From NCBI GenBank assembly GCA_951813565.1, contig OX638351.1, positions 4,288,001 through 4,352,000 on the forward strand: a stretch of DNA of 64,000 nt, given 5' to 3'. The DNA comes from an uncultured Poribacteria bacterium. GTDB taxonomy: Bacteria; Poribacteria; WGA-4E; WGA-3G. A program made the position numbers and the translations under genes. Under the pieces are notes generated by a model that was not told where the DNA came from, ran no database searches, and worked only from the letters and a program-made list of their open reading frames with translations. Of this stretch, positions 1 to 64,000 are shown in pieces; positions within the stretch are counted from its first letter, which is position 1; the number at the start of each line of letters is the position of its first letter.

Positions 1-1292
1 AAATCGGCAACTTCACCCTTGACCCGAATAAAGAAGATGTGCACATGAACGTTGAGTCTTACCTGATTGAGAATGCTGGACGTGAATTTGGAGGAAAACT
101 CCACACTGCTCGTTCTCGCAATGACCAGGTACTCGTAGATGCACACCTCTATATTCGGGATGAGATTCTGAATATCCAGCGTGGCATCTCTACGTTGTGC
201 GATGCGTTTTTAAGCATTGCCAAAGAACATGTTGCCACCGTCATGCCCGGCTATACACACACACAACATGCGCAACCGATCAGTCTCGGTTTCTGGGCTA
301 CCGCTCATGTTAGCATGTTCCTAAGAGACCAGAAGCGGCTGCAGGCTGCTTACGAACTCGCCAATATGAACCCGCTTGGTGCGTGTGCCTTAGCTGGCAC
401 GACCTTCCCAATTGACCGACATCTGACAACAGAACTGCTCGGTTTTGACACCCCACATGAACATGCACTTGATGTTATCAGCAGTCGAGATTTTATTGCA
501 GAAACCCTCTTCGCGTTGTCGCTTGTGATGGCGAATCTTTCTCGGATCAGCGAAGAAATTATCTATTGGACAACTTACGAATTTGGGATGGCAGTGCTTG
601 ACGATGCGTATAGTTCAGGAAGTTCTATCATGCCTCAGAAGAAGAATCCAGACATTGCCGAACTCACGCGGGGACGCACAGGACGCGTCTACGGGGCGTT
701 ATTAGACTTGTTGACGAACCTTAAAGGCTTACCGATGGGATATAACCGCGATTTTCAGGAGGATAAACCGCCACTTTGGGAGGCATTTGATGTTGTAAAG
801 GCTTGCCTCGGAATACTTCCCGGACTTCTCAAAACCACAGATTTTAAGACAGAACGGATGGCTGAATTGGTAAATGCTAACTTTGCTACAGCGACAGAGT
901 TAGCGAATTATCTCGTTAGAGAACATCAAGTCAGTTTTCGGGAATCCCATGAGATTGTAGGATGGCTTGTGGGAGAATTAGTGCGTCAAGAAAAGACGTT
1001 CACTGAGTGGGAGTTAACCCAAGCACTTTTGAAACAAAAAGATATTGACATACCGATTTTACAACTGAAACAGATACTGGATGCGGAATTGGCGCTTCAG
1101 AATAACCAAAGTCTTGGTGGCACATCACCTGCTGAAGTGAGTCGAATGATAGAGAGTTTTGAAGAACAATTGAATGCAATTGCAATGCATATCTATGCCT
1201 GTCAAACGCAAATTGAGGATGCACACCAAGAAACCAACCGAATAGTTGACGAAGTATTGGGTGATTCAAATGTTCCTACGCAAGGAGGATAA
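1..1292 (+). CDS. argH: Argininosuccinate lyase, 5' end outside the window
   Basis: Motifs EDVH, HTARSRNDQ, PGYTHTQHAQP, GSSIMPQKKNPD and YNRDFQEDK; the frame is open from the window edge. Confidence 0.97.
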   Translation, partial: IGNFTLDPNKEDVHMNVESYLIENAGREFGGKLHTARSRNDQVLVDAHLYIRDEILNIQRGISTLCDAFLSIAKEHVATVMPGYTHTQHAQPISLGFWATAHVSMFLRDQKRLQAAYELANMNPLGACALAGTTFPIDRHLTTELLGFDTPHEHALDVISSRDFIAETLFALSLVMANLSRISEEIIYWTTYEFGMAVLDDAYSSGSSIMPQKKNPDIAELTRGRTGRVYGALLDLLTNLKGLPMGYNRDFQEDKPPLWEAFDVVKACLGILPGLLKTTDFKTERMAELVNANFATATELANYLVREHQVSFRESHEIVGWLVGELVRQEKTFTEWELTQALLKQKDIDIPILQLKQILDAELALQNNQSLGGTSPAEVSRMIESFEEQLNAIAMHIYACQTQIEDAHQETNRIVDEVLGDSNVPTQGG

Positions 1293-1296
1293 AAGA

Positions 1297-2010
1297 TTGA
1301 GAAACAGATTAATTGTCGCATTAGATACCGACGACGGTGAAGATATTGATTGGCTATCTGGAACGCTTATAGAGTTAGTGCCGTGGGTTAAAATCGGTTT
1401 TCAAGCATTCAGTACCCTTGGAACTGAGTCTTTTCCCTGGCTCAGTGGAAGAGGTCATCTAATTTTTCTTGACCTGAAGTTTCATGATATACCGAATACG
1501 GTTGCACGAGATGTCGGCACGATGACAAAACACGGTGCACACATGATTAACATGCACGCCTCCGGTGGGCTTGAAATGATGCAAGCCGCAAGGTTCAGTG
1601 CTGATGATGCTGCGGACGATGCAGGAATTCCGAAGCCAATTCTTCTTGGCGTAACAATTTTGACGAGTATAGATGAGCCAGGGTTTAAGTCAAGCTTCGG
1701 TTCAGAACGGCAACTGACTGAACAAGTGGTTTTTCTTGCAAAGCAGTCTAAAGAAGCAGGTTTAGACGGTGTTGTCGCATCGCCTCTGGAAATTGAACCG
1801 ATACGGAAAGCATGCGGCGATAACTTTCTGATTGTCACACCGGGTATCCGTCCGAAATGGGCAGACCCAGGAGACCAACGCCGTATTACAACACCCGCGG
1901 AGGCGATTAACCGTGGCGCTGATTTTATCGTTGTCGGCAGACCGATTATTGAAGCGGAAGACCCGTTAGAGGCTGCCGGAAAAATTTTGGACGAAATGAG
2001 AGGCATGTAA
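1297..2010 (+). CDS. pyrF: Orotidine-5'-phosphate decarboxylase
   Basis: LIVALD, FLDLKFHDIPNT, VTPGIR and VVGRPI motifs. Start placed at TTG 1297 after GGAGGA; the ORF track starts at 1246. Confidence 0.95.
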   Translation: MRNRLIVALDTDDGEDIDWLSGTLIELVPWVKIGFQAFSTLGTESFPWLSGRGHLIFLDLKFHDIPNTVARDVGTMTKHGAHMINMHASGGLEMMQAARFSADDAADDAGIPKPILLGVTILTSIDEPGFKSSFGSERQLTEQVVFLAKQSKEAGLDGVVASPLEIEPIRKACGDNFLIVTPGIRPKWADPGDQRRITTPAEAINRGADFIVVGRPIIEAEDPLEAAGKILDEMRGM

Positions 2011-2014
2011 CATT

Positions 2015-3451
2015 ATGAACATTGTTTGTATCTGTTTAGACACGTTTCGAGCCGACATCATCGGCGAAGGCAAGAAATATAGCCACGTGCAAACGCCCAA
2101 CCTTGATGCGTTTGCATTGGAGAGTGTGCGTTTCACAAGGGCATTTGGAGAAGGACAACCGACGCTTCAGGTGCGCCGTGGCAACTTTACAGGAATGCGG
2201 AGTTTTCCGTGGAAATATAACTTTGATCGGCGTGGACACTGGCATCACGCACCCGGTTGGCATAAGATTCCACCAGAGCAAGATACCATCGCCGAAGTGC
2301 TTTTAGAGCGCGGTTATTTGACTGCTCTTATAGCAGACACGTACCACATGTTCAAACCGACAATGAATTTCTCACGCGGATTCGCCCATTTCGATTTTAT
2401 CCGTGGACAAGAATCGGACAATTGGCATAGTGGTGATCCGAGGTTGGTTGAGGGCATCCTCCGCAACCATGTCCGTGAACCGATCAATTGGCAACGCCAT
2501 GTAGGACTTGTGAACTATTTACTATCGCAACGGCATCGGAAATCGGACGATGACTATAGTTGTGCACGCGTTTTCCGTGCAGCAGCTGATTGGCTTCAAG
2601 ATAATCACACCGTCGGCCCATTCTTCTTATGGGTAGATAGTTTCGACCCGCATGAACCTTGGGATCCCCCAAAATCCTACGCAGATATCTATCTTCCTGA
2701 CTATTCTGGCAAGGATTTTATCACACCCGGTAGTGCAAACGAAGGTGGAGGACCTACTGCGGAGGAACGTGACCGAATTGAGGCACTCTACCTTGGCGAA
2801 GTGACGTTCGTTGATAAATGGGTTGGTGTATTATTGGATAAAATTGAGCAGCTAAATATCCGTGATGAGACGCTTATTGTGGTGATGTCTGACCATGGCA
2901 CGCAGCTTCGCGACCACGGAAGTTTCGGCAAGGGTGCAAACAAGTTGCATCCATTCAATACGCAACTAAACTTGATGATTCGGCATCCAGAAGGACCTCA
3001 TGACAAAGATATTTCAGCGTTTGTGCAGAACCATGATCTAATGCCGACACTACTAAATCTTGTTGGTATTCCGTGCAGTTGGACGGATGGTGAAGATATG
3101 TGGCAACTCGTTACACAAGAAAAAGCGTCCCTCCGCGAACGAATTATCAATGGGTGGGCAGGTTTTGCAACGGGCAATGCTGTGGGACGCGTTAGTGTGC
3201 GCGACAACCGTTGGAACTTCTGCACTTCGGTCGGTTATAAAGACGAAAAAGGTGATCAACTTTTTGATGTTAGGAATGATCCGGAAGAAAAAGAGAATGT
3301 TGCGAGTGATCATCCTGAAGTTGTAGCAGATCGAAGGCGAGATGTAGAGGCGTTGATAGGGCAAACGTTGCCCGGACATTTCATTGAGGTGTGCGATCCT
3401 GGGCATGCACCAATGCGGGTGTGGCTGCAGAATAAGTTGGCAGAGATGTAA
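2015..3451 (+). CDS. Sulfatase-like hydrolase (alkaline phosphatase superfamily)
   Basis: N-terminal LDTFRAD, DPHEPWDPP, SDHG and DPEEKENV motifs; atypical nucleophile motif PTLQVRR. Confidence 0.88.
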   Translation: MNIVCICLDTFRADIIGEGKKYSHVQTPNLDAFALESVRFTRAFGEGQPTLQVRRGNFTGMRSFPWKYNFDRRGHWHHAPGWHKIPPEQDTIAEVLLERGYLTALIADTYHMFKPTMNFSRGFAHFDFIRGQESDNWHSGDPRLVEGILRNHVREPINWQRHVGLVNYLLSQRHRKSDDDYSCARVFRAAADWLQDNHTVGPFFLWVDSFDPHEPWDPPKSYADIYLPDYSGKDFITPGSANEGGGPTAEERDRIEALYLGEVTFVDKWVGVLLDKIEQLNIRDETLIVVMSDHGTQLRDHGSFGKGANKLHPFNTQLNLMIRHPEGPHDKDISAFVQNHDLMPTLLNLVGIPCSWTDGEDMWQLVTQEKASLRERIINGWAGFATGNAVGRVSVRDNRWNFCTSVGYKDEKGDQLFDVRNDPEEKENVASDHPEVVADRRRDVEALIGQTLPGHFIEVCDPGHAPMRVWLQNKLAEM

Positions 3452-3462
3452 TAAAATTTATT

Positions 3463-3670
3463 GTAGCGCAGGGTCTCTATACCCTGCGATTACCAATTTG
3501 ACCAAAGACTCAACATTCTAAAAATGTATTGGTATTTATAGTAAATTTTACAATTAACTTTACATGTCATTCAGCGCGCTTACAAAGCACCAACCCAATG
3601 CTGAACGTGTGGACGGCACGCGGAGCGTGCCTGCTACCATGTGTAAATATATTTTTATATTGCACTATAA
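3463..3670. repeat. GTAG-type REP hairpins and a short TATAGT...ACTATA inverted-repeat element
   Basis: GTAGCGCAGGGT...ACCCTGCG at 3463-3488; GACGGCACGC GGA GCGTGCCTGCTAC at 3612-3637; degenerate terminal inverted repeats at 3536 and 3670. Confidence 0.7.
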
Positions 3671-3672
3671 TT

Positions 3673-5640
3673 TTATCTGCTTAGAGGTTTTTCTAAATCC
3701 CAGATCAGAATTGATCCGTCATAACTTCCACTGACGAGGGATTTGCCATCCCGTGAAAACTCAAATTTTGTTGGCAGTCCCGCATCACCTGTACGGAATT
3801 CGTGGCGAAGTGTTCTTGTGTCTACATCCCAAAGACGAATTAAACCTCCATGGTATCCGCTTACAACTGTTTTACCATCAGGTGAAAACTGCAGAACTTG
3901 AGGGCTGCCCCTTGCTTGAATAAAATCACCAATGTATTGATGCGTATCTGTATCCCAAATCAGCAATGTGCCATCCGATTGACCAGTAATGAGTATACTG
4001 CTATCCGGTGAAAATGCAAAAGTCGTGACGGCGCCATTAGAATCCAAAGTCAGTGGAGTTTTCTGCTGTTTGTCAAGGTCCCATAGGTATGCTATACCAT
4101 CTTTGCTTCCACTCGCAAATTTTTTGCCATCCGGTGAAAATGCGACATCATTGACGTTTTCAGTATGTCCATCAAGTTCAGTGAATAATCGACGGTTCGG
4201 AACATCCCATAATCTGACTTTGCCTTTCCAGTGGCCGCTTGCGACAATTTTATCATCAGGCGAGAATGCCAATGCTGTAACAAAATTGCCGTCTTTTTTC
4301 ATGGGTTCGTAGAAACGCTGCTTTTCCATATCCCATATCCTAACTTCACCCCAACATCCTGTCGCAGCAATCTTCCCATCGTTGGAGAATGCTGCTGCAA
4401 AGGCAAGCCAAGGTTGTTTTGTATGTCTAAGCTGTTCTGTATTCGTCTCTAAATTCCATACTCTTATTACACCGTCAAATGAACCAGAATACAACATTTT
4501 TCCATCAAAGAACTTTAATGCCTTTACTGAACCTGTATGCCCTTGTATCGTCAGTATTTCTTCTCCGGTTGTAACATCCCACACCTTTGCTGTTCCATCT
4601 TGGCTTCCGCTTGCAAGTCTTTTACTATCTGCTGTCCAGTCTAACCCTTTAACAGGAAGCGTATGTCCCATTAGAGTACGGTCCACCTGTTTATTATCTA
4701 TTTCCTTCTTTTTATCACCTGTAAGAGAACGTAAGACACTTGGTAACGTAGGTTTCTTGTCACCGTTATCTGTTTCTTGGCTGGAAAGATCAAAATCCCA
4801 TAAGATGATTTTGCCTCCTGTATCCCCACTGGCGAAAGTTTTGCCATCGGGTGAAAAAGTGATGGCTTCAACATTTCGTGTATGTCCTTTGTATTCAGAT
4901 AATTCATCTCCTGTTTCAACATCCCAAGAGAAAAGTTTTGTTTGTCCGCCGACAAGTGTTTTGCTATCTGATGAGAAAGCCAAAGTCCAGGCGCGACTAT
5001 TATTCAAAGTATGTTGGAGTTCTCCAGTGGACGCATCCCATAAAAATACTGTGTCTCTGCCAGCACTTGCAACCGAGTGTGCGTCTGGTGAAAGTGCTAA
5101 TCCGTTAAAAAGAGACTCTTGTGGCCCAATGAAGTGGAACATCTCGCGTCCCGTAGCAACTTCCCACATGTGATATTCAACACTGCGGTACCAACTGGCG
5201 CAAGCAAGCATCGTGCCATCCGGTGAAAAAACTAATACTTTTACTCTGCCTACATCTTGTTTTAAGACAGAAACACGTTCACCAGTGGTTGTATCCCACA
5301 GTTCAACAGCACCCCCGAGGACCCAATTCCCCAGTGCAAGTGTTTTGTTATCTGGCGCGAAGGCAATAGTATTTGCAGTCTGTACCCCGCGTGGTTGTAC
5401 TTTTAAAAGTGTAATTTCTGCACCGGTGTGCGCATCATAGATCCAAACTCCAATGTCAGATGCAACTGCCAAACGGGAACCATTCGGTGAAAATTTTACA
5501 TCATTTATTTTTCCTTTTCCAAGCCGCACCATTGCCCCTTGCGGTAAGTGCCATTGTGTATAATCCTGAGTTAATCCTATTGATAGAAATGTACTCGTAG
5601 TTAGTAGCAGTAGAATGTTGAGAAATACAATTTTTTTCAT
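3673..5640 (-). CDS. Secreted WD40-repeat beta-propeller protein
   Basis: Signal peptide followed by many GH...FSPDG...WD repeats. Confidence 0.93.
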   Translation of the reverse strand: MKKIVFLNILLLLTTSTFLSIGLTQDYTQWHLPQGAMVRLGKGKINDVKFSPNGSRLAVASDIGVWIYDAHTGAEITLLKVQPRGVQTANTIAFAPDNKTLALGNWVLGGAVELWDTTTGERVSVLKQDVGRVKVLVFSPDGTMLACASWYRSVEYHMWEVATGREMFHFIGPQESLFNGLALSPDAHSVASAGRDTVFLWDASTGELQHTLNNSRAWTLAFSSDSKTLVGGQTKLFSWDVETGDELSEYKGHTRNVEAITFSPDGKTFASGDTGGKIILWDFDLSSQETDNGDKKPTLPSVLRSLTGDKKKEIDNKQVDRTLMGHTLPVKGLDWTADSKRLASGSQDGTAKVWDVTTGEEILTIQGHTGSVKALKFFDGKMLYSGSFDGVIRVWNLETNTEQLRHTKQPWLAFAAAFSNDGKIAATGCWGEVRIWDMEKQRFYEPMKKDGNFVTALAFSPDDKIVASGHWKGKVRLWDVPNRRLFTELDGHTENVNDVAFSPDGKKFASGSKDGIAYLWDLDKQQKTPLTLDSNGAVTTFAFSPDSSILITGQSDGTLLIWDTDTHQYIGDFIQARGSPQVLQFSPDGKTVVSGYHGGLIRLWDVDTRTLRHEFRTGDAGLPTKFEFSRDGKSLVSGSYDGSILIWDLEKPLSR

Positions 5641-5861
5641 TTTCTGGCTCCTAATAGGGATCTATTTTAGAGATATAGATTATTATGTTACTTAATTTAC
5701 CACGCTGTTTCTCTGAAAACAAGATGTATTTACATATTATATCGTATCTTTTTTCGTGTAAACATGTTGGAAGAAGAGAGGCAACCAAAAACTGCTTGCA
5801 ATATATCCGATCAAATTGTAAAATACGCACAAGTTTTACGAACTTTCAGGAGAATCTCTAA

Positions 5862-6812
5862 ATGCTAAAAGCAGGATTTATTGGTGCTGGAGGACGCAGC
5901 CAAGGTGCACATTATCCGAGTGTCAACCGTCTTGAAGAAGATGTTGAAATGTCCGCAGCGTGCGAACTTGACGAAGGCAAACTCGCGCAGGTCGCGCAAA
6001 AATATGAGTTTCCGCATACGTTCACAGACCATCATAAGATGTTGGATACAATGGATTTAGACGTTGTTTATTGTGTGATGAACGAGAAATGGATTTTGCA
6101 ACCAGCGTTAGACTGTCTGAATGCGGGAAAACATATATTTATTGAAAAACCGCCGGGCGCAACGAGCGATGAGACACAACAATTATTGGAAGCAGCCGTC
6201 GCCAACGATGTCTACTGTATGGTCGGCTTTCAACGGAGATTTGCCGCTGTCACACGCGAAGCGATGCGCCGTGTCGCAGAAAAAGGCCCCGTCTCATTAG
6301 CAGTCACAACATTTAACAAGCAGATGATCGGTGGTAATAGAGAATTTACCACAACGCTTTGGAATGATGTCTGTCACGTTGTTGATTTGCTCCGTTATAT
6401 GGCAGGTGGTGAACCAGTTGAAGTTACAGCACATCGCGACATTTTTGGTGCTGAACAACGCAATTTTTACACCGCTTATGTCCGTTTTGATAATAATGTC
6501 ACAGGTGTTGTTTTCGGTAATCGTGCATCAGGTGGACGTGTGCTGCGCTCTGAGTTGCATGGTGTCGGTATCGGATGTTACATGAAAATCCCCGAAGAAA
6601 TCGAAATTTATGAGAACAACAACAGGCATGTAATGGGAGGTTGGGAAGTTGATGGTGTTGACCAGCGCGATTCGCCAAGTTACGAAGGTGTGCTTACAAT
6701 GCACCAACACTTCGTTGACTGCGTCCAGAACAAAAAAGTTCCGCTTACCGATCTCCGTGATGTCATTCATTCTATTCACCTTGTTGACCAAATAGAGGGT
6801 CCCTTACCTTAG
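5862..6812 (+). CDS. Gfo/Idh/MocA family oxidoreductase
   Basis: GFIGAGG Rossmann motif, EKPP, GFQRRF. Confidence 0.92.
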   Translation: MLKAGFIGAGGRSQGAHYPSVNRLEEDVEMSAACELDEGKLAQVAQKYEFPHTFTDHHKMLDTMDLDVVYCVMNEKWILQPALDCLNAGKHIFIEKPPGATSDETQQLLEAAVANDVYCMVGFQRRFAAVTREAMRRVAEKGPVSLAVTTFNKQMIGGNREFTTTLWNDVCHVVDLLRYMAGGEPVEVTAHRDIFGAEQRNFYTAYVRFDNNVTGVVFGNRASGGRVLRSELHGVGIGCYMKIPEEIEIYENNNRHVMGGWEVDGVDQRDSPSYEGVLTMHQHFVDCVQNKKVPLTDLRDVIHSIHLVDQIEGPLP

Positions 6813-6836
6813 AAGAAAATTAGGAGGACTAAAAAG

Positions 6837-7700
6837 ATGCTTGATGAACGCCATCTCCAGCATCAAATCACTGACGAACAGCTCTGTGCGTTAAATGCAG
6901 ACGGATATTTCACCGTTGAAGACGCACTACCTTTGGAACTTGTTGTCCAGTTAGAGCAACGAGTTGACGCTATCTATAAAACACATTTAGATGCTGAATA
7001 TGACCCATACACCAAAAAACGGATGACACCACACGACAACTTTTTCTATCCGAATTTTCTTGGTAAAGACCAAATCTTTGTCAATGTTTTGGATTGGTAT
7101 AAAACCTTTCCAAAAGTATGGGGTATTTTGGGATGGAATATCTACTCTTACCATAGTCATTTTATTATTACACCGCCACGACCCGAATCTTTACGCGGTA
7201 AAACGTCACCACTCGGTTGGCATCAAGATAGTGGTCGTGTTAACATTGAGATAGAGAGTTCGCCTCGCCCACGTCTATCAATCAAAGTTGTCTATTGGCT
7301 TTCAGATTGCTCAGAGTCGGGACGCGGAAATTTTTATGTTATTCCAGGAAGCCATCTGTGGGATACATTTGAACGACCACAAGACGGTTCGGTCCCTGAA
7401 GGTGCTACTGCCGTTTGTTGTAAACCGGGTGACGCTGTCTTTTTTGATAGACGTATATGGCATGCGCGTAGTCAAAATGATTCGAACATCACACGGAAAG
7501 GGCTTTTTTACGGATACGGATACCGATGGTTACGCAGTAAAGACGATATGACGATCCCTTCAGGCTTATTTGAACAAAACGATCCGATCCGACAACAACT
7601 TCTTGGAGGCGGCACCAATGCCAATGGACATTTTTCTCCAAAGGATGTGGATGTGCCTTTGAAGGTCTGGCTTGAAGAGAAAGGTGTTATCTCAATATAA
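6837..7700 (+). CDS. Phytanoyl-CoA dioxygenase (PhyH) family Fe(II)/2-oxoglutarate dioxygenase
   Basis: WHQD, VIPGSH and GDAVFFDRRIWH motifs give the HxD...H triad. Confidence 0.92.
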   Translation: MLDERHLQHQITDEQLCALNADGYFTVEDALPLELVVQLEQRVDAIYKTHLDAEYDPYTKKRMTPHDNFFYPNFLGKDQIFVNVLDWYKTFPKVWGILGWNIYSYHSHFIITPPRPESLRGKTSPLGWHQDSGRVNIEIESSPRPRLSIKVVYWLSDCSESGRGNFYVIPGSHLWDTFERPQDGSVPEGATAVCCKPGDAVFFDRRIWHARSQNDSNITRKGLFYGYGYRWLRSKDDMTIPSGLFEQNDPIRQQLLGGGTNANGHFSPKDVDVPLKVWLEEKGVISI

Positions 7701-7704
7701 CACC

Positions 7705-7733
7705 TTGACATTATATCAAGTCTGTGGTATGCT
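7705..7733 (+). promoter_or_regulatory. Sigma70-like promoter
   Basis: TTGACA-17 nt-TATGCT with a TG extension; overlaps a perfect 10-bp inverted repeat at 7681-7706. Confidence 0.5.
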
Positions 7734-7746
7734 TTAATCGCATCGT

Positions 7747-8652
7747 GGGCGCAAGGGGGCTACCACTCCCTGCCTACGGTGTTTCCACCTCTTGTAGGAG
7801 GGGTTTTAAACCCCGATAAACGCTTGGAGTTCGTAGTCGTGCAATTCATGGCACCTCTTACATTTCTTGTAGGAGCGCTTTGTAAGCGCGATGCATAGTA
7901 GCCAGCGCGCTCCGCGTGCTGGCCGTCGCGCCTTTTGTGGAAGCACTTTAGTAAGAAGCGCGCGATATATTGTTGCTGAAAACGGTTCACACATCAGTAT
8001 AAATTCGTTTTCAATAATACAGAGTGATAAAGTTTGTAGGTTGGGTTGGGTAGAGTTTGCGAAACCCATAAATCAACGCTATGAATGCCTTTATGGCATT
8101 CAGCCAAATCAACGCAGCATGCGCGTATGGCATGCTGCGGGCGTCAATTTAAGGATTTATTTCAGGTTTCACACATTTTAACCCAAACAACACCGGAACC
8201 CAATTGTAGGGGCGGGTCTCCGGTGAATGCCAAAAGGCATTCATACCCGGTGAATGACTAAAGACGAATGCGCTTGGTAGAATACGCTTTTGGTATTCTA
8301 CATGATTCGCCATGGTTCATACCGTTGATTTCTTGATTTGGTGCCCGCCAGTTGTTTGAATACATCAGCAATGGCGGGGCACAGAGACCCCACCAAATGC
8401 CAAAAAGCGCATTTGGCGTTGATTTGGCCCTACAAGGTGTGCCAGGATTTATCCCCTAAATTGACACCTATGGGGGTAGAGTTTGCGAAACCCAACCTAC
8501 TTATAACTAATGTAAGAGGCGCAATGAATTGCGCGACTACAAACGCTGATATTCTTAAAATCCGCGAAATCTGTGTAATCCGTATCATCTGTGATTCAGA
8601 CAACAAAATCCAACACAAAGAGGTTGACGGCACACGGAGTGTGCCTACTACT
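7747..8652. repeat. Mosaic of GTAG-type REP palindromes, a MITE-like element (about 8139-8469) and CAAATCAAC micro-insertions
   Basis: Several GTAG-hairpin units; inverted termini GGGCGTCAATTTA / TAAATTGACACC; CAAATCAAC units at 8070, 8105, 8221-8340 and 8392-8426. Confidence 0.85.
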
Positions 8653-8719
8653 TTTAATCGCACATCTAAATCGGTTATTTATAAACTACCGTATTAAAAC
8701 CAATTATTGAGGTATAAAA

Positions 8720-9736
8720 ATGTTTCAAAACCTATCGATTCAATCTATTGGGGTTGCACTGTTAATAGCAGCGCTTATGATTCCATTAGCTTTAGCGGAG
8801 AATGAAGTGGAAAAACCGAAAGAACTTAAAGTGGGCATGATAGCCCCAGATTTTACGTTGAAAGATGAAACCGGGACCGAACGTAGTCTCAGTGAATTCT
8901 TAGGAAAGAAAAGCGTTGTCCTCGCCTTTTATCCGAAAGACTTTACCGGTGGCTGAACAGCCGAACTCCAGTCGCTCCGGGATAAATTGAGCGACATAAA
9001 AGAAACCGAAACTGTCTTGTTCGGTGTCAGTGTAGACAACGTTGAGTCGCATAAAAAATTTAAAGAACAAGAAAAGTTCGGATTTTCATTGTTGGCGGAT
9101 ACTGAATTTGAGGTAAGCAAGCAGTACAGCGGGGTTATGGAAAGGTTTAACGCTTCAAAACGGACGACTTTCATTATTGATAAGGCAGGATATATCCGTG
9201 CAATTGATAAAAAAGTCAAAGTGCAGACGCATGGTGAAGATGTTGTAAAACTGCTTAAGAAAGCACTGCCAAAAATAGAAGTTGGGCAGCCTGCTCCCGA
9301 TTTTATCGCCAGGGATGGCGCAGGAAAAACACACCAACTCAGCAAGTTACAGGACAAAAAGAACGTGGTTTTAGCGTTTTATCCGCGTGATTTTGGGCGT
9401 GGCTGAACGGCTGAAGTTTGCTCGCTCCGTGATGAGTCGAGTAGTTTTGCTGAACAGGATGTCCAGGTCTTTGGGATTACTATCAATGATGCTGAGTCAC
9501 ATCAGAAATTTTCGAAAGAAAATGAACTGAATTTTCCACTGCTGATGGATACAGAAAAGAATCTTGCCTTACTCTTTGGTGCTGCTGCAGAAAAATCCGA
9601 CAAACGTTTCAAGCGCTTGACGGTAATCATTGACAAAGCAGGAAAAATCGTGAAAATTGACAAAGAGGTCAATCCAAGCACACACGGGTCAGATTTAGTG
9701 GATTTCTTCAAAACCGTTGATGCGTCAAAAGAATAA
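8720..9736 (+). CDS. Exported tandem two-domain peroxiredoxin (AhpC/BCP-PrxQ type) selenoprotein, 338 aa, Sec at codons 79 and 229
   Basis: ORFs 8720-8956, 8987-9406 and 9545-9736 share one frame and are separated only by TGA at 8954-8956 and 9404-9406. Read-through gives FYPKDFTGG-U-TAELQ and FYPRDFGRG-U-TAEVC, the peroxidatic Cys position. Confidence 0.93.
8971..8995 (+). promoter_or_regulatory. Candidate bacterial SECIS hairpin 1
   Basis: GTCGCTC-cgggataaatt-GAGCGAC, a perfect 7-bp stem starting 14 nt after the UGA. Confidence 0.7.
9419..9443 (+). promoter_or_regulatory. Candidate bacterial SECIS hairpin 2
   Basis: TGCTCGCTC-cgtgat-GAG(T)CGAGTA, a bulged stem; shares TCGCTCCGnGAT with hairpin 1 at the same distance from the UGA. 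Confidence 0.65.
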
Positions 9737-10351
9737 TTGATGACACGTAAGACTTTCTCGGCATTTCCTGCTTGGGTTGCTTTGGGAACTTCTGTAATTT
9801 TTAGTCCGTTTATTGTACCGATTGTAACGGCTATATTTGTTGTCCAAAAACATGCGACTACAAATCAAGAAGTGATGCTTTGGCTTGCAATTGTGGCAAC
9901 ATTTGTTACGGTGCTACCGATATTGGCAATAGTTTTGCTATTTCGGTTTTCGAAGGTGAGTAATTTACATCTCCGTGCCAAAGAAGAACGACTAATACCG
10001 CTCTGCTTCACGTTAGTCAGCATGATTATAGGAACCATAATCCTTTACAAGATTGGGGCAAGTTCCAAGATCATTTGGGCGTGCATAGCTTATATTGTAA
10101 ATAGCGTTGTGTTTTCTGCTATTACACCACTATGGAAAATTAGTTTTCATACCAGTGTTACAACCGGCTGTATAATGGTCTTAGTGTTCCTTGTAAATTC
10201 TAATTTAGTGTGGCTTTTTCTTCTTGTTCCACTTATAGCATGGGCAAGGGTTTACCGTGAACGTCACACACCTCTTCAAACGGTCATCGGCACGCTGTTA
10301 GCAATTGTTAACACGATGCTTGTTTTTTATTTTCTACCGATTTCTGGATAA
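9737..10351 (+). CDS. Integral membrane protein, PAP2/phosphoesterase-like
   Basis: Multiple transmembrane segments; WKISFH and WARVYRERHT motifs. Confidence 0.7.
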   Translation: MMTRKTFSAFPAWVALGTSVIFSPFIVPIVTAIFVVQKHATTNQEVMLWLAIVATFVTVLPILAIVLLFRFSKVSNLHLRAKEERLIPLCFTLVSMIIGTIILYKIGASSKIIWACIAYIVNSVVFSAITPLWKISFHTSVTTGCIMVLVFLVNSNLVWLFLLVPLIAWARVYRERHTPLQTVIGTLLAIVNTMLVFYFLPISG

Positions 10352-10401
10352 AGTTCGTTGGTCGGGTTAAGGTGAAGAAAGTCAAATATAGTTGTTTCAC
10401 A

Positions 10402-11217
10402 CTATGGAACATTCAATGACGTTTTAATTAAAGGTAGTAGATTATCCCAGTCACATTGTAAGCAAAAATAATTACTTTCACCGATACGTTTTACTTCGCC
10501 ATTACATTCAGGGCAACTTGTGAGACGCTCAGTTTCATCAATATCTGTTTCAGATAACGGTGGAAACATCAGCAGTTGTCCTATTGGCAGAGCAGGTTCT
10601 CGACTGGCGATATGTTGTTGCACAGCTTCAATTACCTCTTGTGCATTTAAATGGAGTGGTGGTGGTGCATTTTCTGTCAGATCAATAAAGCTGCTCCGGT
10701 AAAATCGAATGGTCTCAGCATCATTGACGCGACGCATGAACACCGTAAATTTACATGGGGCTACCAAAAAAGCAGAAGAATCTAATATGTGGTGCTTCGC
10801 GCTTAAAGAAAGTTCATAGCCACCATATTCAAAGATGGAATTGCCTTGGTCCATCCAAATAGTATCTGGAGTATTCTGAAACACCTCATGGAGTTCATAC
10901 GAACGAGTGACCGACAGAATTAAGACGTATCGCTGATACGGATACTGTGATAGAAGTTCAACTGGCAGAAAAGATTGAGGTTCAGAAATTTGTTGGAGAA
11001 ATGTTGTAAATGCTTTATATGCTGCTTCCTCAGCCCTTCGTAAAACCGAAAGATTCTGTCTCTGAAAGTTGAGCGTACGCCCCTCCGACTGTGAAATCGC
11101 TGCCTCACTGATGTAAAGTTCTGTTTGGACATCAACGTCTACAGTGCTATTTAGACTACTGGGAATATGGAGACGCTGCACCGATTCTTCAGTGGTTTTG
11201 AGGACAAAAGGTAACAT
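10402..11217 (-). CDS. Hypothetical protein with C-terminal zinc ribbon
   Basis: 271-aa ORF with CPEC...CLQC near the C-terminus. Confidence 0.7.
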   Translation of the reverse strand: MLPFVLKTTEESVQRLHIPSSLNSTVDVDVQTELYISEAAISQSEGRTLNFQRQNLSVLRRAEEAAYKAFTTFLQQISEPQSFLPVELLSQYPYQRYVLILSVTRSYELHEVFQNTPDTIWMDQGNSIFEYGGYELSLSAKHHILDSSAFLVAPCKFTVFMRRVNDAETIRFYRSSFIDLTENAPPPLHLNAQEVIEAVQQHIASREPALPIGQLLMFPPLSETDIDETERLTSCPECNGEVKRIGESNYFCLQCDWDNLLPLIKTSLNVP

Positions 11218-11440
11218 AGCAATCCGTTTTACACCGTAAACTTATAGATACAGCAATTGTAACACATCCCGTTTTTCTGTTCAACCCAAAATCCTTATCT
11301 ACATTTTATTTGTATCTTCTGCTGCTATGTGCTATACTATTTATAGGCGTTACGCCAACTATATATCTTCGGTTTTCGTATGTCCCTGATGCATACCAAG
11401 CTTTATTCCATTGAACTGAAATTAAGAAAGGACACAGATT

Positions 11441-12187
11441 ATGTCAGGACACTCTAAATGGTCAACAATTAAACATAAAAAGGCGGCAAACGATTCTAAA
11501 CGTGGCAAACTTTTTTCCCGGTTAATTAAGGAAATTACGGCTGCCGCACGTCTTGGTGGTGGAGATGTTGACATGAATCCCCGCCTTCGTACCGCAATTT
11601 CAACAGCAAAGTCAAGTAACCTTCCTAATGATAACATTGAAAAGGCGATTCTTCGTGGCACTGGCGAGCTTGAAGGAGAATCTTTAGAAGAAGTCGTCTA
11701 TGAAGGATACGGGCCCGGCGGTGTCGCGCTCATAATAGAGGTGATAACTGACAACCGTAATCGTACCATTGCCGCCGTTCGACATGCGCTGAGCAAGTTT
11801 GATGGTAGAATCGGTGAACGCGGATGTGTCGCATGGGGATTTGATAAATGCGGACTCATCGTTGTTGATGCAGATAGTATTGATGAAGAAGAGTTGTTTA
11901 TGGTCGCTGCAGATGCTGGTGCTGAAGATTTAACACCCTTGGAAGGGACTATTGAAATTATCACACCATTCGAACAGTTTGATAACGTCGTCACTGCTAT
12001 TCAATCCACTGACGCAACCATTCAATTAGCAGAAATCAGCATGATTCCTCAAAATACCGTTAAACTTGAAGGTAAAGAGGCAGAACGTATGCTACGACTC
12101 ATGGGGACGTTGGACGAACTGGACGACGTGCAGAAAGTTTACGCTAACTTTGACATTCCAGACGATATCCTTGAAGCAGCAGCGTAA
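11441..12187 (+). CDS. yebC: YebC/PmpR family protein
   Basis: MSGHSKWSTIKHKK, YEGYGPGG and DDVQKVYAN motifs. Confidence 0.97.
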   Translation: MSGHSKWSTIKHKKAANDSKRGKLFSRLIKEITAAARLGGGDVDMNPRLRTAISTAKSSNLPNDNIEKAILRGTGELEGESLEEVVYEGYGPGGVALIIEVITDNRNRTIAAVRHALSKFDGRIGERGCVAWGFDKCGLIVVDADSIDEEELFMVAADAGAEDLTPLEGTIEIITPFEQFDNVVTAIQSTDATIQLAEISMIPQNTVKLEGKEAERMLRLMGTLDELDDVQKVYANFDIPDDILEAAA

Positions 12188-12205
12188 TTATAGGATCCAT
12201 TGTTA

Positions 12206-12706
12206 ATGATTATTCTTGGGATTGACCCCGGTATTGCAAATACAGGTTACGGTATCGTTCAATCCAACGCAAGCCGCGTCCAACCACTTCACTTCGGAAA
12301 TATCCAAACCAGCTCAAAAACTGTATCAGAGAAACGTTTAAAAAAAATATATGATACTGTAACCGAATTGATTGCCCAGTTTGACGTAGAATCCGTAGTA
12401 CTTGAAGATGTTTTCTTCAACAAAAACGTTAGCAGTGCGTTTAGCGTTGGCGAAGTAAAAGGGATAGTAAAATTGGCAGCGGTGAACATAGGAACTCCTG
12501 TGGCAACCTATACACCATTACAAGTTAAACAATCTGTCGTTGGGTACGGGAAAGCAACAAAGATTCAGGTACAAAGAATGGTTCAGGCACTACTTAAACT
12601 TAAAGAATTACCACAACCCGACCACGCTGCTGATGCTTTAGCTGTCGCAATTTGTCACGCCCGTTCCCACAAAATGATCCAACTGCGACAAAAATATGAA
12701 AAGTAG
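12206..12706 (+). CDS. ruvC: Holliday junction resolvase RuvC
   Basis: ILGIDPG, VVLEDVF and DHAADALAVAICH motifs; operon context. Confidence 0.97.
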   Translation: MIILGIDPGIANTGYGIVQSNASRVQPLHFGNIQTSSKTVSEKRLKKIYDTVTELIAQFDVESVVLEDVFFNKNVSSAFSVGEVKGIVKLAAVNIGTPVATYTPLQVKQSVVGYGKATKIQVQRMVQALLKLKELPQPDHAADALAVAICHARSHKMIQLRQKYEK

Positions 12707-12739
12707 ATTTCACTAAACGCTGAAAGGAAACACATCAGC

Positions 12740-13336
12740 ATGATTGCTCATGTAAAAGGAACGCTTGCCTATATAGGTACAAAAGAGGTAGTCGTAGATG
12801 TGAACGGTATCGGCTATTTAGTTGAAGTTGCTGAGCGAACACTCAGCGGATTACCTGCCATTGGCGAACCTGTTACGTTTTATACCTACTATAACCAAAA
12901 TCGGGAAAATGAAATTAAACTTTACGGGTTCACTTCACGAGACGCTCTCAAAATGTTTGAAATGGCACTCACCGTCAAAGGCGTTGGTCCGGCACTTGCA
13001 CAAAATATAGTTACAAGACTATCACCTTCACAATTCCAACAAGCTGTTCTTAAAGAAAACATGGCAATTTTAATGCGAGTCCCTCGGTTGGGTAAAGAAC
13101 TCGCGCAGCTTATCGTCCTAAAGCTGAAAAGAAACATCGCCAAAATCAAATTAGAAGAAAAAGTTGACGTTGACGGCGTAGGTTCAACGCATCAAGAAGT
13201 TATTAATGTACTGGTTAACCTTGGAGCATCAGAACTTGAGGCTGAACAAGCGGTAGAAAAGGCGCAAGAATCTCTTGGTGAGAATGCTGAGCGTGATGCT
13301 CTGGTGAAGGAAGCACTCCGATATATCCGAAATTAA
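12740..13336 (+). CDS. ruvA: Holliday junction branch migration protein RuvA
   Basis: VVVDVNGIGY, LYGF and VKGVGP helix-hairpin-helix motif. Confidence 0.96.
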   Translation: MIAHVKGTLAYIGTKEVVVDVNGIGYLVEVAERTLSGLPAIGEPVTFYTYYNQNRENEIKLYGFTSRDALKMFEMALTVKGVGPALAQNIVTRLSPSQFQQAVLKENMAILMRVPRLGKELAQLIVLKLKRNIAKIKLEEKVDVDGVGSTHQEVINVLVNLGASELEAEQAVEKAQESLGENAERDALVKEALRYIRN

Positions 13337-13431
13337 TCTTTTTATTATCACAGATAATGTGAATTTTGCTAAAATGCAAAACACACTTTAAAACGAAACT
13401 GTTATGAACATCCTTATGTCAGGACAACAAA

Positions 13432-14472
13432 ATGGATAAATTTGATATTCATGATAATAGTGAAGATGATTTTGGGTACAGCCTACGTCCAGAAACTTTA
13501 GATGAATTTATCGGACAAGAAAAAGCCAAAGAACAGCTTCGTATCCACATTGACGCTGTAAAAAGTAGACGTGCTGCAAAAAGTAAGCGTACTGTAAAAA
13601 GTAAGGATTATGTGTTAGAACATGTCCTCCTCGTAGGTCCCCCAGGGTTAGGTAAAACCACGCTTGCCAAAATCATTGCTAATGAATTCGGAACGAATTT
13701 CAAACAGACAATCGGTCCAGCCCTGGAACGTCTTGACCTCGCCTCCACATTGACCAGTCTTGAAGAAGGTGATATTCTATTTATTGACGAAATCCACCGA
13801 ATGAAAAGGATAAGTCAAGAGTCACTTTACCCTGTTCTTGAAGAATTTGAACTCGATCTGGCTATTGGTCAAGGACCCGGCTCAGATGTTGTACAAGTTG
13901 ATATTGAACCTTTTACACTGGTGGGTGCAACAACGCGTGAAGGCATGCTTGAAGGGCCTTTTCGCACCAGAATCGGAATCTACATACATCTTGATTACTA
14001 CACACCTGAAGATATCCAACAAGTCATCCGTATCAACAGCGCAAAACTCAATATTGAAATAGAAGAAGACGCAGAATACGCTTTAGCACTGCGCGCACGC
14101 GGCACTATGCGAATTGCAAATAAGCTGCTTGCTAACGTCAGAGATTATGCACAAGTTAAAAGTGGTGGTGTTTTGACGCTTGATGTTGTAGAGGAAGCAT
14201 TGGAATTCTTCGGTATTGATGAAAAAGGTTTAAACGCACAAGACTACGCGTATTTCCGTGCACTAATTGAGAATTTCAAAGGTCGCGCAGGGAAAAAAGC
14301 ACTCGCTGTTGCTCTCAGTGAAGACGAGCGAACTATCTCTGAAGTTTATGAGCCACACTATATTAAAGAGGGATTCTTGATGCTTACACCAAGCGGGCGT
14401 GTCGCAACGGATGCGGCTTATAAATACTTCGGATACCCAACTCACAATCAGCCTACACTTTTTGACGTATGA
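13432..14472 (+). CDS. ruvB: Holliday junction branch migration ATPase RuvB
   Basis: LRPETLDEFIGQ, GPPGLGKTT, FIDEIH and GATTR motifs. Confidence 0.97.
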   Translation: MDKFDIHDNSEDDFGYSLRPETLDEFIGQEKAKEQLRIHIDAVKSRRAAKSKRTVKSKDYVLEHVLLVGPPGLGKTTLAKIIANEFGTNFKQTIGPALERLDLASTLTSLEEGDILFIDEIHRMKRISQESLYPVLEEFELDLAIGQGPGSDVVQVDIEPFTLVGATTREGMLEGPFRTRIGIYIHLDYYTPEDIQQVIRINSAKLNIEIEEDAEYALALRARGTMRIANKLLANVRDYAQVKSGGVLTLDVVEEALEFFGIDEKGLNAQDYAYFRALIENFKGRAGKKALAVALSEDERTISEVYEPHYIKEGFLMLTPSGRVATDAAYKYFGYPTHNQPTLFDV

Positions 14473-14531
14473 CCACTTTTATATTTCACAATTCACTCCA
14501 AGTGTGTCTTTATTTTTAATAAAATGATGAT

Positions 14532-15560
14532 ATGAAACTGACAGATTTTGATTACGATCTGCCTCCTGATCGGATAGCGCAAGTACCATTACAGCGTAGA
14601 GACGCATCACGACTCATGGTTATTGATCGAAACACACGGGAGTTTCATCATACACAATTTTCACAGATAGGAGAATTTTTACCAAACCGCTCACTGTTAG
14701 TTTTGAACGACACAAAGGTGATCCCCGCGAGGTTAATCGGAAACAAAAGAGAGACTGGTGGAAAAATTGAATTACTTCTTATTCAAGAAAAGGAACAGGA
14801 CACATGGGAAGTCCTCGCGAAACCTCGTAGAAGCCTGAGAGTGGGAACGAAGTTAGTATTCGGTGATGGTATTTTGAAGGGAAAAGTCTTAGATAAACCT
14901 GACACAGGAAATTGCATCGTCCATTTTACCTATAATGCAACATTTTCAGAAGTTATTGCTGAAATAGGGATGACACCTTTGCCGCCTTATATTCGCCGTT
15001 CACCGAACGAAGAAGATAAGATGCGCTATCAGTCGGTTTATGCTTCTACAGAAGGTGCAATTGCCGCGCCAACAGCAGGCTTGCACTTTACGCCAGAGTT
15101 GCTTGAAGAATTGAGAGGCAATGGTATACAAACGGTAATGCTAACGCTGCACGTGGGAATAGGGACATTTCAACCGGTTAAGGTAGAGAACGTCCAAACC
15201 CACAAGATGCATGCTGAATATATACGCCTTGCTGAGACAGAAGCAAAACAAATTCGCAAGGCACGCGAAGCGGGTACAAAAATTGTTGCTATCGGCACAA
15301 CGGTAGTAAGGGCACTCGAAACCGCTGGTGCGGACAGAACAATAAAACCTTTTAGTGGGTATAGTGAACTTTTTATTTATCCCGGTTATCAATTTAATAT
15401 CGTAGATGTATTGCTTACCAATTTTCATCTACCCAAATCAACATTACTAATGCTTGTAAGTGCCTTCGCTGACAGAATTTTAATACAGAAAGCTTATGAG
15501 GAAGCACTGTTACATGAATACCGATTTTTCAGTTACGGCGATGCAATGCTAATTCTATAA
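14532..15560 (+). CDS. queA: S-adenosylmethionine:tRNA ribosyltransferase-isomerase
   Basis: DFDYDLP, PLPPYI, AAPTAGLHFT, TNFHLPKSTL and YRFFSYGDAM motifs. Confidence 0.98.
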   Translation: MKLTDFDYDLPPDRIAQVPLQRRDASRLMVIDRNTREFHHTQFSQIGEFLPNRSLLVLNDTKVIPARLIGNKRETGGKIELLLIQEKEQDTWEVLAKPRRSLRVGTKLVFGDGILKGKVLDKPDTGNCIVHFTYNATFSEVIAEIGMTPLPPYIRRSPNEEDKMRYQSVYASTEGAIAAPTAGLHFTPELLEELRGNGIQTVMLTLHVGIGTFQPVKVENVQTHKMHAEYIRLAETEAKQIRKAREAGTKIVAIGTTVVRALETAGADRTIKPFSGYSELFIYPGYQFNIVDVLLTNFHLPKSTLLMLVSAFADRILIQKAYEEALLHEYRFFSYGDAMLIL

Positions 15561-15579
15561 AAACAGAAGGAGAAATATT

Positions 15580-15891
15580 ATGGCTGAAGGTGGCTCTTTA
15601 ATGAGTTTGCTTTTTATGATTGTCCCTCTGATACTTATCATGTATTTTCTGATGTTTCGCCCCGAACAGAAGAGACGAAAAAAGCATCAGAATATGCTTG
15701 AGAATCTATCAAAAGGCGATGAGATCGTAACCAATGGTGGGTTGCACGGGAAAATTCTCGGTCTCAACAACGATAAGAAGTTTATTTTACTCTCTATCGG
15801 TGAAATAAACAATCAGGAGGTTAAAGTTCAAATATCGCTAAGTGCTGTTGCCTTTCTCAAAAAAGGTGGAGAACTTATTGAAGGGGAGTAG
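15580..15891 (+). CDS. yajC: Preprotein translocase subunit YajC
   Basis: N-terminal transmembrane helix, YFLMFRPEQKR, GDEIVTNGGLHG. Confidence 0.93.
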   Translation: MAEGGSLMSLLFMIVPLILIMYFLMFRPEQKRRKKHQNMLENLSKGDEIVTNGGLHGKILGLNNDKKFILLSIGEINNQEVKVQISLSAVAFLKKGGELIEGE

Positions 15892-16513
15892 AATGTGTTA
15901 TCAATAGCTGATAGCACTCACCTTCGTAGGTTATCAAACGCGCGCGGGTTTTTTCTGGCAACACAAGTAGATCATTGTTGTGCAGAACGATTCGCGCTGT
16001 TTTCTTTGCAGAATCAATAATTTTTAACGTTGCGGCCCCTTTTTCGCCCTTGAATCGATAGAAACAGATCGCTTCTCCAATCATTTCAACCGAACTGTTG
16101 TTTTCTATGATGCGAAGTTGGTAATCTACCTGAGTTTTTATCTTCTCTGCTTCTAAAATGATGGCTGCTGTATCTTTGTGTGATGATGTCTTACAAATTG
16201 CTATCTCAACCTTGTCCGACTGAGTAAGAACTTCATAAGTCGTGTGGTGCGGAATATAGGCAACACATGCATCTCCATCAAAAACATCTGCGCGCTCACC
16301 TAAAATCCCATTCGCCTTGTTACCGTTATGACCTACCAATAGCGTGCATTGCCCTTCTAATGCAATCAAGCCTACTTCACAATCATCAGAGTGATCAAAA
16401 AATGTTGATTCGGGGGCAAGATTGAGAATGCCGAACTGCAGATTTGTGATGTCTAACTCGCCAGGGTTTATTAGGTGAGTGTATCCTTCAGCAGTTGAAT
16501 AATGCTTAGACAT
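15875..16513 (-). CDS. IolB-like (5-deoxy-glucuronate isomerase N-terminal-like) cupin protein, divergent
   Basis: EVGLIALEG, GERADVFDG and AYIP resemble the IolB N-terminal half; the C-terminal part is short and divergent. Confidence 0.6.
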   Translation of the reverse strand: MSKHYSTAEGYTHLINPGELDITNLQFGILNLAPESTFFDHSDDCEVGLIALEGQCTLLVGHNGNKANGILGERADVFDGDACVAYIPHHTTYEVLTQSDKVEIAICKTSSHKDTAAIILEAEKIKTQVDYQLRIIENNSSVEMIGEAICFYRFKGEKGAATLKIIDSAKKTARIVLHNNDLLVLPEKTRARLITYEGECYQLLITHSTPLQ

Positions 16514-17102
16514 TGGCATCAGATTCAAATTCCATTAATTGTTCAACAAGACTCGCCAATGGAAGTCCGACAACGTTGAAATAACACCCTTCAATCCGTT
16601 TCACAAACGCTGCCCCGCGCCCTTGAATTCCGTACGCTCCGGCTTTATCCGCAGCTTCTCCACTGTCAATATAGGCAACAATCTCTGAATGGCAAAGTTC
16701 TCTAAATTGGACGTTTGTCACTTCTGCCCAGGTTTTTTCTCTTTGTAATTTAGCATCAATTACTGCGACACCGGTTACGACTTTATGGCAGGTGCCACTA
16801 AGGCGAGTCAACATTTCCTGAGCATGTATCGTGTTCTTCGGTTTGCCAAGGAGTTCATTTTCCAATGAAACCAAAGTGTCAGCACCAATAACAATCCCTT
16901 CGGTATGGTACTCTACCACTGATCTTGCTTTCTGGAGAGCAAGTTCTTGGGTCACTACTTCAGAGGTTGCATTTTTGTTTGATGTAATTTCTGGTATGTT
17001 GCTGGGGAATATCTCAAATTTCAACCCAATTTGAGATAATAGATCGGCGCGGCGCGGGGAAGCAGAAGCTAAGATGAGCCGTGGAAACTTCAACATAGAC
17101 AT
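16506..17102 (-). CDS. maf: Maf family nucleotide pyrophosphatase
   Basis: LILASASPRR, GADT, GKP, DKAGAYGIQG and NVVGLP motifs. Confidence 0.96.
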   Translation of the reverse strand: MSMLKFPRLILASASPRRADLLSQIGLKFEIFPSNIPEITSNKNATSEVVTQELALQKARSVVEYHTEGIVIGADTLVSLENELLGKPKNTIHAQEMLTRLSGTCHKVVTGVAVIDAKLQREKTWAEVTNVQFRELCHSEIVAYIDSGEAADKAGAYGIQGRGAAFVKRIEGCYFNVVGLPLASLVEQLMEFESDANV

Positions 17103-17109
17103 GGTACTG

Positions 17110-17385
17110 TTATTTTAGGCAATACCATTGAGCGCTGTTTCTATCCTGAATCTGCAATAGTTCCGCGTCTATTAATTCAGTGATGCCTTTATCAATCTCT
17201 GTTTTTGAAAATCCGACTTTTGAGAGAAGCTCATCGCGATTCGGTGTTTGGAACCACTCTGATTTTTCAAGAGAATCTGATTTTCCTCGAAAAACTTCCA
17301 GAGCACTATAAAGCCGCAAAGTTTTTGCAGAAAGTCCAACGAGTGGGTTTATATTAGCGTAGAATTCAACTGATTGTGTTTGCAT
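17110..17385 (-). CDS. Small hypothetical protein, possibly a winged helix
   Basis: GAGGG RBS; lies 7 bp upstream of maf in the same direction. Confidence 0.65.
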   Translation of the reverse strand: MQTQSVEFYANINPLVGLSAKTLRLYSALEVFRGKSDSLEKSEWFQTPNRDELLSKVGFSKTEIDKGITELIDAELLQIQDRNSAQWYCLK

Positions 17386-17496
17386 TTTTCCGCCCTCAAT
17401 AACTATAGATTACCTGGTACATTAGTAATAACGCCTTTATCAAAAAATTGGTTACAAAAATATAACTTTGTACAGAATATTTGCCAATTCTGTATT

Positions 17497-17607
17497 GTAG
17501 TTGCACAATTCACGCGTCCTTACATTTTGTAGGAGCGACCTCCTGGTCGTGACATATTTCCTAATCCACGGAATCTACGTAATCCGACAAATCTGAGATT
17601 CAAACAA
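17497..17607. repeat. REP cluster
   Basis: Degenerate GTAGTCGCGCAATTC-type REP, GTAGGAGCGACCTCCTGGTCG (also at 34385-34409 on the minus strand) and an aatcc...gattcaRacaa repeat. Confidence 0.7.
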
Positions 17608-17707
17608 TTACCAATTACTTACACCTCATCTTAAAATCGGACTTGACAAAAATGTTTGCATAGGGTAAAGTATCACAAATCCTGATATTGGCAAATGGAG
17701 AGTAAAG

Positions 17708-18967
17708 ATGTCAGAGCGTTTAGCAATAGATGGGGGAACACCTATTATCGCAGAACCGATTCCAGGGGGAATGCACGGACCGAGTGTCATAGACGAACGT
17801 GAAATTGATGCTGTTACAGAAGTCCTACGAAGTGGAAAACTCTTTAGATTTGTTGAAAATTCTAATGTAGCCGCCTTTGAGCAAGAAGCGGCAGCACGTC
17901 TCGGTGTCAACCATGCTTTGATGGTGAATTCCGGCACATCGGCTATCATCTGTGCACTCACAGGCGTAGGCATTGGTCCGGGTGATGAAGTTATTTTACC
18001 CGGCTATACCTTTATCGCAACTGCAGCTGCTATCGTCGGCGTTGGGGCGATTCCCGTCATTGCAGAAATCGACGATTCGCTGGGATTGGATCCAGCTGAT
18101 GTAGAACAGAAAATAACACCACACACCAAAGCAATTTTACCTGTTCACATGCAGGGTGTGCCGTGTCGTCTTGAAGCAATTCTGGAGATCGCACAAAAGC
18201 ACAATCTCAAAGTTGTTGAAGATTGTTGCCAATGTGTAGGCGGACAGTATAAAGGGAAATATGCTGGTACTTGGGGCGATGCAGGTGCATGGAGTTTAAA
18301 CTACTTCAAGATAATTACGTGTGGGGAAGGTGGTTTAGTGTTTTCTGATGATTACGACACTTATGAACGTGCCGCGTTTGCTTCTGAACCCGGTCTCCCA
18401 ATGTGGATGAGCGATTCCGAATGGCAAAACAAACCATTCTCTTGTCAAACCTATCGACCTGGCGAAATTTTAGGCGCTATTGCACGCGTGCAGCTCTCAA
18501 AACTGGATGATATTCTGGGACATACGCGTCAGCTTAAAAAGGCGTTTATTGCTGAACTCTCTGAAAACCCAAAAGGGTACATACGCCAACATGTAGATGA
18601 TCCAAGCGGAGAGTGTGGCATTAGTGCCGCGATTATCGTGCGCGACGTTGAACTCGCCAAAAAGTATACCGAGGCACTCAGAGCAGAAGGATTAGGTGCA
18701 GGCACCGCCTACAACGAAGGTTTCCCTGACAGACATATTTATACCTATTGGGATTCCATTCTGTTTAAGCATTCACCGAACGAGGCAGGTTACCCGTGGA
18801 GTGACCCGCGATACAAAGGAAATGTTGAATATTCGCGGGAAATGTGTCCAGAAACGCTTTCTATTCTCGGTCGTGCGTTAAGGTTTGGGTTTAACGTAAA
18901 TATGCAGGAGGATCATACACGGTTAATGGCAGCCGCTATCAATAAAGTTGACGATGCCCTGGGATAA
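17708..18967 (+). CDS. DegT/DnrJ/EryC1/StrS family PLP-dependent aminotransferase
   Basis: NSGTSA, GDEVI, VVEDCCQ and SLNYFKIITCGEGG motifs. Confidence 0.94.
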   Translation: MSERLAIDGGTPIIAEPIPGGMHGPSVIDEREIDAVTEVLRSGKLFRFVENSNVAAFEQEAAARLGVNHALMVNSGTSAIICALTGVGIGPGDEVILPGYTFIATAAAIVGVGAIPVIAEIDDSLGLDPADVEQKITPHTKAILPVHMQGVPCRLEAILEIAQKHNLKVVEDCCQCVGGQYKGKYAGTWGDAGAWSLNYFKIITCGEGGLVFSDDYDTYERAAFASEPGLPMWMSDSEWQNKPFSCQTYRPGEILGAIARVQLSKLDDILGHTRQLKKAFIAELSENPKGYIRQHVDDPSGECGISAAIIVRDVELAKKYTEALRAEGLGAGTAYNEGFPDRHIYTYWDSILFKHSPNEAGYPWSDPRYKGNVEYSREMCPETLSILGRALRFGFNVNMQEDHTRLMAAAINKVDDALG

Positions 18968-18995
18968 AACAGCGTTCAAGTTGAGCCTCTAAGCA

Positions 18996-19763
18996 TTATT
19001 GGATAGAGGTTGAGATAATATCAGTGCGTCTTGAGATTTCAACAAATCCTAACTTTTGTGCAGTCCGAAGCGAAGCAACGTTTTCTGCACCGCAACTCCA
19101 GACAGGAACCTTGCCAATAGCCTGAATCTGTTGTGCAACGAGAGATGCAGCTGAGGTAGCATAGCCCTTTCCTCGCCATTCCTCTAATGTGAATATACTT
19201 ATACCACCATGCAAATCCGTGTGGGCATAAGTACGGGCAATAGAGACAATGCTATCGTTCACAATTGCAGCAGCAACGAGACCATCTGTTAATACCTCTT
19301 GAGGTGTTTGAAAAGAGTATCCCTGAACTCCCGCTGAAGCCTTTGCTAAATGTTCTACATCTGCCAAAGTTAATAATCGAACCTCCTCATTAGAATAAGG
19401 ACAAACGGGCTTTAATAGAGCTTGATGGATTTCAACATTATACTTAATAGATATGCCTGTTTTTGCTGTTAAATATTGCCCAAGGGTTTCGGCATATACT
19501 GGGTCAACGTTGATAATGAGACGTTCCAAACCTGTCTGAAATTCTAACAAATGCCACAAAGCATCTACGTTTGTAGCAAAGCAGAACGCATCATCATCAT
19601 AAAACGTATCAATAACTAAAGCAGCGGTTATGTGTGGAAGATCACCGAAGACATAAGCACGACACATCCCCTGTTTCAGACAGTCTAAAACATTCAACGT
19701 TCTCGGCGTATCACCGATAACATCTGCTAAAATAAGACATTCTTCAGGTGTTAGTTTTTCCAT
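18996..19763 (-). CDS. GNAT family N-acetyltransferase
   Basis: TLEEWRGKGYA, WSC..ENVASLRTAQKLGF. Confidence 0.9.
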   Translation of the reverse strand: MEKLTPEECLILADVIGDTPRTLNVLDCLKQGMCRAYVFGDLPHITAALVIDTFYDDDAFCFATNVDALWHLLEFQTGLERLIINVDPVYAETLGQYLTAKTGISIKYNVEIHQALLKPVCPYSNEEVRLLTLADVEHLAKASAGVQGYSFQTPQEVLTDGLVAAAIVNDSIVSIARTYAHTDLHGGISIFTLEEWRGKGYATSAASLVAQQIQAIGKVPVWSCGAENVASLRTAQKLGFVEISRRTDIISTSIQ

Positions 19764-19789
19764 TGTTTTGATGAAAGGATTATTTGTGA

Positions 19790-20584
19790 ATGAAGATTAC
19801 GATTTTGGGTTCAGGTACTTCAACAGGTGTACCTGAGTATAAATGTGAGTGCGAAACCTGTCAAGATTCTATGCAGGTTGGGTCAAAAAACTATCGCACG
19901 CGTTCGTCTGTACATATTGAAAAGGATGGAAAACATCTCCAATTTGACCTCGGTCCAAACTTCATGGATCAAATTAATCGGAATAAGATTGAATGGATAG
20001 ATGCAGTCATCTTTACGCACTGTCATGCAGACCATATCAGCGGAACAAACGACATCGTGATGCCGTGCCGAAAACAACGGATGGATATGCCTATATATGG
20101 TCCTGAACAGACAATTGAGATTCTGCAACGCAACTTCTATTATATGTTTACCAAAGAGACGTTCCAAGGCGGCGGTGTAGGACACTTACTACCGAACGTT
20201 GTTGATGGGAAATTCCAGTTGCACGGTTTTGACATTACACCTATTCCAGTAGAACATGGAAACGTTGATACAAACGGCTATCGAATTGACAACTTCGGGT
20301 ACATACCAGATATAAAACTATTACCAGAAACATCGCAAGCACTGCTTGAAGGGATAGAAGTATTAGTAATTGATGCCTTAAGTTTCAATCCGGGCCATCC
20401 AACACATCAATCGGTTGGACAGGCATTGGAGATTAGTGCAGCCTTACAACCGAAAGAGACCTATTTTACGCATATTATGCACCGACTTGACCATCGGTAT
20501 TTCAAGGATCAGTGTGCGGAGCAGAACATTGAACTCCCCGATAACGCCTACCTCGCCTATGATGGGCAAGTGATTATGTTGTAA
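19790..20584 (+). CDS. Metallo-beta-lactamase-fold hydrolase (PhnP/YycJ-like)
   Basis: LGSGTSTGVP..C.C..C and THCHADH motifs. Confidence 0.93.
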   Translation: MKITILGSGTSTGVPEYKCECETCQDSMQVGSKNYRTRSSVHIEKDGKHLQFDLGPNFMDQINRNKIEWIDAVIFTHCHADHISGTNDIVMPCRKQRMDMPIYGPEQTIEILQRNFYYMFTKETFQGGGVGHLLPNVVDGKFQLHGFDITPIPVEHGNVDTNGYRIDNFGYIPDIKLLPETSQALLEGIEVLVIDALSFNPGHPTHQSVGQALEISAALQPKETYFTHIMHRLDHRYFKDQCAEQNIELPDNAYLAYDGQVIML

Positions 20585-21361
20585 TACCAAATTAACGGGA
20601 TTTGTTTCATTTTTCTGGATAGACAGCGCGCTTACATGAGGATTAAAAATATATTTCGGTAATTTCTAACGATAGACATCTTGTTTTATCTTTTTCTTGT
20701 GTGAGGTTCATTATCTTGTTGTCTGAATCACGGAAGGCACGGAGTTCACGGAAGTCCTTTCTATTCATTTATGTTTCTTCTAATCAGAAATAGTAATGAA
20801 ACGGAAATGCTTCTGCGTCTTCCGCGTTCTCTGCGCCTTCCGTGATTCAGACAGAAAAGGGATCAGATTACCGAATTAATAACTTAATCTTCATCAAAGC
20901 GCGCCTACAAGTTGAAGCAAGTTAATTGAGGGGTGTGCATAAATAATTCCGATGTTATAGTAAAACCTATAATTACTGGGACACTTCTGTAGCGCAACCT
21001 TTTAGTTTGCGTCTCATAAGGCACAAACTAAAAGGTTGCGCTACAACTTCTATTGTCTATTATCTTTCCAAGACAAGTTTATCAAAGTGTCCCAATAATT
21101 TCAAAGTTCACTATAAATATGTGCTTAAAGGTAGTCCGCACACGCCGTGGGTTTCCGTCCACAAGTTCAAAGAGGCGCAGCATGCCACACGGGGAATGCC
21201 ATAAGGCATTCGGACCGTTGATTTGGCGCATGCTGCGTTGATTTGGCAATGAATTGCGCGACTACAAACGGCATTTCTATAAATCAAGCGGCGCCTGGCG
21301 TCTGTCCCTGTCTGTGTTGATGCGCCAAATATTTATGCACACTCCTCAGTTAATTTGGTAT
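20584..21361. mobile_element. Nested MITE/REP composite
   Basis: Outer 13-bp perfect inverted repeat ATACCAAATTAAC; inner inverted-repeat elements at 20636-20894, 20927-21348 (GTTAAT duplication) and 20955-21116; REPs and micro-insertions inside. Confidence 0.8.
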
Positions 21362-21473
21362 AATTAGTTTGCAGTTATCGGTTAAAGCAATCAACACCGA
21401 ATACCATAAGCGGATTCGGTGTTGATTTTTGGCAAACGAAAATCGTTTCAGCAATTACAGTAGTATCTATTCT

Positions 21474-23354
21474 TTATCTTCCCCAACCCATCTGCGGTCT
21501 TTGTCGCCGTTGTAGGATGACTCGGTCACCCTCAGTGATTCCGCTTTTGACGATTACAACTGTTTCGTTTTGCATGCCAGTTTCAATAGGTGTTTCAATG
21601 CCTTTGCCGCCGTTGTCTAACATGACAAACTTTCCTTTTGAAACACTTACCTGCGCTTGAACGCCATCAGCTTTCTTTTCATCATTGACTAAGAGTGAGA
21701 CAGTTGCGGGCCCGGGGATAATACCGCGTTGCGAAGCATCCAAGTCGATTGTAACGCTACCATTTCCAACGCTTTCAACGGTTCCGTTAAATGTTTTCTC
21801 ACTGATAGTCTGCATAGCAACCGGTTTTCCTACTTTGAAAGGTGACGTGTTTCCTACCTGAGCGACAACGGTAGCAGAATTCTTGTTAATTACAGCATCA
21901 ATGGGGATCAACAATACGTTCTTTTCTTCGTAAGTAATGATGTCAACATCGGCACTCATTCCAGGGCGGATGTCATGAGCTGTATCAACTACCTCTATCA
22001 TCACCTCAAACGAGATAATGTTATCTTGCTGTCGACCACTTTGGGAAATCTCATACACCTGACCGTTAAACCTTTTTGTTTGAAAGGCATCAATCTTGAT
22101 ATCTGCAGCTTGACCCTCATCAAGCCGTTCCATATCAACTTCGTTGATAAAGGTTTTGACAACCATTTTTGATAGGTCCGCAATGGTCATAATCGGTGGA
22201 CTCTGCGAAAAAGCTGAACGTCCAGATGTTACAATCTCACCCTGTTCTATCTCAAGTTGCGTAACAGTGCCGGACATAGGTGCTTTAATTACCGTCCAAG
22301 CAAGTCGTTCATCCTGATTCTTCAAGCTACTTTGCCGGCGAAGGAGATTGGCATCGGAACTGACTCTGGATTGTTCCGTCAACAATTTCTCATTATTAAT
22401 TGTTAATTGAAGTTCCTGCAACTGTGTTTCGGCATTATCCAAACGAATTTGACTCTCCTCTTCCGCCTTAGCGCGCGTTTTTTTAAGGTGTCCAAGGTTT
22501 AATTCTTGGTATTGCAACTGTGCTTCACGCGTCTTAATAGCTGTTTTACGTGCTTGAATGGTACGCTCTTGTGATTTGATGGTTTGTTTCTGCGATTCCA
22601 CCCGTTTAGTCGCATTTTTGTATTGTGAGTCTGAACTGGCATGCCGAGATTCAGCGTCTTCTAACGTCTTTTTGGAAACCAATTCTTCCTCAAAAAGGGA
22701 TTTATTTCTTTCAAATTCTGACAAGGCAGTGTCCAATGCAACCTTTGCAGATTCAAGCGATGTTTCATATTCTGCAAGTGATAACTTCGCTTGCTCAAGT
22801 GAAATTCCTGCCTGCTCCAAAGCAATCTTATCTTGTTCTAACGAATTCTTTGTTGCCTGGATGTCGGTTTCAGCTGAGCTTATCCGTGTTAACGATTCCG
22901 CTTTGGTTGTTTCAAGACTGGCTTCAGCGATTTTAACAGCAGCTTTTTTCTGCGTAAGATCGCTGTTTAAACGTTCTTTTTTGAGTTCTATATTTAATTC
23001 TGACTGCATTAACTGTGCTTCAGCTGCTTTAACATCCGCCTGAGCCTGTTTCTGTTCCTCTACATATATTTTGGGGTCAAGCTCAACCAAAATATCGCCT
23101 TCTTCAACGGGATCGCCATCATTGACGTGGAGTCTAACGACTTCCCCTTCAACGTTGGATTTTACTTCTACATCAATGAGTGGTTCTAAATTGCCGGTCG
23201 CTCTGATAGTCATTCGGAAATCACCGAGTTTGACAATCTCAATTTTGGGTGCAAGTGCTGGGTCAACTCCGTTTTTGCCACGACTAAGTACAACCCATCC
23301 TACCGCCCCAATAAGAACGACAATGATAGCAACAGTAATAATTAACTTTTTCAA
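21474..23354 (-). CDS. Efflux periplasmic adaptor (MacA/HlyD-like) with a long coiled coil
   Basis: N-terminal anchor, lipoyl half-motifs (GEVVRLHVNDGD; IKAPMSGTV), RPGMSADVDI. Confidence 0.92.
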   Translation of the reverse strand: MKKLIITVAIIVVLIGAVGWVVLSRGKNGVDPALAPKIEIVKLGDFRMTIRATGNLEPLIDVEVKSNVEGEVVRLHVNDGDPVEEGDILVELDPKIYVEEQKQAQADVKAAEAQLMQSELNIELKKERLNSDLTQKKAAVKIAEASLETTKAESLTRISSAETDIQATKNSLEQDKIALEQAGISLEQAKLSLAEYETSLESAKVALDTALSEFERNKSLFEEELVSKKTLEDAESRHASSDSQYKNATKRVESQKQTIKSQERTIQARKTAIKTREAQLQYQELNLGHLKKTRAKAEEESQIRLDNAETQLQELQLTINNEKLLTEQSRVSSDANLLRRQSSLKNQDERLAWTVIKAPMSGTVTQLEIEQGEIVTSGRSAFSQSPPIMTIADLSKMVVKTFINEVDMERLDEGQAADIKIDAFQTKRFNGQVYEISQSGRQQDNIISFEVMIEVVDTAHDIRPGMSADVDIITYEEKNVLLIPIDAVINKNSATVVAQVGNTSPFKVGKPVAMQTISEKTFNGTVESVGNGSVTIDLDASQRGIIPGPATVSLLVNDEKKADGVQAQVSVSKGKFVMLDNGGKGIETPIETGMQNETVVIVKSGITEGDRVILQRRQRPQMGWGR

Positions 23355-23468
23355 AACCTATTCCTCCTATAATGTTTGGAAGGTGTATAACAAACGGACA
23401 CCCCGAAAATATAAACTGTCTGAAATCCATAGTCCTATCTGTCCGTATGTTTAACCATTCATAATGAT

Positions 23469-24785
23469 CTAATCCGTTCGAAGTGCTTCAACAGGTGTGA
23501 GTTTTGCCGCCTTGTGTGCAGGGTAAAGCCCAAAAAACACGCCAATAGCGACAGATACAAGCAAAGCAATGAACATTGTTTCAAATGAAATAACTGAAGG
23601 CCAGTTACTGCCTTCCCACACAAACTTGGAAATGAGTGCAGCAGTGCCTTGCCCCATAAAAACACCTAAAATTGACCCAAGAATTCCTCCCATTAAAGTT
23701 AGAACGGATGCCTCAATCAAGAATTGCGTTATGATGTCGTTGAAGGTTGCGCCGAGTGCTTTACGCAGTCCAATTTCTTTCGTGCGGTCAGTTACGGATA
23801 CGAGCATGATATTCATCACACCGATACCTGCAACCATCAAAGCAATCCCCGCTATACCGCCCATTAAGGCTTTCATGACTAAACCAACTTTATTGGCAGT
23901 TGCCAATTCCTCTTCGGCCGTCCAATAGTTATATTCCTCGCCTGTGTTGTTGTGTATTCTACCTAAAATCTGTTTTGAATCCGATATTGCAAGCGGAATT
24001 GTGTCTATGTCTACAGCTTCGACGCGAATCCGTTCAACATCTTGGCGCCCTTTAAAACGTTCTTGGAGTGTAGTTATCGGAATGATGAACCTATCATCCC
24101 AACCGGTAGTGTCCATGGCATCGCCCTTCTCTTCCATCACACCGATGACCTTAAGGCGCACCTCATATAGTCCACTCTTACCCCGCCAATAAGTAGGTCG
24201 AGAAGCTTTTATCTCTTTCCCAACCGGGTCTTGATTGAGAAATACCTCTTCCGCAATTTTAGAACCGATCACAGCAACGCTGCTGGCAGCTTCTACCTCA
24301 TCCGCGTTGAAAAATCTACCGCTTGAGGTGTACCAGTTGTGCGAACGATCATACCCAGCTGTTGACGCAACAATTCGGGATTCTTTCTTACGTCCTTTGT
24401 AGCTCACGCTCCAGCCCGGCATATCATCTTCTGCAACCACATCAACGATACCGCGTGCATTCTTTAAGATTTCAAAAGCATCATCTGTTTCCAAATGCTC
24501 AGCGCGGTTTCTACGCCAACGACTCCTGCCTCTGACAGCTTCACCTGCTGCTCGACTTAATGTACCTGATTGCTTATCCCAATCATCTTTATAGATTTCA
24601 ACAATCTTTGTGCCGCCAGTCCGTTCAATCTCTCGTAATACCATAGCCGCGGAACCGTCACCAACAGACACCATACTGACGACAGAACCAACGCCGACAA
24701 TTATTCCTAAAATTGTCAGGCTGGAGCGGAGCGGGTTTCGTCGCAAACTGGTGATGCCTAAAATAACACATTCAAATAAGTTCAT
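23469..24785 (-). CDS. MacB/FtsX-like ABC transporter permease
   Basis: RSSLTILGIIVG, GVMNIMLVSVTDRTKEIGLRKALGA. Confidence 0.94.
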   Translation of the reverse strand: MNLFECVILGITSLRRNPLRSSLTILGIIVGVGSVVSMVSVGDGSAAMVLREIERTGGTKIVEIYKDDWDKQSGTLSRAAGEAVRGRSRWRRNRAEHLETDDAFEILKNARGIVDVVAEDDMPGWSVSYKGRKKESRIVASTAGYDRSHNWYTSSGRFFNADEVEAASSVAVIGSKIAEEVFLNQDPVGKEIKASRPTYWRGKSGLYEVRLKVIGVMEEKGDAMDTTGWDDRFIIPITTLQERFKGRQDVERIRVEAVDIDTIPLAISDSKQILGRIHNNTGEEYNYWTAEEELATANKVGLVMKALMGGIAGIALMVAGIGVMNIMLVSVTDRTKEIGLRKALGATFNDIITQFLIEASVLTLMGGILGSILGVFMGQGTAALISKFVWEGSNWPSVISFETMFIALLVSVAIGVFFGLYPAHKAAKLTPVEALRTD

Positions 24786-24797
24786 TTAGACCTCCTC

Positions 24798-26099
24798 TTA
24801 CTCAGTGCGGAGTGCTTCTATCGGGGAAAGGGCGGACGCTTTTAGTGCAGGATAGAGTCCAAAAGAGATACCAATCAACGCAGAAAATGAGACGGAAATA
24901 ATAACCCACTGCATAGAGATGACTGAGGGCCAATCCGGCACCATCTTGACGATCTTCACAGCAAGAAGTGCCATACCTTCGCCTGCGAGATAACCTATCC
25001 CAACACCGATAGCACCACCTATAATGCACATCACAATTGACTCTATAAGAAACTGTAGCATAATATCTAAGCGTTTAGCGCCAAGTGCTTTCCGAAGACC
25101 GATTTCACGCGTGCGTTCACTAACTGCTACCAACATCATATTCATTATTCCAATACCACCGACAAGCAGCGAAAAACCAGCTATACTACCCAACGCAATT
25201 TTTATCACTTTACTAATTTTATCTAACTGCGCCATACCTTCACGCATATCTCTGAGACTGAAGAAATCATCCTGATTCTTATGGCGTGTTCTCATGACTG
25301 CTTTCACCTCTTCTATTGCTTTCGGAACATCGTCAACGGTGTTGGCGTGAACAGATAACATTACAATGTGATCGTTACCGGTAAAACGCTCTTGTGCCGT
25401 TGTGATGGGGATGAAAACCATATCGTCAAGGTTCCATCCAAATCGAAGACTTCTGCCACGGCCTTCCATTGTTCCGACAACGGTAAAACGTTCAGCGATC
25501 CGGACATGATCCCCTCTGCCATATCTATCAAATCTGCCTCCACCTCTACCGATTTTGATTTCCTCGTTTATAGGAGATCTGTTACCGAATAGGTTAAATG
25601 CAACCTCAGTGCCTAAAACGCAAACTTTCGCTTTGTTTTCAATATCCTCATCGGAAATAAAACGTCCTTCCTGAATTTTCCAGTCCATCGCTTCCGAAAA
25701 TGAGGAATTAACACCATTATAACCGCTGCGAGTTTCAGACCCATCATTAGTTTGAATCTGGACACCCCGCCATTCTGGAATTCTGGGGACAACGACTTTC
25801 ACCGATGGACATTCCGCCTCAATAGCTAATACGTCTTCGTACTTGAAATATTCGTTGCTACGGTTCGGCATCCAACGACTTCCAACTCGCTTGTAGCTGC
25901 TGCGATACATTGTGAATTGGTTGACACCACCCAGTTTTTGGGCATCTTGTAACACAATTTCTTTAGCACCATCACCGATTGAGATCATCGCAAGCACAGA
26001 GGCAACACCGATGATAATACCAAGCATTGTTAGCAACGATCGCAGTTTATTGCTACGAATTGCAGAAACCCCAACGGATAATCCCTCAAATATGCGCAT
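24798..26099 (-). CDS. MacB/FtsX-like ABC transporter permease
   Basis: RSLLTMLGIIIG, GIMNMMLVAVSERTREIGLRKALGA. Confidence 0.94.
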   Translation of the reverse strand: MRIFEGLSVGVSAIRSNKLRSLLTMLGIIIGVASVLAMISIGDGAKEIVLQDAQKLGGVNQFTMYRSSYKRVGSRWMPNRSNEYFKYEDVLAIEAECPSVKVVVPRIPEWRGVQIQTNDGSETRSGYNGVNSSFSEAMDWKIQEGRFISDEDIENKAKVCVLGTEVAFNLFGNRSPINEEIKIGRGGGRFDRYGRGDHVRIAERFTVVGTMEGRGRSLRFGWNLDDMVFIPITTAQERFTGNDHIVMLSVHANTVDDVPKAIEEVKAVMRTRHKNQDDFFSLRDMREGMAQLDKISKVIKIALGSIAGFSLLVGGIGIMNMMLVAVSERTREIGLRKALGAKRLDIMLQFLIESIVMCIIGGAIGVGIGYLAGEGMALLAVKIVKMVPDWPSVISMQWVIISVSFSALIGISFGLYPALKASALSPIEALRTE

Positions 26100-26330
26100 T
26101 TCTTGTCTCCAAAGACTTATAAAAAGATTAAACTTTCATGCCTTGTAATTTAGACAGAAAAAAGCAGATAAGGTTCGGACAATTAGAAAAAGGTGAGAAT
26201 ACTATCTCCTTCCTTATTTGCCAAGAGTTTAATGATGTTATTTGGAACACAATTATGCTATTTTTGACGTTTTAATTAGAAAAAAGGTTTATTGTAAAGT
26301 GAATGTGATTAAATTGTGTATAAAACTTAT

Positions 26331-26360
26331 TTGACAAAATTCAACGAAAACTGGTATAAT
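26331..26360 (+). promoter_or_regulatory. Sigma70-like promoter of the tcmP/DUF5131 pair
   Basis: TTGACA-18 nt-TATAAT with a TG extension, about 40 nt upstream of the start codon. Confidence 0.65.
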
Positions 26361-26402
26361 GTGATATAGTGATAATTTGTTTAACTTAAATCGGGGAGCA
26401 GG

Positions 26403-27311
26403 ATGAATACTATTGGTCAGAGTTTTGGTGGAAACTGGACAGAGCAAAAGTTGGATTGTGTGCGGAAATATCTGAAAGCTTACACAACGATTATGAATAA
26501 GCAGCCATTTAAATTTGCTTATATAGATGCCTTTGCAGGAACTGGCTATCGTGAACTCATGCTTGATGAAGATGAAAGTGAAACATTATTTCCAGAACTT
26601 GACTCTCAAGAGGTAATCAACTTTCGGCAAGGTTCGGCACGTAATGCTCTGGAAGCAGAACCGCCGTTTGAGAAATATATTTTTATAGAAGAAGATAAGG
26701 AAAATTACTCCGAACTGGAAAAACTCACCGAAGAATTCTCTAAAAAAAATATTGAGTGTAGACGTACGGATGCAAATGAATATTTGACTGATGTTTGTAA
26801 TAAGAATTGGGAACAACATCGGGCGTTAGTATTTCTCGATCCATTTGGTATGCAGGTAGAATGGAAGACAATAAAATTAATTGCCGACACACAGGCTATT
26901 GATTTATGGTTACTTTTCCCAATTGGCACCGTCAACAGGTTGCTAAAAAGGAATAGTGATATTCGTCAGTCTATACGGGAAAAACTAAACCAATTTTTGG
27001 GTGAAGAAGGTTGGTATAAGGTGTTCTACAAACTGGCTTATGAAAATTCACTATTTGGTGAAGTTGAGCGATGGGAAAAAGTTGGTAATATATTTACAGA
27101 AATTGAACAATACTTCATGAAGCGACTACAAGGAATTTTTACTGGTGTAGCAACTAATCCACTTTCTCTACGCAATTCGAAAAATGTTCCATTGTACCTG
27201 TTGTGTTTTGCAGCTGGGAATCCAAAAGGTGCCCCAATTGCAGTTAAAATTGCAGAAGACATCCTTTTAAAAGAGTTGTGCCAAGGATCCTCATTACAAC
27301 AGTTAGATTAG
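26403..27311 (+). CDS. tcmP: Three-Cys-motif partner protein TcmP (SAM-dependent methyltransferase-like fold)
   Basis: WTEQKL..Y, YIDAFAGTG, GSA, FIE, FLDPFG and YLLCFA motifs; adjacent to a DUF5131 gene. Confidence 0.88.
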   Translation: MNTIGQSFGGNWTEQKLDCVRKYLKAYTTIMNKQPFKFAYIDAFAGTGYRELMLDEDESETLFPELDSQEVINFRQGSARNALEAEPPFEKYIFIEEDKENYSELEKLTEEFSKKNIECRRTDANEYLTDVCNKNWEQHRALVFLDPFGMQVEWKTIKLIADTQAIDLWLLFPIGTVNRLLKRNSDIRQSIREKLNQFLGEEGWYKVFYKLAYENSLFGEVERWEKVGNIFTEIEQYFMKRLQGIFTGVATNPLSLRNSKNVPLYLLCFAAGNPKGAPIAVKIAEDILLKELCQGSSLQQLD

Positions 27312-27332
27312 AATTTCCATAAGGAGCAATAA

Positions 27333-28073
27333 ATGGCAACCTTATCTTCAAAAATCGAATGGACTGAATCTACTTGGAACCCTGTGCGCGGCTGTACTCG
27401 TGTATCTGAAGGGTGTAGGTTTTGTTACGCTGAACGCATTGCAGCACGGTTTTCTGGTAAAGGCTTGGCTTACGAAGGTTTTGCAAAAAACACTAAAGCT
27501 GGACCACAATGGACACATAAAGTTGACCCTATTCGCGCTTTACTTAATGAACCATTAAAATGGAAAAAACCCCGCCGAATTTTTGTTAACTCTATGAGTG
27601 ATCTGTTCCATGAAGAGATCAAATTGGATTATATTCAAGAAGTTTTTTCTGTGATGGAAGAGGCGAGTTGGCATAAATTCCAAGTTTTGACAAAACGAGC
27701 ATGGCGGCTTTTGGAATATAGTCCGAAGTTGCCGTGGCCTTCGAACGTTTGGATGGGGGTTAGCGTTGAGGATAACCGCGTGATGGATCGGATTGACGAT
27801 TTACGTCAAACGGGTGCGAAAATTAAATTTCTTTCGCTTGAACCACTTATTGGTCCTCTCCCGCATTTGGATTTGAGTGGTATAGATTGGGTTATCGTGG
27901 GTGGAGAGTCTGGTCCCGGTGCCCGCGAAATGAAGGAGGAATGGGTTGTTGACATCAAAGACCAGTGTGAAAAAGAAAATGTGTTATTTTTCTTTAAACA
28001 GTGGGGTGGCACGCGCAAATCAAAAACGGGTAGAGAGTTGGATGGACAAACTTATGACGAAATGCCAGGATAA
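27333..28073 (+). CDS. Phage Gp37/Gp68 family (DUF5131) three-Cys radical-SAM-like protein
   Basis: IEWTESTWNP, CTRVSEGCRFCYA (Cx6Cx2C), FVNSMSDLFH, WVIVGGESG and FFFKQWGG motifs. Confidence 0.93.
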   Translation: MATLSSKIEWTESTWNPVRGCTRVSEGCRFCYAERIAARFSGKGLAYEGFAKNTKAGPQWTHKVDPIRALLNEPLKWKKPRRIFVNSMSDLFHEEIKLDYIQEVFSVMEEASWHKFQVLTKRAWRLLEYSPKLPWPSNVWMGVSVEDNRVMDRIDDLRQTGAKIKFLSLEPLIGPLPHLDLSGIDWVIVGGESGPGAREMKEEWVVDIKDQCEKENVLFFFKQWGGTRKSKTGRELDGQTYDEMPG

Positions 28074-28078
28074 GGAAT

Positions 28079-29380
28079 TTATTCAGTACGCAATGCCTCA
28101 ATAGGTGAAAGTGAAGACGCTTTTATTGCTGGATATAACCCAAAAGAGATACCGATTAACGCTGAGAACGATATTGAAATCAAAACCCATTCTGTTGAAA
28201 CAACCGAGGGCCATTCAGGCACAATTTTGGCGATTTTAACAGCGAGAAGTGCCATTCCCTGCCCAGCAAAGACGCCCAGACCAATTCCTATCAGTCCTCC
28301 CAAACCACACATCACAACTGCTTCCATTAGGAATTGAATAAGAATGTCAAATCGTTTTGCGCCCAGAGCCTTCCGCAGTCCTATTTCACGCGTCCGTTCG
28401 CTGACAGCAACCAGCATCATGTTCATAATACCGATACCACCGACAAGCAGCGAAAAACCAGCAATACTACCCAACGCTATCTTAATCACTCTGCTGATTT
28501 TCTCCAACTGCGCCATACCTTCACGCATATCAAAGATTCTGATGAAATCATCTTGGTTCCTGTGCCGCTTGCGGATGACTGCTTTTACTTCTTCTATTGC
28601 CTTCGGAACATCTTCAACAGTGTTTGCATAAACGACAATATCCTGTATCCGATCATCGCCAGTAAAACGTTCTTGCGTGGTTGAAAACGGCATAAAGACA
28701 AGACCGTCGTAACTCCAACCAAATCGGAGACTTCTGCCTCTTGGTGTCATTGTTCCTACAACCGTAAAACGTTCGGTTGATCGCTTGCGGTCCCTACGGC
28801 CGTATCGGTCATAACGTCCGTCACCTTTTGCGATTTTTATTTCCTGGCCGAGCGGAGATTTATCACCGAATAAGTCAGTTGCAATCTCATCTCCAAGTAC
28901 ACAGACAGTCGCAGCATTTTCCACATCTTCATCAGAAATAAATCGTCCCTCTTGAATTTTCCAGTCCATTGAAGTATGATAGGTAGCATCTACACCATTA
29001 TATCCAGCACGGGTTTGCGTGCCTCCTGCAGCTTCAATTAACGCACCTCTCCATTCTGGAATTCTTGGGGTCACTGCCTTCACGGACGGACATTCAGCCT
29101 CAATTGCCAACACATCGTCGTATTTCATGTACTCGTTACTACGGATTCTAACCCATTGCGATCCTACCCGTTTATACCATGTGCGATAGATAGTAAACTG
29201 GTTTGCCCCTCCCAGTTTTTGAGCATCACGCAAAACAATCTCCTTCGCACCATCACCGATTGAAATCATTGCAAGCACAGACGCAACGCCGATGATAATC
29301 CCAAGCATTGTTAGCAATGATCGCATCTTATTAGAGCGAATGGCGGTGATCCCGACAAATAGTGCCTCTATCAATTGCAT
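28079..29380 (-). CDS. MacB/FtsX-like ABC transporter permease
   Basis: Close paralog of 24798-26099 with the same 433-aa length. Confidence 0.94.
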   Translation of the reverse strand: MQLIEALFVGITAIRSNKMRSLLTMLGIIIGVASVLAMISIGDGAKEIVLRDAQKLGGANQFTIYRTWYKRVGSQWVRIRSNEYMKYDDVLAIEAECPSVKAVTPRIPEWRGALIEAAGGTQTRAGYNGVDATYHTSMDWKIQEGRFISDEDVENAATVCVLGDEIATDLFGDKSPLGQEIKIAKGDGRYDRYGRRDRKRSTERFTVVGTMTPRGRSLRFGWSYDGLVFMPFSTTQERFTGDDRIQDIVVYANTVEDVPKAIEEVKAVIRKRHRNQDDFIRIFDMREGMAQLEKISRVIKIALGSIAGFSLLVGGIGIMNMMLVAVSERTREIGLRKALGAKRFDILIQFLMEAVVMCGLGGLIGIGLGVFAGQGMALLAVKIAKIVPEWPSVVSTEWVLISISFSALIGISFGLYPAIKASSLSPIEALRTE

Positions 29381-29576
29381 TTTATTCTCCGAAAATTTTA
29401 AGATATTGACAATATATAAAAATTTTAGACACCTGATGGCAAGCGTGCTTTGTAAACATAACGATCTACAATTGCAATTAATGTGTTGAAATTCAATCTT
29501 GTTTTCAACTTTAGACGTGATTATAAAAATAGGTTTATTGGGATAGGTTCAAGGTGTGGAATATATTTGAATTCTT

Positions 29577-29780
29577 TTATATTGAAATTCATAATTATTT
29601 GGACATTCTGTTCTTATGCGGATTTCAAACACACGGTAAATGTCCGAGGCGACAAGTCATGGTGAATACCATACGCGTATTCGCCCAAGTGCGCTTGGCG
29701 TTGATTTGGCAATGAATTGCGCGACTACAAACGCCGCTAACCTTAAGAAAATGTCCAGTTATTTTTCGATTTTACTATAA
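29577..29780. mobile_element. TATAGT-type MITE-like element containing an interrupted REP
   Basis: Termini TTATATTGAAATTCATAATTATTTGGACATT / AATGTCCAGTTATTTTTCGATTTTACTATAA; 58-bp insert at 29651-29708. Confidence 0.7.
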
Positions 29781-29791
29781 ACTGATAGTAC

Positions 29792-31093
29792 TTATTCTTT
29801 TCGTAGGGCTTCAATAGGGGAAAGCATAGATGCTTTGATTGCTGGATACAATCCAAAAGATATTCCGATTGCAGCGGAAAATAATACTGAAATCAAAACC
29901 CACTGTGCAGAAACAACTGCAGGCCATTCAGGCACAATTTTAGCGATCTTAACTGCGATAACTGACATGCTTTCACCAACGAAAATACCTAAACCGATAC
30001 CTATAATTCCGCCGACTGCACACATTGTAATTGACTCAATGAGAAATTGAAACATTATGTCAAGTGGTTTTGCGCCGAGTGCTTTCCGCAAACCGATCTC
30101 ACGCGTGCGCTCTGTTACTGCAACTAACATCATGTTCATAATGCCAATACCGCCAACAAGCAATGAAAAACCAGCGATACTACCCAATGCGATTTTAATC
30201 ATCTTGCTTATTTTTTCCAGCTGCCGTATGCCTTTCCGCATCTCATAGATTTTGACGAAATTGTCTTCGCCTTTATGCCGGCTGCGGATCACTTCTTTTA
30301 CTTCTCGAACTGCATTAGGAACATCCTCAACAGTGTTTGCGTAGACCACGATTTCTTGAATCTTATCATCACCAGTGAAACGTTCTTGAGTGGTTGTTAT
30401 CGGAAAAAAGACCATGCTATCAAAACTCCAACCGAATCGCAGACTTCTACCTCTTGGCATCATTGTGCCTACAACCGTGAACCTTTCGGTTATACGTCTA
30501 CTACGTCTCTTTCCCCGATGATCATAATATCTTACACGCCGGGCCATTTTTATCTCCTGCCCAAGAGGAGATTTGTTGCCGAATAGATCGGTTGCCACCT
30601 CATCGCCAAGCACGCAAATTTTGGCTGCGTTTTTTACGTCTTCATCTGTAATAAATCGTCCATCTTGCAGTTTCCAATCCATTGCAGTTTTAAAAGATGA
30701 ATCTACACCGTTATATCCAGCACGGGTTTCAGCACCACCAGGGGCTTGGATTAATATTCCTTTCCAATCTCGTATCCTTGGGGTGACATCACTCACCGTG
30801 GGACATTCCGCTTTAATGGCAAGCACATCGCCGTAGTTTAGATATTCCTTTGTGCGGATTGGGATGTTGTGTTTTCCAAGTTTTTTCTTTGACCTGCGGT
30901 ATAAAGTGAACTGGTTCGCACCACCGAGTTTTTGTGCATCTTGCAGGACAATCTCTTTTGCGCCATCTCCGATAGCTATCATTGCAAGCACTGCCGCTAT
31001 ACCGATTATTATGCCAAGCATCGTTAGTAACGAACGCATCTTGTTGGCACGTATCGCGGCGATTCCAATGGATAGCCCTTCAATTAAACTCAT
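29792..31093 (-). CDS. MacB/FtsX-like ABC transporter permease
   Basis: Third 433-aa paralog. Confidence 0.94.
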   Translation of the reverse strand: MSLIEGLSIGIAAIRANKMRSLLTMLGIIIGIAAVLAMIAIGDGAKEIVLQDAQKLGGANQFTLYRRSKKKLGKHNIPIRTKEYLNYGDVLAIKAECPTVSDVTPRIRDWKGILIQAPGGAETRAGYNGVDSSFKTAMDWKLQDGRFITDEDVKNAAKICVLGDEVATDLFGNKSPLGQEIKMARRVRYYDHRGKRRSRRITERFTVVGTMMPRGRSLRFGWSFDSMVFFPITTTQERFTGDDKIQEIVVYANTVEDVPNAVREVKEVIRSRHKGEDNFVKIYEMRKGIRQLEKISKMIKIALGSIAGFSLLVGGIGIMNMMLVAVTERTREIGLRKALGAKPLDIMFQFLIESITMCAVGGIIGIGLGIFVGESMSVIAVKIAKIVPEWPAVVSAQWVLISVLFSAAIGISFGLYPAIKASMLSPIEALRKE

Positions 31094-31116
31094 ATAAACT
31101 TCTCAACTTTCGCATA

Positions 31117-31228
31117 TCATTACACAAAATACGTGTGTCATAGGTACCCACTACCTAAAGGTAGGGGCTTGTGCTTCCTCGCGACTGCGGTTTTCGCTTA
31201 GCGTCCACCGTCTTATTGTCGCTCCACT
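31117..31228 (-). ncRNA. Predicted TnpB omegaRNA (3' part plus guide), copy 1
   Basis: Structured sequence conserved in all three copies between the tnpB stop and the right end; the 5' boundary is uncertain. Confidence 0.65.
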
Positions 31229-32341
31229 TTAGGCAGCCAAGCCTGCCCGTTTGATATTGATAGCAGCGTTGGTGTCTCTGTCGTGGTGTGACCCACATTC
31301 GGGACATGTCCACTGCCTATCAGAAAGAGAGAGTTCTTTGTTATGGTATCCACAATCACTACAAGGTTTTGTTGTTGCTATCCATTGCGAGATTCGCACA
31401 AGTTTTTTGCCGTGCTTCGCACACTTCTGTTCCAATATCTGAAGAAACTGGTAGAAAGAATGGTCAGAAACTTTACGTCCCCATAATCGTTTCATACCGT
31501 CAAGGTTCAGCGTTTCAAAAATGAGTGTGTCAAACTCTACACAAAGTTTTGAGGCAAGTTTCCATTGCCAATCTTCTCTTTGTCGTGCCACCTTTCTGTG
31601 TTGTCTTGCCAAAGCACGACACACACGATACCAATTGCTTGAACCTTTAACCTTACGACTCAGTGTTTTGTTTAGAGATTGCAGCGTCTTGAGTGATTGC
31701 TTGAAAAATTCTGGTGATTCTATCTTGTTGCCTTCGTCGCTTGTGAGGAATGTTTTGTTTCCGTAATCAAATCCTGCGCTCTTACCCGTCTTAGACTTAG
31801 GTTCGGAATCGTCAACATTCTCGCACGAAAAGCATATCCAATAGTCACCGCACCTATCGCGTTTGATGGTGATTGTCTTGATAGTTCCTTTGAAATCACG
31901 GTGTTTGTGGTAGGAAAACCATGTGTCTATACAATTGATTTTGATACGCTTATCTTCCAATGTATAGCCAGCTTGAGTGAATGTCATAGAATTGTATTTG
32001 TGGCGGGGTTTGATTTTCGGTCTACCGACTTTACGCGTTGTTTTGCCCGCTTTTCGGTCTTCGATATTCTCAAAGAAAGCGTCTTGAGATTTACCATAAC
32101 GCAGCACAACGTCTTGCACAACTTGGCTCGGCAAGGCTGCCCAATGCGGTTTTGTCCGCTTTTTGAGTTTCGCAACATGTGCGTTTATATGATACGCGGA
32201 TAGGTTCTTTCCAAATATACGGTAATACCTACGAGCCAATAGCATGATATGCACGTGGATTTCCCACATATCGTCAAGCATGTTGCCGAGTTTGATTGTG
32301 TTAGATTGATTTTGAAGTTTGAACTTGTCCGCTTTTCTCAT
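31229..32341 (-). CDS. tnpB: RNA-guided endonuclease TnpB
   Basis: RuvC-I GFDYG, RuvC-II ETL, zinc finger CSDC/CPEC, RuvC-III DRDTNAAINI. Confidence 0.96.
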   Translation of the reverse strand: MRKADKFKLQNQSNTIKLGNMLDDMWEIHVHIMLLARRYYRIFGKNLSAYHINAHVAKLKKRTKPHWAALPSQVVQDVVLRYGKSQDAFFENIEDRKAGKTTRKVGRPKIKPRHKYNSMTFTQAGYTLEDKRIKINCIDTWFSYHKHRDFKGTIKTITIKRDRCGDYWICFSCENVDDSEPKSKTGKSAGFDYGNKTFLTSDEGNKIESPEFFKQSLKTLQSLNKTLSRKVKGSSNWYRVCRALARQHRKVARQREDWQWKLASKLCVEFDTLIFETLNLDGMKRLWGRKVSDHSFYQFLQILEQKCAKHGKKLVRISQWIATTKPCSDCGYHNKELSLSDRQWTCPECGSHHDRDTNAAINIKRAGLAA

Positions 32342-32756
32342 TGTCCGCTTTGACCTTCAATATAGTCTTTTTCACTTGAAGTGTTACACCACCACAGGAA
32401 CTCACAAACTTGCTCCGTGTCCAAAGAGAGGGCAAACGACTTTTCAAACTTGGGTATTCTTCACGTAAAACTTTAGCCGTATAGCCTTTGATTTTTCCAA
32501 CGATTTTATCAATAGAATGCATTGGTGGGATTTCTATGAGCAAATGGACATGTTCAGGTTGTGTTTCAACCTCACGGATTTGATACTCATACGCGTCTTG
32601 TTTTTCTTCTATGAGTTGTTTCAGTCTACCTTGTATTTGTGTCTCTAAAACCTTACGCCTATACTTCGTACACCAGATAACGTGATATTGGCAACTATAG
32701 ACTGTTTTGTTCGTAGTGCGATAATTACGCTTTTTATTTGAGATTTTGAGTGGCAT
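32301..32756 (-). pseudogene. tnpA: IS200-type Y1 (HUH) transposase TnpA with a 1-nt deletion before the catalytic Tyr
   Basis: YHVIWCTKYRR, HVHLL and LWTRS motifs are present. DYIEGQ lies in the -1 frame (GTGAAAAAGAC here versus GTGATAAAAGAC in copies 2 and 3). Confidence 0.85.
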
Positions 32757-32789
32757 AATATCTTACCTTTCTATAATAGCGTATAGTAT

Positions 32790-32818
32790 ATTATACCACA
32801 TTGTGATTAGATTGTCAA
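32790..32818 (-). promoter_or_regulatory. Consensus sigma70 promoter of tnpA-tnpB
   Basis: TTGACA-17 nt-TATAAT with TG extension on the minus strand. Confidence 0.8.
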
Positions 32819-32896
32819 GTTTATTTTTGCTACCAACCACTTAGCCGTCTACATCCCACAAGCTAAAGCATGGGGATTTGACGGGGGAGTGTTAAA

Positions 32897-33008
32897 TGAG
32901 GGGTGTGCATAAATAATTCAATGTCAAATATATGCTTAAAAGTAGTAGGCACGCGCCGCTTGCCGTCCGCAAGCGAAGAGGTTACGGTACACGGCGTGTG
33001 CCTACTAC
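32897..33008. repeat. Solo MITE end and inverted REP doublet
   Basis: TGAGGGGTGTGCATAAATAATTC, identical to 20927; GTAGTAGGCAC...GTGCCTACTAC at 32942-33008. Confidence 0.75.
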
Positions 33009-33111
33009 ATTGCATCGCACATCAGCGAAACACAACATTCTATTGAAATCCTTTATTGAACTCACGTTACTTTAGTAAGATATAGGAATATAGAATTTGG
33101 TGGAAATGGAA

Positions 33112-33134
33112 AAGGCGGATATGGAATCCGCCTT
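33112..33134 (-). terminator. Probable intrinsic terminator
   Basis: AAGGCGGAT-atgga-ATCCGCCTT hairpin just downstream of the 33153-34289 stop, followed by T residues on the minus strand. Confidence 0.6.
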
Positions 33135-33152
33135 GTGAGGTGAAACAGATTC

Positions 33153-34289
33153 TTATTTCTGTTTCGGGTAAGCAGTATCAAGCGAGAGAATTGCATAACT
33201 GGTTGCTAACACAGGGAGTGCTTCCATCCAGCGGCTGTTCTCATTTATCCAGAATCCTTCAGGTTTTTGGACCTCAAGTAATTTTTCAGCAAGTTCTTGG
33301 TACCAATCGTGTGAAACGCCCTTTGCGTCAATAATGATTGCTTTTCCGTATAGACGCAACGCTTTTGCCATCGTATGATAGTTATAGTATAGACCTTGGG
33401 CACCCATGCCGTAGTTTTCTTCAACCGTGAAGTGTTTTCCTATCCACTGAACAGCAGATTTCACGCGTTCGTCATTTTTATCAATTTTTGCGTAGATAAA
33501 ACTCAACAACCCGGCATACGTCATACTGGCATAGGATCGCGGACTACCGGCTTCATCCTTACCTGCTTTACTTTCACCATCGGGGGAATAGATAAATCCA
33601 CCATCGTTACCTGCCCACTTCTGATCGTTACTCTCACTACGGTTTTGGGTACGTTCAAGAAATTTTATCGCTTTGTTCCAGACTTCATCATCATCAGAAC
33701 CGCTCTCTTTTAATGCCTGGATAGCAAGGTTAAGATTAGAAAGATCGTGGACAGATTCGCGGCTTCCGTAGCCGATACCACCGTAATATACGCTTTCTTC
33801 ATCTTGAATTTGGAGACTTTTTATAAAACCTTGTGCTTTTTTGATAACGTCTTCATATTTCTTTGGGTTGTCGGTTGAAGAAAGTGCCATCACAGATATA
33901 GAAGTAGTGTAATTGGGTAGTGCGGGTTGCTTGCTCACATCGTAAATAGCACCATTCTCATGTTGCATTTCAATTAACCGCTGGATCGCTTTCTGAATAA
34001 ACGGATGTTTTTCATCTGAATATTTTTTCTGCGGATGCCGCAAGAAAGCCGTAATTGCAAGGGCGGTTATTCCAGGATGCCCTTCTCCAGGACTACCCTC
34101 AAAGAGTCCATCTTCTCTTTGCTGTGTCTTTAGCCACCCTAATCCTTTGTCAATACTTGCGATGACGCGTTTGTTTAATTCGTCATATTTAGTTGCATCT
34201 GTTACGTGGTTTGGGTGTGCGCTGATGTGGACGGTGATACTGCCCATAATCAACACCAACATTAACCCAATCATGTTTTTCATTTTCAT
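33153..34289 (-). CDS. Secreted prenyltransferase/squalene-cyclase-repeat (alpha/alpha toroid) protein
   Basis: Signal peptide; QW-like repeats WLKTQQREDG, MQHENG, DGGFIYSP and VQKPEGFW. Confidence 0.82.
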   Translation of the reverse strand: MKMKNMIGLMLVLIMGSITVHISAHPNHVTDATKYDELNKRVIASIDKGLGWLKTQQREDGLFEGSPGEGHPGITALAITAFLRHPQKKYSDEKHPFIQKAIQRLIEMQHENGAIYDVSKQPALPNYTTSISVMALSSTDNPKKYEDVIKKAQGFIKSLQIQDEESVYYGGIGYGSRESVHDLSNLNLAIQALKESGSDDDEVWNKAIKFLERTQNRSESNDQKWAGNDGGFIYSPDGESKAGKDEAGSPRSYASMTYAGLLSFIYAKIDKNDERVKSAVQWIGKHFTVEENYGMGAQGLYYNYHTMAKALRLYGKAIIIDAKGVSHDWYQELAEKLLEVQKPEGFWINENSRWMEALPVLATSYAILSLDTAYPKQK

Positions 34290-34310
34290 CTTTTTCTCCT
34301 AAAAAGTTGT

Positions 34311-34494
34311 TTATAGTAGATTTTCAAATAATGACACACTTTCACTCGGCGCGTTGACAAAGCACCTATTGCTTTTACTATAAAGTCGCGACCAGGAGGT
34401 CGCTCCTACAGGAAGAAAGAGGCGCAATAAATTGCGCGACTACAAACGCAGTAATTGAAAAGAAATGTCTACTTATTCTTATATTTTACTATAA
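34311..34494. mobile_element. TATAGT-type MITE-like element with two REPs
   Basis: TTATAGTAGA... / ...TTTTACTATAA termini; REPs at 34385-34409 and 34417-34443. Confidence 0.6.
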
Positions 34495-34803
34495 CCTAAG
34501 TTGCTACGGACAAGATTTCAAGTTAGCAAACACTGCTTTTTACTGAAAAAACAAGGCTTTTTCGCTGATTCTTATGTTTTTTGTTCTAAAATCCAAATCA
34601 ACACCAAATGCGCGTTTGGCATTTGGCGGGGTTAGAAACCCCTCCTACAAGAGCATTTGCGAAATAGGTGGCATAATCTGTTAGATTGTGCTTGTGAAGG
34701 CGCAAACTGACAGTTTGCGCTACGAAATCTTGCAAAAATGCATAATTCTCTATAAAACATGTTGTCTGCATGTCTAAAATCTTGTCCGTAGCAACTTGGG
34801 TTA
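34492..34803. mobile_element. About 310-bp MITE with long terminal inverted repeats
   Basis: TAACCTAAGTTGCTACGGACAAGATTT / AAATCTTGTCCGTAGCAACTTGGGTTA (1 mismatch in 27), with TA at both ends. Confidence 0.85.
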
Positions 34804-34971
34804 TAGTAATGTTTAAGCAAATATGATGCCAAGACTAAACGCGTGTGGTAGTTCTAATTCACGGAAATTATACAGAAATTGGTTAAAATATGAACACTGC
34901 TGTCAATAATTTGAACAATTTGGAATGTAGAGTATACACTAAAATCAAATGTTAGAAACAAAATGTCTTAT

Positions 34972-36009
34972 TTATCCTATTTTCACCGTCTGTCCCGTTT
35001 CCGCGGATTGCATCGCTGCATCATACACCTGCATAACTTTACGCATTTCTTCAGGTTTAACGACCAATTCCGCACCTTTGTTTAGCACATCCGCAATGTT
35101 CTGATAGTAAGATTTCCATGTGCCGCGCACACTCTCAATAACAAGTTCACGATTTTCGCCACCAGCCGCTGTCCAGACTTTCGCATAGTTCGCGGGGTCC
35201 TGTTCAGCTGCATCAATGTTACCATCACGCATTGGTCCTTCCTGTGGATCCAAACCGTATTTGATTAAACCGCCTTCATCACCCACAACATACCAACGCG
35301 GTTTTTCCGCTTTAGAAAGGTTGCCAATCTCAATTTGATACCGCACATCGTTCTGAAACTTAATGATAAGGTTCGCATAGTTACCAATATCGGTATCCCA
35401 TTTTGTATTGTAGTGAATATCACAAAAGACTGATTCAACGGGTGCCTCTCCAAATTGCAGTGCCTGATCCACGAAGTGTGCAGGCCAATCGTAAAGGATA
35501 CCCCCACTTTGACTTTTAACGCCTCGCCATCCACCGGGTGCCCCGTAACGCATAATCGCTACTTGAAAAAGGTAGGGTGTTCCCAACAAACCATCGGCGA
35601 TAACCTTTTTGACGGTGAGATAATCCCAATCCCATCGCCTGTTGTGAAAAACGCTGAGCATGACGTTGTTGCGTTCACTTGCAGCAATCATCGCATCTGC
35701 TTCAGCGGTGTTCATCGCCATGATTTTGTCTGTGACGAGGTTTTTTCCAGCATCCATCGCTTTAATAGCCAATTCTGCATGTGTATCGTGCGGTGTGGCT
35801 AAAACAACGAGGTCAACGTTATCATCAGCAATAACTTCATCTATTGTTTGATAGATTTGTGCTTTTGGATAAGCTTCGCGTGCGGTTTCACGACGTTCGT
35901 CATTCCGCGTTGCAATCGCATATAGATTTAACCCATCTGCTAAACCTACAAGATAGGAATGAAATGCCCGTCCGGCATATCCATAACCAATAACAGCGGT
36001 ATTTATCAT
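34972..36009 (-). CDS. Gfo/Idh/MocA family oxidoreductase
   Basis: VIGYGYAG, TPHDTH, DK, FHNRRWD; start placed at MINTAV. Confidence 0.92.
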   Translation of the reverse strand: MINTAVIGYGYAGRAFHSYLVGLADGLNLYAIATRNDERRETAREAYPKAQIYQTIDEVIADDNVDLVVLATPHDTHAELAIKAMDAGKNLVTDKIMAMNTAEADAMIAASERNNVMLSVFHNRRWDWDYLTVKKVIADGLLGTPYLFQVAIMRYGAPGGWRGVKSQSGGILYDWPAHFVDQALQFGEAPVESVFCDIHYNTKWDTDIGNYANLIIKFQNDVRYQIEIGNLSKAEKPRWYVVGDEGGLIKYGLDPQEGPMRDGNIDAAEQDPANYAKVWTAAGGENRELVIESVRGTWKSYYQNIADVLNKGAELVVKPEEMRKVMQVYDAAMQSAETGQTVKIG

Positions 36010-36053
36010 ATTATTTCTGCGTCGGCTTCCGAGGATAACCAACATTTCCCCTT

Positions 36054-36848
36054 TCATTTTTTATCGTTCAGTGTCCAATCGTAGCCTAAATAGTGAAACT
36101 TGACATCTTTCGCTAACACAAAATCCGCGTCTTCAGAAGGTAGGTAATCGGCGAGAAAATCTGGGACACCATCGTAGCCTTCCGTAAAATCTTTCTTATA
36201 CCATTTGAAGATTTTTGAAAGATAGACTCGGCGTTTCACTCTGTCTAATCGAACCTTCTCTGGATCGGTAACAAATTTGAGTGTAACAGCATCCAATTGC
36301 TCCTCAATTGTTTCAGGTAAATATACGATGTTTTCTAAAGGTGGGCAACTTTTTGACGCACATACGAGCGCAAAATGAACGCGCGGTTCAACAAATTCGG
36401 TGCGGATGATGTCGTGTTCAATTTGATTGAGGGAGTATTTTTCGCCTGCTACCTGAAACTTTAGTCGTGAGAAGAACCCATTGAACCACTTCACCTTTTT
36501 CACACTCTTTGTCGGATAGTGGTCAATAACGCCTTTAATGATAAGTGCATTGTATGTATTTATCCAAAAAGCCAATTGGGTGTTGTAAGGCATTTCTGCT
36601 GGTTTTGCCACTGCCAACAGATCCAAATACTTTTCCAATTTCTCTGGGTTCGCTTTGAGTTTGGCGTAATCAACTTTTCCCTTATCAACGTGTTCTTGCA
36701 ACACCTGATTAAACAGGTCATGAGAAAAAGTTGTATCGGTCGCGTCCTGCGGCGTGCGCGAATCTGCTTCTACACGGAAGTGATATTGAAACAGGACACT
36801 GAGTATAGATAATAGCAATAGGCAGCCAATTAGGATACGGTTTTTCAT
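36054..36848 (-). CDS. Secreted DUF547-domain protein
   Basis: LAFWINTYNA, SLNQIEH, PRVHFALVCASKSCP and YDWTLN motifs. Confidence 0.9.
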   Translation of the reverse strand: MKNRILIGCLLLLSILSVLFQYHFRVEADSRTPQDATDTTFSHDLFNQVLQEHVDKGKVDYAKLKANPEKLEKYLDLLAVAKPAEMPYNTQLAFWINTYNALIIKGVIDHYPTKSVKKVKWFNGFFSRLKFQVAGEKYSLNQIEHDIIRTEFVEPRVHFALVCASKSCPPLENIVYLPETIEEQLDAVTLKFVTDPEKVRLDRVKRRVYLSKIFKWYKKDFTEGYDGVPDFLADYLPSEDADFVLAKDVKFHYLGYDWTLNDKK

Positions 36849-36919
36849 TGTGCTGTGTCCTCACTTTAGTACCTATTTTAGCATATCTTTATATTTTTTG
36901 CAGGGAAAACGGTTGGTAT

Positions 36920-37038
36920 CAGGGTTATTTAGTGCAAATGTTGGGTTTCGCTCCGCTCTACCCAATGGACGATACTATTATAAAGAATTAATGCATGTGA
37001 TAAAATGCGTCAGAAATATAGAAAACTAAATAACCCTG
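36920..37038. mobile_element. 119-bp MITE with an 8-bp target duplication
   Basis: CAGGGTTATTTAGT / ACTAAATAACCCTG inverted repeats, flanked by GTTGGTAT on both sides. Confidence 0.8.
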
Positions 37039-37115
37039 GTTGGTATCAGGGTTATTTATGGTGGATTTTAGAATTAATTGGGCATTATTCGCCTGTCAAT
37101 GTCCCATTTAACATA

Positions 37116-37459
37116 CTGTAATTAAATGGAATATCAACAGAAAAAAGAATGTCCGAGGCGACAAGTCATGGCGAATACCACACAGTGAGTGCCTAAAGAC
37201 GAATGCGCCAAATCAAGAAATCAACGGTATGAATCATGGCGAATCATGTAGAATACCAAAAGCGTATTCTACCAAGCGCATTCGTCTTTAGTCATTCACC
37301 GGGTCCGAATGCCCTTTGGCATTCCCGTATGGCATTCGCCATGATTCATACCGTTGATTTGGCGTATTCGCCCAAGTGCGCTTGGCGTTGATTTGGCAAT
37401 GAATTGCGCGACTACCAACGCGTTTTTGTTAATGAGAAGTTATTATTTAGAAATGGTAT
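37116..37459. repeat. REP-bearing repeat carrying a 236-bp nested insertion
   Basis: Flanks match 51716-51822, which lacks the 37160-37395 insert. Confidence 0.88.
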
Positions 37460-37940
37460 TAGAAATCGCGCCTACCTTAAAAAGTTACCATTTGGTAACT
37501 TTTTTCATACCGTGGTAACTTTTTGAAATTCGGTATAAACCCAGTATCTGTATGGGTTTATAGGTGTTTTTCTCGTTTTCAATAAATTTCAATTTTTCAT
37601 TTCTCATCTGTATTGAAGATTCACGGTTTTTTCTTGTGTTCTGCAGGTTTATGGTCTGGGTATCTCTGTGTTTCGGGGATCGGTTTTGTTTTTTCATACT
37701 TATATTATGCCTCATAGTGGCGTGTGATTAGAAGTTTTTGTAGTTTTTGGAACAATATATATCCAATATATTTCCAATAAGTTTGCAGGAAAAGAGGAAA
37801 ATGCCTAAAGCAATTTATTTTCTACAATGAATTCACTGTAAAAACACAATTCATGAATAACTTATGCTCAAAGGTCAACAAAAATTTAAATTTAACGTTT
37901 TAAAGCGCATAACACACCAAAACAGGAGTTATCGCGTTGT

Positions 37941-40589
37941 ATGAAAGTCCGTTTACTTTTAATTTTGTTATTGTTGGCTATCACACCTTTACCAATTTTA
38001 GCACAAACAGGAAATGTTGAAGGCACTATCTATCAGCGAAGTACAGGGGAACCGCTTGAAGGCGCAGATGTTCACATCCTCGAAACAGATCAACACCAAA
38101 AAACTGATGCAAATGGAAAGTTTCGGTTCACCGGAATTTCTATAGGCACTTATACCCTATCCGTGTCTCACCCAAATTTCAACACACCTGAAAAGACGAT
38201 AATTGAAATGAGTGCAAACAAAACGATTCAAGGCAAAATCTACCTTGGACCAGCGTTTCAATTGGAAAAAGATACTGCAACAGGCGATATTGAAGGCACT
38301 GTCTATGATCGTGATACCGGTGCGTTATTAGCAGGCGCAGAAGTTAACATTGTGGAAACCGAGCAACGTCAGGAGACCAAAAGGGATGGAAAATTCCGAT
38401 TCACCGACATCACTCCTGGAACTTATACTATCTCAATAAAACATCTCGCTTTCGACACACCAACGGAAACCAAGGTGGAAATCAAAGCGGGCGGGACAAC
38501 CCAAGTCAAAATATATTTGGGACCGGTTTTCAAACTTGAAACAGTTATTGTAAAAGGAAAACGAATCCCACCAACTATCAGTCGAAAAGAGATACGCGGA
38601 TCAGAAATAAGACGTATCACAGGTACCGGTGGTGATGCCCTTAAAGCATTGACAACGCTTCCGAGCATAGGTATTCCTAACGATGTTTTTGGTATTCTCT
38701 ATATTCGTGGCAGTGAACCGGGGTCTACACGCTACTATTTTGATCGGGTACCGTTGGGATATCCGTTTCATTTTGGCGGGATTTTCTCAACAATTTATTC
38801 GGGTGCCATTGATGATATTCACATTTACGCGGGCGGCTACGGTGCGGAATTCGGCTTGGATTCGCAATCGGTTATTGATATACATTCACCAGATTGGATA
38901 GAGAAAAAGAGGGCTGGTGTTCTTGATATTAACATTTTATATCCGCAAGTTTACATTCAAACCAAGATTGGTCAGAAAGGGTATGCTTCCGCTGCTCTCC
39001 GACGCGACCTCTCTGGTCTCATCTTTAACCGCTTTTTTAACTTTACACTTCCGCGCTTTTCTGATTATCAACTCAAGTTTGTTTATGCATTCACTGATAA
39101 CCATACCTTAACACTCAACACTTTGGGTGCGACAGATCATTTTGATTTCTCTAATTTTATATTTGATGACACAGAGGAAGACAGTAACTTTTCTGCCTAT
39201 TACAAAAACGGGTTTGAAGGAGCAGGCATTCATCTGCGTTCAGAGTTTGCAGATAGATTCACATCTCACATGTCCCTAACGCGTTCTTTTAACTTCCTCA
39301 ATATGCAGTTTGGCACTCCTTTTGATACTGATGAAAGCCCAACGCGAGAAGGAGTATTCACAGATACAAAGACGAGGGTTCCTGCATATCAACTTCGGAC
39401 AGATATTGCCTATGAAATAACAGACAATTTCCAGTTTGAGCCAGGTTTTCTCTTATCCTACAGTCCAGCTGACAGTTCTTCTTATTCCACCCGCGCATTC
39501 GTGGACGAAGATTCTGATGATGGCGAACTGGTTGGGAGTAGGTCGCTTGACGAATTTAGTTACCCGTTTCGCCGTGCTGAGGGTTATCTGCAGGGACGGT
39601 ATGACCCGTTTTCATTTTTATCACTCGCGCTTGGCGTACGGTTCGACTATCTCAATATGACAAACGAACTCTCAACGCAGCCAAGAGCAAGCATGAGTGT
39701 CAAACTGCCTATCGGTACTGACGTCCGTTTCGCCTATGGTCAATACGAGCAAAGTCCTTTAGCATATCAGGTACTAAAGGATGGAGGAAATCGATCACTG
39801 AAATCCAGTGTAGCACAGCATTATATTATGGAATTGGAACACAACTTATCCCCGCATACAGAATTGAAGTTTGCCACCTATTATAAAGACTTGCAGAAAT
39901 TGGTTTCACGAAACATTGACTTTGATGCGCTTATTGCCTCCCTTGAAGATGCAACTGTAGCTGTTCCTTCTTTTGATTATTTCAACCAAGGCGACGGTTT
40001 CGTGAGTGGCGTAGAGGCTTTCTTGCGGCATCGAATCGAGGATAGGTTCTTCGGCTGGGTTTCATACGCATATACACATTCAGAACGGCGCAACCATCCC
40101 AACGATGCCTACAAACCTTATCTATTTGATCATAGCCATATTGTGAGCATTGTTGCAAACTATAACCTCAGTCATAATTCCGAACTCGGTATGAAATGGC
40201 AGTTTTTAAGCGGAACGTCTGCAGCACCAATAGGTGCACTGTTCCAAATCCAAGACCCTGTGACGCTTGGTATGAACAAGATTATCTCCGATAACCTGGG
40301 AGCTATTCTTGAGGCTGAATTACCTCCCTACCACCGATTAGATTTAAGGTGGAGCCGCAAGAGTCGGTATTTTGGTTTGCCTGTCACCGAATTTATAGAA
40401 ATATGGAATGCGTATTTCTTTTTGCACCAAAACAGTATGAGGTTAGGCGTTTCCAATCAGGTTTTAGATGTCATTGAAAATATTGCGCCTGAAGATTTGC
40501 CCGAAGATTTTGATCCAGCAACATTGGAGTCTATTAAAGTCCCACAAATCCCCTTTTTATTTACTGTCGGCGTTACCTATGAATTTTAG
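37941..40589 (+). CDS. TonB-dependent receptor with two N-terminal carboxypeptidase-regulatory-like domains
   Basis: Signal peptide, duplicated TG.IEGTVY..TG..L.GA domain, plug (LYIRGS, GGYGAEFG), terminal YEF. Confidence 0.92.
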   Translation: MKVRLLLILLLLAITPLPILAQTGNVEGTIYQRSTGEPLEGADVHILETDQHQKTDANGKFRFTGISIGTYTLSVSHPNFNTPEKTIIEMSANKTIQGKIYLGPAFQLEKDTATGDIEGTVYDRDTGALLAGAEVNIVETEQRQETKRDGKFRFTDITPGTYTISIKHLAFDTPTETKVEIKAGGTTQVKIYLGPVFKLETVIVKGKRIPPTISRKEIRGSEIRRITGTGGDALKALTTLPSIGIPNDVFGILYIRGSEPGSTRYYFDRVPLGYPFHFGGIFSTIYSGAIDDIHIYAGGYGAEFGLDSQSVIDIHSPDWIEKKRAGVLDINILYPQVYIQTKIGQKGYASAALRRDLSGLIFNRFFNFTLPRFSDYQLKFVYAFTDNHTLTLNTLGATDHFDFSNFIFDDTEEDSNFSAYYKNGFEGAGIHLRSEFADRFTSHMSLTRSFNFLNMQFGTPFDTDESPTREGVFTDTKTRVPAYQLRTDIAYEITDNFQFEPGFLLSYSPADSSSYSTRAFVDEDSDDGELVGSRSLDEFSYPFRRAEGYLQGRYDPFSFLSLALGVRFDYLNMTNELSTQPRASMSVKLPIGTDVRFAYGQYEQSPLAYQVLKDGGNRSLKSSVAQHYIMELEHNLSPHTELKFATYYKDLQKLVSRNIDFDALIASLEDATVAVPSFDYFNQGDGFVSGVEAFLRHRIEDRFFGWVSYAYTHSERRNHPNDAYKPYLFDHSHIVSIVANYNLSHNSELGMKWQFLSGTSAAPIGALFQIQDPVTLGMNKIISDNLGAILEAELPPYHRLDLRWSRKSRYFGLPVTEFIEIWNAYFFLHQNSMRLGVSNQVLDVIENIAPEDLPEDFDPATLESIKVPQIPFLFTVGVTYEF

Positions 40590-40594
40590 TTTAG

Positions 40595-41959
40595 CACTCC
40601 CCGTCAAACCCCCTGCCTTTAGGTAGGGGATGTCCACGGCGAAAGTTTTGATTTAAAATATACTTTTCAATCTAATCACAATGTGGTATAATATATCATA
40701 CTATAGTGTAACTCTTGAAGTGATAAAAGACTATATTGAAGGTCAAAGTGGACAATGAGAAAATCTCACAAGTTCAAACTTCAAAATCAATCTAACACAA
40801 TCAAACTCGGCAATATGCTTGATGATATGTGGCAAATCCATGTGCATATCATGCGTTTGGCACGTAGGTATTATCGCATGTTCGGCAAAAATTTGTCTGC
40901 GTATCGTCTGAAGGCACACGTCACACAACTTAAAAAGACAACTAAACCGCATTGGGCAGCCTTGCCGAGTCAAGTTGTGCAAGACGTTGTCCTACGTTAT
41001 GGTAAATCACAAGACGCATTTTTCCAAAATATAGCAAGCCGCAAATCAGGTAAAACAACGCGTAAAGTGGGTAGACCGAAAATCAAACCGCGCCACAAAT
41101 ACAACTCCATGACCTTCACACAAGCGGGCTACAAACTTGAAGATAATCGTATCAAAATCAACTGTATAGATACATGGTTTTCCTACCACAAACACCGTGA
41201 AATCAAAGGAACTATCAAGACAATCACAATCAAACGCGATAAGTGCGGTGACTATTGGATATGCTTTTCGTGCGAGAATGTTGACGATCCCGAACCCAAA
41301 CCCAAGACAGGTAAGAGCGCAGGATTTGATTACGGAAACAAAACATTCCTCACAAGCGACGAAGGGGACACAATAGAATCCCCGCAGTTTTTCAAACAAT
41401 CACTCAACACGTTGCGATCTCTCAACAAAGCACTCAGTCGTAAAGTCAAAGGTTCTAACAACTATTATCGTGCGTGCCGTGCTTTAGCAAGACAACACAG
41501 AAAAGTTGCCCGACAAAGAGAAGATTGGCAATGGAAACTTGCCTCAAAACTTTGTGTAGAGTTTGACACACTCATTTTGGAAACGCTGAACCTTGACGGT
41601 ATGAAACGATTATGGGGACGTAAAGTTTCTGACCATTCTTTCTACCAGTTTCTTCAGATATTGGAACAGAAGTGTGCGAAGCACGGCAAAAAACTTGTGC
41701 AAATCTCGCAATGGATAGCAACAACAAAACCTTGTAGTGATTGTGGATACCATAACGAAGAACTCTCTCTCGCAGATAGACAGTGGACATGCCCCGAATG
41801 TGGGTCACACCACGACAGAGACATCAATGCTGCTATCAATATCAAACGGGCAGGCTTGGCTGCCTAAAGTGGAGCGACAATAAGACGGTGGACGCTAAGC
41901 GAAAACCGCAGTCGCGAGGAAGCACAAGCCCCTACCTTTAGGTAGTAGGTACCTATGAC
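40595..41959 (+). mobile_element. IS200/IS605-family tnpB-only derivative, copy 2
   Basis: Same ends as copy 1; tnpA is deleted except for the last ~13 codons; preceded by TTAG. Confidence 0.93.
40755..41867 (+). CDS. tnpB: RNA-guided endonuclease TnpB
   Basis: Intact D-E-D RuvC triad and zinc finger. Confidence 0.96.
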   Translation: MRKSHKFKLQNQSNTIKLGNMLDDMWQIHVHIMRLARRYYRMFGKNLSAYRLKAHVTQLKKTTKPHWAALPSQVVQDVVLRYGKSQDAFFQNIASRKSGKTTRKVGRPKIKPRHKYNSMTFTQAGYKLEDNRIKINCIDTWFSYHKHREIKGTIKTITIKRDKCGDYWICFSCENVDDPEPKPKTGKSAGFDYGNKTFLTSDEGDTIESPQFFKQSLNTLRSLNKALSRKVKGSNNYYRACRALARQHRKVARQREDWQWKLASKLCVEFDTLILETLNLDGMKRLWGRKVSDHSFYQFLQILEQKCAKHGKKLVQISQWIATTKPCSDCGYHNEELSLADRQWTCPECGSHHDRDINAAINIKRAGLAA

Positions 41960-41979
41960 CAATCTTGAGACAATATGTT
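41868..41979 (+). ncRNA. Predicted TnpB omegaRNA (3' part plus guide), copy 2
   Basis: GCGAC...GTCGC and CCTACC-TTTA-GGTAG stems, ending TATGAC and followed by unique flank. Confidence 0.65.
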
Positions 41980-42147
41980 GTAAAATTAACGTGCGTTTGA
42001 TAATAATATCCAAATGTATATGTCCGTTGGATAGAGCGAAGCGAAACCGAACAATTCAACCGTTGGGTGTAAAAATAGTTGGGTTTCAGGTTGTTCTACC
42101 CAATCTACGATATTTTTCTATCACCTATCCGCATAGGAGTTATTAAT

Positions 42148-44598
42148 TTGAAAAAAAGTCTTTTCTGGCTATTACTCGTTTTTATACTTCCAATATCTGC
42201 ATTAGCACAAACAGGCACGATTGAAGGCACTGTCTATGACCAAACCACCGGAAAACCACTTGCAGGCGCAGAAGTCCACATCCTTGAAACTAACGAACGC
42301 CAAAAAAGCGATGCAGACGGTAAAGCTTGGTTCACAGGTATTGCGCCCGGCACATACACCCTCACAATCACACATCCCTCTTTTACCACACCTACAAGGA
42401 CCTCCGTTGAGGTTACCGCAGGGCATACCACACAAGCAAACATGTCCCTCGGCGAAGTTTTTGAGTTAGAAACAGTTGTCGTTGAAGGGGAACGCATTCC
42501 GCCAACGGTAAGCCGTAAGGACATTCGCGGCAGCGAACTGCTACGTATTGCAGGTGTAGGCACCGATGCACTAAAGGGATTAACAACGCTTCCCAGCATC
42601 GGTATTCCAAACGATTTTTTTGGAATACTCTATATCCGTGGCAGCGACCCTGGATCTAACCTCTACTATCTTGACCGAACCCCACTCGGCTATCCGTTTC
42701 ACTGGGGCGGCTTGCTTTCTACTATCAGTTCAGAGACTATTGATAAGATAGACATCTACGCTGGTGGATACGGCGCGCAATTCGGTTTGGATTCGCAATC
42801 CGTGATTGACATCCATGCACGCGACAGCATTAAGGAACGGTTAGATGGAAAATTTAATCTGAACATTTGGTATTCTGAAGGTTTACTTGAAGGAAAAATC
42901 GGAGAGAAAGGGTACTTATCTGTCTCCGGACGGAGAAGTTACTTAGATCTAATCGTTGGCCCGATTTTTGAAAGGCAATCTGGATCAGAGCAGCAGTTCC
43001 CGTACTTTTCAGATTATCAGCTCAAACTTTCCTACCCGATCACTAAAAACCACGATCTTACTGTTAATGCATTCGCTGCGACCGATCACTTTCATTTTGA
43101 AATAGAGGAAGAAGTTAATGGAACAGAGGCAACAGATGATGAGATAGAGGTAACAGATGATGAAACAGGAACCGAGCCTTTTCAGGCTTCTATCTTTTTC
43201 AAAAACGGTTTTAATGGACAGGGTATCCATCTTCGTTCAAAATTCACCGAAAATCTCACTTCACATTTGTCGCTGACACGTTCACTCAACTTTCTTGATA
43301 TAGACGCAAGTCTGATTACTTCTGAGACTACCGTCCGAGATGATGGTGAATTGATTTCGAGATCCGCAGATACTCTTGAGTACGAGTTAAAGGTTAACGT
43401 TCCAGTCTACACCCTCCGCGAAGATATATCTTATAGATTATCACCTAAGATACAACTTGAACCGGGTTTTCTTTTCGCTTTCAGTCCCGCGAATAGTACT
43501 GAACACGCCAGCTATCCAACATTTGGAGAAGTGTTGGATGAAGAGACAGAGTTCGAATTAATGCGTACAGATCCAGGGAAAGTTAGGTTTGACGATGATG
43601 GAAATGCACGATTAAGCACGACTGAAACCAGAGATTACGAATTTGGACATGACTTACAACGTGCGGAGGGTTATCTACAGACGCGATACGACCCATTACC
43701 TGCGCTTTCAGTGGCGCTCGGTGTTAGGCTTGATTACCTGGATTTGATAAAGCAGGTTTCCATTCAACCACGCGGGAGCGTAAGTATCACACTTCCAACC
43801 GGTTCAAACCTCCGTTTCGCTTACGGGCATTATGAACAGAGTCCACAACTTTCTCAGCTGCTGTCAGAAAATGGGAACGCTGCGTTAAAATCCAGTCTTG
43901 CACGCCACTATATCATGGAGATAGAACATGAACTCTCATCTCAAACAGAATTTAAGTTCGCTACATACTACAAAGACATGCAAAAATTGATTGCCGAGGA
44001 TGAGGTGTCAAATTTCCTCAATCAAGGAGCTTCGTATGTGGGCGGTGTTGAGTTGTTCCTACGACATCGTGTCCCCGATAAGTTCTTCGGTTGGATTTCT
44101 TATGCATACACACACGCAGAACGGCGAGAAAATGCAGATGTTGCATATCAACCCTATCTTTTTGATAACACACACATCGTTAGTGTTGTGGCAAACTATA
44201 GCTTCAGCAAGGATTTTGAGATCGGTGCGAAGTGGCAATACTTAAGCGGAACATCTGGGGCACCTTTTAGCACAATCATTCCTATTCAAGACCCAGTAAC
44301 GCTTGGATTAAACCCACTCTTTGCAGGTTTGGACCGAACCGTATGGGTGAAACTAACACCGTACCACAAATTAGATTTCAGAATTAGCAAAAAATGGAGT
44401 CTTTTTGGAATGAAGATCGGTGGCTTCATTGAAATTCTGAACGTATACAATCGTAGAAATGCTATTCAGTTTATTCAGCAAGCGGGAACATTTGAGGTTC
44501 TGGGTGAAGAATTCACAGTTGAAGAACATGAGACTGAGGAAGAGGAAGGTAATCAACTTCCAAGGTTGCCCTATTTCGGCTTGACGATTGAATTTTGA
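42148..44598 (+). CDS. TonB-dependent receptor
   Basis: TTG start after AGGAG; signal peptide, plug motifs, terminal IEF. Confidence 0.92.
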   Translation: MKKSLFWLLLVFILPISALAQTGTIEGTVYDQTTGKPLAGAEVHILETNERQKSDADGKAWFTGIAPGTYTLTITHPSFTTPTRTSVEVTAGHTTQANMSLGEVFELETVVVEGERIPPTVSRKDIRGSELLRIAGVGTDALKGLTTLPSIGIPNDFFGILYIRGSDPGSNLYYLDRTPLGYPFHWGGLLSTISSETIDKIDIYAGGYGAQFGLDSQSVIDIHARDSIKERLDGKFNLNIWYSEGLLEGKIGEKGYLSVSGRRSYLDLIVGPIFERQSGSEQQFPYFSDYQLKLSYPITKNHDLTVNAFAATDHFHFEIEEEVNGTEATDDEIEVTDDETGTEPFQASIFFKNGFNGQGIHLRSKFTENLTSHLSLTRSLNFLDIDASLITSETTVRDDGELISRSADTLEYELKVNVPVYTLREDISYRLSPKIQLEPGFLFAFSPANSTEHASYPTFGEVLDEETEFELMRTDPGKVRFDDDGNARLSTTETRDYEFGHDLQRAEGYLQTRYDPLPALSVALGVRLDYLDLIKQVSIQPRGSVSITLPTGSNLRFAYGHYEQSPQLSQLLSENGNAALKSSLARHYIMEIEHELSSQTEFKFATYYKDMQKLIAEDEVSNFLNQGASYVGGVELFLRHRVPDKFFGWISYAYTHAERRENADVAYQPYLFDNTHIVSVVANYSFSKDFEIGAKWQYLSGTSGAPFSTIIPIQDPVTLGLNPLFAGLDRTVWVKLTPYHKLDFRISKKWSLFGMKIGGFIEILNVYNRRNAIQFIQQAGTFEVLGEEFTVEEHETEEEEGNQLPRLPYFGLTIEF

Positions 44599-44707
44599 TT
44601 ATTCAAATTACATATCAATTTTGCAATTCTGGCAATAGATATAGTATAATTTAACGTATCAAATGTAACATGAAATTTCAAGACATTGAGCATAGGAGTT
44701 ATACATC

Positions 44708-46930
44708 ATGAGATATTTTTTATGTCTGCTAATGGTTTTAATAATCCCTACAGCAGTCTTTGCCCAAACAGGTGTGATTGAAGGCACTGTTTATAGTAGA
44801 GGCACGGATGAACCGTTAGCAGGTGCAGAAGTTCATATCATTGAACTTGACAAGCGCATACAGACAGACGAAAAAGGAAAATTCTCTATAAAGGAAATTC
44901 CCGAAGGTCAATATACCATATCAATATCATTGCCAAATTCAGAATCGACCGAAAAAATCTCTGTTACCGTTGAAGCTGGCAAAACGCTTACACCTAACAT
45001 ATTCATCAGCGCAGTTGACTATCAACTTGAGGACGTGGAGGTAAAGACGAAACGTGTTCCGAAAAGTGTTAGTAAAAAGAGTATTGAATCTCAAGAAATA
45101 ACACGTATCCCCGGCACTGCGGGTGATGCGCTTCGTGCCTTGCCTGCTATTCCGGGGATTGGTGTAGCGAACGATTTTAGCGGCGCACTCTATATCCGCG
45201 GTGGTTCTGATACAGACAATCTCTACTACTTTGACCGCGTGCCCGTCGGTTATCCCTACCACTTTGGTGGACTCGTTTCGTCATTGAGTTCCGAAATCAT
45301 TGATAGAATTGATGTCTACGCAGGGGGTTATGGTGCTGAGTATGGTGTGGATTCTCAAGCCGTAATAGACATCTATTCGCAAAGCAGCAGTCCGGAGAAT
45401 ATGCGTGGAAAATTTAATCTCAATCTGCTTTACTCAGAGGGATTACTGCAAGGAAAAATCGGTGAAAAAGGGTATTGGTATGCTGCTGGACGTAGAAGTT
45501 ACATAGATCTATTCATCGGTTCACTCTCATTTGACACAGGAGCGATCACTGCCTTTCCTCGTTTTTGGGATTATCAACTCAAAGCAGGCTACGACCTCAG
45601 CGAAAAACACCAGCTTTTTTTCAATCTTTTTGCATCAGGTGATAAGTTTGCCGTGCAATTAGATGGTGAAAATGTAGACGAAGATTTTAGAGGTGATACC
45701 AGCTTTGAAAGTGGATTTGAAGGCGGTGGGATCCACCTGCGTTCCTCGCTAACAGACCGGCTTACTTCCTATTTATCTTTTACCCGTTCGAACTTTCTAT
45801 TTGACGTCAATTTCGGCCCACTAATTTCTCTATATATTGATGCGCCCACCTACACACTTCGCGAAGACTTATCCTATGAAATAAACGAAAAACATCGTTT
45901 GGAATCAGGACTCATTCTCGGACTTGAACCCGGTGAGGTAACCGGGACCTTCACACGAATCCCAGATGAGGGTGAGGTAGAGTTTGATATCCGATTTGAG
46001 GATAAGTTTGAAATTAATGAGACCGTCCGAGGACAACGGATTGAAACATATTTACAAGATAGGTATAACCTACTCCCTTATTTATCGGTTGTATTTGGAC
46101 TTCGGACAGATTATTTCAGCGAAATTGACGAGGTCTCTATTCAACCTCGCGGTAGCGTACGGCTTGAACTTCCTAACAGTTCCGAACTTCAATTTGCCTA
46201 TGGTATTTACAATCAAGCGCCGATTCCTGGGCAACTTTCACCGAGTGTTGGGAATCCGGAGTTAAAGTCCAGTCAGGCGAGTCATTACATCCTTGAACTC
46301 AAACGTCAACTGTCACCAGATACAGAAATCAAAATGGCCGCTTATTACAAAAACCTTGCCAACTTAGTGACTGCTGATGAGGCATCCGTCTATCAAAATC
46401 AGGGTGAGGGGTATGCGCAAGGAACAGAAATATTTCTTAGGCATCGGCGTGGCGATAAGTTTTTTGGATGGGTTTCCTACGCTTACGCGCTGTCAAAACG
46501 ACGCGACCGTATTGGAGAACCTTATCGTTACTATTCGTTTGATCAAACACATGTCGCTACCGTTGCAGCAAGTTATAACCTCACGCCTACTTGGGAATTC
46601 GGTGCGAAATGGCAGTACCGAACTGGCAACCCATATACACCTGTTATTGATGCATCACTCATACTTGATCCGAGAAATGGAAAACCTATCTATCTTCCTA
46701 ATTATGGTGAAACGAACTCAGAAAGATTACCTCCTTACCACAGGTTGGACCTACGGGTGAGCAAAGCTTTTCGATTTAATAGTTGGGAATTAGGCATCTT
46801 TTTAGAACTACTTAACGCCTATAACCGACAGAATCTCCTTGATTATCGATATAACGAAGACTATACAGAGAGAAGTTCAATTTATCAGTTGCCTATTATC
46901 CCTTATTTAGGTATTACAGCGGAATTCTAA
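44708..46930 (+). CDS. TonB-dependent receptor
   Basis: Paralog of the neighbouring receptors; terminal AEF. Confidence 0.93.
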   Translation: MRYFLCLLMVLIIPTAVFAQTGVIEGTVYSRGTDEPLAGAEVHIIELDKRIQTDEKGKFSIKEIPEGQYTISISLPNSESTEKISVTVEAGKTLTPNIFISAVDYQLEDVEVKTKRVPKSVSKKSIESQEITRIPGTAGDALRALPAIPGIGVANDFSGALYIRGGSDTDNLYYFDRVPVGYPYHFGGLVSSLSSEIIDRIDVYAGGYGAEYGVDSQAVIDIYSQSSSPENMRGKFNLNLLYSEGLLQGKIGEKGYWYAAGRRSYIDLFIGSLSFDTGAITAFPRFWDYQLKAGYDLSEKHQLFFNLFASGDKFAVQLDGENVDEDFRGDTSFESGFEGGGIHLRSSLTDRLTSYLSFTRSNFLFDVNFGPLISLYIDAPTYTLREDLSYEINEKHRLESGLILGLEPGEVTGTFTRIPDEGEVEFDIRFEDKFEINETVRGQRIETYLQDRYNLLPYLSVVFGLRTDYFSEIDEVSIQPRGSVRLELPNSSELQFAYGIYNQAPIPGQLSPSVGNPELKSSQASHYILELKRQLSPDTEIKMAAYYKNLANLVTADEASVYQNQGEGYAQGTEIFLRHRRGDKFFGWVSYAYALSKRRDRIGEPYRYYSFDQTHVATVAASYNLTPTWEFGAKWQYRTGNPYTPVIDASLILDPRNGKPIYLPNYGETNSERLPPYHRLDLRVSKAFRFNSWELGIFLELLNAYNRQNLLDYRYNEDYTERSSIYQLPIIPYLGITAEF

Positions 46931-46965
46931 ATGGTTTTCTTCGGAGTAGAAACCTGAAATATATC

Positions 46966-49032
46966 TTGATCCTTTTATTTTTTATAATTCCTCTCAGTGC
47001 CATCGGACAAAGCGGTGATCCTATCAAAGACGATGCATCGGATGATACTATCACCTTACCACCAGTAGTAGTCGAAGCAGAACGGATAGAAAAGAAACCA
47101 AGACACACTTTCAAAGGGTCTACATTTAGAAATGCCATTGGAACAGGTGGAGATCCGTTACGGCTTTTAAACCAACTGCCAAGTGTTGGTGTTTTGAATG
47201 ATTTTGCCGGAATCCTTTCCGTGCGTGGCGGTGGACCTGAAGATAATCTCTACTATTTTGATCGCTTACCCTTGGGGTATCCATATCATCTCTACGGAAT
47301 CGTTTCTACAGTAAATGCAGAGGTAATTCAAAATGTTGAAGTGTACCCAGGCGGGTACGGTGCAGAATTTGGTTCCGATTCTCAAGCAGTCATTGACATC
47401 TATTCCCGGAGTATCACGGATACTCGCTTGGGAGGTAAACTCAATTCCAATCTGGTGTATTCCCAAGCGTTTCTTGAAGGAAATATCGGTAAACGCGGAT
47501 ATTGGTACGCTTTTGGTCGGCGTAGTTATATGGGACCGCTTTTTGAATTGTTGCCGAGTTTAGTGAAGGTTGAGGAGGATTTAGTAACTCAGGTGCCGAG
47601 TTTCTGGAGTTATCAGGGAAAGGCAGTTTACCAATTAACTAAGAACCACAGGTTGGTCGTTAACACTATTGCAGCAGACGATTCAGCTGAATTTCGCCTC
47701 GGTCCCGATGAAGTCTCTGATAGTGACTTGCGTGGTCCATTGAAATCGGAAAATCCTTTTGATTCACAAGGCATTCATCTCTATTCTGAAAAAGAAAAGA
47801 CGTTTAGGTCTGTTGTATCATTGACACGGTCATTTTCTCGTAGGGCATTAAAATACGGTGACGGATACTTCTATGGAAACACGGATAGTGTCTATTCACT
47901 TCGTGGCGATCTTCAGTATTGGGTTAAATTTCCGAAGACATTGATAGAATCAGGTTTTGATCTTTCATATCTACCGTCAAGTCTTAACAGCATCGGGGCA
48001 CGCCCACTTGAAGAAGGTGATTGGGACTATGACTTTAGGTTAAAGGCACAGGGAGAGAAAGTCCACACTGTCACATCTAAAGCCCTGCATCGACTTGAAG
48101 GTTATCTGCAGGCAACGCAAGACCTCATTTCATCTCGCTATGCTGCCCTCTATGCCACTATAGGAATGCGAGCAAATTACTTTAATCTGATTGACTCCTT
48201 TTCGCTTCAGCCACGCGGGTTACTCGGTTTAACACTTGGTCCTGAACCAACAAACGGTGTGGGATTATCTTTTCTACCGATAGACCTGCGTTTTATGTTT
48301 GGAAATTATGTGCAAAATCCACGCCTCTTCCAAGTCGCGCTTGGAAACGAAAATCCTGAGATCGCGCCCAGTTTAGCAAGACATTACGTTGTTGCAATTG
48401 AAAAAAGGCTGACATCGGAAACAAAGGTTGAAGTTGCAGGCTATTACAAAAACCTTAGCGATATGATTACCTTCAACCTATCAGAGAAACGCTACGAAAA
48501 TCTGAAAACTGGGTCTGTGAAAGGTGTTGAAGTTTCACTGGAACACGAAATCGGAGAAGCTTTTCGGGGTTGGGTTGCCTATTCCTATACTGTTTCAAAA
48601 CGTCAAGATTCCCCTCACGAAAAAGAAAGAGATTTTATGTTTGGTACCCCTCATGTTTTGGCAATTAATCTGAACTCCACTTTTGAGTCGTGGGAATTCG
48701 GCGCGAATTGGCAATACAAGAGTGGGGTTCTGTATACCACATTAGAAGGCAGAGAAGAGTATATCAACCCGTTCACTAAAAACCAAACCTGGCTGCCGAT
48801 TTGGGGCACCCAAAAACGCACAGCACCATATCACCGTTTGGATCTACGTGTTCATTACTCCTTCATTCGTTTAGATAATTTAAAGGGTGGATTTACTTTT
48901 GAACTTTGGAACGCTTATAATCGTAGAAATATCCTCCAAGTCCGCTATGGTGAGCACTTTACAAAAGAGGTGCCGATTGCCCAATTGCCGATTGTCCCGT
49001 TCTTTGCGTTCACATTGGAATTAAGAATGTAA
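46966..49032 (+). CDS. TonB-dependent receptor lacking the N-terminal extension domain
   Basis: Plug motifs SVRGG and PGGYGAEFG; the start may be CTG at 46954; ends LELRM. Confidence 0.9.
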   Translation: MILLFFIIPLSAIGQSGDPIKDDASDDTITLPPVVVEAERIEKKPRHTFKGSTFRNAIGTGGDPLRLLNQLPSVGVLNDFAGILSVRGGGPEDNLYYFDRLPLGYPYHLYGIVSTVNAEVIQNVEVYPGGYGAEFGSDSQAVIDIYSRSITDTRLGGKLNSNLVYSQAFLEGNIGKRGYWYAFGRRSYMGPLFELLPSLVKVEEDLVTQVPSFWSYQGKAVYQLTKNHRLVVNTIAADDSAEFRLGPDEVSDSDLRGPLKSENPFDSQGIHLYSEKEKTFRSVVSLTRSFSRRALKYGDGYFYGNTDSVYSLRGDLQYWVKFPKTLIESGFDLSYLPSSLNSIGARPLEEGDWDYDFRLKAQGEKVHTVTSKALHRLEGYLQATQDLISSRYAALYATIGMRANYFNLIDSFSLQPRGLLGLTLGPEPTNGVGLSFLPIDLRFMFGNYVQNPRLFQVALGNENPEIAPSLARHYVVAIEKRLTSETKVEVAGYYKNLSDMITFNLSEKRYENLKTGSVKGVEVSLEHEIGEAFRGWVAYSYTVSKRQDSPHEKERDFMFGTPHVLAINLNSTFESWEFGANWQYKSGVLYTTLEGREEYINPFTKNQTWLPIWGTQKRTAPYHRLDLRVHYSFIRLDNLKGGFTFELWNAYNRRNILQVRYGEHFTKEVPIAQLPIVPFFAFTLELRM

Positions 49033-49257
49033 GAGGCGCAGCATGCCACACGGGGAATGCCATAAGGCATTCAGACCCGGTGAATGACTAAAGACGAATG
49101 CGCTTGGTAGAATACGCTTTTGGTATTCTACATGATTCGCCATGATTCATACCGTTGATTTCTTGATTTGGCGCATGCTGCGTTGATTTGGCAATGAATT
49201 GCGCGACTACGAACAGATAATTTGAAAATGAGAAGTTATTTTTCAGAAATGGTATAA
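49023..49257. repeat. REP with a 153-bp nested micro-insertion and a MITE-like right end
   Basis: AAGAGGC[49038-49190]GCAATGAATTGCGCGACTAC, followed by AATGAGAAGTTATT...GAAATGGTAT. Confidence 0.85.
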
Positions 49258-49270
49258 CTTAAAAAGAAAT

Positions 49271-49301
49271 AGGCAGATACCCAAATAAAGGATACCTGCC
49301 T
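49271..49301. terminator. Hairpin between convergent genes
   Basis: AGGCAG(A)TA...TA(C)CTGCCT imperfect stem. Confidence 0.45.
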
Positions 49302-49329
49302 GTGTGAATTTAGACTATAGGTCAACGAC

Positions 49330-50295
49330 TCATTTCTTTAATGTTCCCCACCTGACTTTTTTTCCCTGTGGGGTGACAGAAAGTACATCGTCGTCGATCC
49401 AATGCGGTGCAAGGTCATCCCGCGGATGGCTTGTGAGATTCGTTATCTCCCCTGTAACAAGGTGATACCGGTATATCTCAATCTGCCGATCCGCTGCGGC
49501 ATGTTCCTCAGCAGCGATAAGCACCTGTTTCCCGTTGTCCATCCAACACGCTGAATGAACTAACCACTTTTTAGTCGGAATTTTTAAAAAGCGCCGATTG
49601 GGAGAACCGTGTTTCTGAATCACAACGTTGTTTTGTAGCAACTGAAACGCATGTTCATTGCCGTAGAGCGCCTCAACATACATAACAGATTTGCTATCTG
49701 GAGACCAGGCAGGCGAAAAACGATACCAATTATCATGCGGTACAAGAGGGTGCTGTCCTGATCCGTTCGCATTCATCACATAGATCGTTGTTAAATTCGC
49801 TGCCGGATGCGCCTGGCGATAGGCAATATATTTACCATTCGGCGACCACGACGGTCTTGAGGTAAGCTCTGGGTTGTTAGTCAGTTTCCGAACAGCACGG
49901 GTAAAGATATCTATCACATAGATATTCCTATCTTTACCATAAGCAATGCGGGACCCATCGGGCGACCAAGAACATAAACTCACATTAAAATCCGTGATCT
50001 GCTGTTCTTGGCTGCCATCACTATTCATAATGAATAGCGCGGACTTTTGCTGCCTTCTATCTTCCGATATTTCTCTTAGAAACGCAATGCGTTTACCGTT
50101 TGGAGACCAGACAGGACCAGAATCGTAGTGCGGCAGTCGTGTGAATGTTAATCTTTGGACATTGCTACCATCATCGTCCATCACATAGAGGGTCTGTCCA
50201 CCGTGACGCTGTGATTCGAAAACGATCTTGGCAGTGGCGAAACTCGGCACCATCCATAGCAGCAAGAAGTAAATAAAGAAACGTTTGGACAGCAT
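49330..50295 (-). CDS. Secreted TolB-like (PD40) beta-propeller protein
   Basis: Signal peptide; KIVFES, YVMDDDGS and P.WSP.G repeats. Confidence 0.9.
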   Translation of the reverse strand: MLSKRFFIYFLLLWMVPSFATAKIVFESQRHGGQTLYVMDDDGSNVQRLTFTRLPHYDSGPVWSPNGKRIAFLREISEDRRQQKSALFIMNSDGSQEQQITDFNVSLCSWSPDGSRIAYGKDRNIYVIDIFTRAVRKLTNNPELTSRPSWSPNGKYIAYRQAHPAANLTTIYVMNANGSGQHPLVPHDNWYRFSPAWSPDSKSVMYVEALYGNEHAFQLLQNNVVIQKHGSPNRRFLKIPTKKWLVHSACWMDNGKQVLIAAEEHAAADRQIEIYRYHLVTGEITNLTSHPRDDLAPHWIDDDVLSVTPQGKKVRWGTLKK

Positions 50296-50310
50296 AAGTA
50301 TTCCCCTTCA

Positions 50311-51136
50311 TTAATCGGCTACATCAACGGTGTAGTATTCCCAATAGCCCGTTCCATCATTTCGCCAAATCTCAGCTCTGATTCTGTAGGCGCCCCTGAT
50401 ACCTTCAGGAAACGTGTAACTCATCGTAGTCGTATCACCGTCACCGCTATCTACTTGTACATTCGTGCCGGGCTTGGTATCCCCGGGTGCTTGTACATAC
50501 CAAAGGACTTCATCAAAGGGCATGTCTGTAATTAGCAGCGACTCCCAGCTATCGCCCGCATTGGCAGAGAAATCATCGTCGAAGTCAACACCGTTTGTCG
50601 TAGGACCGATTCCAACAACACCGAGGGGCTATGTGTAAAATCAACTTCAAAGTCCGCTTGCCATGTATCTTGTCTATTAGCCAAGCGCGGATGGTCACAC
50701 CTCAATGTAACAGTACCTTTCATTGTGTGTTCCTCATTTCTTGGTGCACCTATTCTGTCAACATGTAGGGAGAGGTGTCCAAAAATCATGTTAGAAGAAC
50801 CCTCTTCACCATTTTCCTCTATATTTCCAATAAAGGAATCCTTCTCATCCGGCCGTATCCAAGGATTGAAAGACGAAACTCACCACTATAGCCGTGGCGC
50901 TTGTCACCACTATTACCGAACATGACCATACCATCGAGATATGCCACACCAGGCTCTTGATTATCATAATAAAGGCTTGATACTTGAGCACTTCCCCAGA
51001 CATTAGGATTGTGATTCCCATTCCCTGTTACTATATCTAACGCTGCGAAAAGCGGAAGCGTGAGTAAACAAGCATAGGTGATAAACAGAAACATCACAAA
51101 ACGTGTGATGTGTTTTGATGTATCTAATCTTTTCAT
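50311..51136 (-). pseudogene. Secreted protein gene interrupted by two frameshifts
   Basis: Three overlapping open frames join into one plausible protein, with shifts near 50855 and 50630. Confidence 0.7.
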
Positions 51137-51192
51137 TTTATATCTCCTGTAAAAGTAAGATATATCATGTTGTTATGATATCCATTGTTTAT

Positions 51193-51298
51193 CGGGGCCC
51201 TATCCTTGTTCGGTAGACCTTCCACCGTCTTAATAAAGGTTCGGGCACCCTGGCGATCAAACCATAGTATCTCATCAGTAAAGTTGAGAAGGGCGCCC
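51193..51298 (-). ncRNA. Candidate structured 5' leader RNA
   Basis: GC-rich nested stems between a promoter and the 51136 start codon. Confidence 0.45.
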
Positions 51299-51331
51299 AT
51301 CTTGAAATACTATGTTTTGATCGTTAATAGT

Positions 51332-51361
51332 ATTATACAACAAAATTGCAAAGAGAGTCAA
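51332..51361 (-). promoter_or_regulatory. Sigma70-like promoter
   Basis: TTGACT-18 nt-TATAAT on the minus strand. Confidence 0.6.
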
Positions 51362-51685
51362 AAATAAATTTGGAAAATGGAAATTGAGTAATTAGGAAAA
51401 AATATAGAACGCTCATATAAAACCCACATTCCGCAGTTGTTTAATCAGAATTTAATATTTATAGGACAAACCCGTGTCACGAAAGGATCCGTACCGGATA
51501 ATAGAGATTTGATGTTGTGAATTAAGATTCTATTTTCCACTTGTCTTCTTCTCTGGTTCACTTGAAATTGCTTGCTCGATGTAGGTGCCGCGTAGGTTTG
51601 AAAAATAAATATCGAAAATCGGAAATTAGAAGTGCGGAATGTAGGTTCTAATTCAAAAGGGAAATTCATTTTTAGAATTGGTATA

Positions 51686-51822
51686 ATACCAATTCTAAAA
51701 TACAATGTCTCATTCTGTAATTTAATGGAATATCAACCGAAGAAAGAATGCTAAGAGGCGCAATGAATTGCGCGACTACGAACGCGTTTTTGTTAATGAG
51801 AAGTTATTATTTAGAAATGGTA
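51686..51822. mobile_element. ATACCA...TGGTAT MITE-like element with an uninterrupted REP
   Basis: ATACCAATTCTAAAATACAATGTCTCATT / AATGAGAAGTTATTATTTAGAAATGGTAT termini; intact AAGAGGCGCAATGAATTGCGCGACTAC inside. Confidence 0.75.
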
Positions 51823-51940
51823 TAATATGTTGACGAAGCACTACTATAATTTCTGACCATTGAAATTTGTATAATCCAATTAACCTCCTTTTTCGTCTTT
51901 ATGTTAATGTGTCATTTTCTGCGCAAAGGAGGCAACGCTT

Positions 51941-54172
51941 TTGGACCATCATCTATTTTCTTTCCCGCCGTTTCCGAAAATCAGAATTTATTTATTTGTT
52001 CTTACATTTTTATCTATCGTTGTTTCCAATGTTAACGCAGAAACACCAAATTTCCAGATTACAGCATACCGTACCTACGAAAGTATTGAGATTGACGGTG
52101 ATCTAACCGAAGGCGATTGGCAAAAAGCGGAACCGATAAATCAATTTGTTCAAATTGAACCTTATGAAGGTGAAAATAGTTCCGAACCGATGGAGGTACG
52201 TATTCTCTACGATGATGACAATATTTATTTTGGTTTCATCTGTTTCGACTCAGATATGTCAAAACTTGTTGCTAATGAAATGCGTAGAGATGCACGCGAT
52301 ATACACGAAAATGACAATGTTTTTCTACTATTGGATACATACAATGACAAGCGGAGCGGATTCTTTTTTCGTGCAAACGCATTGGGGGCAATACAGGATA
52401 GAGCAATAACGAATAACGGAGATACACTCAACAACGATTGGGATGCCGTTGTGGCATGTAAATCAAAAATTAACGACACATCATGGACAACGGAACTCAG
52501 CATTCCATTTAGTCAGCTCCGTTTCAAAAAGAGCGATCCAATGAGTTGGGGTATGAACGTTGGTCGTGAGCTTATACGGAATCAAGAAGAGACGATATGG
52601 ACACCCGTGCCAGCTTCTTATGGTGGCTTGGCAAAATACCGAACAACAAACCTTGGCACGCTTGGCGGATTAAAGGGAATTACTCCCTCCCGGAATTTAG
52701 AAATTCTGCCGTACTTTCTACCCGGTGTTACGCAAGTCAACGAAGAAGATGCAGCCCTTGAGACCACACGGGAACTTAAACTCGGCTTTGATGCAAAATA
52801 TAGCGTCACTTCTAACCTAATTACAGACATTACCTATAATACCGACTTCGCGCAAGTTGAGGCAGATCAGGAACAGGTTAACCTCACCCGGTTTAGTCTC
52901 TTCTTTCCGGAAAAAAGACCCTTCTTTTTGGAAGGGGCGGGACTTTTCGATTTTGGCGTCCCAAGACAAAGTTTTCGGAGACCCCCGCCGATGCTTCTTT
53001 TTTACAGTCGGCGCATCGGATTAGCTGAGGGAAACGCTATTCCGATTATTTTCGGTGGAAAAGCCAGCGGCAAAATCGGTTCTTATGGTGTTGGGGTTCT
53101 CAATGTTCTTACAGACGAATTCTATGACGAACCCGCAGAAGATGATCCAGTTGACATTCCGCGTACCAATTACTCTGTCATCCGAATTACAAAGGATGCT
53201 GCAGCAGGATCGCGCTTCGGCATGATTGTTGTAAATAAAGACGAATTCGGCAATTATAACCGCGCAGGTGGATTCGACTTTGAATTTCGCCCTAACGATA
53301 GACTTGATGTACGCGGCATGTGGGCACGTACCTTTTCACCTGATATGTCTGGGAAAAATAATGCTTGGTACTTCGGCACGCGATGGCGAAATGACATCTT
53401 TCGAATCGGAGGATCCTACACCGATATTGATGAAGATTTTGATCCTGCGGTTGGATACGTCCGACAAACAGGAATGCGCCAAATGCGAACTGAAATGCGG
53501 TGGACGCCCAGACCACAAAAATACGGAATTCGTGAAATTTGGTCGGGTCCAGAAGTAAATTACATTCTCAACCAAGAAAATGAATTGGAACGGTGGAACT
53601 TTTCCTATACCCATTGGACATCATTCGCCACAGGTGACTCTGTGATGTTTTTTGCGAGAGGGATGTTTGAACGACTGGACGAAGATTTTGAAATTCGCGA
53701 GGATGTGCTTATTCCGATTGGGGATTACCAATACAGCATAGTCGGAGGGCGATTTTCAACCAGTGATAGCCGTGTTATCAGTACGACAACCGGTTTTGAA
53801 TTGGGAAACTTTTATAATGGTCAAATTCGTAAATTTTTTGTTGACGGCTCTCTGAAACCAAGTGGACGAATCAGTCTACACTTAGACTACGAATTTAATC
53901 GTGTCAACTTACCAACAGGTGATTTTGATGCTAACCTTTTCTCAGGCAGGTTCTATTACTCGTTTTCAACAACCTTGTTTGCAAAAATCTTTGCACAATG
54001 GAATACGGAGACGAACCTTGTGTCTACAAATTTCCTGATCAATTACATCTATCGTCCTGGGAGCGATTTCTATTTTGTTTTCAATCAAACCTACGATACA
54101 GACAAGACAACAAAAGCAGCACTTCGGAATTCTACTGTAGTTGCAAAAATGACGTTTTGGTGGAATCCGTAA
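51941..54172 (+). CDS. CBM9-like plus DUF5916 outer-membrane protein
   Basis: IDGDLTEGDW, LDTYND, NTDFAQVEAD..VNLTRFSLFFPEKRPFFLEG and LFYSRRIG motifs; exact start uncertain. Confidence 0.85.
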   Translation: MDHHLFSFPPFPKIRIYLFVLTFLSIVVSNVNAETPNFQITAYRTYESIEIDGDLTEGDWQKAEPINQFVQIEPYEGENSSEPMEVRILYDDDNIYFGFICFDSDMSKLVANEMRRDARDIHENDNVFLLLDTYNDKRSGFFFRANALGAIQDRAITNNGDTLNNDWDAVVACKSKINDTSWTTELSIPFSQLRFKKSDPMSWGMNVGRELIRNQEETIWTPVPASYGGLAKYRTTNLGTLGGLKGITPSRNLEILPYFLPGVTQVNEEDAALETTRELKLGFDAKYSVTSNLITDITYNTDFAQVEADQEQVNLTRFSLFFPEKRPFFLEGAGLFDFGVPRQSFRRPPPMLLFYSRRIGLAEGNAIPIIFGGKASGKIGSYGVGVLNVLTDEFYDEPAEDDPVDIPRTNYSVIRITKDAAAGSRFGMIVVNKDEFGNYNRAGGFDFEFRPNDRLDVRGMWARTFSPDMSGKNNAWYFGTRWRNDIFRIGGSYTDIDEDFDPAVGYVRQTGMRQMRTEMRWTPRPQKYGIREIWSGPEVNYILNQENELERWNFSYTHWTSFATGDSVMFFARGMFERLDEDFEIREDVLIPIGDYQYSIVGGRFSTSDSRVISTTTGFELGNFYNGQIRKFFVDGSLKPSGRISLHLDYEFNRVNLPTGDFDANLFSGRFYYSFSTTLFAKIFAQWNTETNLVSTNFLINYIYRPGSDFYFVFNQTYDTDKTTKAALRNSTVVAKMTFWWNP

Positions 54173-54339
54173 TCAAACGTTCCTGCAAAGAAATAGATAA
54201 ATTCTTGAAAAAACATGCCTACAACTCAAAAAAGTTGACAAATACTTTAAAATACGCTATAATTTACTATATAAACGACTTGTGCCAGTTAACATTTTGT
54301 TTTGTTGGTTTTCACATATATTTGCATTTGTGCTATATA

Positions 54340-54482
54340 CATATCGTTCCTACCAAATCAACGCCAAATGCGCGTGTAGCATTTGTCGGGACTAAAGAGT
54401 GCTCGTCCAATCATTTTCTATAAACATATCGTCCCTACCAAATCAACGTCAAATGCGCTTATGGCATTTGTCGGGACTGAAG
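54340..54482 (+). repeat. Two tandem CATATCGTCCCTAC^GGGACT palindromes, each split by a 34-bp micro-insertion
   Basis: Inserts at 54354-54387 and 54439-54472. Confidence 0.85.
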
Positions 54483-54767
54483 AACATATAAATATATGAT
54501 AATGACTTACAAACATTTTCTTTTGTGAAATAAAGTTCTACAAATGGTTATTTAGCACAACTCGTTATATAAGTAGGTCCATAGGGAAATAATCAGTTTT
54601 TAATCAAAGTTGGTACTGATGCTACAATATCATTTATAGGCAAATTAATGTGTATCAAACCTTGATTTACGCGACACTATCGATTTTACGAACGATCTCA
54701 TAAACTCCGGTAAGTGTGTTGTAAGCGCGCTATCGACATCACGAGATAATTTCTGGGAGGAAAAGAG

Positions 54768-55721
54768 ATGAGTAGAAGTTCCGATATTGCATACCAAATG
54801 CAACAGCGTCGTGCTGAACGGAAAAAACCAAAGATCAATGCAAAATTGAAGAAAGTTAGCATTGATGAAAGTCAGAAAGGCGGAATTGCTGCCGCACAAG
54901 AAAACAAACCACCGCCGATAACCTTGCAAAAAACAAGCGGACGAAATTCCGCTGCTTTAACGTTTTCAATAGCACTACACGTGTCAATTGCACTTCTCTT
55001 GGGTTTTCTTTACATTAAGGACCAGATTGCGTCTGAAAGTGATGAACTTGCAGTCGCATTGGTCCCACAAGAGATGCCTCAAAGGGAACGAAACACTATT
55101 AAAGCACGTCCTCGCCCGACATTTGATGCCAAGCCGCAGGAGATTGATGCGCCAATTAAACGCACACCTGTGACGAATGCAAATATCCCACAGAGACAAA
55201 GCGATTTCAAACTTCCGTCTCCAAGTGATACGGATCTCGCGCTTGTAGACCCCGGGCTGGATGGGGGACCAAGAGTTAATGTGATTCCAAGAGGTTTGAA
55301 AGGGCCGGTTCAACCTGCACAGAACGCAGTAAAACCAACAGTTGAAAGACCTGCCCAGAGTAGCTCGCCACTTGCAGACCTTTCTAATAACACGAAGTCT
55401 ACTGAAGGACCAGTTTTAAACGTTCCTGATATTGATACCTCACAAGCAGGAACATCATATCCTAAGGCTACAAAAGCGCCGAAGCCGATCTATCCTAAGA
55501 ATGCCAAACGGGCAGAAAAGGAAGGCATCGTAGAGTTAAAAGCAACCGTGGGAACTGATGGGATACCACGAAATATTGTTGCTTTGACAGAAATTGGATT
55601 CGGTTTTGAAGAGGCAGCGATTGAAGCGATGAAAAAGTGGAGATTTATTCCAGGGAAGAAAAAAGGCAAAGAGATTGAAATGACCGTTAAAATTAAGATC
55701 GAGTTTACATTGGACGACTAA
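54768..55721 (+). CDS. Energy transducer TonB family protein
   Basis: Transmembrane helix with SIALH, Pro-rich linker, C-terminal YPKNAKRAEKEG..V and WRFIPG. Confidence 0.9.
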   Translation: MSRSSDIAYQMQQRRAERKKPKINAKLKKVSIDESQKGGIAAAQENKPPPITLQKTSGRNSAALTFSIALHVSIALLLGFLYIKDQIASESDELAVALVPQEMPQRERNTIKARPRPTFDAKPQEIDAPIKRTPVTNANIPQRQSDFKLPSPSDTDLALVDPGLDGGPRVNVIPRGLKGPVQPAQNAVKPTVERPAQSSSPLADLSNNTKSTEGPVLNVPDIDTSQAGTSYPKATKAPKPIYPKNAKRAEKEGIVELKATVGTDGIPRNIVALTEIGFGFEEAAIEAMKKWRFIPGKKKGKEIEMTVKIKIEFTLDD

Positions 55722-55785
55722 TTGAGTTTTGAGATGTATGCTGGTAGAAATTCTTTAGGTTGGAAACTGTTAACGGTGCCGAAGT

Positions 55786-56589
55786 CTACTGGATTTTTAA
55801 GAGTCCTTTTGCTGCAAAATTTCGAACTAAATTCACGACAGATTGCTGAGCAATTTCGCTTAACTGTTTCTGTTCAAAAGTGAGTTGCTCACTTTCAGCT
55901 TCAACAGTTTCCGCTTGTGCAGCCGACATATTTTCAAAGAATCTATCCTGAATTTCGGGTGAGGCTTCGTGCAAGGCAAGGGCTAAGGTATTTGTCTCTA
56001 AAACTTGCAGGAGTGTCATAATCGCTTCATCAGGGACATCAATAAGGTCTTCAAAGGTAAACAAACCATCCGCAACGGTGTTTGCCAATTCAGGTTGATT
56101 TTTTTCCAATGCTTTCATAAGTTGATTCTGTCGTTTGATATCAACTTTTGCAAGGAATTTCGCGAGGTTTTTCGGTCCGTTGCCGAAGAATAGCGTGCTT
56201 TGTAGTATGCTGTTTATATTACCAACAAGGTCATTCCAAATCTCCTCCGCTTGTCCGGTGTCAACCATCTCTGTTTCTGCTAAGTGTTCAGCAATGCGAA
56301 TCTGTCTCTGCATTGGGAATTGTGCGAAGATCTGCTGCGCATAAGCGGTAAGTGTTCCTTCTTTCTGCTCTTTAGATTTACCGTCCTCAGTCTGCGCTAA
56401 TGTCTTACGTATCTCATCGGAACTACCAGAGGGAACTTTGCCAGCCGCAACATCCAATAATAATAAGAAAACAGCGGTGTCCACATCGTCTACCTGCTCA
56501 AATGCTTGCATAATCACTGGTAACGGTGTTTTTTCAAATAGGTTTGTCAGTTCTTGAACCGAGGCTTCATTTAAGAATGGCGCGGACAC
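55786..56589 (-). CDS. FliG C-terminal-domain-containing protein
   Basis: GPKNLAKFL, LFTFEDL, LALAL and FFENMS resemble FliG middle and C domains. Confidence 0.72.
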   Translation of the reverse strand: MSAPFLNEASVQELTNLFEKTPLPVIMQAFEQVDDVDTAVFLLLLDVAAGKVPSGSSDEIRKTLAQTEDGKSKEQKEGTLTAYAQQIFAQFPMQRQIRIAEHLAETEMVDTGQAEEIWNDLVGNINSILQSTLFFGNGPKNLAKFLAKVDIKRQNQLMKALEKNQPELANTVADGLFTFEDLIDVPDEAIMTLLQVLETNTLALALHEASPEIQDRFFENMSAAQAETVEAESEQLTFEQKQLSEIAQQSVVNLVRNFAAKGLLKIQ

Positions 56590-57617
56590 AATTCAACTCC
56601 TTTGTTCCCTGAAACTATATCTCCCAGTAAGAACGCCGACTCATCTGATGCGCTTAGCGACTCCAAAGCTGCCGAGATGGAATCGGGGGCGACTACCAAT
56701 ACAATTCCAACTCCCATATTAAAAACACGATACATTTCTGCTTCTTCTACGTTACCTTCTCGTTGGAGTATCGCAAAAATGTGTGGAACATCCCAACTTT
56801 GCATCTGAATTCTTGCGTGGCATCCTTCAGGCAGAATTCGCGTTAGGTTTGCTGGCAATCCGCCGCCAGTTATATGGGCAATTCCTTTTACATCACATAC
56901 GTTGCGAAGTTCTAAGATGGATTTGACATAACTTTTGTGTGTTTTAAGCAGTTCTTCCCCGACTGTAGATGAAAGTTCAGGTAGATAAGTATCCACGTCG
57001 TAGTTACAACGGTCAAATAATATGCGTCGTGCAAGTGAATATCCGTTTGTATGTAATCCCGTTGATGCTAAACCGATTAACTTATCCCCAGGACCGATGC
57101 TTTCTCCAGTAATTAGGGCACTCCTTTCTACTACCCCTACGATTGTTCCGACCAGATCATATTCGCCCGGTGCATAGAAACCGGGGAGTTCTGCAGTCTC
57201 TCCGCCAATTAAAGCACAGCCAATCTGTCGGCACCCAGATGTAAGTCCTATAATAATTTGTTCAAAAACCGATGGTTCCAGTTTTCCGATCCCGATATAA
57301 TCCAAAAAGAAAAGCGGTTCAGCCCCTTGCACAACGATGTCATTTCCACAGTGTGCCACAATATCATAGCCGACAGTATCGTGTTTATCTGCTTTAAAGG
57401 CAACTTTCAACTTCGTGCCGACACTATCTGTGCTGGAAACAAGAATAGGTTGCTTATATGTGCCGAGCGCAAATAACCCACCAAAACTACCCACGTCGCT
57501 GATAACTTCGGATCGGTAGGTGGTCTGCATGATGCCTTTTATCCGTTGCATAGCCTTGGATTCGGCTTCAAATGACACACCTGCATCGGCATAGGACAGC
57601 GGTTTTTTATCTGCCAT
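56571..57617 (-). CDS. purM: Phosphoribosylformylglycinamidine cyclo-ligase
   Basis: YADAGV, GAEPLFFLDY, GGETAE, GLHTNGYSL, HITGGG and FNMGVG motifs. Confidence 0.97.
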   Translation of the reverse strand: MADKKPLSYADAGVSFEAESKAMQRIKGIMQTTYRSEVISDVGSFGGLFALGTYKQPILVSSTDSVGTKLKVAFKADKHDTVGYDIVAHCGNDIVVQGAEPLFFLDYIGIGKLEPSVFEQIIIGLTSGCRQIGCALIGGETAELPGFYAPGEYDLVGTIVGVVERSALITGESIGPGDKLIGLASTGLHTNGYSLARRILFDRCNYDVDTYLPELSSTVGEELLKTHKSYVKSILELRNVCDVKGIAHITGGGLPANLTRILPEGCHARIQMQSWDVPHIFAILQREGNVEEAEMYRVFNMGVGIVLVVAPDSISAALESLSASDESAFLLGDIVSGNKGVELCPRHS

Positions 57618-57627
57618 CCAATTCTCC

Positions 57628-58035
57628 TTATTTTTTTAAATTTTTTGGACCAAAAAGTTGGGCATTAGCATCTTGCGTTTTTGATTTGTCTGTTTTTGAC
57701 CTATGGCTTAGGATTAGTCCTTTCAAAAGGCTGATCACTAAAAAGAAAACGGTAATTATTATAGCACCAAGTGTTCCAAAGTACTGCGAATCTTCCTTTA
57801 CCATCTCAGGATTCCATTTAAGGATTACGATAGGGAGTATCCAATTCAAAACCATACCAAGGATAGAATACATTACGACGAGCTTAAATGTAGAAACACC
57901 TTGTGATGTGTGGAGCGAATTTCGCACCATTCCACCCATTCCAGTTCTTGATCTACCGGTATTTTGGCGATTCTGCAAAGTTCGCCTCGGAGAATTCTTT
58001 TTATTTTTTTGGTTTGGTGGGGCAATAAATACCAT
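57628..58035 (-). CDS. Small membrane protein
   Basis: AGGA RBS, basic N-terminus and two transmembrane helices, located between purF and purM. Confidence 0.65.
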   Translation of the reverse strand: MVFIAPPNQKNKKNSPRRTLQNRQNTGRSRTGMGGMVRNSLHTSQGVSTFKLVVMYSILGMVLNWILPIVILKWNPEMVKEDSQYFGTLGAIIITVFFLVISLLKGLILSHRSKTDKSKTQDANAQLFGPKNLKK

Positions 58036-58144
58036 AGCATTTCCTTATTCTACAGCAGGAGTGATTATGTTTTCCCACGTTATCTGATTTGTTTACTAAA
58101 AAGGATTCCTTTTTCGATAGCGATCTCTGGAGGGTTGATAGTAA

Positions 58145-59548
58145 TTAATCTATGATTAATGGTAACTGGCGAGGTATACCTTCATTGGTAATACGATACT
58201 TTCCATCAAAACAGGCTGTGCAAAAATTTTCTGGTTTATTCACTGCCTTGAGCATTCCGTCAATACTAACGTACCCTAAGCTATCGGCTCGAATATATTT
58301 GCGGATATCCTCAATAGAATGTTTACTTGCAATTAGTTCTGCACGCGTAGGCGTATCAACACCATAGAAACATGGGAACTTATTGGGCGGTGACGCAATA
58401 CGCACATGTACTGCAGTTGCCCCACCTTGCCGAACAATTTTGACGAGTTTCCTGCTATTTGTGCCGCGCATGATTGAATCATCAACCATAACAACCCGTT
58501 TACCTTTGAGGACTTCGCGAATCGGATTCAACTTCACCTTCACCATGAGTTCTCGAATATCTTGTGTAGGATTCATAAAGGATCTTCCCACGTAGGTGTT
58601 TCTTGACAGTCCGAGGTCGAAAGGAATACCAGATTCTTGTGCGTAACCGAGCGCAGCAATTGTTGCAGAATCTGGAACAGGAATTACGACATCCGCTTTG
58701 ACAGGATGTTCACGTGCAAGCTGCTTACCGAAGGCACGCCTTGTGCTGTTCACACCCTGTCCAAACATCATGCCATCAGGACGAGCGAGGTAGATATATT
58801 CAAAGATACATTGGGATAATTTGGGTTGTTTTGGGGAGAAACGGAAAGATTCCACACCGAGATGTTTTGAACGCATAGTAACCAATTCACCCGGATCAAC
58901 CTCACGAATCGGTTCTGCTTCTATAACATCAAGGGCACATGTCTCAGAAGTTAATATATAAGCATCTCCGAGCTTGCCGATCCACAGCGGACGAAATCCG
59001 TGTGGGTCACGCGCGCCCATTAACGTTGTCTTATCCAGAACAATGAACGAATACGCACCTTCGACTGCACGAAACGCATCAAAAATTCTATCTTCCAAAC
59101 TGTCTTGGCGGGAATGTGCTATCAGGTGGCAGACAACTTCGGTATCCAGACTTGTGCTAAAAATTGAACCGAGGTTCTCAAGATGATTTCGGATGTGAGA
59201 TGCATTGATTAAGTTCCCATTGTGACCAAGTGCAAGCTGACCCTGCTTATAATTACGCACCAAAGGTTGAGCATTTTCAAGTGTGCTTTCTCCCGCCGTT
59301 GAATATCGGTTATGCCCAATTGCAATGTGGCCTTTAAGTTTTGCTAAAACATCGGTATTAAACACAGAATCAACAAGCCCCATCCCATGGTGACTCGATA
59401 ATCTCTCACCATCTGACGAGACAATCCCGCTGCTCTCTTGTCCACGATGTTGAAGTGCGCGTAACCCCAAGTAGGTTAATTCTACCGCTCTTGGGTGTCC
59501 AAAAACACCGAATACGCCGCATTCGTCTTTGGGTTTATCATACTGCAT
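58145..59548 (-). CDS. purF: Amidophosphoribosyltransferase
   Basis: Propeptide then CGVFG; QHRGQ, HNRYST, VDDSIMRG and CTACF motifs. Confidence 0.98.
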   Translation of the reverse strand: MQYDKPKDECGVFGVFGHPRAVELTYLGLRALQHRGQESSGIVSSDGERLSSHHGMGLVDSVFNTDVLAKLKGHIAIGHNRYSTAGESTLENAQPLVRNYKQGQLALGHNGNLINASHIRNHLENLGSIFSTSLDTEVVCHLIAHSRQDSLEDRIFDAFRAVEGAYSFIVLDKTTLMGARDPHGFRPLWIGKLGDAYILTSETCALDVIEAEPIREVDPGELVTMRSKHLGVESFRFSPKQPKLSQCIFEYIYLARPDGMMFGQGVNSTRRAFGKQLAREHPVKADVVIPVPDSATIAALGYAQESGIPFDLGLSRNTYVGRSFMNPTQDIRELMVKVKLNPIREVLKGKRVVMVDDSIMRGTNSRKLVKIVRQGGATAVHVRIASPPNKFPCFYGVDTPTRAELIASKHSIEDIRKYIRADSLGYVSIDGMLKAVNKPENFCTACFDGKYRITNEGIPRQLPLIID

Positions 59549-59672
59549 TCGTCAGTGATACCTCCGGCACGCGAACGATTCGCGTAATTCATGGTGCTAT
59601 ACATTGATAGAGATGTAACCTTCGTGGTTACTAATCAATTGAACACCATCAGAAACGGTTATTTATCATGAA

Positions 59673-60218
59673 TTAAGTTTCTTGGACGTTGACTTCTGCA
59701 TCATCTATATTTGATAATTGATACCCCAAAATTGCCCCAATCGGTATTGCCACAACATATAAAATTTCGACCGGAATCCGTAGCATTATCCAAGCTCGAA
59801 TGGGTAACGACAAAAGGAATGCAATTGTTTGAAACACTGGAATAATTATGTTGAGAACTACATTCTGTGTTCCAAAAATTTCCCATGGAACATTCCGCAG
59901 TGCAAGCAGCCCAACAATTGCAGGTGCACCCAAGAAAGCCCCTGAACACACCGGTTTGAAAGGAATATCAATTCCGAATTTCCGTCCAGCAAATCGAATT
60001 CCTTCAGTTACCCCCACTATGATTGCACCGTAAGTACATCCTATTGATAGTAACAAAAACAGCCCTACCCAAAATCCATGCGTAATTCCGTCACCAATAA
60101 GCATCTGCCAAAAAAATTTTTTAAATAATAGATAAATTAAGCAGCCAGCGACCGTTATCACACCTCCGATAGCGATTTGGCTTAGCGTTAGTAGGATACT
60201 ATTTTTTTTTGACATCAC
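59673..60218 (-). CDS. Hypothetical membrane protein
   Basis: AAGGAG RBS; several hydrophobic helices. Confidence 0.75.
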   Translation of the reverse strand: MMSKKNSILLTLSQIAIGGVITVAGCLIYLLFKKFFWQMLIGDGITHGFWVGLFLLLSIGCTYGAIIVGVTEGIRFAGRKFGIDIPFKPVCSGAFLGAPAIVGLLALRNVPWEIFGTQNVVLNIIIPVFQTIAFLLSLPIRAWIMLRIPVEILYVVAIPIGAILGYQLSNIDDAEVNVQET

Positions 60219-60396
60219 ATCTCCTTATCTATATGATTCATCTATTTGTAAGTATATCATGGTGTCATAGATTTGTCAAGATATTTGGAGATATTACCAT
60301 TTAAATTTTGTTCTCAACTTTCAGTAAAAAATTCATATTTTTGAAGAAAAATGAGCCAATTTACTACAAATACTTATGGGAGTGATGGTAGTTTGT

Positions 60397-60508
60397 AGGA
60401 AACCAAATACTTACAAGTCATAGGTACCCACTACCTAAAGGTAGGGGCTTGTGCTTCCTTGCGACTGCGGTTTTCTCAGAGAGTTGACCGTCTTATTGTC
60501 GCTCCACT
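60397..60508 (-). ncRNA. Predicted TnpB omegaRNA (3' part plus guide), copy 3
   Basis: Same scaffold as copies 1 and 2, with a compensatory change in an inner hairpin. Confidence 0.65.
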
Positions 60509-61780
60509 TTAGGCAGCCAAGCCTGCCCGTTTGATATTGATAGCAGCGTTGGTGTCTCGGTCGTGGTGTGAACCACATTCGGGACATGTCCACTGCCTAT
60601 CAGAAAGAGAGAGTTCTTTGTTATGGTATCCACAATCACTACAAGGTTTTGTTGTTGCTATCCATTGCGAGATTCGCACAAGTTTTTTGCCGTGCTTCGC
60701 ACACTTCTGTTCCAATATCTGAAGAAACTGGTAGAAAGAATGGTCAGAAACTTTACGTCCCCATAATCGTTTCATACCGTCAAGGTTCAGCGTTTCCAAA
60801 ATGAGTGTGTCAAACTCTACACAAAGTTTTGAGGCAAGTTTCCATTGCCAATCTTCTCTTTGTCGGGCAACTTTTCTGTGTTGCCTTGCTAAAGCACGGC
60901 ACGCACGATAATAGTTGTTAGAACCTTTGACTTTACGACTGAGTGCTTTGTTGAGAGATCGCAACGTGTTGAGTGATTGTTTGAAAAACTGCGGGGATTC
61001 TATTGTGTCCCCTTCGTCGCTTGTGAGGAATGTTTTGTTTCCGTAATCAAATCCTGCGCTCTTACCTGTCTTGGGTTTGGGTTCGGGATCGTCAACATTC
61101 TCGCACGAAAAGCATATCCAATAGTCACCGCACCTGTCACGTTTGATGGTGATCGTCTTGATGACACCTTTGATTTCACGGTGTTTGTGAAACGAAAACC
61201 ATGTATCTATACAGTTGATTTTGATACGATTATCTTCAAGTTTGTAGCCCGCTTGTGTGAAGGTCATGGAGTTGTATTTGTGTCTCGGTTTGATTTTCGG
61301 TCTACCCACTTTACGCGTTGTTTTACCTGATTTGCGGCTTGCTATATTTTGGAAAAATGCGTCTTGTGATTTACCATAACGTAGGACAACGTCTTGCACA
61401 ACTTGACTCGGCAAGGCTGCCCAATGCGGTTTAGTTGTCTTTTTAAGTTTTGTGACGTGTGCCTTCAGACGATACGCAGACAAATTTTTGCCGAACATGC
61501 GATAATACCTACGTGCCAAACGCATGATATGCACATGGATTTCCCACATATCATCAAGCATATTACCAAGTTTGATTGTGTTAGATTGGTGTTGAAGTTT
61601 GAACTTGTGAGATTTTCTCATTGTCCACTTTGACCTTCAATATAGTCTTTTATCACTTCAAGAGCTACAATATAGTATGATATATTATACCACATTGTGA
61701 TTAGATTGAAAGTATATTTTAAATCAAAACTTTCGCCGTCTACATCCCCTACCTAAAGGCAGGGGGTTTGACGGGGAGTG
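60417..61780 (-). mobile_element. IS200/IS605-family tnpB-only derivative, copy 3
   Basis: Same tnpA deletion as copy 2; preceded by TTAG on the minus strand. Confidence 0.93.
60509..61621 (-). CDS. tnpB: RNA-guided endonuclease TnpB
   Basis: Intact D-E-D RuvC triad and zinc finger. Confidence 0.96.
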   Translation of the reverse strand: MRKSHKFKLQHQSNTIKLGNMLDDMWEIHVHIMRLARRYYRMFGKNLSAYRLKAHVTKLKKTTKPHWAALPSQVVQDVVLRYGKSQDAFFQNIASRKSGKTTRKVGRPKIKPRHKYNSMTFTQAGYKLEDNRIKINCIDTWFSFHKHREIKGVIKTITIKRDRCGDYWICFSCENVDDPEPKPKTGKSAGFDYGNKTFLTSDEGDTIESPQFFKQSLNTLRSLNKALSRKVKGSNNYYRACRALARQHRKVARQREDWQWKLASKLCVEFDTLILETLNLDGMKRLWGRKVSDHSFYQFLQILEQKCAKHGKKLVRISQWIATTKPCSDCGYHNKELSLSDRQWTCPECGSHHDRDTNAAINIKRAGLAA

Positions 61781-61939
61781 CTAATGCTGCATTAATTACA
61801 TTTGGTCTGGAGTACTTAACTTTCAAATTCGTCTTGCATTCTTACGAATTTAATGATAGTATAATAATCATGTCAACGTCTGGATATGATTAGCGTTACA
61901 CTTAGAAATATATTTGATTTGACAACAGGAGAACTAAAA

Positions 61940-62743
61940 ATGTTGCAAAAAATAAAAGAACTCATAGCACAATTTTTATGTGTAATTCTCGTAGTAACGC
62001 TTGCAGGATGTTATATTGATGCAGACGTTGACAACGACTATATTGACCTTGAACCACCTGCTGTCCCGCGAGGTGTTAGAACTATCACAGGGGATGAGTA
62101 TGTCCGTATTGAGTGGTACCCGAATGCAGAATTTGACGTGGAAGGTTACACTGTATGGCGTAGTGAAGATAACAAAGATTTTGAGTCAATATCTGATCTA
62201 CCTGTTGGAAGTACAGACTATGTTGATAGAGATGTTCGCAACGGAAGAACATACTACTATGCCGTTACCGCTTACGATTCAAACGGAAATGAAAGCGAAC
62301 TCAGTCCCGAAAACGCTTGGGACACACCACGACCAGAAGGCAGGAATATTACATTAGATGATTACCAGCTTGCGCCTGATCGCAGCGGTTTTGATTTCTC
62401 ACATCCGCATAAAGGAACTATCGCGTGGGATAATAGAACGGCAGATGTCTATTTTGGGTTAGATACGGTGGTAAATATTACCTATCTCTATTCAGACAAC
62501 GAAACCGCGATGCAAGATTTGGGGTATCACGAAAACTTTGATGATGTTGATGTTGTTCCAGAATTCGGTTATACAACGTTGTTTGTTGAACTCATTGAAG
62601 GGCATATCTACGCCATTTATACCGCTGATGGGAACTTCGCTAAAATACATGTGCGCAAACTATTTGATGATGCTGTAGTCTTTGACTGGGCATACCAAAC
62701 TGATCCAGAGAATATACAATTAGCACCCGCATTACCCCATTAA
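61940..62743 (+). CDS. Lipoprotein with a fibronectin type III domain
   Basis: AGGAG RBS, LAGC lipobox, YYYAVTAYD.NGNESELS. Confidence 0.85.
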   Translation: MLQKIKELIAQFLCVILVVTLAGCYIDADVDNDYIDLEPPAVPRGVRTITGDEYVRIEWYPNAEFDVEGYTVWRSEDNKDFESISDLPVGSTDYVDRDVRNGRTYYYAVTAYDSNGNESELSPENAWDTPRPEGRNITLDDYQLAPDRSGFDFSHPHKGTIAWDNRTADVYFGLDTVVNITYLYSDNETAMQDLGYHENFDDVDVVPEFGYTTLFVELIEGHIYAIYTADGNFAKIHVRKLFDDAVVFDWAYQTDPENIQLAPALPH

Positions 62744-62809
62744 GAAGAACGTTCCGCTCTATTTCTGGTCTTAGAATTGCGGTTAAGTCTATAGAGTAAA
62801 CACCCAATG

Positions 62810-62833
62810 GTAGGCGCGCTTTGTAAGCGCGCC
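62810..62833 (+). repeat. GTAG-type REP
   Basis: GTAGGCGCGCTTTGTAAGCGCGCC; relatives at 7869 and, split, at 20626/20908. Confidence 0.75.
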
Positions 62834-62912
62834 GATCAAAGCGTCCCGTTAATTGTGAGATCTATATTTGATAACCGGGTGATGCAAGTGTGCAAAACCG
62901 AAAGGAGGACTT

Positions 62913-63521
62913 GTGAAAAAATATCTTATTCTTTTATTATTTGCTTTTTTCACCATAATTTACACCCAAACGGTGGCGTTATCAGCTGATCAATACCCTC
63001 CCAATGAAAAACAGATTTCAAAACCGCAGGTATCACGCTCAACACAAGATGCCCAAGCTGAAACGATTTACCCGTTATTCCGTACCCATGGCACCCAATA
63101 CTACCCGGTACGGAGTCCACGCAAAGCATTGTTATTGTCGGCATCTATGCCCGGTTTAGGGCAGGCTTACGCTGACAATTATCTCAAAGCTACACTGTTT
63201 CTGGCATCAGAGATAGGCGTTTTTTCTTTAGCAAGTTATAATATTGCGCGGGCATTACATTATAGAAACCATGACACATTTGGAACAGGATTCTATGATG
63301 AAAGGACGAGTAATTTTTTAACCAAAGACCAAGTCAAGTCAAGAATGGCAGATCATAGTATCCGCGGCTCACTTTTCCTAATTGCAGGCATTGGTTTGCA
63401 CGTCTGGAATATCTTGGATGCTTCCAAAACAGCTGAACATTATAATAATCGAAGAATTTCTGTCCAAATGCAACAAACTAAACATGGGGCACACGCGCTT
63501 ATTTTTACCCATCAGTTTTAA
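62913..63521 (+). CDS. Exported or membrane hypothetical protein (DUF5683-like)
   Basis: Signal peptide; SPRKALLLSASMPGLGQAY and WNILDA motifs. Confidence 0.7.
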   Translation: MKKYLILLLFAFFTIIYTQTVALSADQYPPNEKQISKPQVSRSTQDAQAETIYPLFRTHGTQYYPVRSPRKALLLSASMPGLGQAYADNYLKATLFLASEIGVFSLASYNIARALHYRNHDTFGTGFYDERTSNFLTKDQVKSRMADHSIRGSLFLIAGIGLHVWNILDASKTAEHYNNRRISVQMQQTKHGAHALIFTHQF

Positions 63522-63654
63522 CGCCTTCATTGTCAAGAATTGATAGGTATGGGTGAAAAGATCTCGGCTTGCCCTACATGCTGTCAAGGCACTTCACAAT
63601 TGAATATTGTTTTTTTGATATAGAAATAGTTGATATATCTCTGGAGTTATTAAT

Positions 63655-64000
63655 GTGAATTATGCGAAGTGCTTATCATTAATCATATTATTTATAATCG
63701 GAATTGGTTTGCCGTTATCAGATATTGTTTCGGAAGAACCAATATCTAAGAATACCTCCCAAAAAAATCAGACAAATGGAGAAATTTTCCTCGTAGATGT
63801 TGAAGACGTTTCTGAACATCCACTGAGAGTTGGTGAAAAATTGACTTATAGCGTGAAGATTGGTTGGGCGCCATTGGGAAAACGGGTTGATTATATTGTC
63901 CGAAAAACACCTTTTAATGGGCAAAATGTATACCAGATCCGATCTGAGGCTAAAACTGGCGCACTTGCAAGGATTTACCGCTTTCAGAATCTTCAGTTTT
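63655..64000 (+). CDS. Secreted DUF3108-like protein, running off the window end
   Basis: GGAG RBS and GTG start; open frame with signal peptide and GEKLTYSVKIG; absent from the ORF track because there is no stop codon in the window. Confidence 0.65.
   Translation, partial: MNYAKCLSLIILFIIGIGLPLSDIVSEEPISKNTSQKNQTNGEIFLVDVEDVSEHPLRVGEKLTYSVKIGWAPLGKRVDYIVRKTPFNGQNVYQIRSEAKTGALARIYRFQNLQF

Follow-up and report, generated by a model that had tools for sequence, protein, structure and literature searches.

There is still no settled account of the movement of REP-like and other very small repeats, and we know of no enzyme for either CGTC-type REPs or the cyanobacterial small dispersed repeats (SDRs). 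SDR4 to SDR6 of heterocyst-forming cyanobacteria, described by Elhai et al. in 2008, are reportedly 21–27 nt long and are said to be inserted into one another as well. IS200/IS605 elements are hundreds of bases long and carry two subterminal hairpins; their transposition involves hairpin recognition and oriented insertion 3' of a short motif that leaves the target unduplicated, and the cleavage-site base at the end of the element is also the one at the end of the target. Cutting and pasting 3' of one base on single strands is the chemistry of HUH Y1 enzymes (RAYT/TnpA-REP and IS200/IS605 TnpA), and in IS608 and TnpA-REP such enzymes give clean, duplication-free, oriented insertion beside hairpins.

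REPs have been characterized as 20–40-nt palindromes with an unpaired GTAG or CGTC tag at one end, some families of which are inserted within other palindromes, and the CGTC type appears in these accounts without a dedicated transposase (PMC3733652, PMC3116915). Among the SDRs, SDR5 is placed between nucleotides 3 and 4 of HIP1 (GCG^ATCGC) (PMC4390886), and one account reports SDRs only from Nostocaceae (PMC5861425). Mitochondrial palindromic GC clusters and double-hairpin elements are described as mobile palindromes of ~40 nt that undergo proliferation, merging and shuffling, have no known enzyme and show putative target-site duplications (PMC4478555). A classification is available for the IS200/IS605 family, defined by its HUH Y1 TnpA, and for its non-coding derivatives (PMC6006769).

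The repeat family described here, from a Candidatus Poribacteria sponge symbiont, is a new variant of a kind already known from REPs and cyanobacterial SDRs. The original prediction had not recognized the unit as a described element, which is correct for the unit itself and not quite right for its kind: a search of Rfam matched no family, searches of plasmid and phage collections gave no match, and the papers listed for palindromic repeats in Poribacteria, judging by titles and abstract openings, cover CRISPR and general genomics, with none of them on the unit. Viral contigs gave five hits, none of them with the hairpin, and we attribute these to chance.

The unit consists of an unpaired 9-nt tag, CAAATCAAC, joined to a 25–26-nt hairpin whose first base is G and last base C, for a total of 34–35 nt. 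The conserved core of the tag is AATCAAC, and a second class of tags ends in GAATCAAC. Across the window (the whole 64,000-nt stretch that was analysed), exact CAAATCAAC was found 13 times, whereas 100 shuffled sequences averaged 1.22 copies and never held more than 5. Eleven of these matches fall in the loci listed originally, and the remaining two (6381–6389, minus strand, and 15434–15442, plus strand) both lie within long ORFs, outside the set of parsed units. All of the listed loci agreed with their description, including the nesting arithmetic (69 = 34 + 35 and 153 = 34 + 119), with two adjustments. The unit whose junction at 8070 had been called ambiguous is present but starts at 8069 with a variant tag, and the composite placed at 8221–8340 is likewise present but spans 8222–8340, with the host junction given below.

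8069..8104, plus strand: 36-nt unit with the variant tag TAAATCAAC and a hairpin (GCTATGAATGCC / GGCATTCAGC), the first of a head-to-tail array of two
8105..8138, plus strand: canonical 34-nt unit with tag CAAATCAAC, a 9-bp stem (GCAGCATGC/GCATGCTGC) and the loop GCGTATG; host sequence on its 3' side, GGGCGTCAATTTAAGG; DNA fold of -10.5 kcal/mol, z -2.9
8222..8340, minus strand: 119-nt composite in a GTAGGG-type REP, whose loop it interrupts at GGGCAC^GGAGACC (minus-strand reading); it consists of a doubled tag, CAAATCAAGAAATCAAC, and hairpins both nested and in tandem, and the type recurs among the 120 doubled-tag genome copies listed
8392..8426, minus strand: 35-nt unit with stem GCCAAATGC at the site GTAGGGC^GGGGTCTC
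21177..21245, minus strand: 69-nt nest with an outer 34-nt unit (stem GCAGCATGC) at host CATTGC^GCCTC and an inner 35-nt unit with a bulged stem (21191–21225) in the outer loop at GCGC^GTGTGG; fold of -17.7 kcal/mol, z -4.2
29651..29708, minus strand: 58-nt variant at host CATTGC^GCCTCGGAC, in which the tag is joined to a two-hairpin body of the GCCAAGCGC type; such a body stands 3' of the tag in 26 instances genome-wide
34594..34627, plus strand: 34-nt unit at the site AAAATC^GGGGTTAGAAACCCC, embedded in a larger repeat of ~180 nt whose other copies in the genome are 98–100% identical
37160..37395, minus strand: 236-nt multi-level nest with an outer GCCAAGCGC-type unit at CATTGC^GCCTCGGAC and additional units in both orientations inside
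49038..49190, minus strand: 153-nt nest, a 34-nt unit at CATTGC^GCCTC whose loop holds a 119-nt doubled-tag composite
54354..54387, plus strand: 34-nt unit at the site CCTAC^GGGAC
54439..54472, plus strand: 34-nt unit at the site CCCTAC^GGGAC

Genome-wide, the tag occurs in 649 copies compared to ~57 expected, and 441 units could be parsed in the 5.43-Mb chromosome. Although 82% of the genome is coding, only 24 of the 441 units fall in crude ORFs, mostly at their margins or in ORFs that are short and doubtful; the other 417 lie outside them. DNA folding gave a single hairpin per unit, and its stems differ yet stay paired in the window and in the genome, as had been proposed from the window: across units, pair 3 is CG in 25, TA in 14 and AT in 10, while pair 4 is AT in 26 and GC in 25, so that the hairpin is kept via compensatory changes. 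In its short palindromic unit, its one unpaired terminal tag, its many copies and their position between genes, the family resembles tagged REPs, BIMEs and REPIN–RAYT systems. It differs from tagged REPs in having a 9-nt tag (CAAATCAAC or GAATCAAC) rather than GTAG or CGTC, and in that single units insert, at a defined C^G, into the loops of copies of the same unit. Unlike REPINs, it does not form inverted doublets at fixed spacing: among 159 neighbour pairs at most 300 nt apart, 132 are direct (59 of them abutting), 27 are inverted and no spacing is favoured; arrays have periods of 35 and 69 nt. At 34–35 nt, the unit ranks with the smallest bacterial DNA elements that look mobile.

We then compared junctions across 382 host sites and found C at position -1 in 371, G at +1 in 363 and C at -2 in only 5. 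Boundaries defined by pairing alone gave the same picture, with C before 348 of 355 units, C as the last base in 345, and G as the next base in 287 or the next tag in 61; in other Poribacteria species, the same three features were present, in this order, in 93, 95 and 89 of 97. The C^G insertion without duplication that had been described is true in the window and genome-wide, and the full context is [A/G/T]C^G, precise and without target duplication. Removal of the unit had been said to restore an intact host palindrome, and 178 of the 382 sites have an exact empty counterpart of their junction (10 + 10 nt) at another place in the genome, compared with 0, 14 and 0 matches in controls shifted by one base. 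None of the 382 contexts recurs as its reverse complement, and the orientation of the unit is fixed relative to the host repeat. Insertion is mostly within or next to hairpins: sites folding at -3 kcal/mol or below made up 77% of the total, versus 27% of control intergenic [AGT]CG sites.

As originally described, this is a very small, asymmetric, non-coding element that sits in several unrelated hairpin repeat families and in itself; we count 64 families of host context and 117 combinations of family and unit type, with identical units found in as many as 13 contexts. Units have entered other REP families, unit loops and the C^G that a unit re-creates at its 3' end, and the outcome is nests and head-to-tail arrays. 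Bulged-stem units were found in REP loops (n = 66) and in unit loops (n = 53), compared to none of 211 symmetric units. As far as their descriptions allow a likeness to be drawn, cyanobacterial SDRs are also very small non-coding hairpin repeats inserted precisely into palindromes; the Poribacteria unit differs in its length of 34–35 nt, its 9-nt tag, its target of [A/G/T]C^G rather than HIP1 and its host, one genus of Poribacteria rather than Nostocaceae. Insertion without target duplication, oriented and 3' of a short motif, is shared with IS200/IS605 elements, from which the unit differs in its one hairpin and in the unrelated ends of the resident IS605 copies. Mitochondrial GC clusters are similarly small, proliferating palindromes but are organellar, have putative target-site duplications and lack a conserved unpaired tag. 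Compared to a MITE, the unit has asymmetric ends (tag versus hairpin end), and its duplication is nil beyond an ambiguous single C.

Amplification of the tag is restricted to one genus: 13–519 copies per genome were found in all 37 genomes sampled from it, compared with 1–24 copies across 57 genomes of the sister genus and near-background numbers elsewhere in the phylum. With a probability of roughly 60%, we favour the reading that these repeats of Candidatus Poribacteria form one family of REP-like, non-autonomous micro-transposons, the 'tagged hairpins', confined to a single genus. A trans-acting enzyme would recognize the tag and hairpin on single-stranded DNA, cut 3' of C at both ends of the unit and paste the excised unit 3' of C at a hairpin-associated target. 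By analogy with the enzymes introduced above, an HUH-type single-strand mechanism is plausible. Copies already in place also increase in number along with their host repeats, through tandem duplication and probably through gene conversion among paralogues. A large share of the copies cannot be counted as separate insertion events, and in one congener nearly all units among those listed share a single host context. The original view of the copies as insertions holds for the precise C^G junction but not for the many copies that were multiplied passively with host repeats through tandem duplication and, probably, gene conversion.

The same observations could be read as the work of a unit that is immobile alone, with BIME-like mosaics produced by homologous recombination or gene conversion, replication slippage and co-amplification with the host REPs after a few ancient insertions or fusions. 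This is possible but, on the whole of the evidence, unlikely. In its favour are the association of unit type with host family, the one-context congener, the arrays of 35- and 69-nt period, the 34594 unit that travels within a 180-nt repeat, and the empty search for an enzyme described below. A difference between strains points the same way. In a near-identical strain (99.6% flank identity; one metagenome contig), the loop of the 54354 unit carries an extra 71-nt nested insert between 54373 and 54374 (GCGC^GT), composed of a doubled tag and two hairpins, while the unit at 54439..54472 is unchanged. This is the one case of the filled/empty polymorphism that had been anticipated between strains. 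The 17 nt adjoining the insert contain 4 substitutions, compared to 4 in ~970 nt of flank, and a paralogue in the genome carries an identical 71-nt composite; because of this clustering and the identical composite, the difference fits gene conversion from that paralogue. Against an immobile unit, one precise [A/G/T]C^G junction recurs across the 64 unrelated context families and their 117 combinations with unit type, and the single base shared at junctions is not enough for exchange into unrelated hosts to be driven by homology. Identical units in up to 13 contexts, the strictly fixed orientation and several levels of nesting also argue for movement of the unit itself. The exact placement of the strain difference at a loop C^G and the turnover of unit positions among three syntenic congeners count for the micro-transposon reading as well.

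If tagged hairpins are micro-transposons, the mover may be something other than an HUH Y1 enzyme, such as an unrecognized nuclease or ligase, a recombinase, or host repair acting on extruded hairpins, which would constitute a new mechanism; we regard this as improbable. Movement by an HUH enzyme or a recombinase had been suggested, but no gene for either with the end of the unit as its border was found, which also counts against the favoured reading. Using a matched half-site search of the genome, we detected no gene bounded by the tag and no recurrent long version of the unit: insert lengths peaked at 34–35, 43–44, 68–69, 92, 102–104, 112 and 153 nt, and all inserts of at least 900 nt were singletons. 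Eleven genes have units on both sides, none of them recurrent. RAYT flanks (four RAYT-like genes here and five loci in relatives) carry ordinary GTAG-type REPs and never the tagged-hairpin unit, which sets the family apart from REPIN–RAYT systems, and the ends of the five resident IS605 copies are unrelated to the unit. The genome also encodes a TnpA-like protein with the motif Y...Q..HH. A Y1_Tnp match was absent in 4 of 24 genomes of the genus, though these carry 33–104 tag copies and one of the four shows nests. As regards a strand bias of the IS200/IS605 kind, unit orientation had no bias relative to local GC skew or gene-strand majority, but the genome-wide cumulative skew is irregular, and the host repeat sets orientation.

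The missing Y1 linkage, the genomes with no Y1_Tnp match, the lack of bias by these two local strand measures and the one hairpin in place of two subterminal ones speak for a non-HUH mover. On the other side, duplication-free, oriented, hairpin-adjacent insertion is HUH behaviour, and no candidate gene for another mover emerged, including in a unit-dense 120-kb region of a Y1-less congener. A Pfam scan of 73 of the 77 ORFs in this region (4 crossing locus boundaries were left out) identified, among others, ATPases, WD40 proteins, restriction-modification genes and a single phage-type integrase; nothing there stands out as a mobilizer or is linked to units. A bolder version, in which the 34-nt single-hairpin element is its own transposon class, moved by an enzyme that is neither RAYT nor IS200-type Y1 and with stem architecture setting the target (hairpin loops for bulged stems alone, never for symmetric ones), draws on the nests in a genome with no Y1 protein. 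We consider it unlikely; if true, no smaller mobile DNA that addresses itself would be known from bacteria.

Finally, a selected functional motif (protein-binding site, terminator or small RNA) rather than selfish DNA is very improbable, since despite the intergenic location of 417 of 441 units and the covariation that keeps the hairpin, positions are not conserved between three syntenic congeners of ~86% identity (one interval common), copy number varies 40-fold within the genus, orientation to flanking genes is inconsistent, an Rfam match is absent and units nest within one another.

For the question of how such repeats move, the Poribacteria family is an unusually clean system, with a 9-nt tag, a junction resolved to one base, two stem classes with different target preferences, and hundreds of recent copies whose numbers differ 40-fold among sequenced congeners, some with closed genomes. 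With these properties, phylogenetic profiling and simple oligonucleotide assays become practical ways to look for the enzyme. In addition, the family accounts for fast intergenic turnover in these sponge symbionts and for breaks in their short-read assemblies. In a species-level comparison of filled and empty sites, intergenic repeat content was wholly different in the three congeners, which made single units unalignable. The public runs we examined consist of short-read contigs, which break at repeats, and joints found in them, such as 29650>29709, have a shorter side of only 34 nt and are most likely empty paralogues rather than alleles. At a larger scale, a 480-nt block around 34594 is wholly absent from at least three congeners.

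Within the 64-kb window, the 9-nt tag CAAATCAAC occurs 13 times, whereas 100 dinucleotide-preserving shuffles averaged 1.22 and never exceeded 5. Every locus listed in the original prediction was present when we read the window sequence, either as a unit (the tag plus a 25–26-nt hairpin, 34–35 nt in total), as a variant of it or as a nest of unit within unit.

Copies of the micro-element in the window (window positions)
8069–8104, variant-tag unit
8105–8138, single unit, 34–35 nt
8222–8340, nest, 119 nt
8392–8426, single unit, 34–35 nt
21177–21245, nest, 69 = 34+35
29651–29708, 58-nt variant
34594–34627, single unit, 34–35 nt
37160–37395, nest, 236 nt
49038–49190, nest, 153 = 34+119
54354–54387, single unit, 34–35 nt
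54439–54472, single unit, 34–35 nt

The other two CAAATCAAC matches in the window (6381 and 15434) lie inside long ORFs and have no hairpin. Folded as DNA, the window units leave the 9-nt tag free beside a hairpin of 7–9 bp (z-scores −1.9 to −3.0), and in the 69-nt nest one hairpin folds inside another (z = −4.2). The unit at 34594 is carried by a ~180-nt repeat (34490–34673) that has at least five other copies in the genome, 98–100% identical. The 480-nt intergenic block at 34319–34799 is wholly absent from the orthologous locus in at least three congeners.

The source genome, a single 5.43-Mb contig of 43% G+C that includes the window, contains 649 exact tags compared with ~57 expected from base composition; C precedes 562 of them and G directly follows 550. 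Using a parser that strips simple units and then rescans the genome, we recovered 441 units; 401 carry one tag, and the other 40 carry the doubled tag CAAATCAAGAAATCAAC. The 248 tag copies left unparsed comprise chance matches and units broken up by complex composites. Hairpin bodies were of two classes, one with symmetric stems (34–35 nt; GCAGCATGC, GCCAAATGC, GCTGAATGC and others) and one bulged (35 nt; GGTATG or GGTCCG ... GGCATTCCCC). Among 52 distinct 25-nt bodies compared, stem pairs change as double changes (pair 3: CG 25, TA 14, AT 10; pair 4: AT 26, GC 25; pair 5: AT 42, CG 10; pair 8: GC 39, AT 11), with the apical ATGC/GCAT almost invariant. Another ~140 hairpins follow a second tag class, which ends in GAATCAAC (most commonly GTGAATCAAC), and the conserved core is therefore AATCAAC. 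This second tag often shares a hairpin with the first, one on either side, for example around position 502470 of the source contig (G000:C1), and the two tags together form two-headed units (CAAATCAAC-hairpin-GTTGATTCAC). In reverse complement, the tag looks similar to the GGGGTTGAAAACCCC REP (repetitive palindromic element) loop.

Of the 382 host sites at which the 441 units lie, 347 hold one unit and 35 hold arrays of 2–9 units. Insertion had been predicted at C^G steps of palindromes without obvious target duplication, and the genome-wide junctions agreed in each respect. Position −1 is C at 371 of 382 sites and position +1 is G at 363, with C at −2 in only 5. Because a small bonus in the first parser slightly favoured ends in C then G, we recounted 355 units with ends set by pairing alone: C came before 348, 345 had a terminal C, and G followed 287 and a next tag 61. 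For 97 units at loci from other Poribacteria species, C came before 93, 95 had a terminal C and G followed 89. Since a unit both follows C and ends in C, its boundary is ambiguous by one base, and nothing longer than this base is duplicated at the junctions. Empty sites, found as the exact 20-mer of the joined flanks elsewhere in the unmodified genome, exist for 178 of 382 sites, compared with 0, 14 and 0 matches for control junctions displaced by one base. Host contexts recurred in reverse complement at 0 of 382 sites, though C^G is self-complementary. Within 30 nt, 77% of sites fold at ≤−3 kcal/mol compared to 27% of 3,000 intergenic [AGT]CG control sites (P = 4e-77, which is overstated because the sites are non-independent events). 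In a genome that is 82% coding, 417 of the 441 units fall outside crude ORFs, and most of the remaining 24 are at the edge of an ORF or within one that is short and doubtful.

Host contexts comprised 176 distinct 20-mers in 64 families, giving 117 family-by-stem-type combinations, and identical unit sequences were found in as many as 13 different contexts. Insert lengths between matched half-sites peak at 34–35 nt (310 cases), with further peaks at 43–44, 68–69, 92, 102–104, 112 and 153 nt. Target choice differs by unit class: bulged units lie in GTAGGG-type REP loops (n = 66), in the loops of other units (n = 53) or elsewhere (n = 52), whereas none of 211 symmetric units lies in a REP or unit loop, 83 being at another unit's 3' end and 128 in other hosts. 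A large share of the copy number is passive amplification. Tandem duplication is the apparent source of arrays with 35- and 69-nt periods, and in one congener nearly every listed unit sits in a single host context.

Three syntenic congeners (~86% identity) carry units in other intergenic intervals than the window does; only one interval has units in common, where the unit type differs, and their intergenic repeats cannot be aligned with those of the window. One metagenome contig, 99.6% identical to the window over ~970 nt (4 mismatches), has both the 54354 and 54439 units. A filled/empty difference, of the kind that the original prediction had advised looking for among strains or reads, was seen at one orthologous site on this contig, as an extra 71-nt insert between 54373 and 54374. 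The insert is a doubled-tag, two-hairpin composite in the loop of the first unit, exactly at GCGC^GT. Four substitutions fall within 17 nt next to it, and paralogous units at other places in the source genome hold the identical composite in this loop, so that gene conversion from a paralogue is as likely an origin of the difference as a fresh insertion or precise excision. Contigs from four public runs break off at the repeats.

The best account of the insertion pattern is a non-autonomous element acted on in trans, because insertion is clean, duplication-free, oriented and hairpin-associated; because stems covary, the same junction recurs in unrelated hosts and targets are class-specific; and because units self-nest and turn over rapidly. 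The simplest chemistry would be a cut 3' of C at the target and at each end of the element, with single-stranded hairpin DNA as the substrate. This is the chemistry of HUH Y1 enzymes (IS608 and Escherichia coli TnpA-REP). Movement by an HUH enzyme, as originally suggested, would thus fit the chemistry but is weakened by the lack of a Y1 gene linked to the unit.

Matches to Pfam Y1_Tnp were found at 10 places in the source genome, including five IS605-type tnpA genes, one TnpA-like gene (Y...Q..HH motif), three RAYT-like (REP-associated Y1 transposase) genes, one of them broken, and one fragment. One of the IS605-type copies is in the window.

IS605-type element in the window
32301–32756, minus strand, tnpA (Y1_Tnp, 124 bits), one of five genome copies
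31229–32341, minus strand, putative tnpB from position and size, 370-aa ORF co-oriented with tnpA

The ends of the five IS605 copies, including the left end that they share, are unrelated to the unit. Three paralogous 433-aa ORFs also lie in a row in the window (24798–26099, 28079–29380 and 29792–31093, all on the minus strand), an arrangement that aligns in congeners at 72–87% identity. Ordinary GTAG-type REPs flank the RAYT-like genes and also five RAYT loci of relatives, and it is mainly the GTAG-type families at RAYT/TnpA-like genes that host the micro-element. Distinct RAYT/TnpA-like genes lie at G000:C1 ~5070794–5071273, 242008–242496, 3549656–3550090 and 3097971–3098471, each with a GTAG-type REP family of its own on its flanks; after one of them, ~60-nt REP-containing repeats form a long tandem array.

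Y1_Tnp was absent from 4 of 24 genomes of the genus, including one-contig and four-contig assemblies; these four still hold 33–104 tag copies, and the one-contig genome has nests and arrays. In this one-contig genome, a unit-dense 120-kb region (L157–L162, G023:C1:4355001–4475000) contains 106 tag cores, together with genes for WD40-repeat proteins, type ISP and MjaI restriction-modification, AbiEii-like ATPases and one phage-type integrase. No mobiliser for the unit was evident in this region, which resembles a variable accessory island in which units build up. In the source genome, unit orientation showed no IS200/IS605-like bias against local GC skew or gene-strand majority, although genome-wide skew is irregular there and the host repeat fixes how a unit is oriented. 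Cumulative GC skew in this genome reaches a clear minimum near 0.5 Mb but no clean maximum, and a plateau extends over ~3.5–5.1 Mb, a profile suggestive of weak skew or large rearrangements.

When species genomes were scanned for the pattern, nearly all the assemblies matched were of Candidatus Poribacteria; three matches in other taxa lack the hairpin. Counts of CCAAATCAACG were 519 in the source genome, 13–428 in each of the 37 other sampled genomes of the genus, 1–24 in each of 57 sister-genus genomes and ≤17 in the rest of the phylum, compared with ≤8 per genome for a reversed-pattern control (two strands summed). Nothing resembling the unit was found in the plasmid and phage collections searched or in viral contigs, where all five matches were chance. 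The unit had not been recognised as a described element, and Rfam likewise holds no family resembling it.

The unit family functions like its closest described kinds, tagged REPs and cyanobacterial small dispersed repeats (SDRs), but is a new variant, failing the defining features of both groups. SDRs are reportedly 21–27 nt long and nest (Elhai 2008). The unit family differs from those of Nostocaceae in size, taxon and target: SDR5 is described as inserting precisely between nucleotides 3 and 4 of HIP1 (PMC4390886), and one account gives very small dispersed repeats as reported from Nostocaceae only (PMC5861425). Tagged REPs are described as 20–40-nt palindromes whose unpaired tag is GTAG or CGTC, some inserted inside other palindromes and the CGTC type without a dedicated transposase (PMC3733652); the unit family differs from them in its tag and in having neither a cognate RAYT nor doublets.

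Follow-up and report, generated by a model that had tools for sequence, protein, structure and literature searches.

A single gene of an uncultured Poribacteria bacterium appears to encode a tandem Bcp/PrxQ-type peroxiredoxin pre-protein, probably exported, in which two in-frame UGA codons (UGA79 and UGA229) would be read as selenocysteine (Sec), each through its own SECIS element, and which would reduce peroxides. We assign this reading a probability of roughly 0.88. The gene lies in a stretch of 64,000 nucleotides, hereafter called the window, in which the following features were located:

8709..8712, + strand: Shine-Dalgarno-like GAGG, 7 nt 5' of the ATG (reading of the sequence).
8720..9736, + strand: whole coding sequence of the tandem Bcp/PrxQ-type peroxiredoxin, 338 codons plus TAA, with two predicted Sec codons (translation, Pfam, NCBIfam).
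8720..8797, + strand: putative signal peptide, residues 1-26 (MFQ...LALA, then E), proposed from its hydrophobic core.
8831..9202, + strand: peroxiredoxin domain 1, residues 38-161, motif PKDFTGGU, with no resolving Cys in this genome (best PF00578 stretch; alignments with Bcp proteins of the PDB).
8954..8956, + strand: TGA codon 79, predicted Sec at the peroxidatic position of domain 1 (translation; ortholog codons).
8971..8995, + strand: SECIS-like hairpin 1, made of GUCGCUC, the 11-nt loop CGGGAUAAAUU and GAGCGAC, at +18 to +42 (folding; ortholog registers).
9281..9682, + strand: peroxiredoxin domain 2, residues 188-321, motif PRDFGRGU-x4-C (Pfam Redoxin stretch and second AhpC-TSA stretch).
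9404..9406, + strand: TGA codon 229, predicted Sec at the peroxidatic position of domain 2 (translation; ortholog codons).
9419..9443, + strand: SECIS-like hairpin 2, with the loop CGUGAU closed by a 9-bp stem in which one base is bulged out, at +16 to +40 (RNAalifold, covariation, synonymous constraint).
9740..10351, + strand: gene for a PAP2-like membrane protein, directly downstream, starting 1-4 nt past the peroxiredoxin stop codon (Pfam, Atlas).

Translated with TGA as U, positions 8720-9736 of the + strand gave 338 residues followed by a TAA stop, and the only in-frame stops inside this stretch were the TGA codons 79 (8954-8956) and 229 (9404-9406). With genetic code table 11 the same frame yields three ORFs (8720-8956, 8987-9406 and 9545-9736). 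The initial annotation had proposed that these short ORFs form one frame of 338 aa with two TGA breaks, which our translation confirmed; as the frame, domain, motif, Cys and Gly checks all agree, every element of that observation is present. The TGA codons are not assembly errors, since independent DNA contigs from two further public runs were identical to 8628-9449, across both TGAs, and the codons recur in 97 to 98 of 98 orthologs. Contigs of 151 and 154 nt from two RNA libraries were found at 8865-9015, spanning the first TGA, and at 9084-9237; they are a weak hint of transcription, being short and possibly derived from DNA carry-over. RNA libraries X13 and X14 provided short contigs over only 3/30 and 5/30 bins, the uncovered bins being uninformative.

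Both halves of the protein belong to the peroxiredoxins. Pfam AhpC-TSA (PF00578) matched two stretches (E 9.4e-70, 232.7 bits against a cut-off of 26), and the best NCBIfam model, the Bcp thiol peroxidase NF006960, also matched two stretches, with a score summed over both domains of 187 bits against a cut-off of 140. Domains 1 and 2 share 46% identity. The closest solved proteins were archaeal Bcp1 and Bcp and mycobacterial AhpE, whose peroxidatic residue aligns with U79; with 2ywn (VCTKEMC), both the peroxidatic Cys and its +5 partner align with domain 1 (U79 and +5). The motifs around the two TGAs are FYPKDFTGG-U-TAELQ in domain 1 and FYPRDFGRG-U-TAEVC in domain 2, and the Pfam matches and alignments with solved Bcp proteins agree with the earlier placement of each TGA at the peroxidatic Cys of a BCP/PrxQ-type domain. 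An AF2 model based on a 41-sequence alignment (pLDDT 91.1, pTM 0.84) contained two peroxiredoxin folds, in which U79 falls at the N-terminal end of helix 77-88 and U229 at that of helix 227-238. Foldseek returned Bcp and AhpE as best matches of the modelled domains (TM 0.84-0.91, normalised to the target). Residues R148 and R299, which we take to be the catalytic Arg positions, were nearly invariant in the 41-sequence alignment, R148 aligning with the Arg of 3drn in ...aRiTFvID....

The active-site motif of peroxiredoxins is PxxxT/SxxC. Domain 1 has P72-x3-T76-x2-U79, in line with PxxxTxxU, the form in which the Sec peroxiredoxin motif is quoted in passages of a recent review (PMC13188914). 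In domain 2 the motif reads P222-x3-G226-x2-U229, so the substitution of Gly for Thr/Ser noticed by the initial annotation is indeed there, with Thr76 kept in domain 1. Also as described, domain 1 is free of Cys and domain 2 has the U-x4-C arrangement: the sole Cys of the whole protein is Cys234 (U229+5), and its equivalent in domain 1 is Gln84. Across the orthologs, the +5 residue of domain 2 was Cys in 97/98 genes and that of domain 1 varied widely (C 27, Q 25, R 25, N 8, K 8, E 3 and S 2 among 98). The Thr position of domain 2 was occupied by Gly in 69 orthologs and by Thr in 29; Gly was found in 20/20 same-genus loci and in 0/19 loci of the other three families, and was absent from paralog L053. 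Gly for Thr in domain 2 is thus lineage-specific. The proposal that the domains are mechanistically different holds for this genome, but not as a trait of the family, given the Cys at +5 of domain 1 in 27/98 orthologs and the Thr of domain 2 in 29. Since the +5 position of domain 1 is variable, its '1-Sec' state is a lineage state and no family rule. 1-Cys Bcp proteins exist as well. Finally, domain 1 was degenerate in L053 and in database proteins P0019-P0021, as was domain 2 in P0016 and P0022; lineages with one dead domain suggest that each domain can work alone.

The N-terminal hydrophobic segment ends in a cleavage-type motif (ALA, then E). A hydrophobic N-terminal core was present in 91/97 orthologs (Kyte-Doolittle scale, 15-residue window, at least 1.6), and some of the six orthologs without one probably reflect the choice of start codon in our analysis. 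In this genome, the putative signal peptide has no basic residue ahead of the hydrophobic core, and AF2 modelled the N-terminus as a low-confidence helix followed by a disordered linker (residues 23-32). A signal peptide and a periplasmic location had both been claimed for the protein; the motif and the core shared by the orthologs support the former, and the latter is derived from this segment only. From these features, the protein is probably exported. The genome also encodes a DsbD_TM protein, a DsbD-type membrane reductase, which makes reducing power in the envelope plausible.

The downstream gene was classified as PAP2-like from its Atlas neighbours, which were PAP2 clusters (score 0.97), and from a Pfam PAP2 match that was below the cut-off (E 0.011). 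A gene of this type was found directly 3' of the peroxiredoxin gene in 57/69 loci with full flanks and is its probable operon partner. A promoter consensus scan of 8300-10500 returned fewer promoter-like sites than shuffled sequences did, none of them upstream of the peroxiredoxin gene. A 'terminator' suggested by the consensus scan at 8629-8645 was rejected, as it corresponds to a dispersed repeat hairpin.

These observations bear on an alternative in which the protein is a real two-Sec protein, but keeps its N-terminus as an uncleaved membrane anchor or mainly has a thiol/selenol redox role towards envelope proteins, as relay or sensor, instead of being a soluble periplasmic scavenger of bulk peroxide. 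We consider this unlikely, while recognizing that the N-terminus has no basic n-region here, that an integral-membrane protein of PAP2-like type is conserved as the downstream neighbour and that the active-site Thr of domain 2 is lost in 69/98 orthologs. The cleavage-type motif after the hydrophobic core argues against an anchor, and the retention of Sec and of the presumed catalytic Arg positions in both domains, along with Bcp peroxidases as best family models, argues for a peroxidase.

To follow the two codons through the lineage, we extracted 98 distinct orthologous genes from 120 loci, with identities ranging from 50% to 90%. Site 1 was TGA in 97/98 of them, the lone exception being TCA in a paralog, and site 2 was TGA in 98/98; TGT, TGC and TGG were found at neither site among the 98 genes. 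One ortholog (G051) had an extra in-frame TAA in domain 1. Among same-genus genomes, 33/36 contained a full-length match with two TGAs, one (G027) had the gene split in two pieces and two were without a match. Three further families of the order were represented by 24 genomes, of which 19 contained the gene with both TGAs; in four, all of genus g3, the only counterpart was one domain-2-like gene with one TGA, and the remaining genome had no match. In an even sample of the phylum (151 genomes, including the one studied here), 131 genomes had the gene at full length with two or more TGAs, every one of them from one order (families f1-f4), and 11 genomes from five other families gave no match at E 1e-40 or better. 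The best 80 genome loci all came from Candidatus Poribacteria or from MAGs labelled as uncultured bacteria.

Median dN/dS against the window gene was 0.054 for residues 36-78, 0.093 for residues 80-228 and 0.124 for residues 230-330, calculated from the 47, 63 and 72 of 97 pairs, respectively, in which dS was unsaturated. Judging by these ratios, purifying selection goes on beyond both TGAs. A lack of conservation downstream of the TGA codons, which the initial annotation had named as evidence against itself, is therefore not observed (dN/dS 0.09 and 0.12). The homologs with Cys at the Sec positions that it had suggested looking for were found outside the lineage: P0027 consists of one domain and a signal peptide, and P0030 of two tandem domains with Cys at both positions.

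The bacterial SECIS is described, in the sections of PMC1088965 that we used, as a stem-loop that lies directly 3' of the UGA and whose small apical loop includes a G. Both hairpins of the gene fit this description, being located directly 3' of a UGA and having a G in the apical loop, with site 1 less supported than site 2. At site 2, RNAalifold applied to 40 sequences predicted a 9-bp stem (columns 16-24 with 31-40) with one bulge and the loop CGKGAU, in agreement with a separately derived structure; the first three bases of this hairpin are the codon of Cys234. At least eight of the nine pairs form in 98/98 orthologs, and 98% of the cells were paired, compared with 24-47% when the partners were slid; because the orthologs are kin, such hairpin statistics overstate independence. 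The covariation score was matched by 0/500 shuffles. Compensatory changes affected two pairs, 18-38 (CG to UA) and 21-34 (GU to AU to UA), each in one clade and thus representing few independent events.

At site 1, RNAalifold gave no consensus structure over 39 sequences, which is explained by the use of two registers: genes of the genus form GUCGCUC/11-nt loop/GAGCGAC, and those of the other families form a hairpin in a register like that of site 2. One or the other register was present in 91/97 genes, and weaker hairpins were present in 6/97. In the same-genus genes L026 and L027, the outermost pair of the site 1 hairpin had changed from G-C to C-G.

Constraint on synonymous codons coincided with both hairpins. 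The lowest synonymous diversity of the gene was in codons 234-242, and codons 84-91 were among the lowest windows. In columns with conserved amino acids, synonymous diversity was 0.249 within the hairpin windows (n = 17) compared with 0.539 outside (n = 85; Mann-Whitney p 1.7e-6). Leu86 was encoded by CTC in 96/97 genes and Leu236 in 97/97. Folding of single sequences against dinucleotide shuffles gave z values of -0.3 to -1.9, non-significant alone, and 2.6% (site 1) and 5.8% (site 2) of synonymous recodings folded equally well, hairpin 1 thus beating 97.4% of them. Taken alone, the window's own hairpins are only moderately unusual. No Rfam match was obtained for the whole window at gathering thresholds, and a search of 8900-9520 at E up to 10 returned only two chance-level, unrelated matches; with no matching Rfam model, the SECIS elements of this gene lie outside Rfam coverage.

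We then turned to the Sec machinery in the window's own genome (5.43 Mb, Candidatus Poribacteria), the lack of which had been given as another argument that would count against the proposal. All components searched for were found: an ORF of 662 aa with a SelB wing domain, a tRNA-Sec (78 bits) about 0.5 kb from this selB ORF, SelA (525 bits) and selD (372 bits), the last of which itself has one in-frame TGA (...KCAGUASK...). A tRNA scan of the window detected none, the tRNA-Sec being elsewhere in the genome. TGA continues to function as a stop codon in this lineage, as ruvB in the window ends in TGA and so do 12/98 orthologs of the peroxiredoxin gene. In the parts of earlier reports that we consulted, Poribacteria are mentioned as carriers of Sec hydrogenases (PMC13582414), and sponge symbionts are enriched in selA and selB (PMC5649159).

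The same data make it very improbable that the UGA codons are read through other than as Sec, be it by a lineage-wide code with TGA as Trp or as Gly or by near-cognate insertion of Trp or Cys. The close homologs P0002-P0018 do have W at site 1 (17/17) and site 2 (16/17), but at the DNA level the counterparts in the examined genomes have TGA and never TGG, so that the W of metagenome protein catalogues is a gene-caller artefact. Nor does such a code sit well with TGA terminating ruvB and 12/98 orthologs, or with the constrained hairpins, the complete Sec machinery and a selD of Sec type. Moreover, Trp or Gly at the peroxidatic position abolishes a peroxiredoxin, so either residue would kill this one.

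Other database proteins, P0019-P0021, terminate at a TGA (...FYPKDFTSG). The expectation that standard annotation would miss the gene has come true in both ways, with database proteins either cut at a TGA or given W at the Sec positions. That the TGAs are true stops in a decaying pseudogene or among three unrelated short ORFs, the 78-residue fragment alone being made, can practically be dismissed: the three ORFs of table 11, the truncated entries P0019-P0021 and the extra TAA of one ortholog would be expected from it, but TGA persists at the two codons in 97 and 98 of 98 orthologs of 50% to 90% identity and falls exactly at the catalytic positions, dN/dS is 0.09-0.12 beyond the TGAs, and the post-TGA pieces are without a ribosome-binding site or a proper start.

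For the two-Sec exported peroxiredoxin, we propose the following mechanism. The two Bcp/PrxQ-type domains of the 338-residue pre-protein would have originated from an internal duplication. The ribosome would decode UGA79 and UGA229 as selenocysteine, an in-frame SECIS hairpin about 14-17 nt past each UGA, with a G in its apical loop, recruiting SelB with Sec-tRNA(Sec). The N-terminal hydrophobic segment would take the protein over the cytoplasmic membrane, as either a cleaved signal peptide or an anchor. Peroxide reduction in each domain would convert the selenolate to a selenenic acid. The Cys234 of domain 2, at the resolving position of Bcp (U-x4-C), would then form a selenenylsulfide as in atypical 2-Cys Bcp enzymes. 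Domain 1, in this genome a '1-Sec' site without a resolving Cys, would need an external thiol or the neighbouring domain. Recycling may depend on a reductant of the thioredoxin fold that is supplied in turn by the DsbD-type membrane protein.

A bolder version, which we put forward tentatively and regard as doubtful, pictures the fusion as a pseudo-dimeric selenoperoxidase that is self-contained and belongs to the cell envelope. It combines two suppositions: that Sec let domain 2 lose its Thr (Gly in 69/98 orthologs, with a new Arg at -2) and that domain 1 is resolved intramolecularly by Cys234 or Sec229. Domain 2 could dispense with the near-universal active-site Thr because Sec would already be ionised. 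If this were true, the enzyme would operate an inter-domain Se-S or Se-Se relay, which is seen in no described peroxiredoxin.

Returning to the tandem peroxiredoxin with two SECIS-directed Sec residues, the gene would mean that sponge-associated Poribacteria retain, throughout an entire order, a two-Sec enzyme which is fragmented or mistranslated with Trp by standard pipelines. The antioxidant capacity and the selenium demand of these symbionts would consequently be under-counted. To our knowledge, bacterial two-Sec proteins with a separate in-frame SECIS for each Sec are uncommon. Here, the SECIS would have been duplicated along with the domain, and site 1 would later have changed register between families, making the gene a natural system for studying SECIS evolution under coding constraint. 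Likewise, the change from Thr to Gly beside a Sec may serve to test to what extent the active-site requirements of peroxiredoxins are loosened by selenium.

The literature searched, with subscription journals and supplements outside its scope, described neither a peroxiredoxin of tandem or two-Sec type nor any peroxiredoxin from Poribacteria. In the portion consulted of a 2026 review of prokaryotic selenoproteomes, the peroxiredoxin family is listed with one Sec (PMC13188914). A Sec-containing Bcp-type peroxiredoxin (COG1225/Bcp, PF00578, TxxU) is reported as abundant in marine metagenomes in the sections seen of PMC1088965. The Poribacteria protein resembles it in the Bcp/PrxQ fold, in the Sec that replaces the peroxidatic Cys within PxxxTxxU (domain 1), in the SECIS directly 3' and in the marine setting. 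It differs by two fused domains, two Sec residues, two SECIS elements and an N-terminal export-type segment, as well as by the GxxU that replaces TxxU in domain 2 of the Poribacteria lineage. The enzyme type is therefore known, and its doubled form with two Sec residues and two SECIS elements appears undescribed. The advance is incremental, since the enzyme class was already known.

Alignments of each domain with Cys-type Bcp/PrxQ proteins (the E. coli Bcp model NF006960, S. solfataricus Bcp1 3drn, S. tokodaii 2ywn and M. tuberculosis AhpE 1xvw) extend over the full length, with 28-39% identity and TM of 0.84-0.91. The CP-x4-CR spacing of atypical 2-Cys Bcp enzymes is kept in domain 2 as U-x4-C. 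In contrast to these Cys-type proteins, of which the solved ones are single-domain, the Poribacteria protein has Sec for the peroxidatic Cys, is a tandem fusion and is probably exported. Another Sec-containing peroxiredoxin is PrxU of Eubacterium acidaminophilum, reportedly described by Sohling et al. in 2001. Both are peroxiredoxins with Sec at the peroxidatic position, but they belong to different subfamilies: the query scored 111.2 bits with the PrxU model NF040737, under its cut-off of 270, and hence is no PrxU. The tandem Cys/Cys Bcp P0030 (375 aa, 32% identical) shares the Bcp-Bcp architecture and the hydrophobic N-terminus, and differs in that both of its catalytic residues are Cys and each domain has CP-x4-CR. 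As this relationship is only distant, the Cys/Cys protein may represent an independent fusion.

The in-frame TGA was not limited to the tandem peroxiredoxin (Prx) gene. In the genome that carries the window, the selD gene (locus L012, 4610940-4611866 of contig C1, minus strand) has one within the motif ...KCAGUASK..., which makes this organism's selenophosphate synthetase a selenoprotein in its own right. We also observed many more Prx-like matches with one in-frame TGA in this genome and its relatives, 10 of them in the window's own genome (G000) alone, including the following:

G000:C1:5151533-5151982, plus strand, Prx-like match with a single in-frame TGA

A paralogous tandem gene, L053 (G014:C108:3099-4610), has a degenerate domain 1 (FCPTDFLIGS), with TCA in place of the TGA, and a domain 2 that retains both the TGA and the U-x4-C arrangement. 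The database entries for this paralog (P0019 to P0021) end at the TGA. Only a single-domain gene with one TGA, resembling domain 2, was found in g3, another genus of the same order (G038, G041, G047, and G053). It shares 55-58% identity with residues 185-332 of the tandem Prx and is present in two copies in G053.

Over window positions 9393-9453, which include the second TGA (9404-9406) and the predicted SECIS hairpin 3' of it (9419-9443), contig depth in the public sequencing run X4 was 840 vs. 41 in the flanks, approximately 20 times higher. Several variant contigs of this run terminate within the same interval. Such a depth peak with contig ends is the pattern expected if many co-occurring strains had a nearly invariant stretch in common.

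Two genes lie 3' of the Prx gene:

9740-10351, plus strand, PAP2-like integral-membrane protein, starting immediately after the Prx stop codon
10402-11217, minus strand, 271-aa ORF without family match except weak C-terminal zinc-ribbon matches

The product of the first matched Pfam PAP2 with an E-value of only 0.011, and its Atlas neighbours are PAP2 clusters (0.97). This gene adjoins the Prx gene in 57 of 69 related loci, and in 53 of the 69 the 271-aa ORF comes next, a conserved position.

Upstream of the Prx gene, 1 kb of intergenic DNA (7701-8719) is crowded with dispersed repeats, each a short hairpin of the form 'TTGTAG + GC-rich hairpin'. When as many as 4 mismatches are tolerated, the units at 8518-8546 and 8627-8657 have 254 and 46 copies in the genome, respectively. 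The depth of metagenome contigs rises sharply, 10-60 fold, over 8600-8660.

Elsewhere in the window, we noted a eukaryote-like repeat protein:

3673-5640, minus strand, 655-aa WD40 beta-propeller protein

Eukaryote-like repeat proteins such as WD40 are often reported from sponge symbionts.
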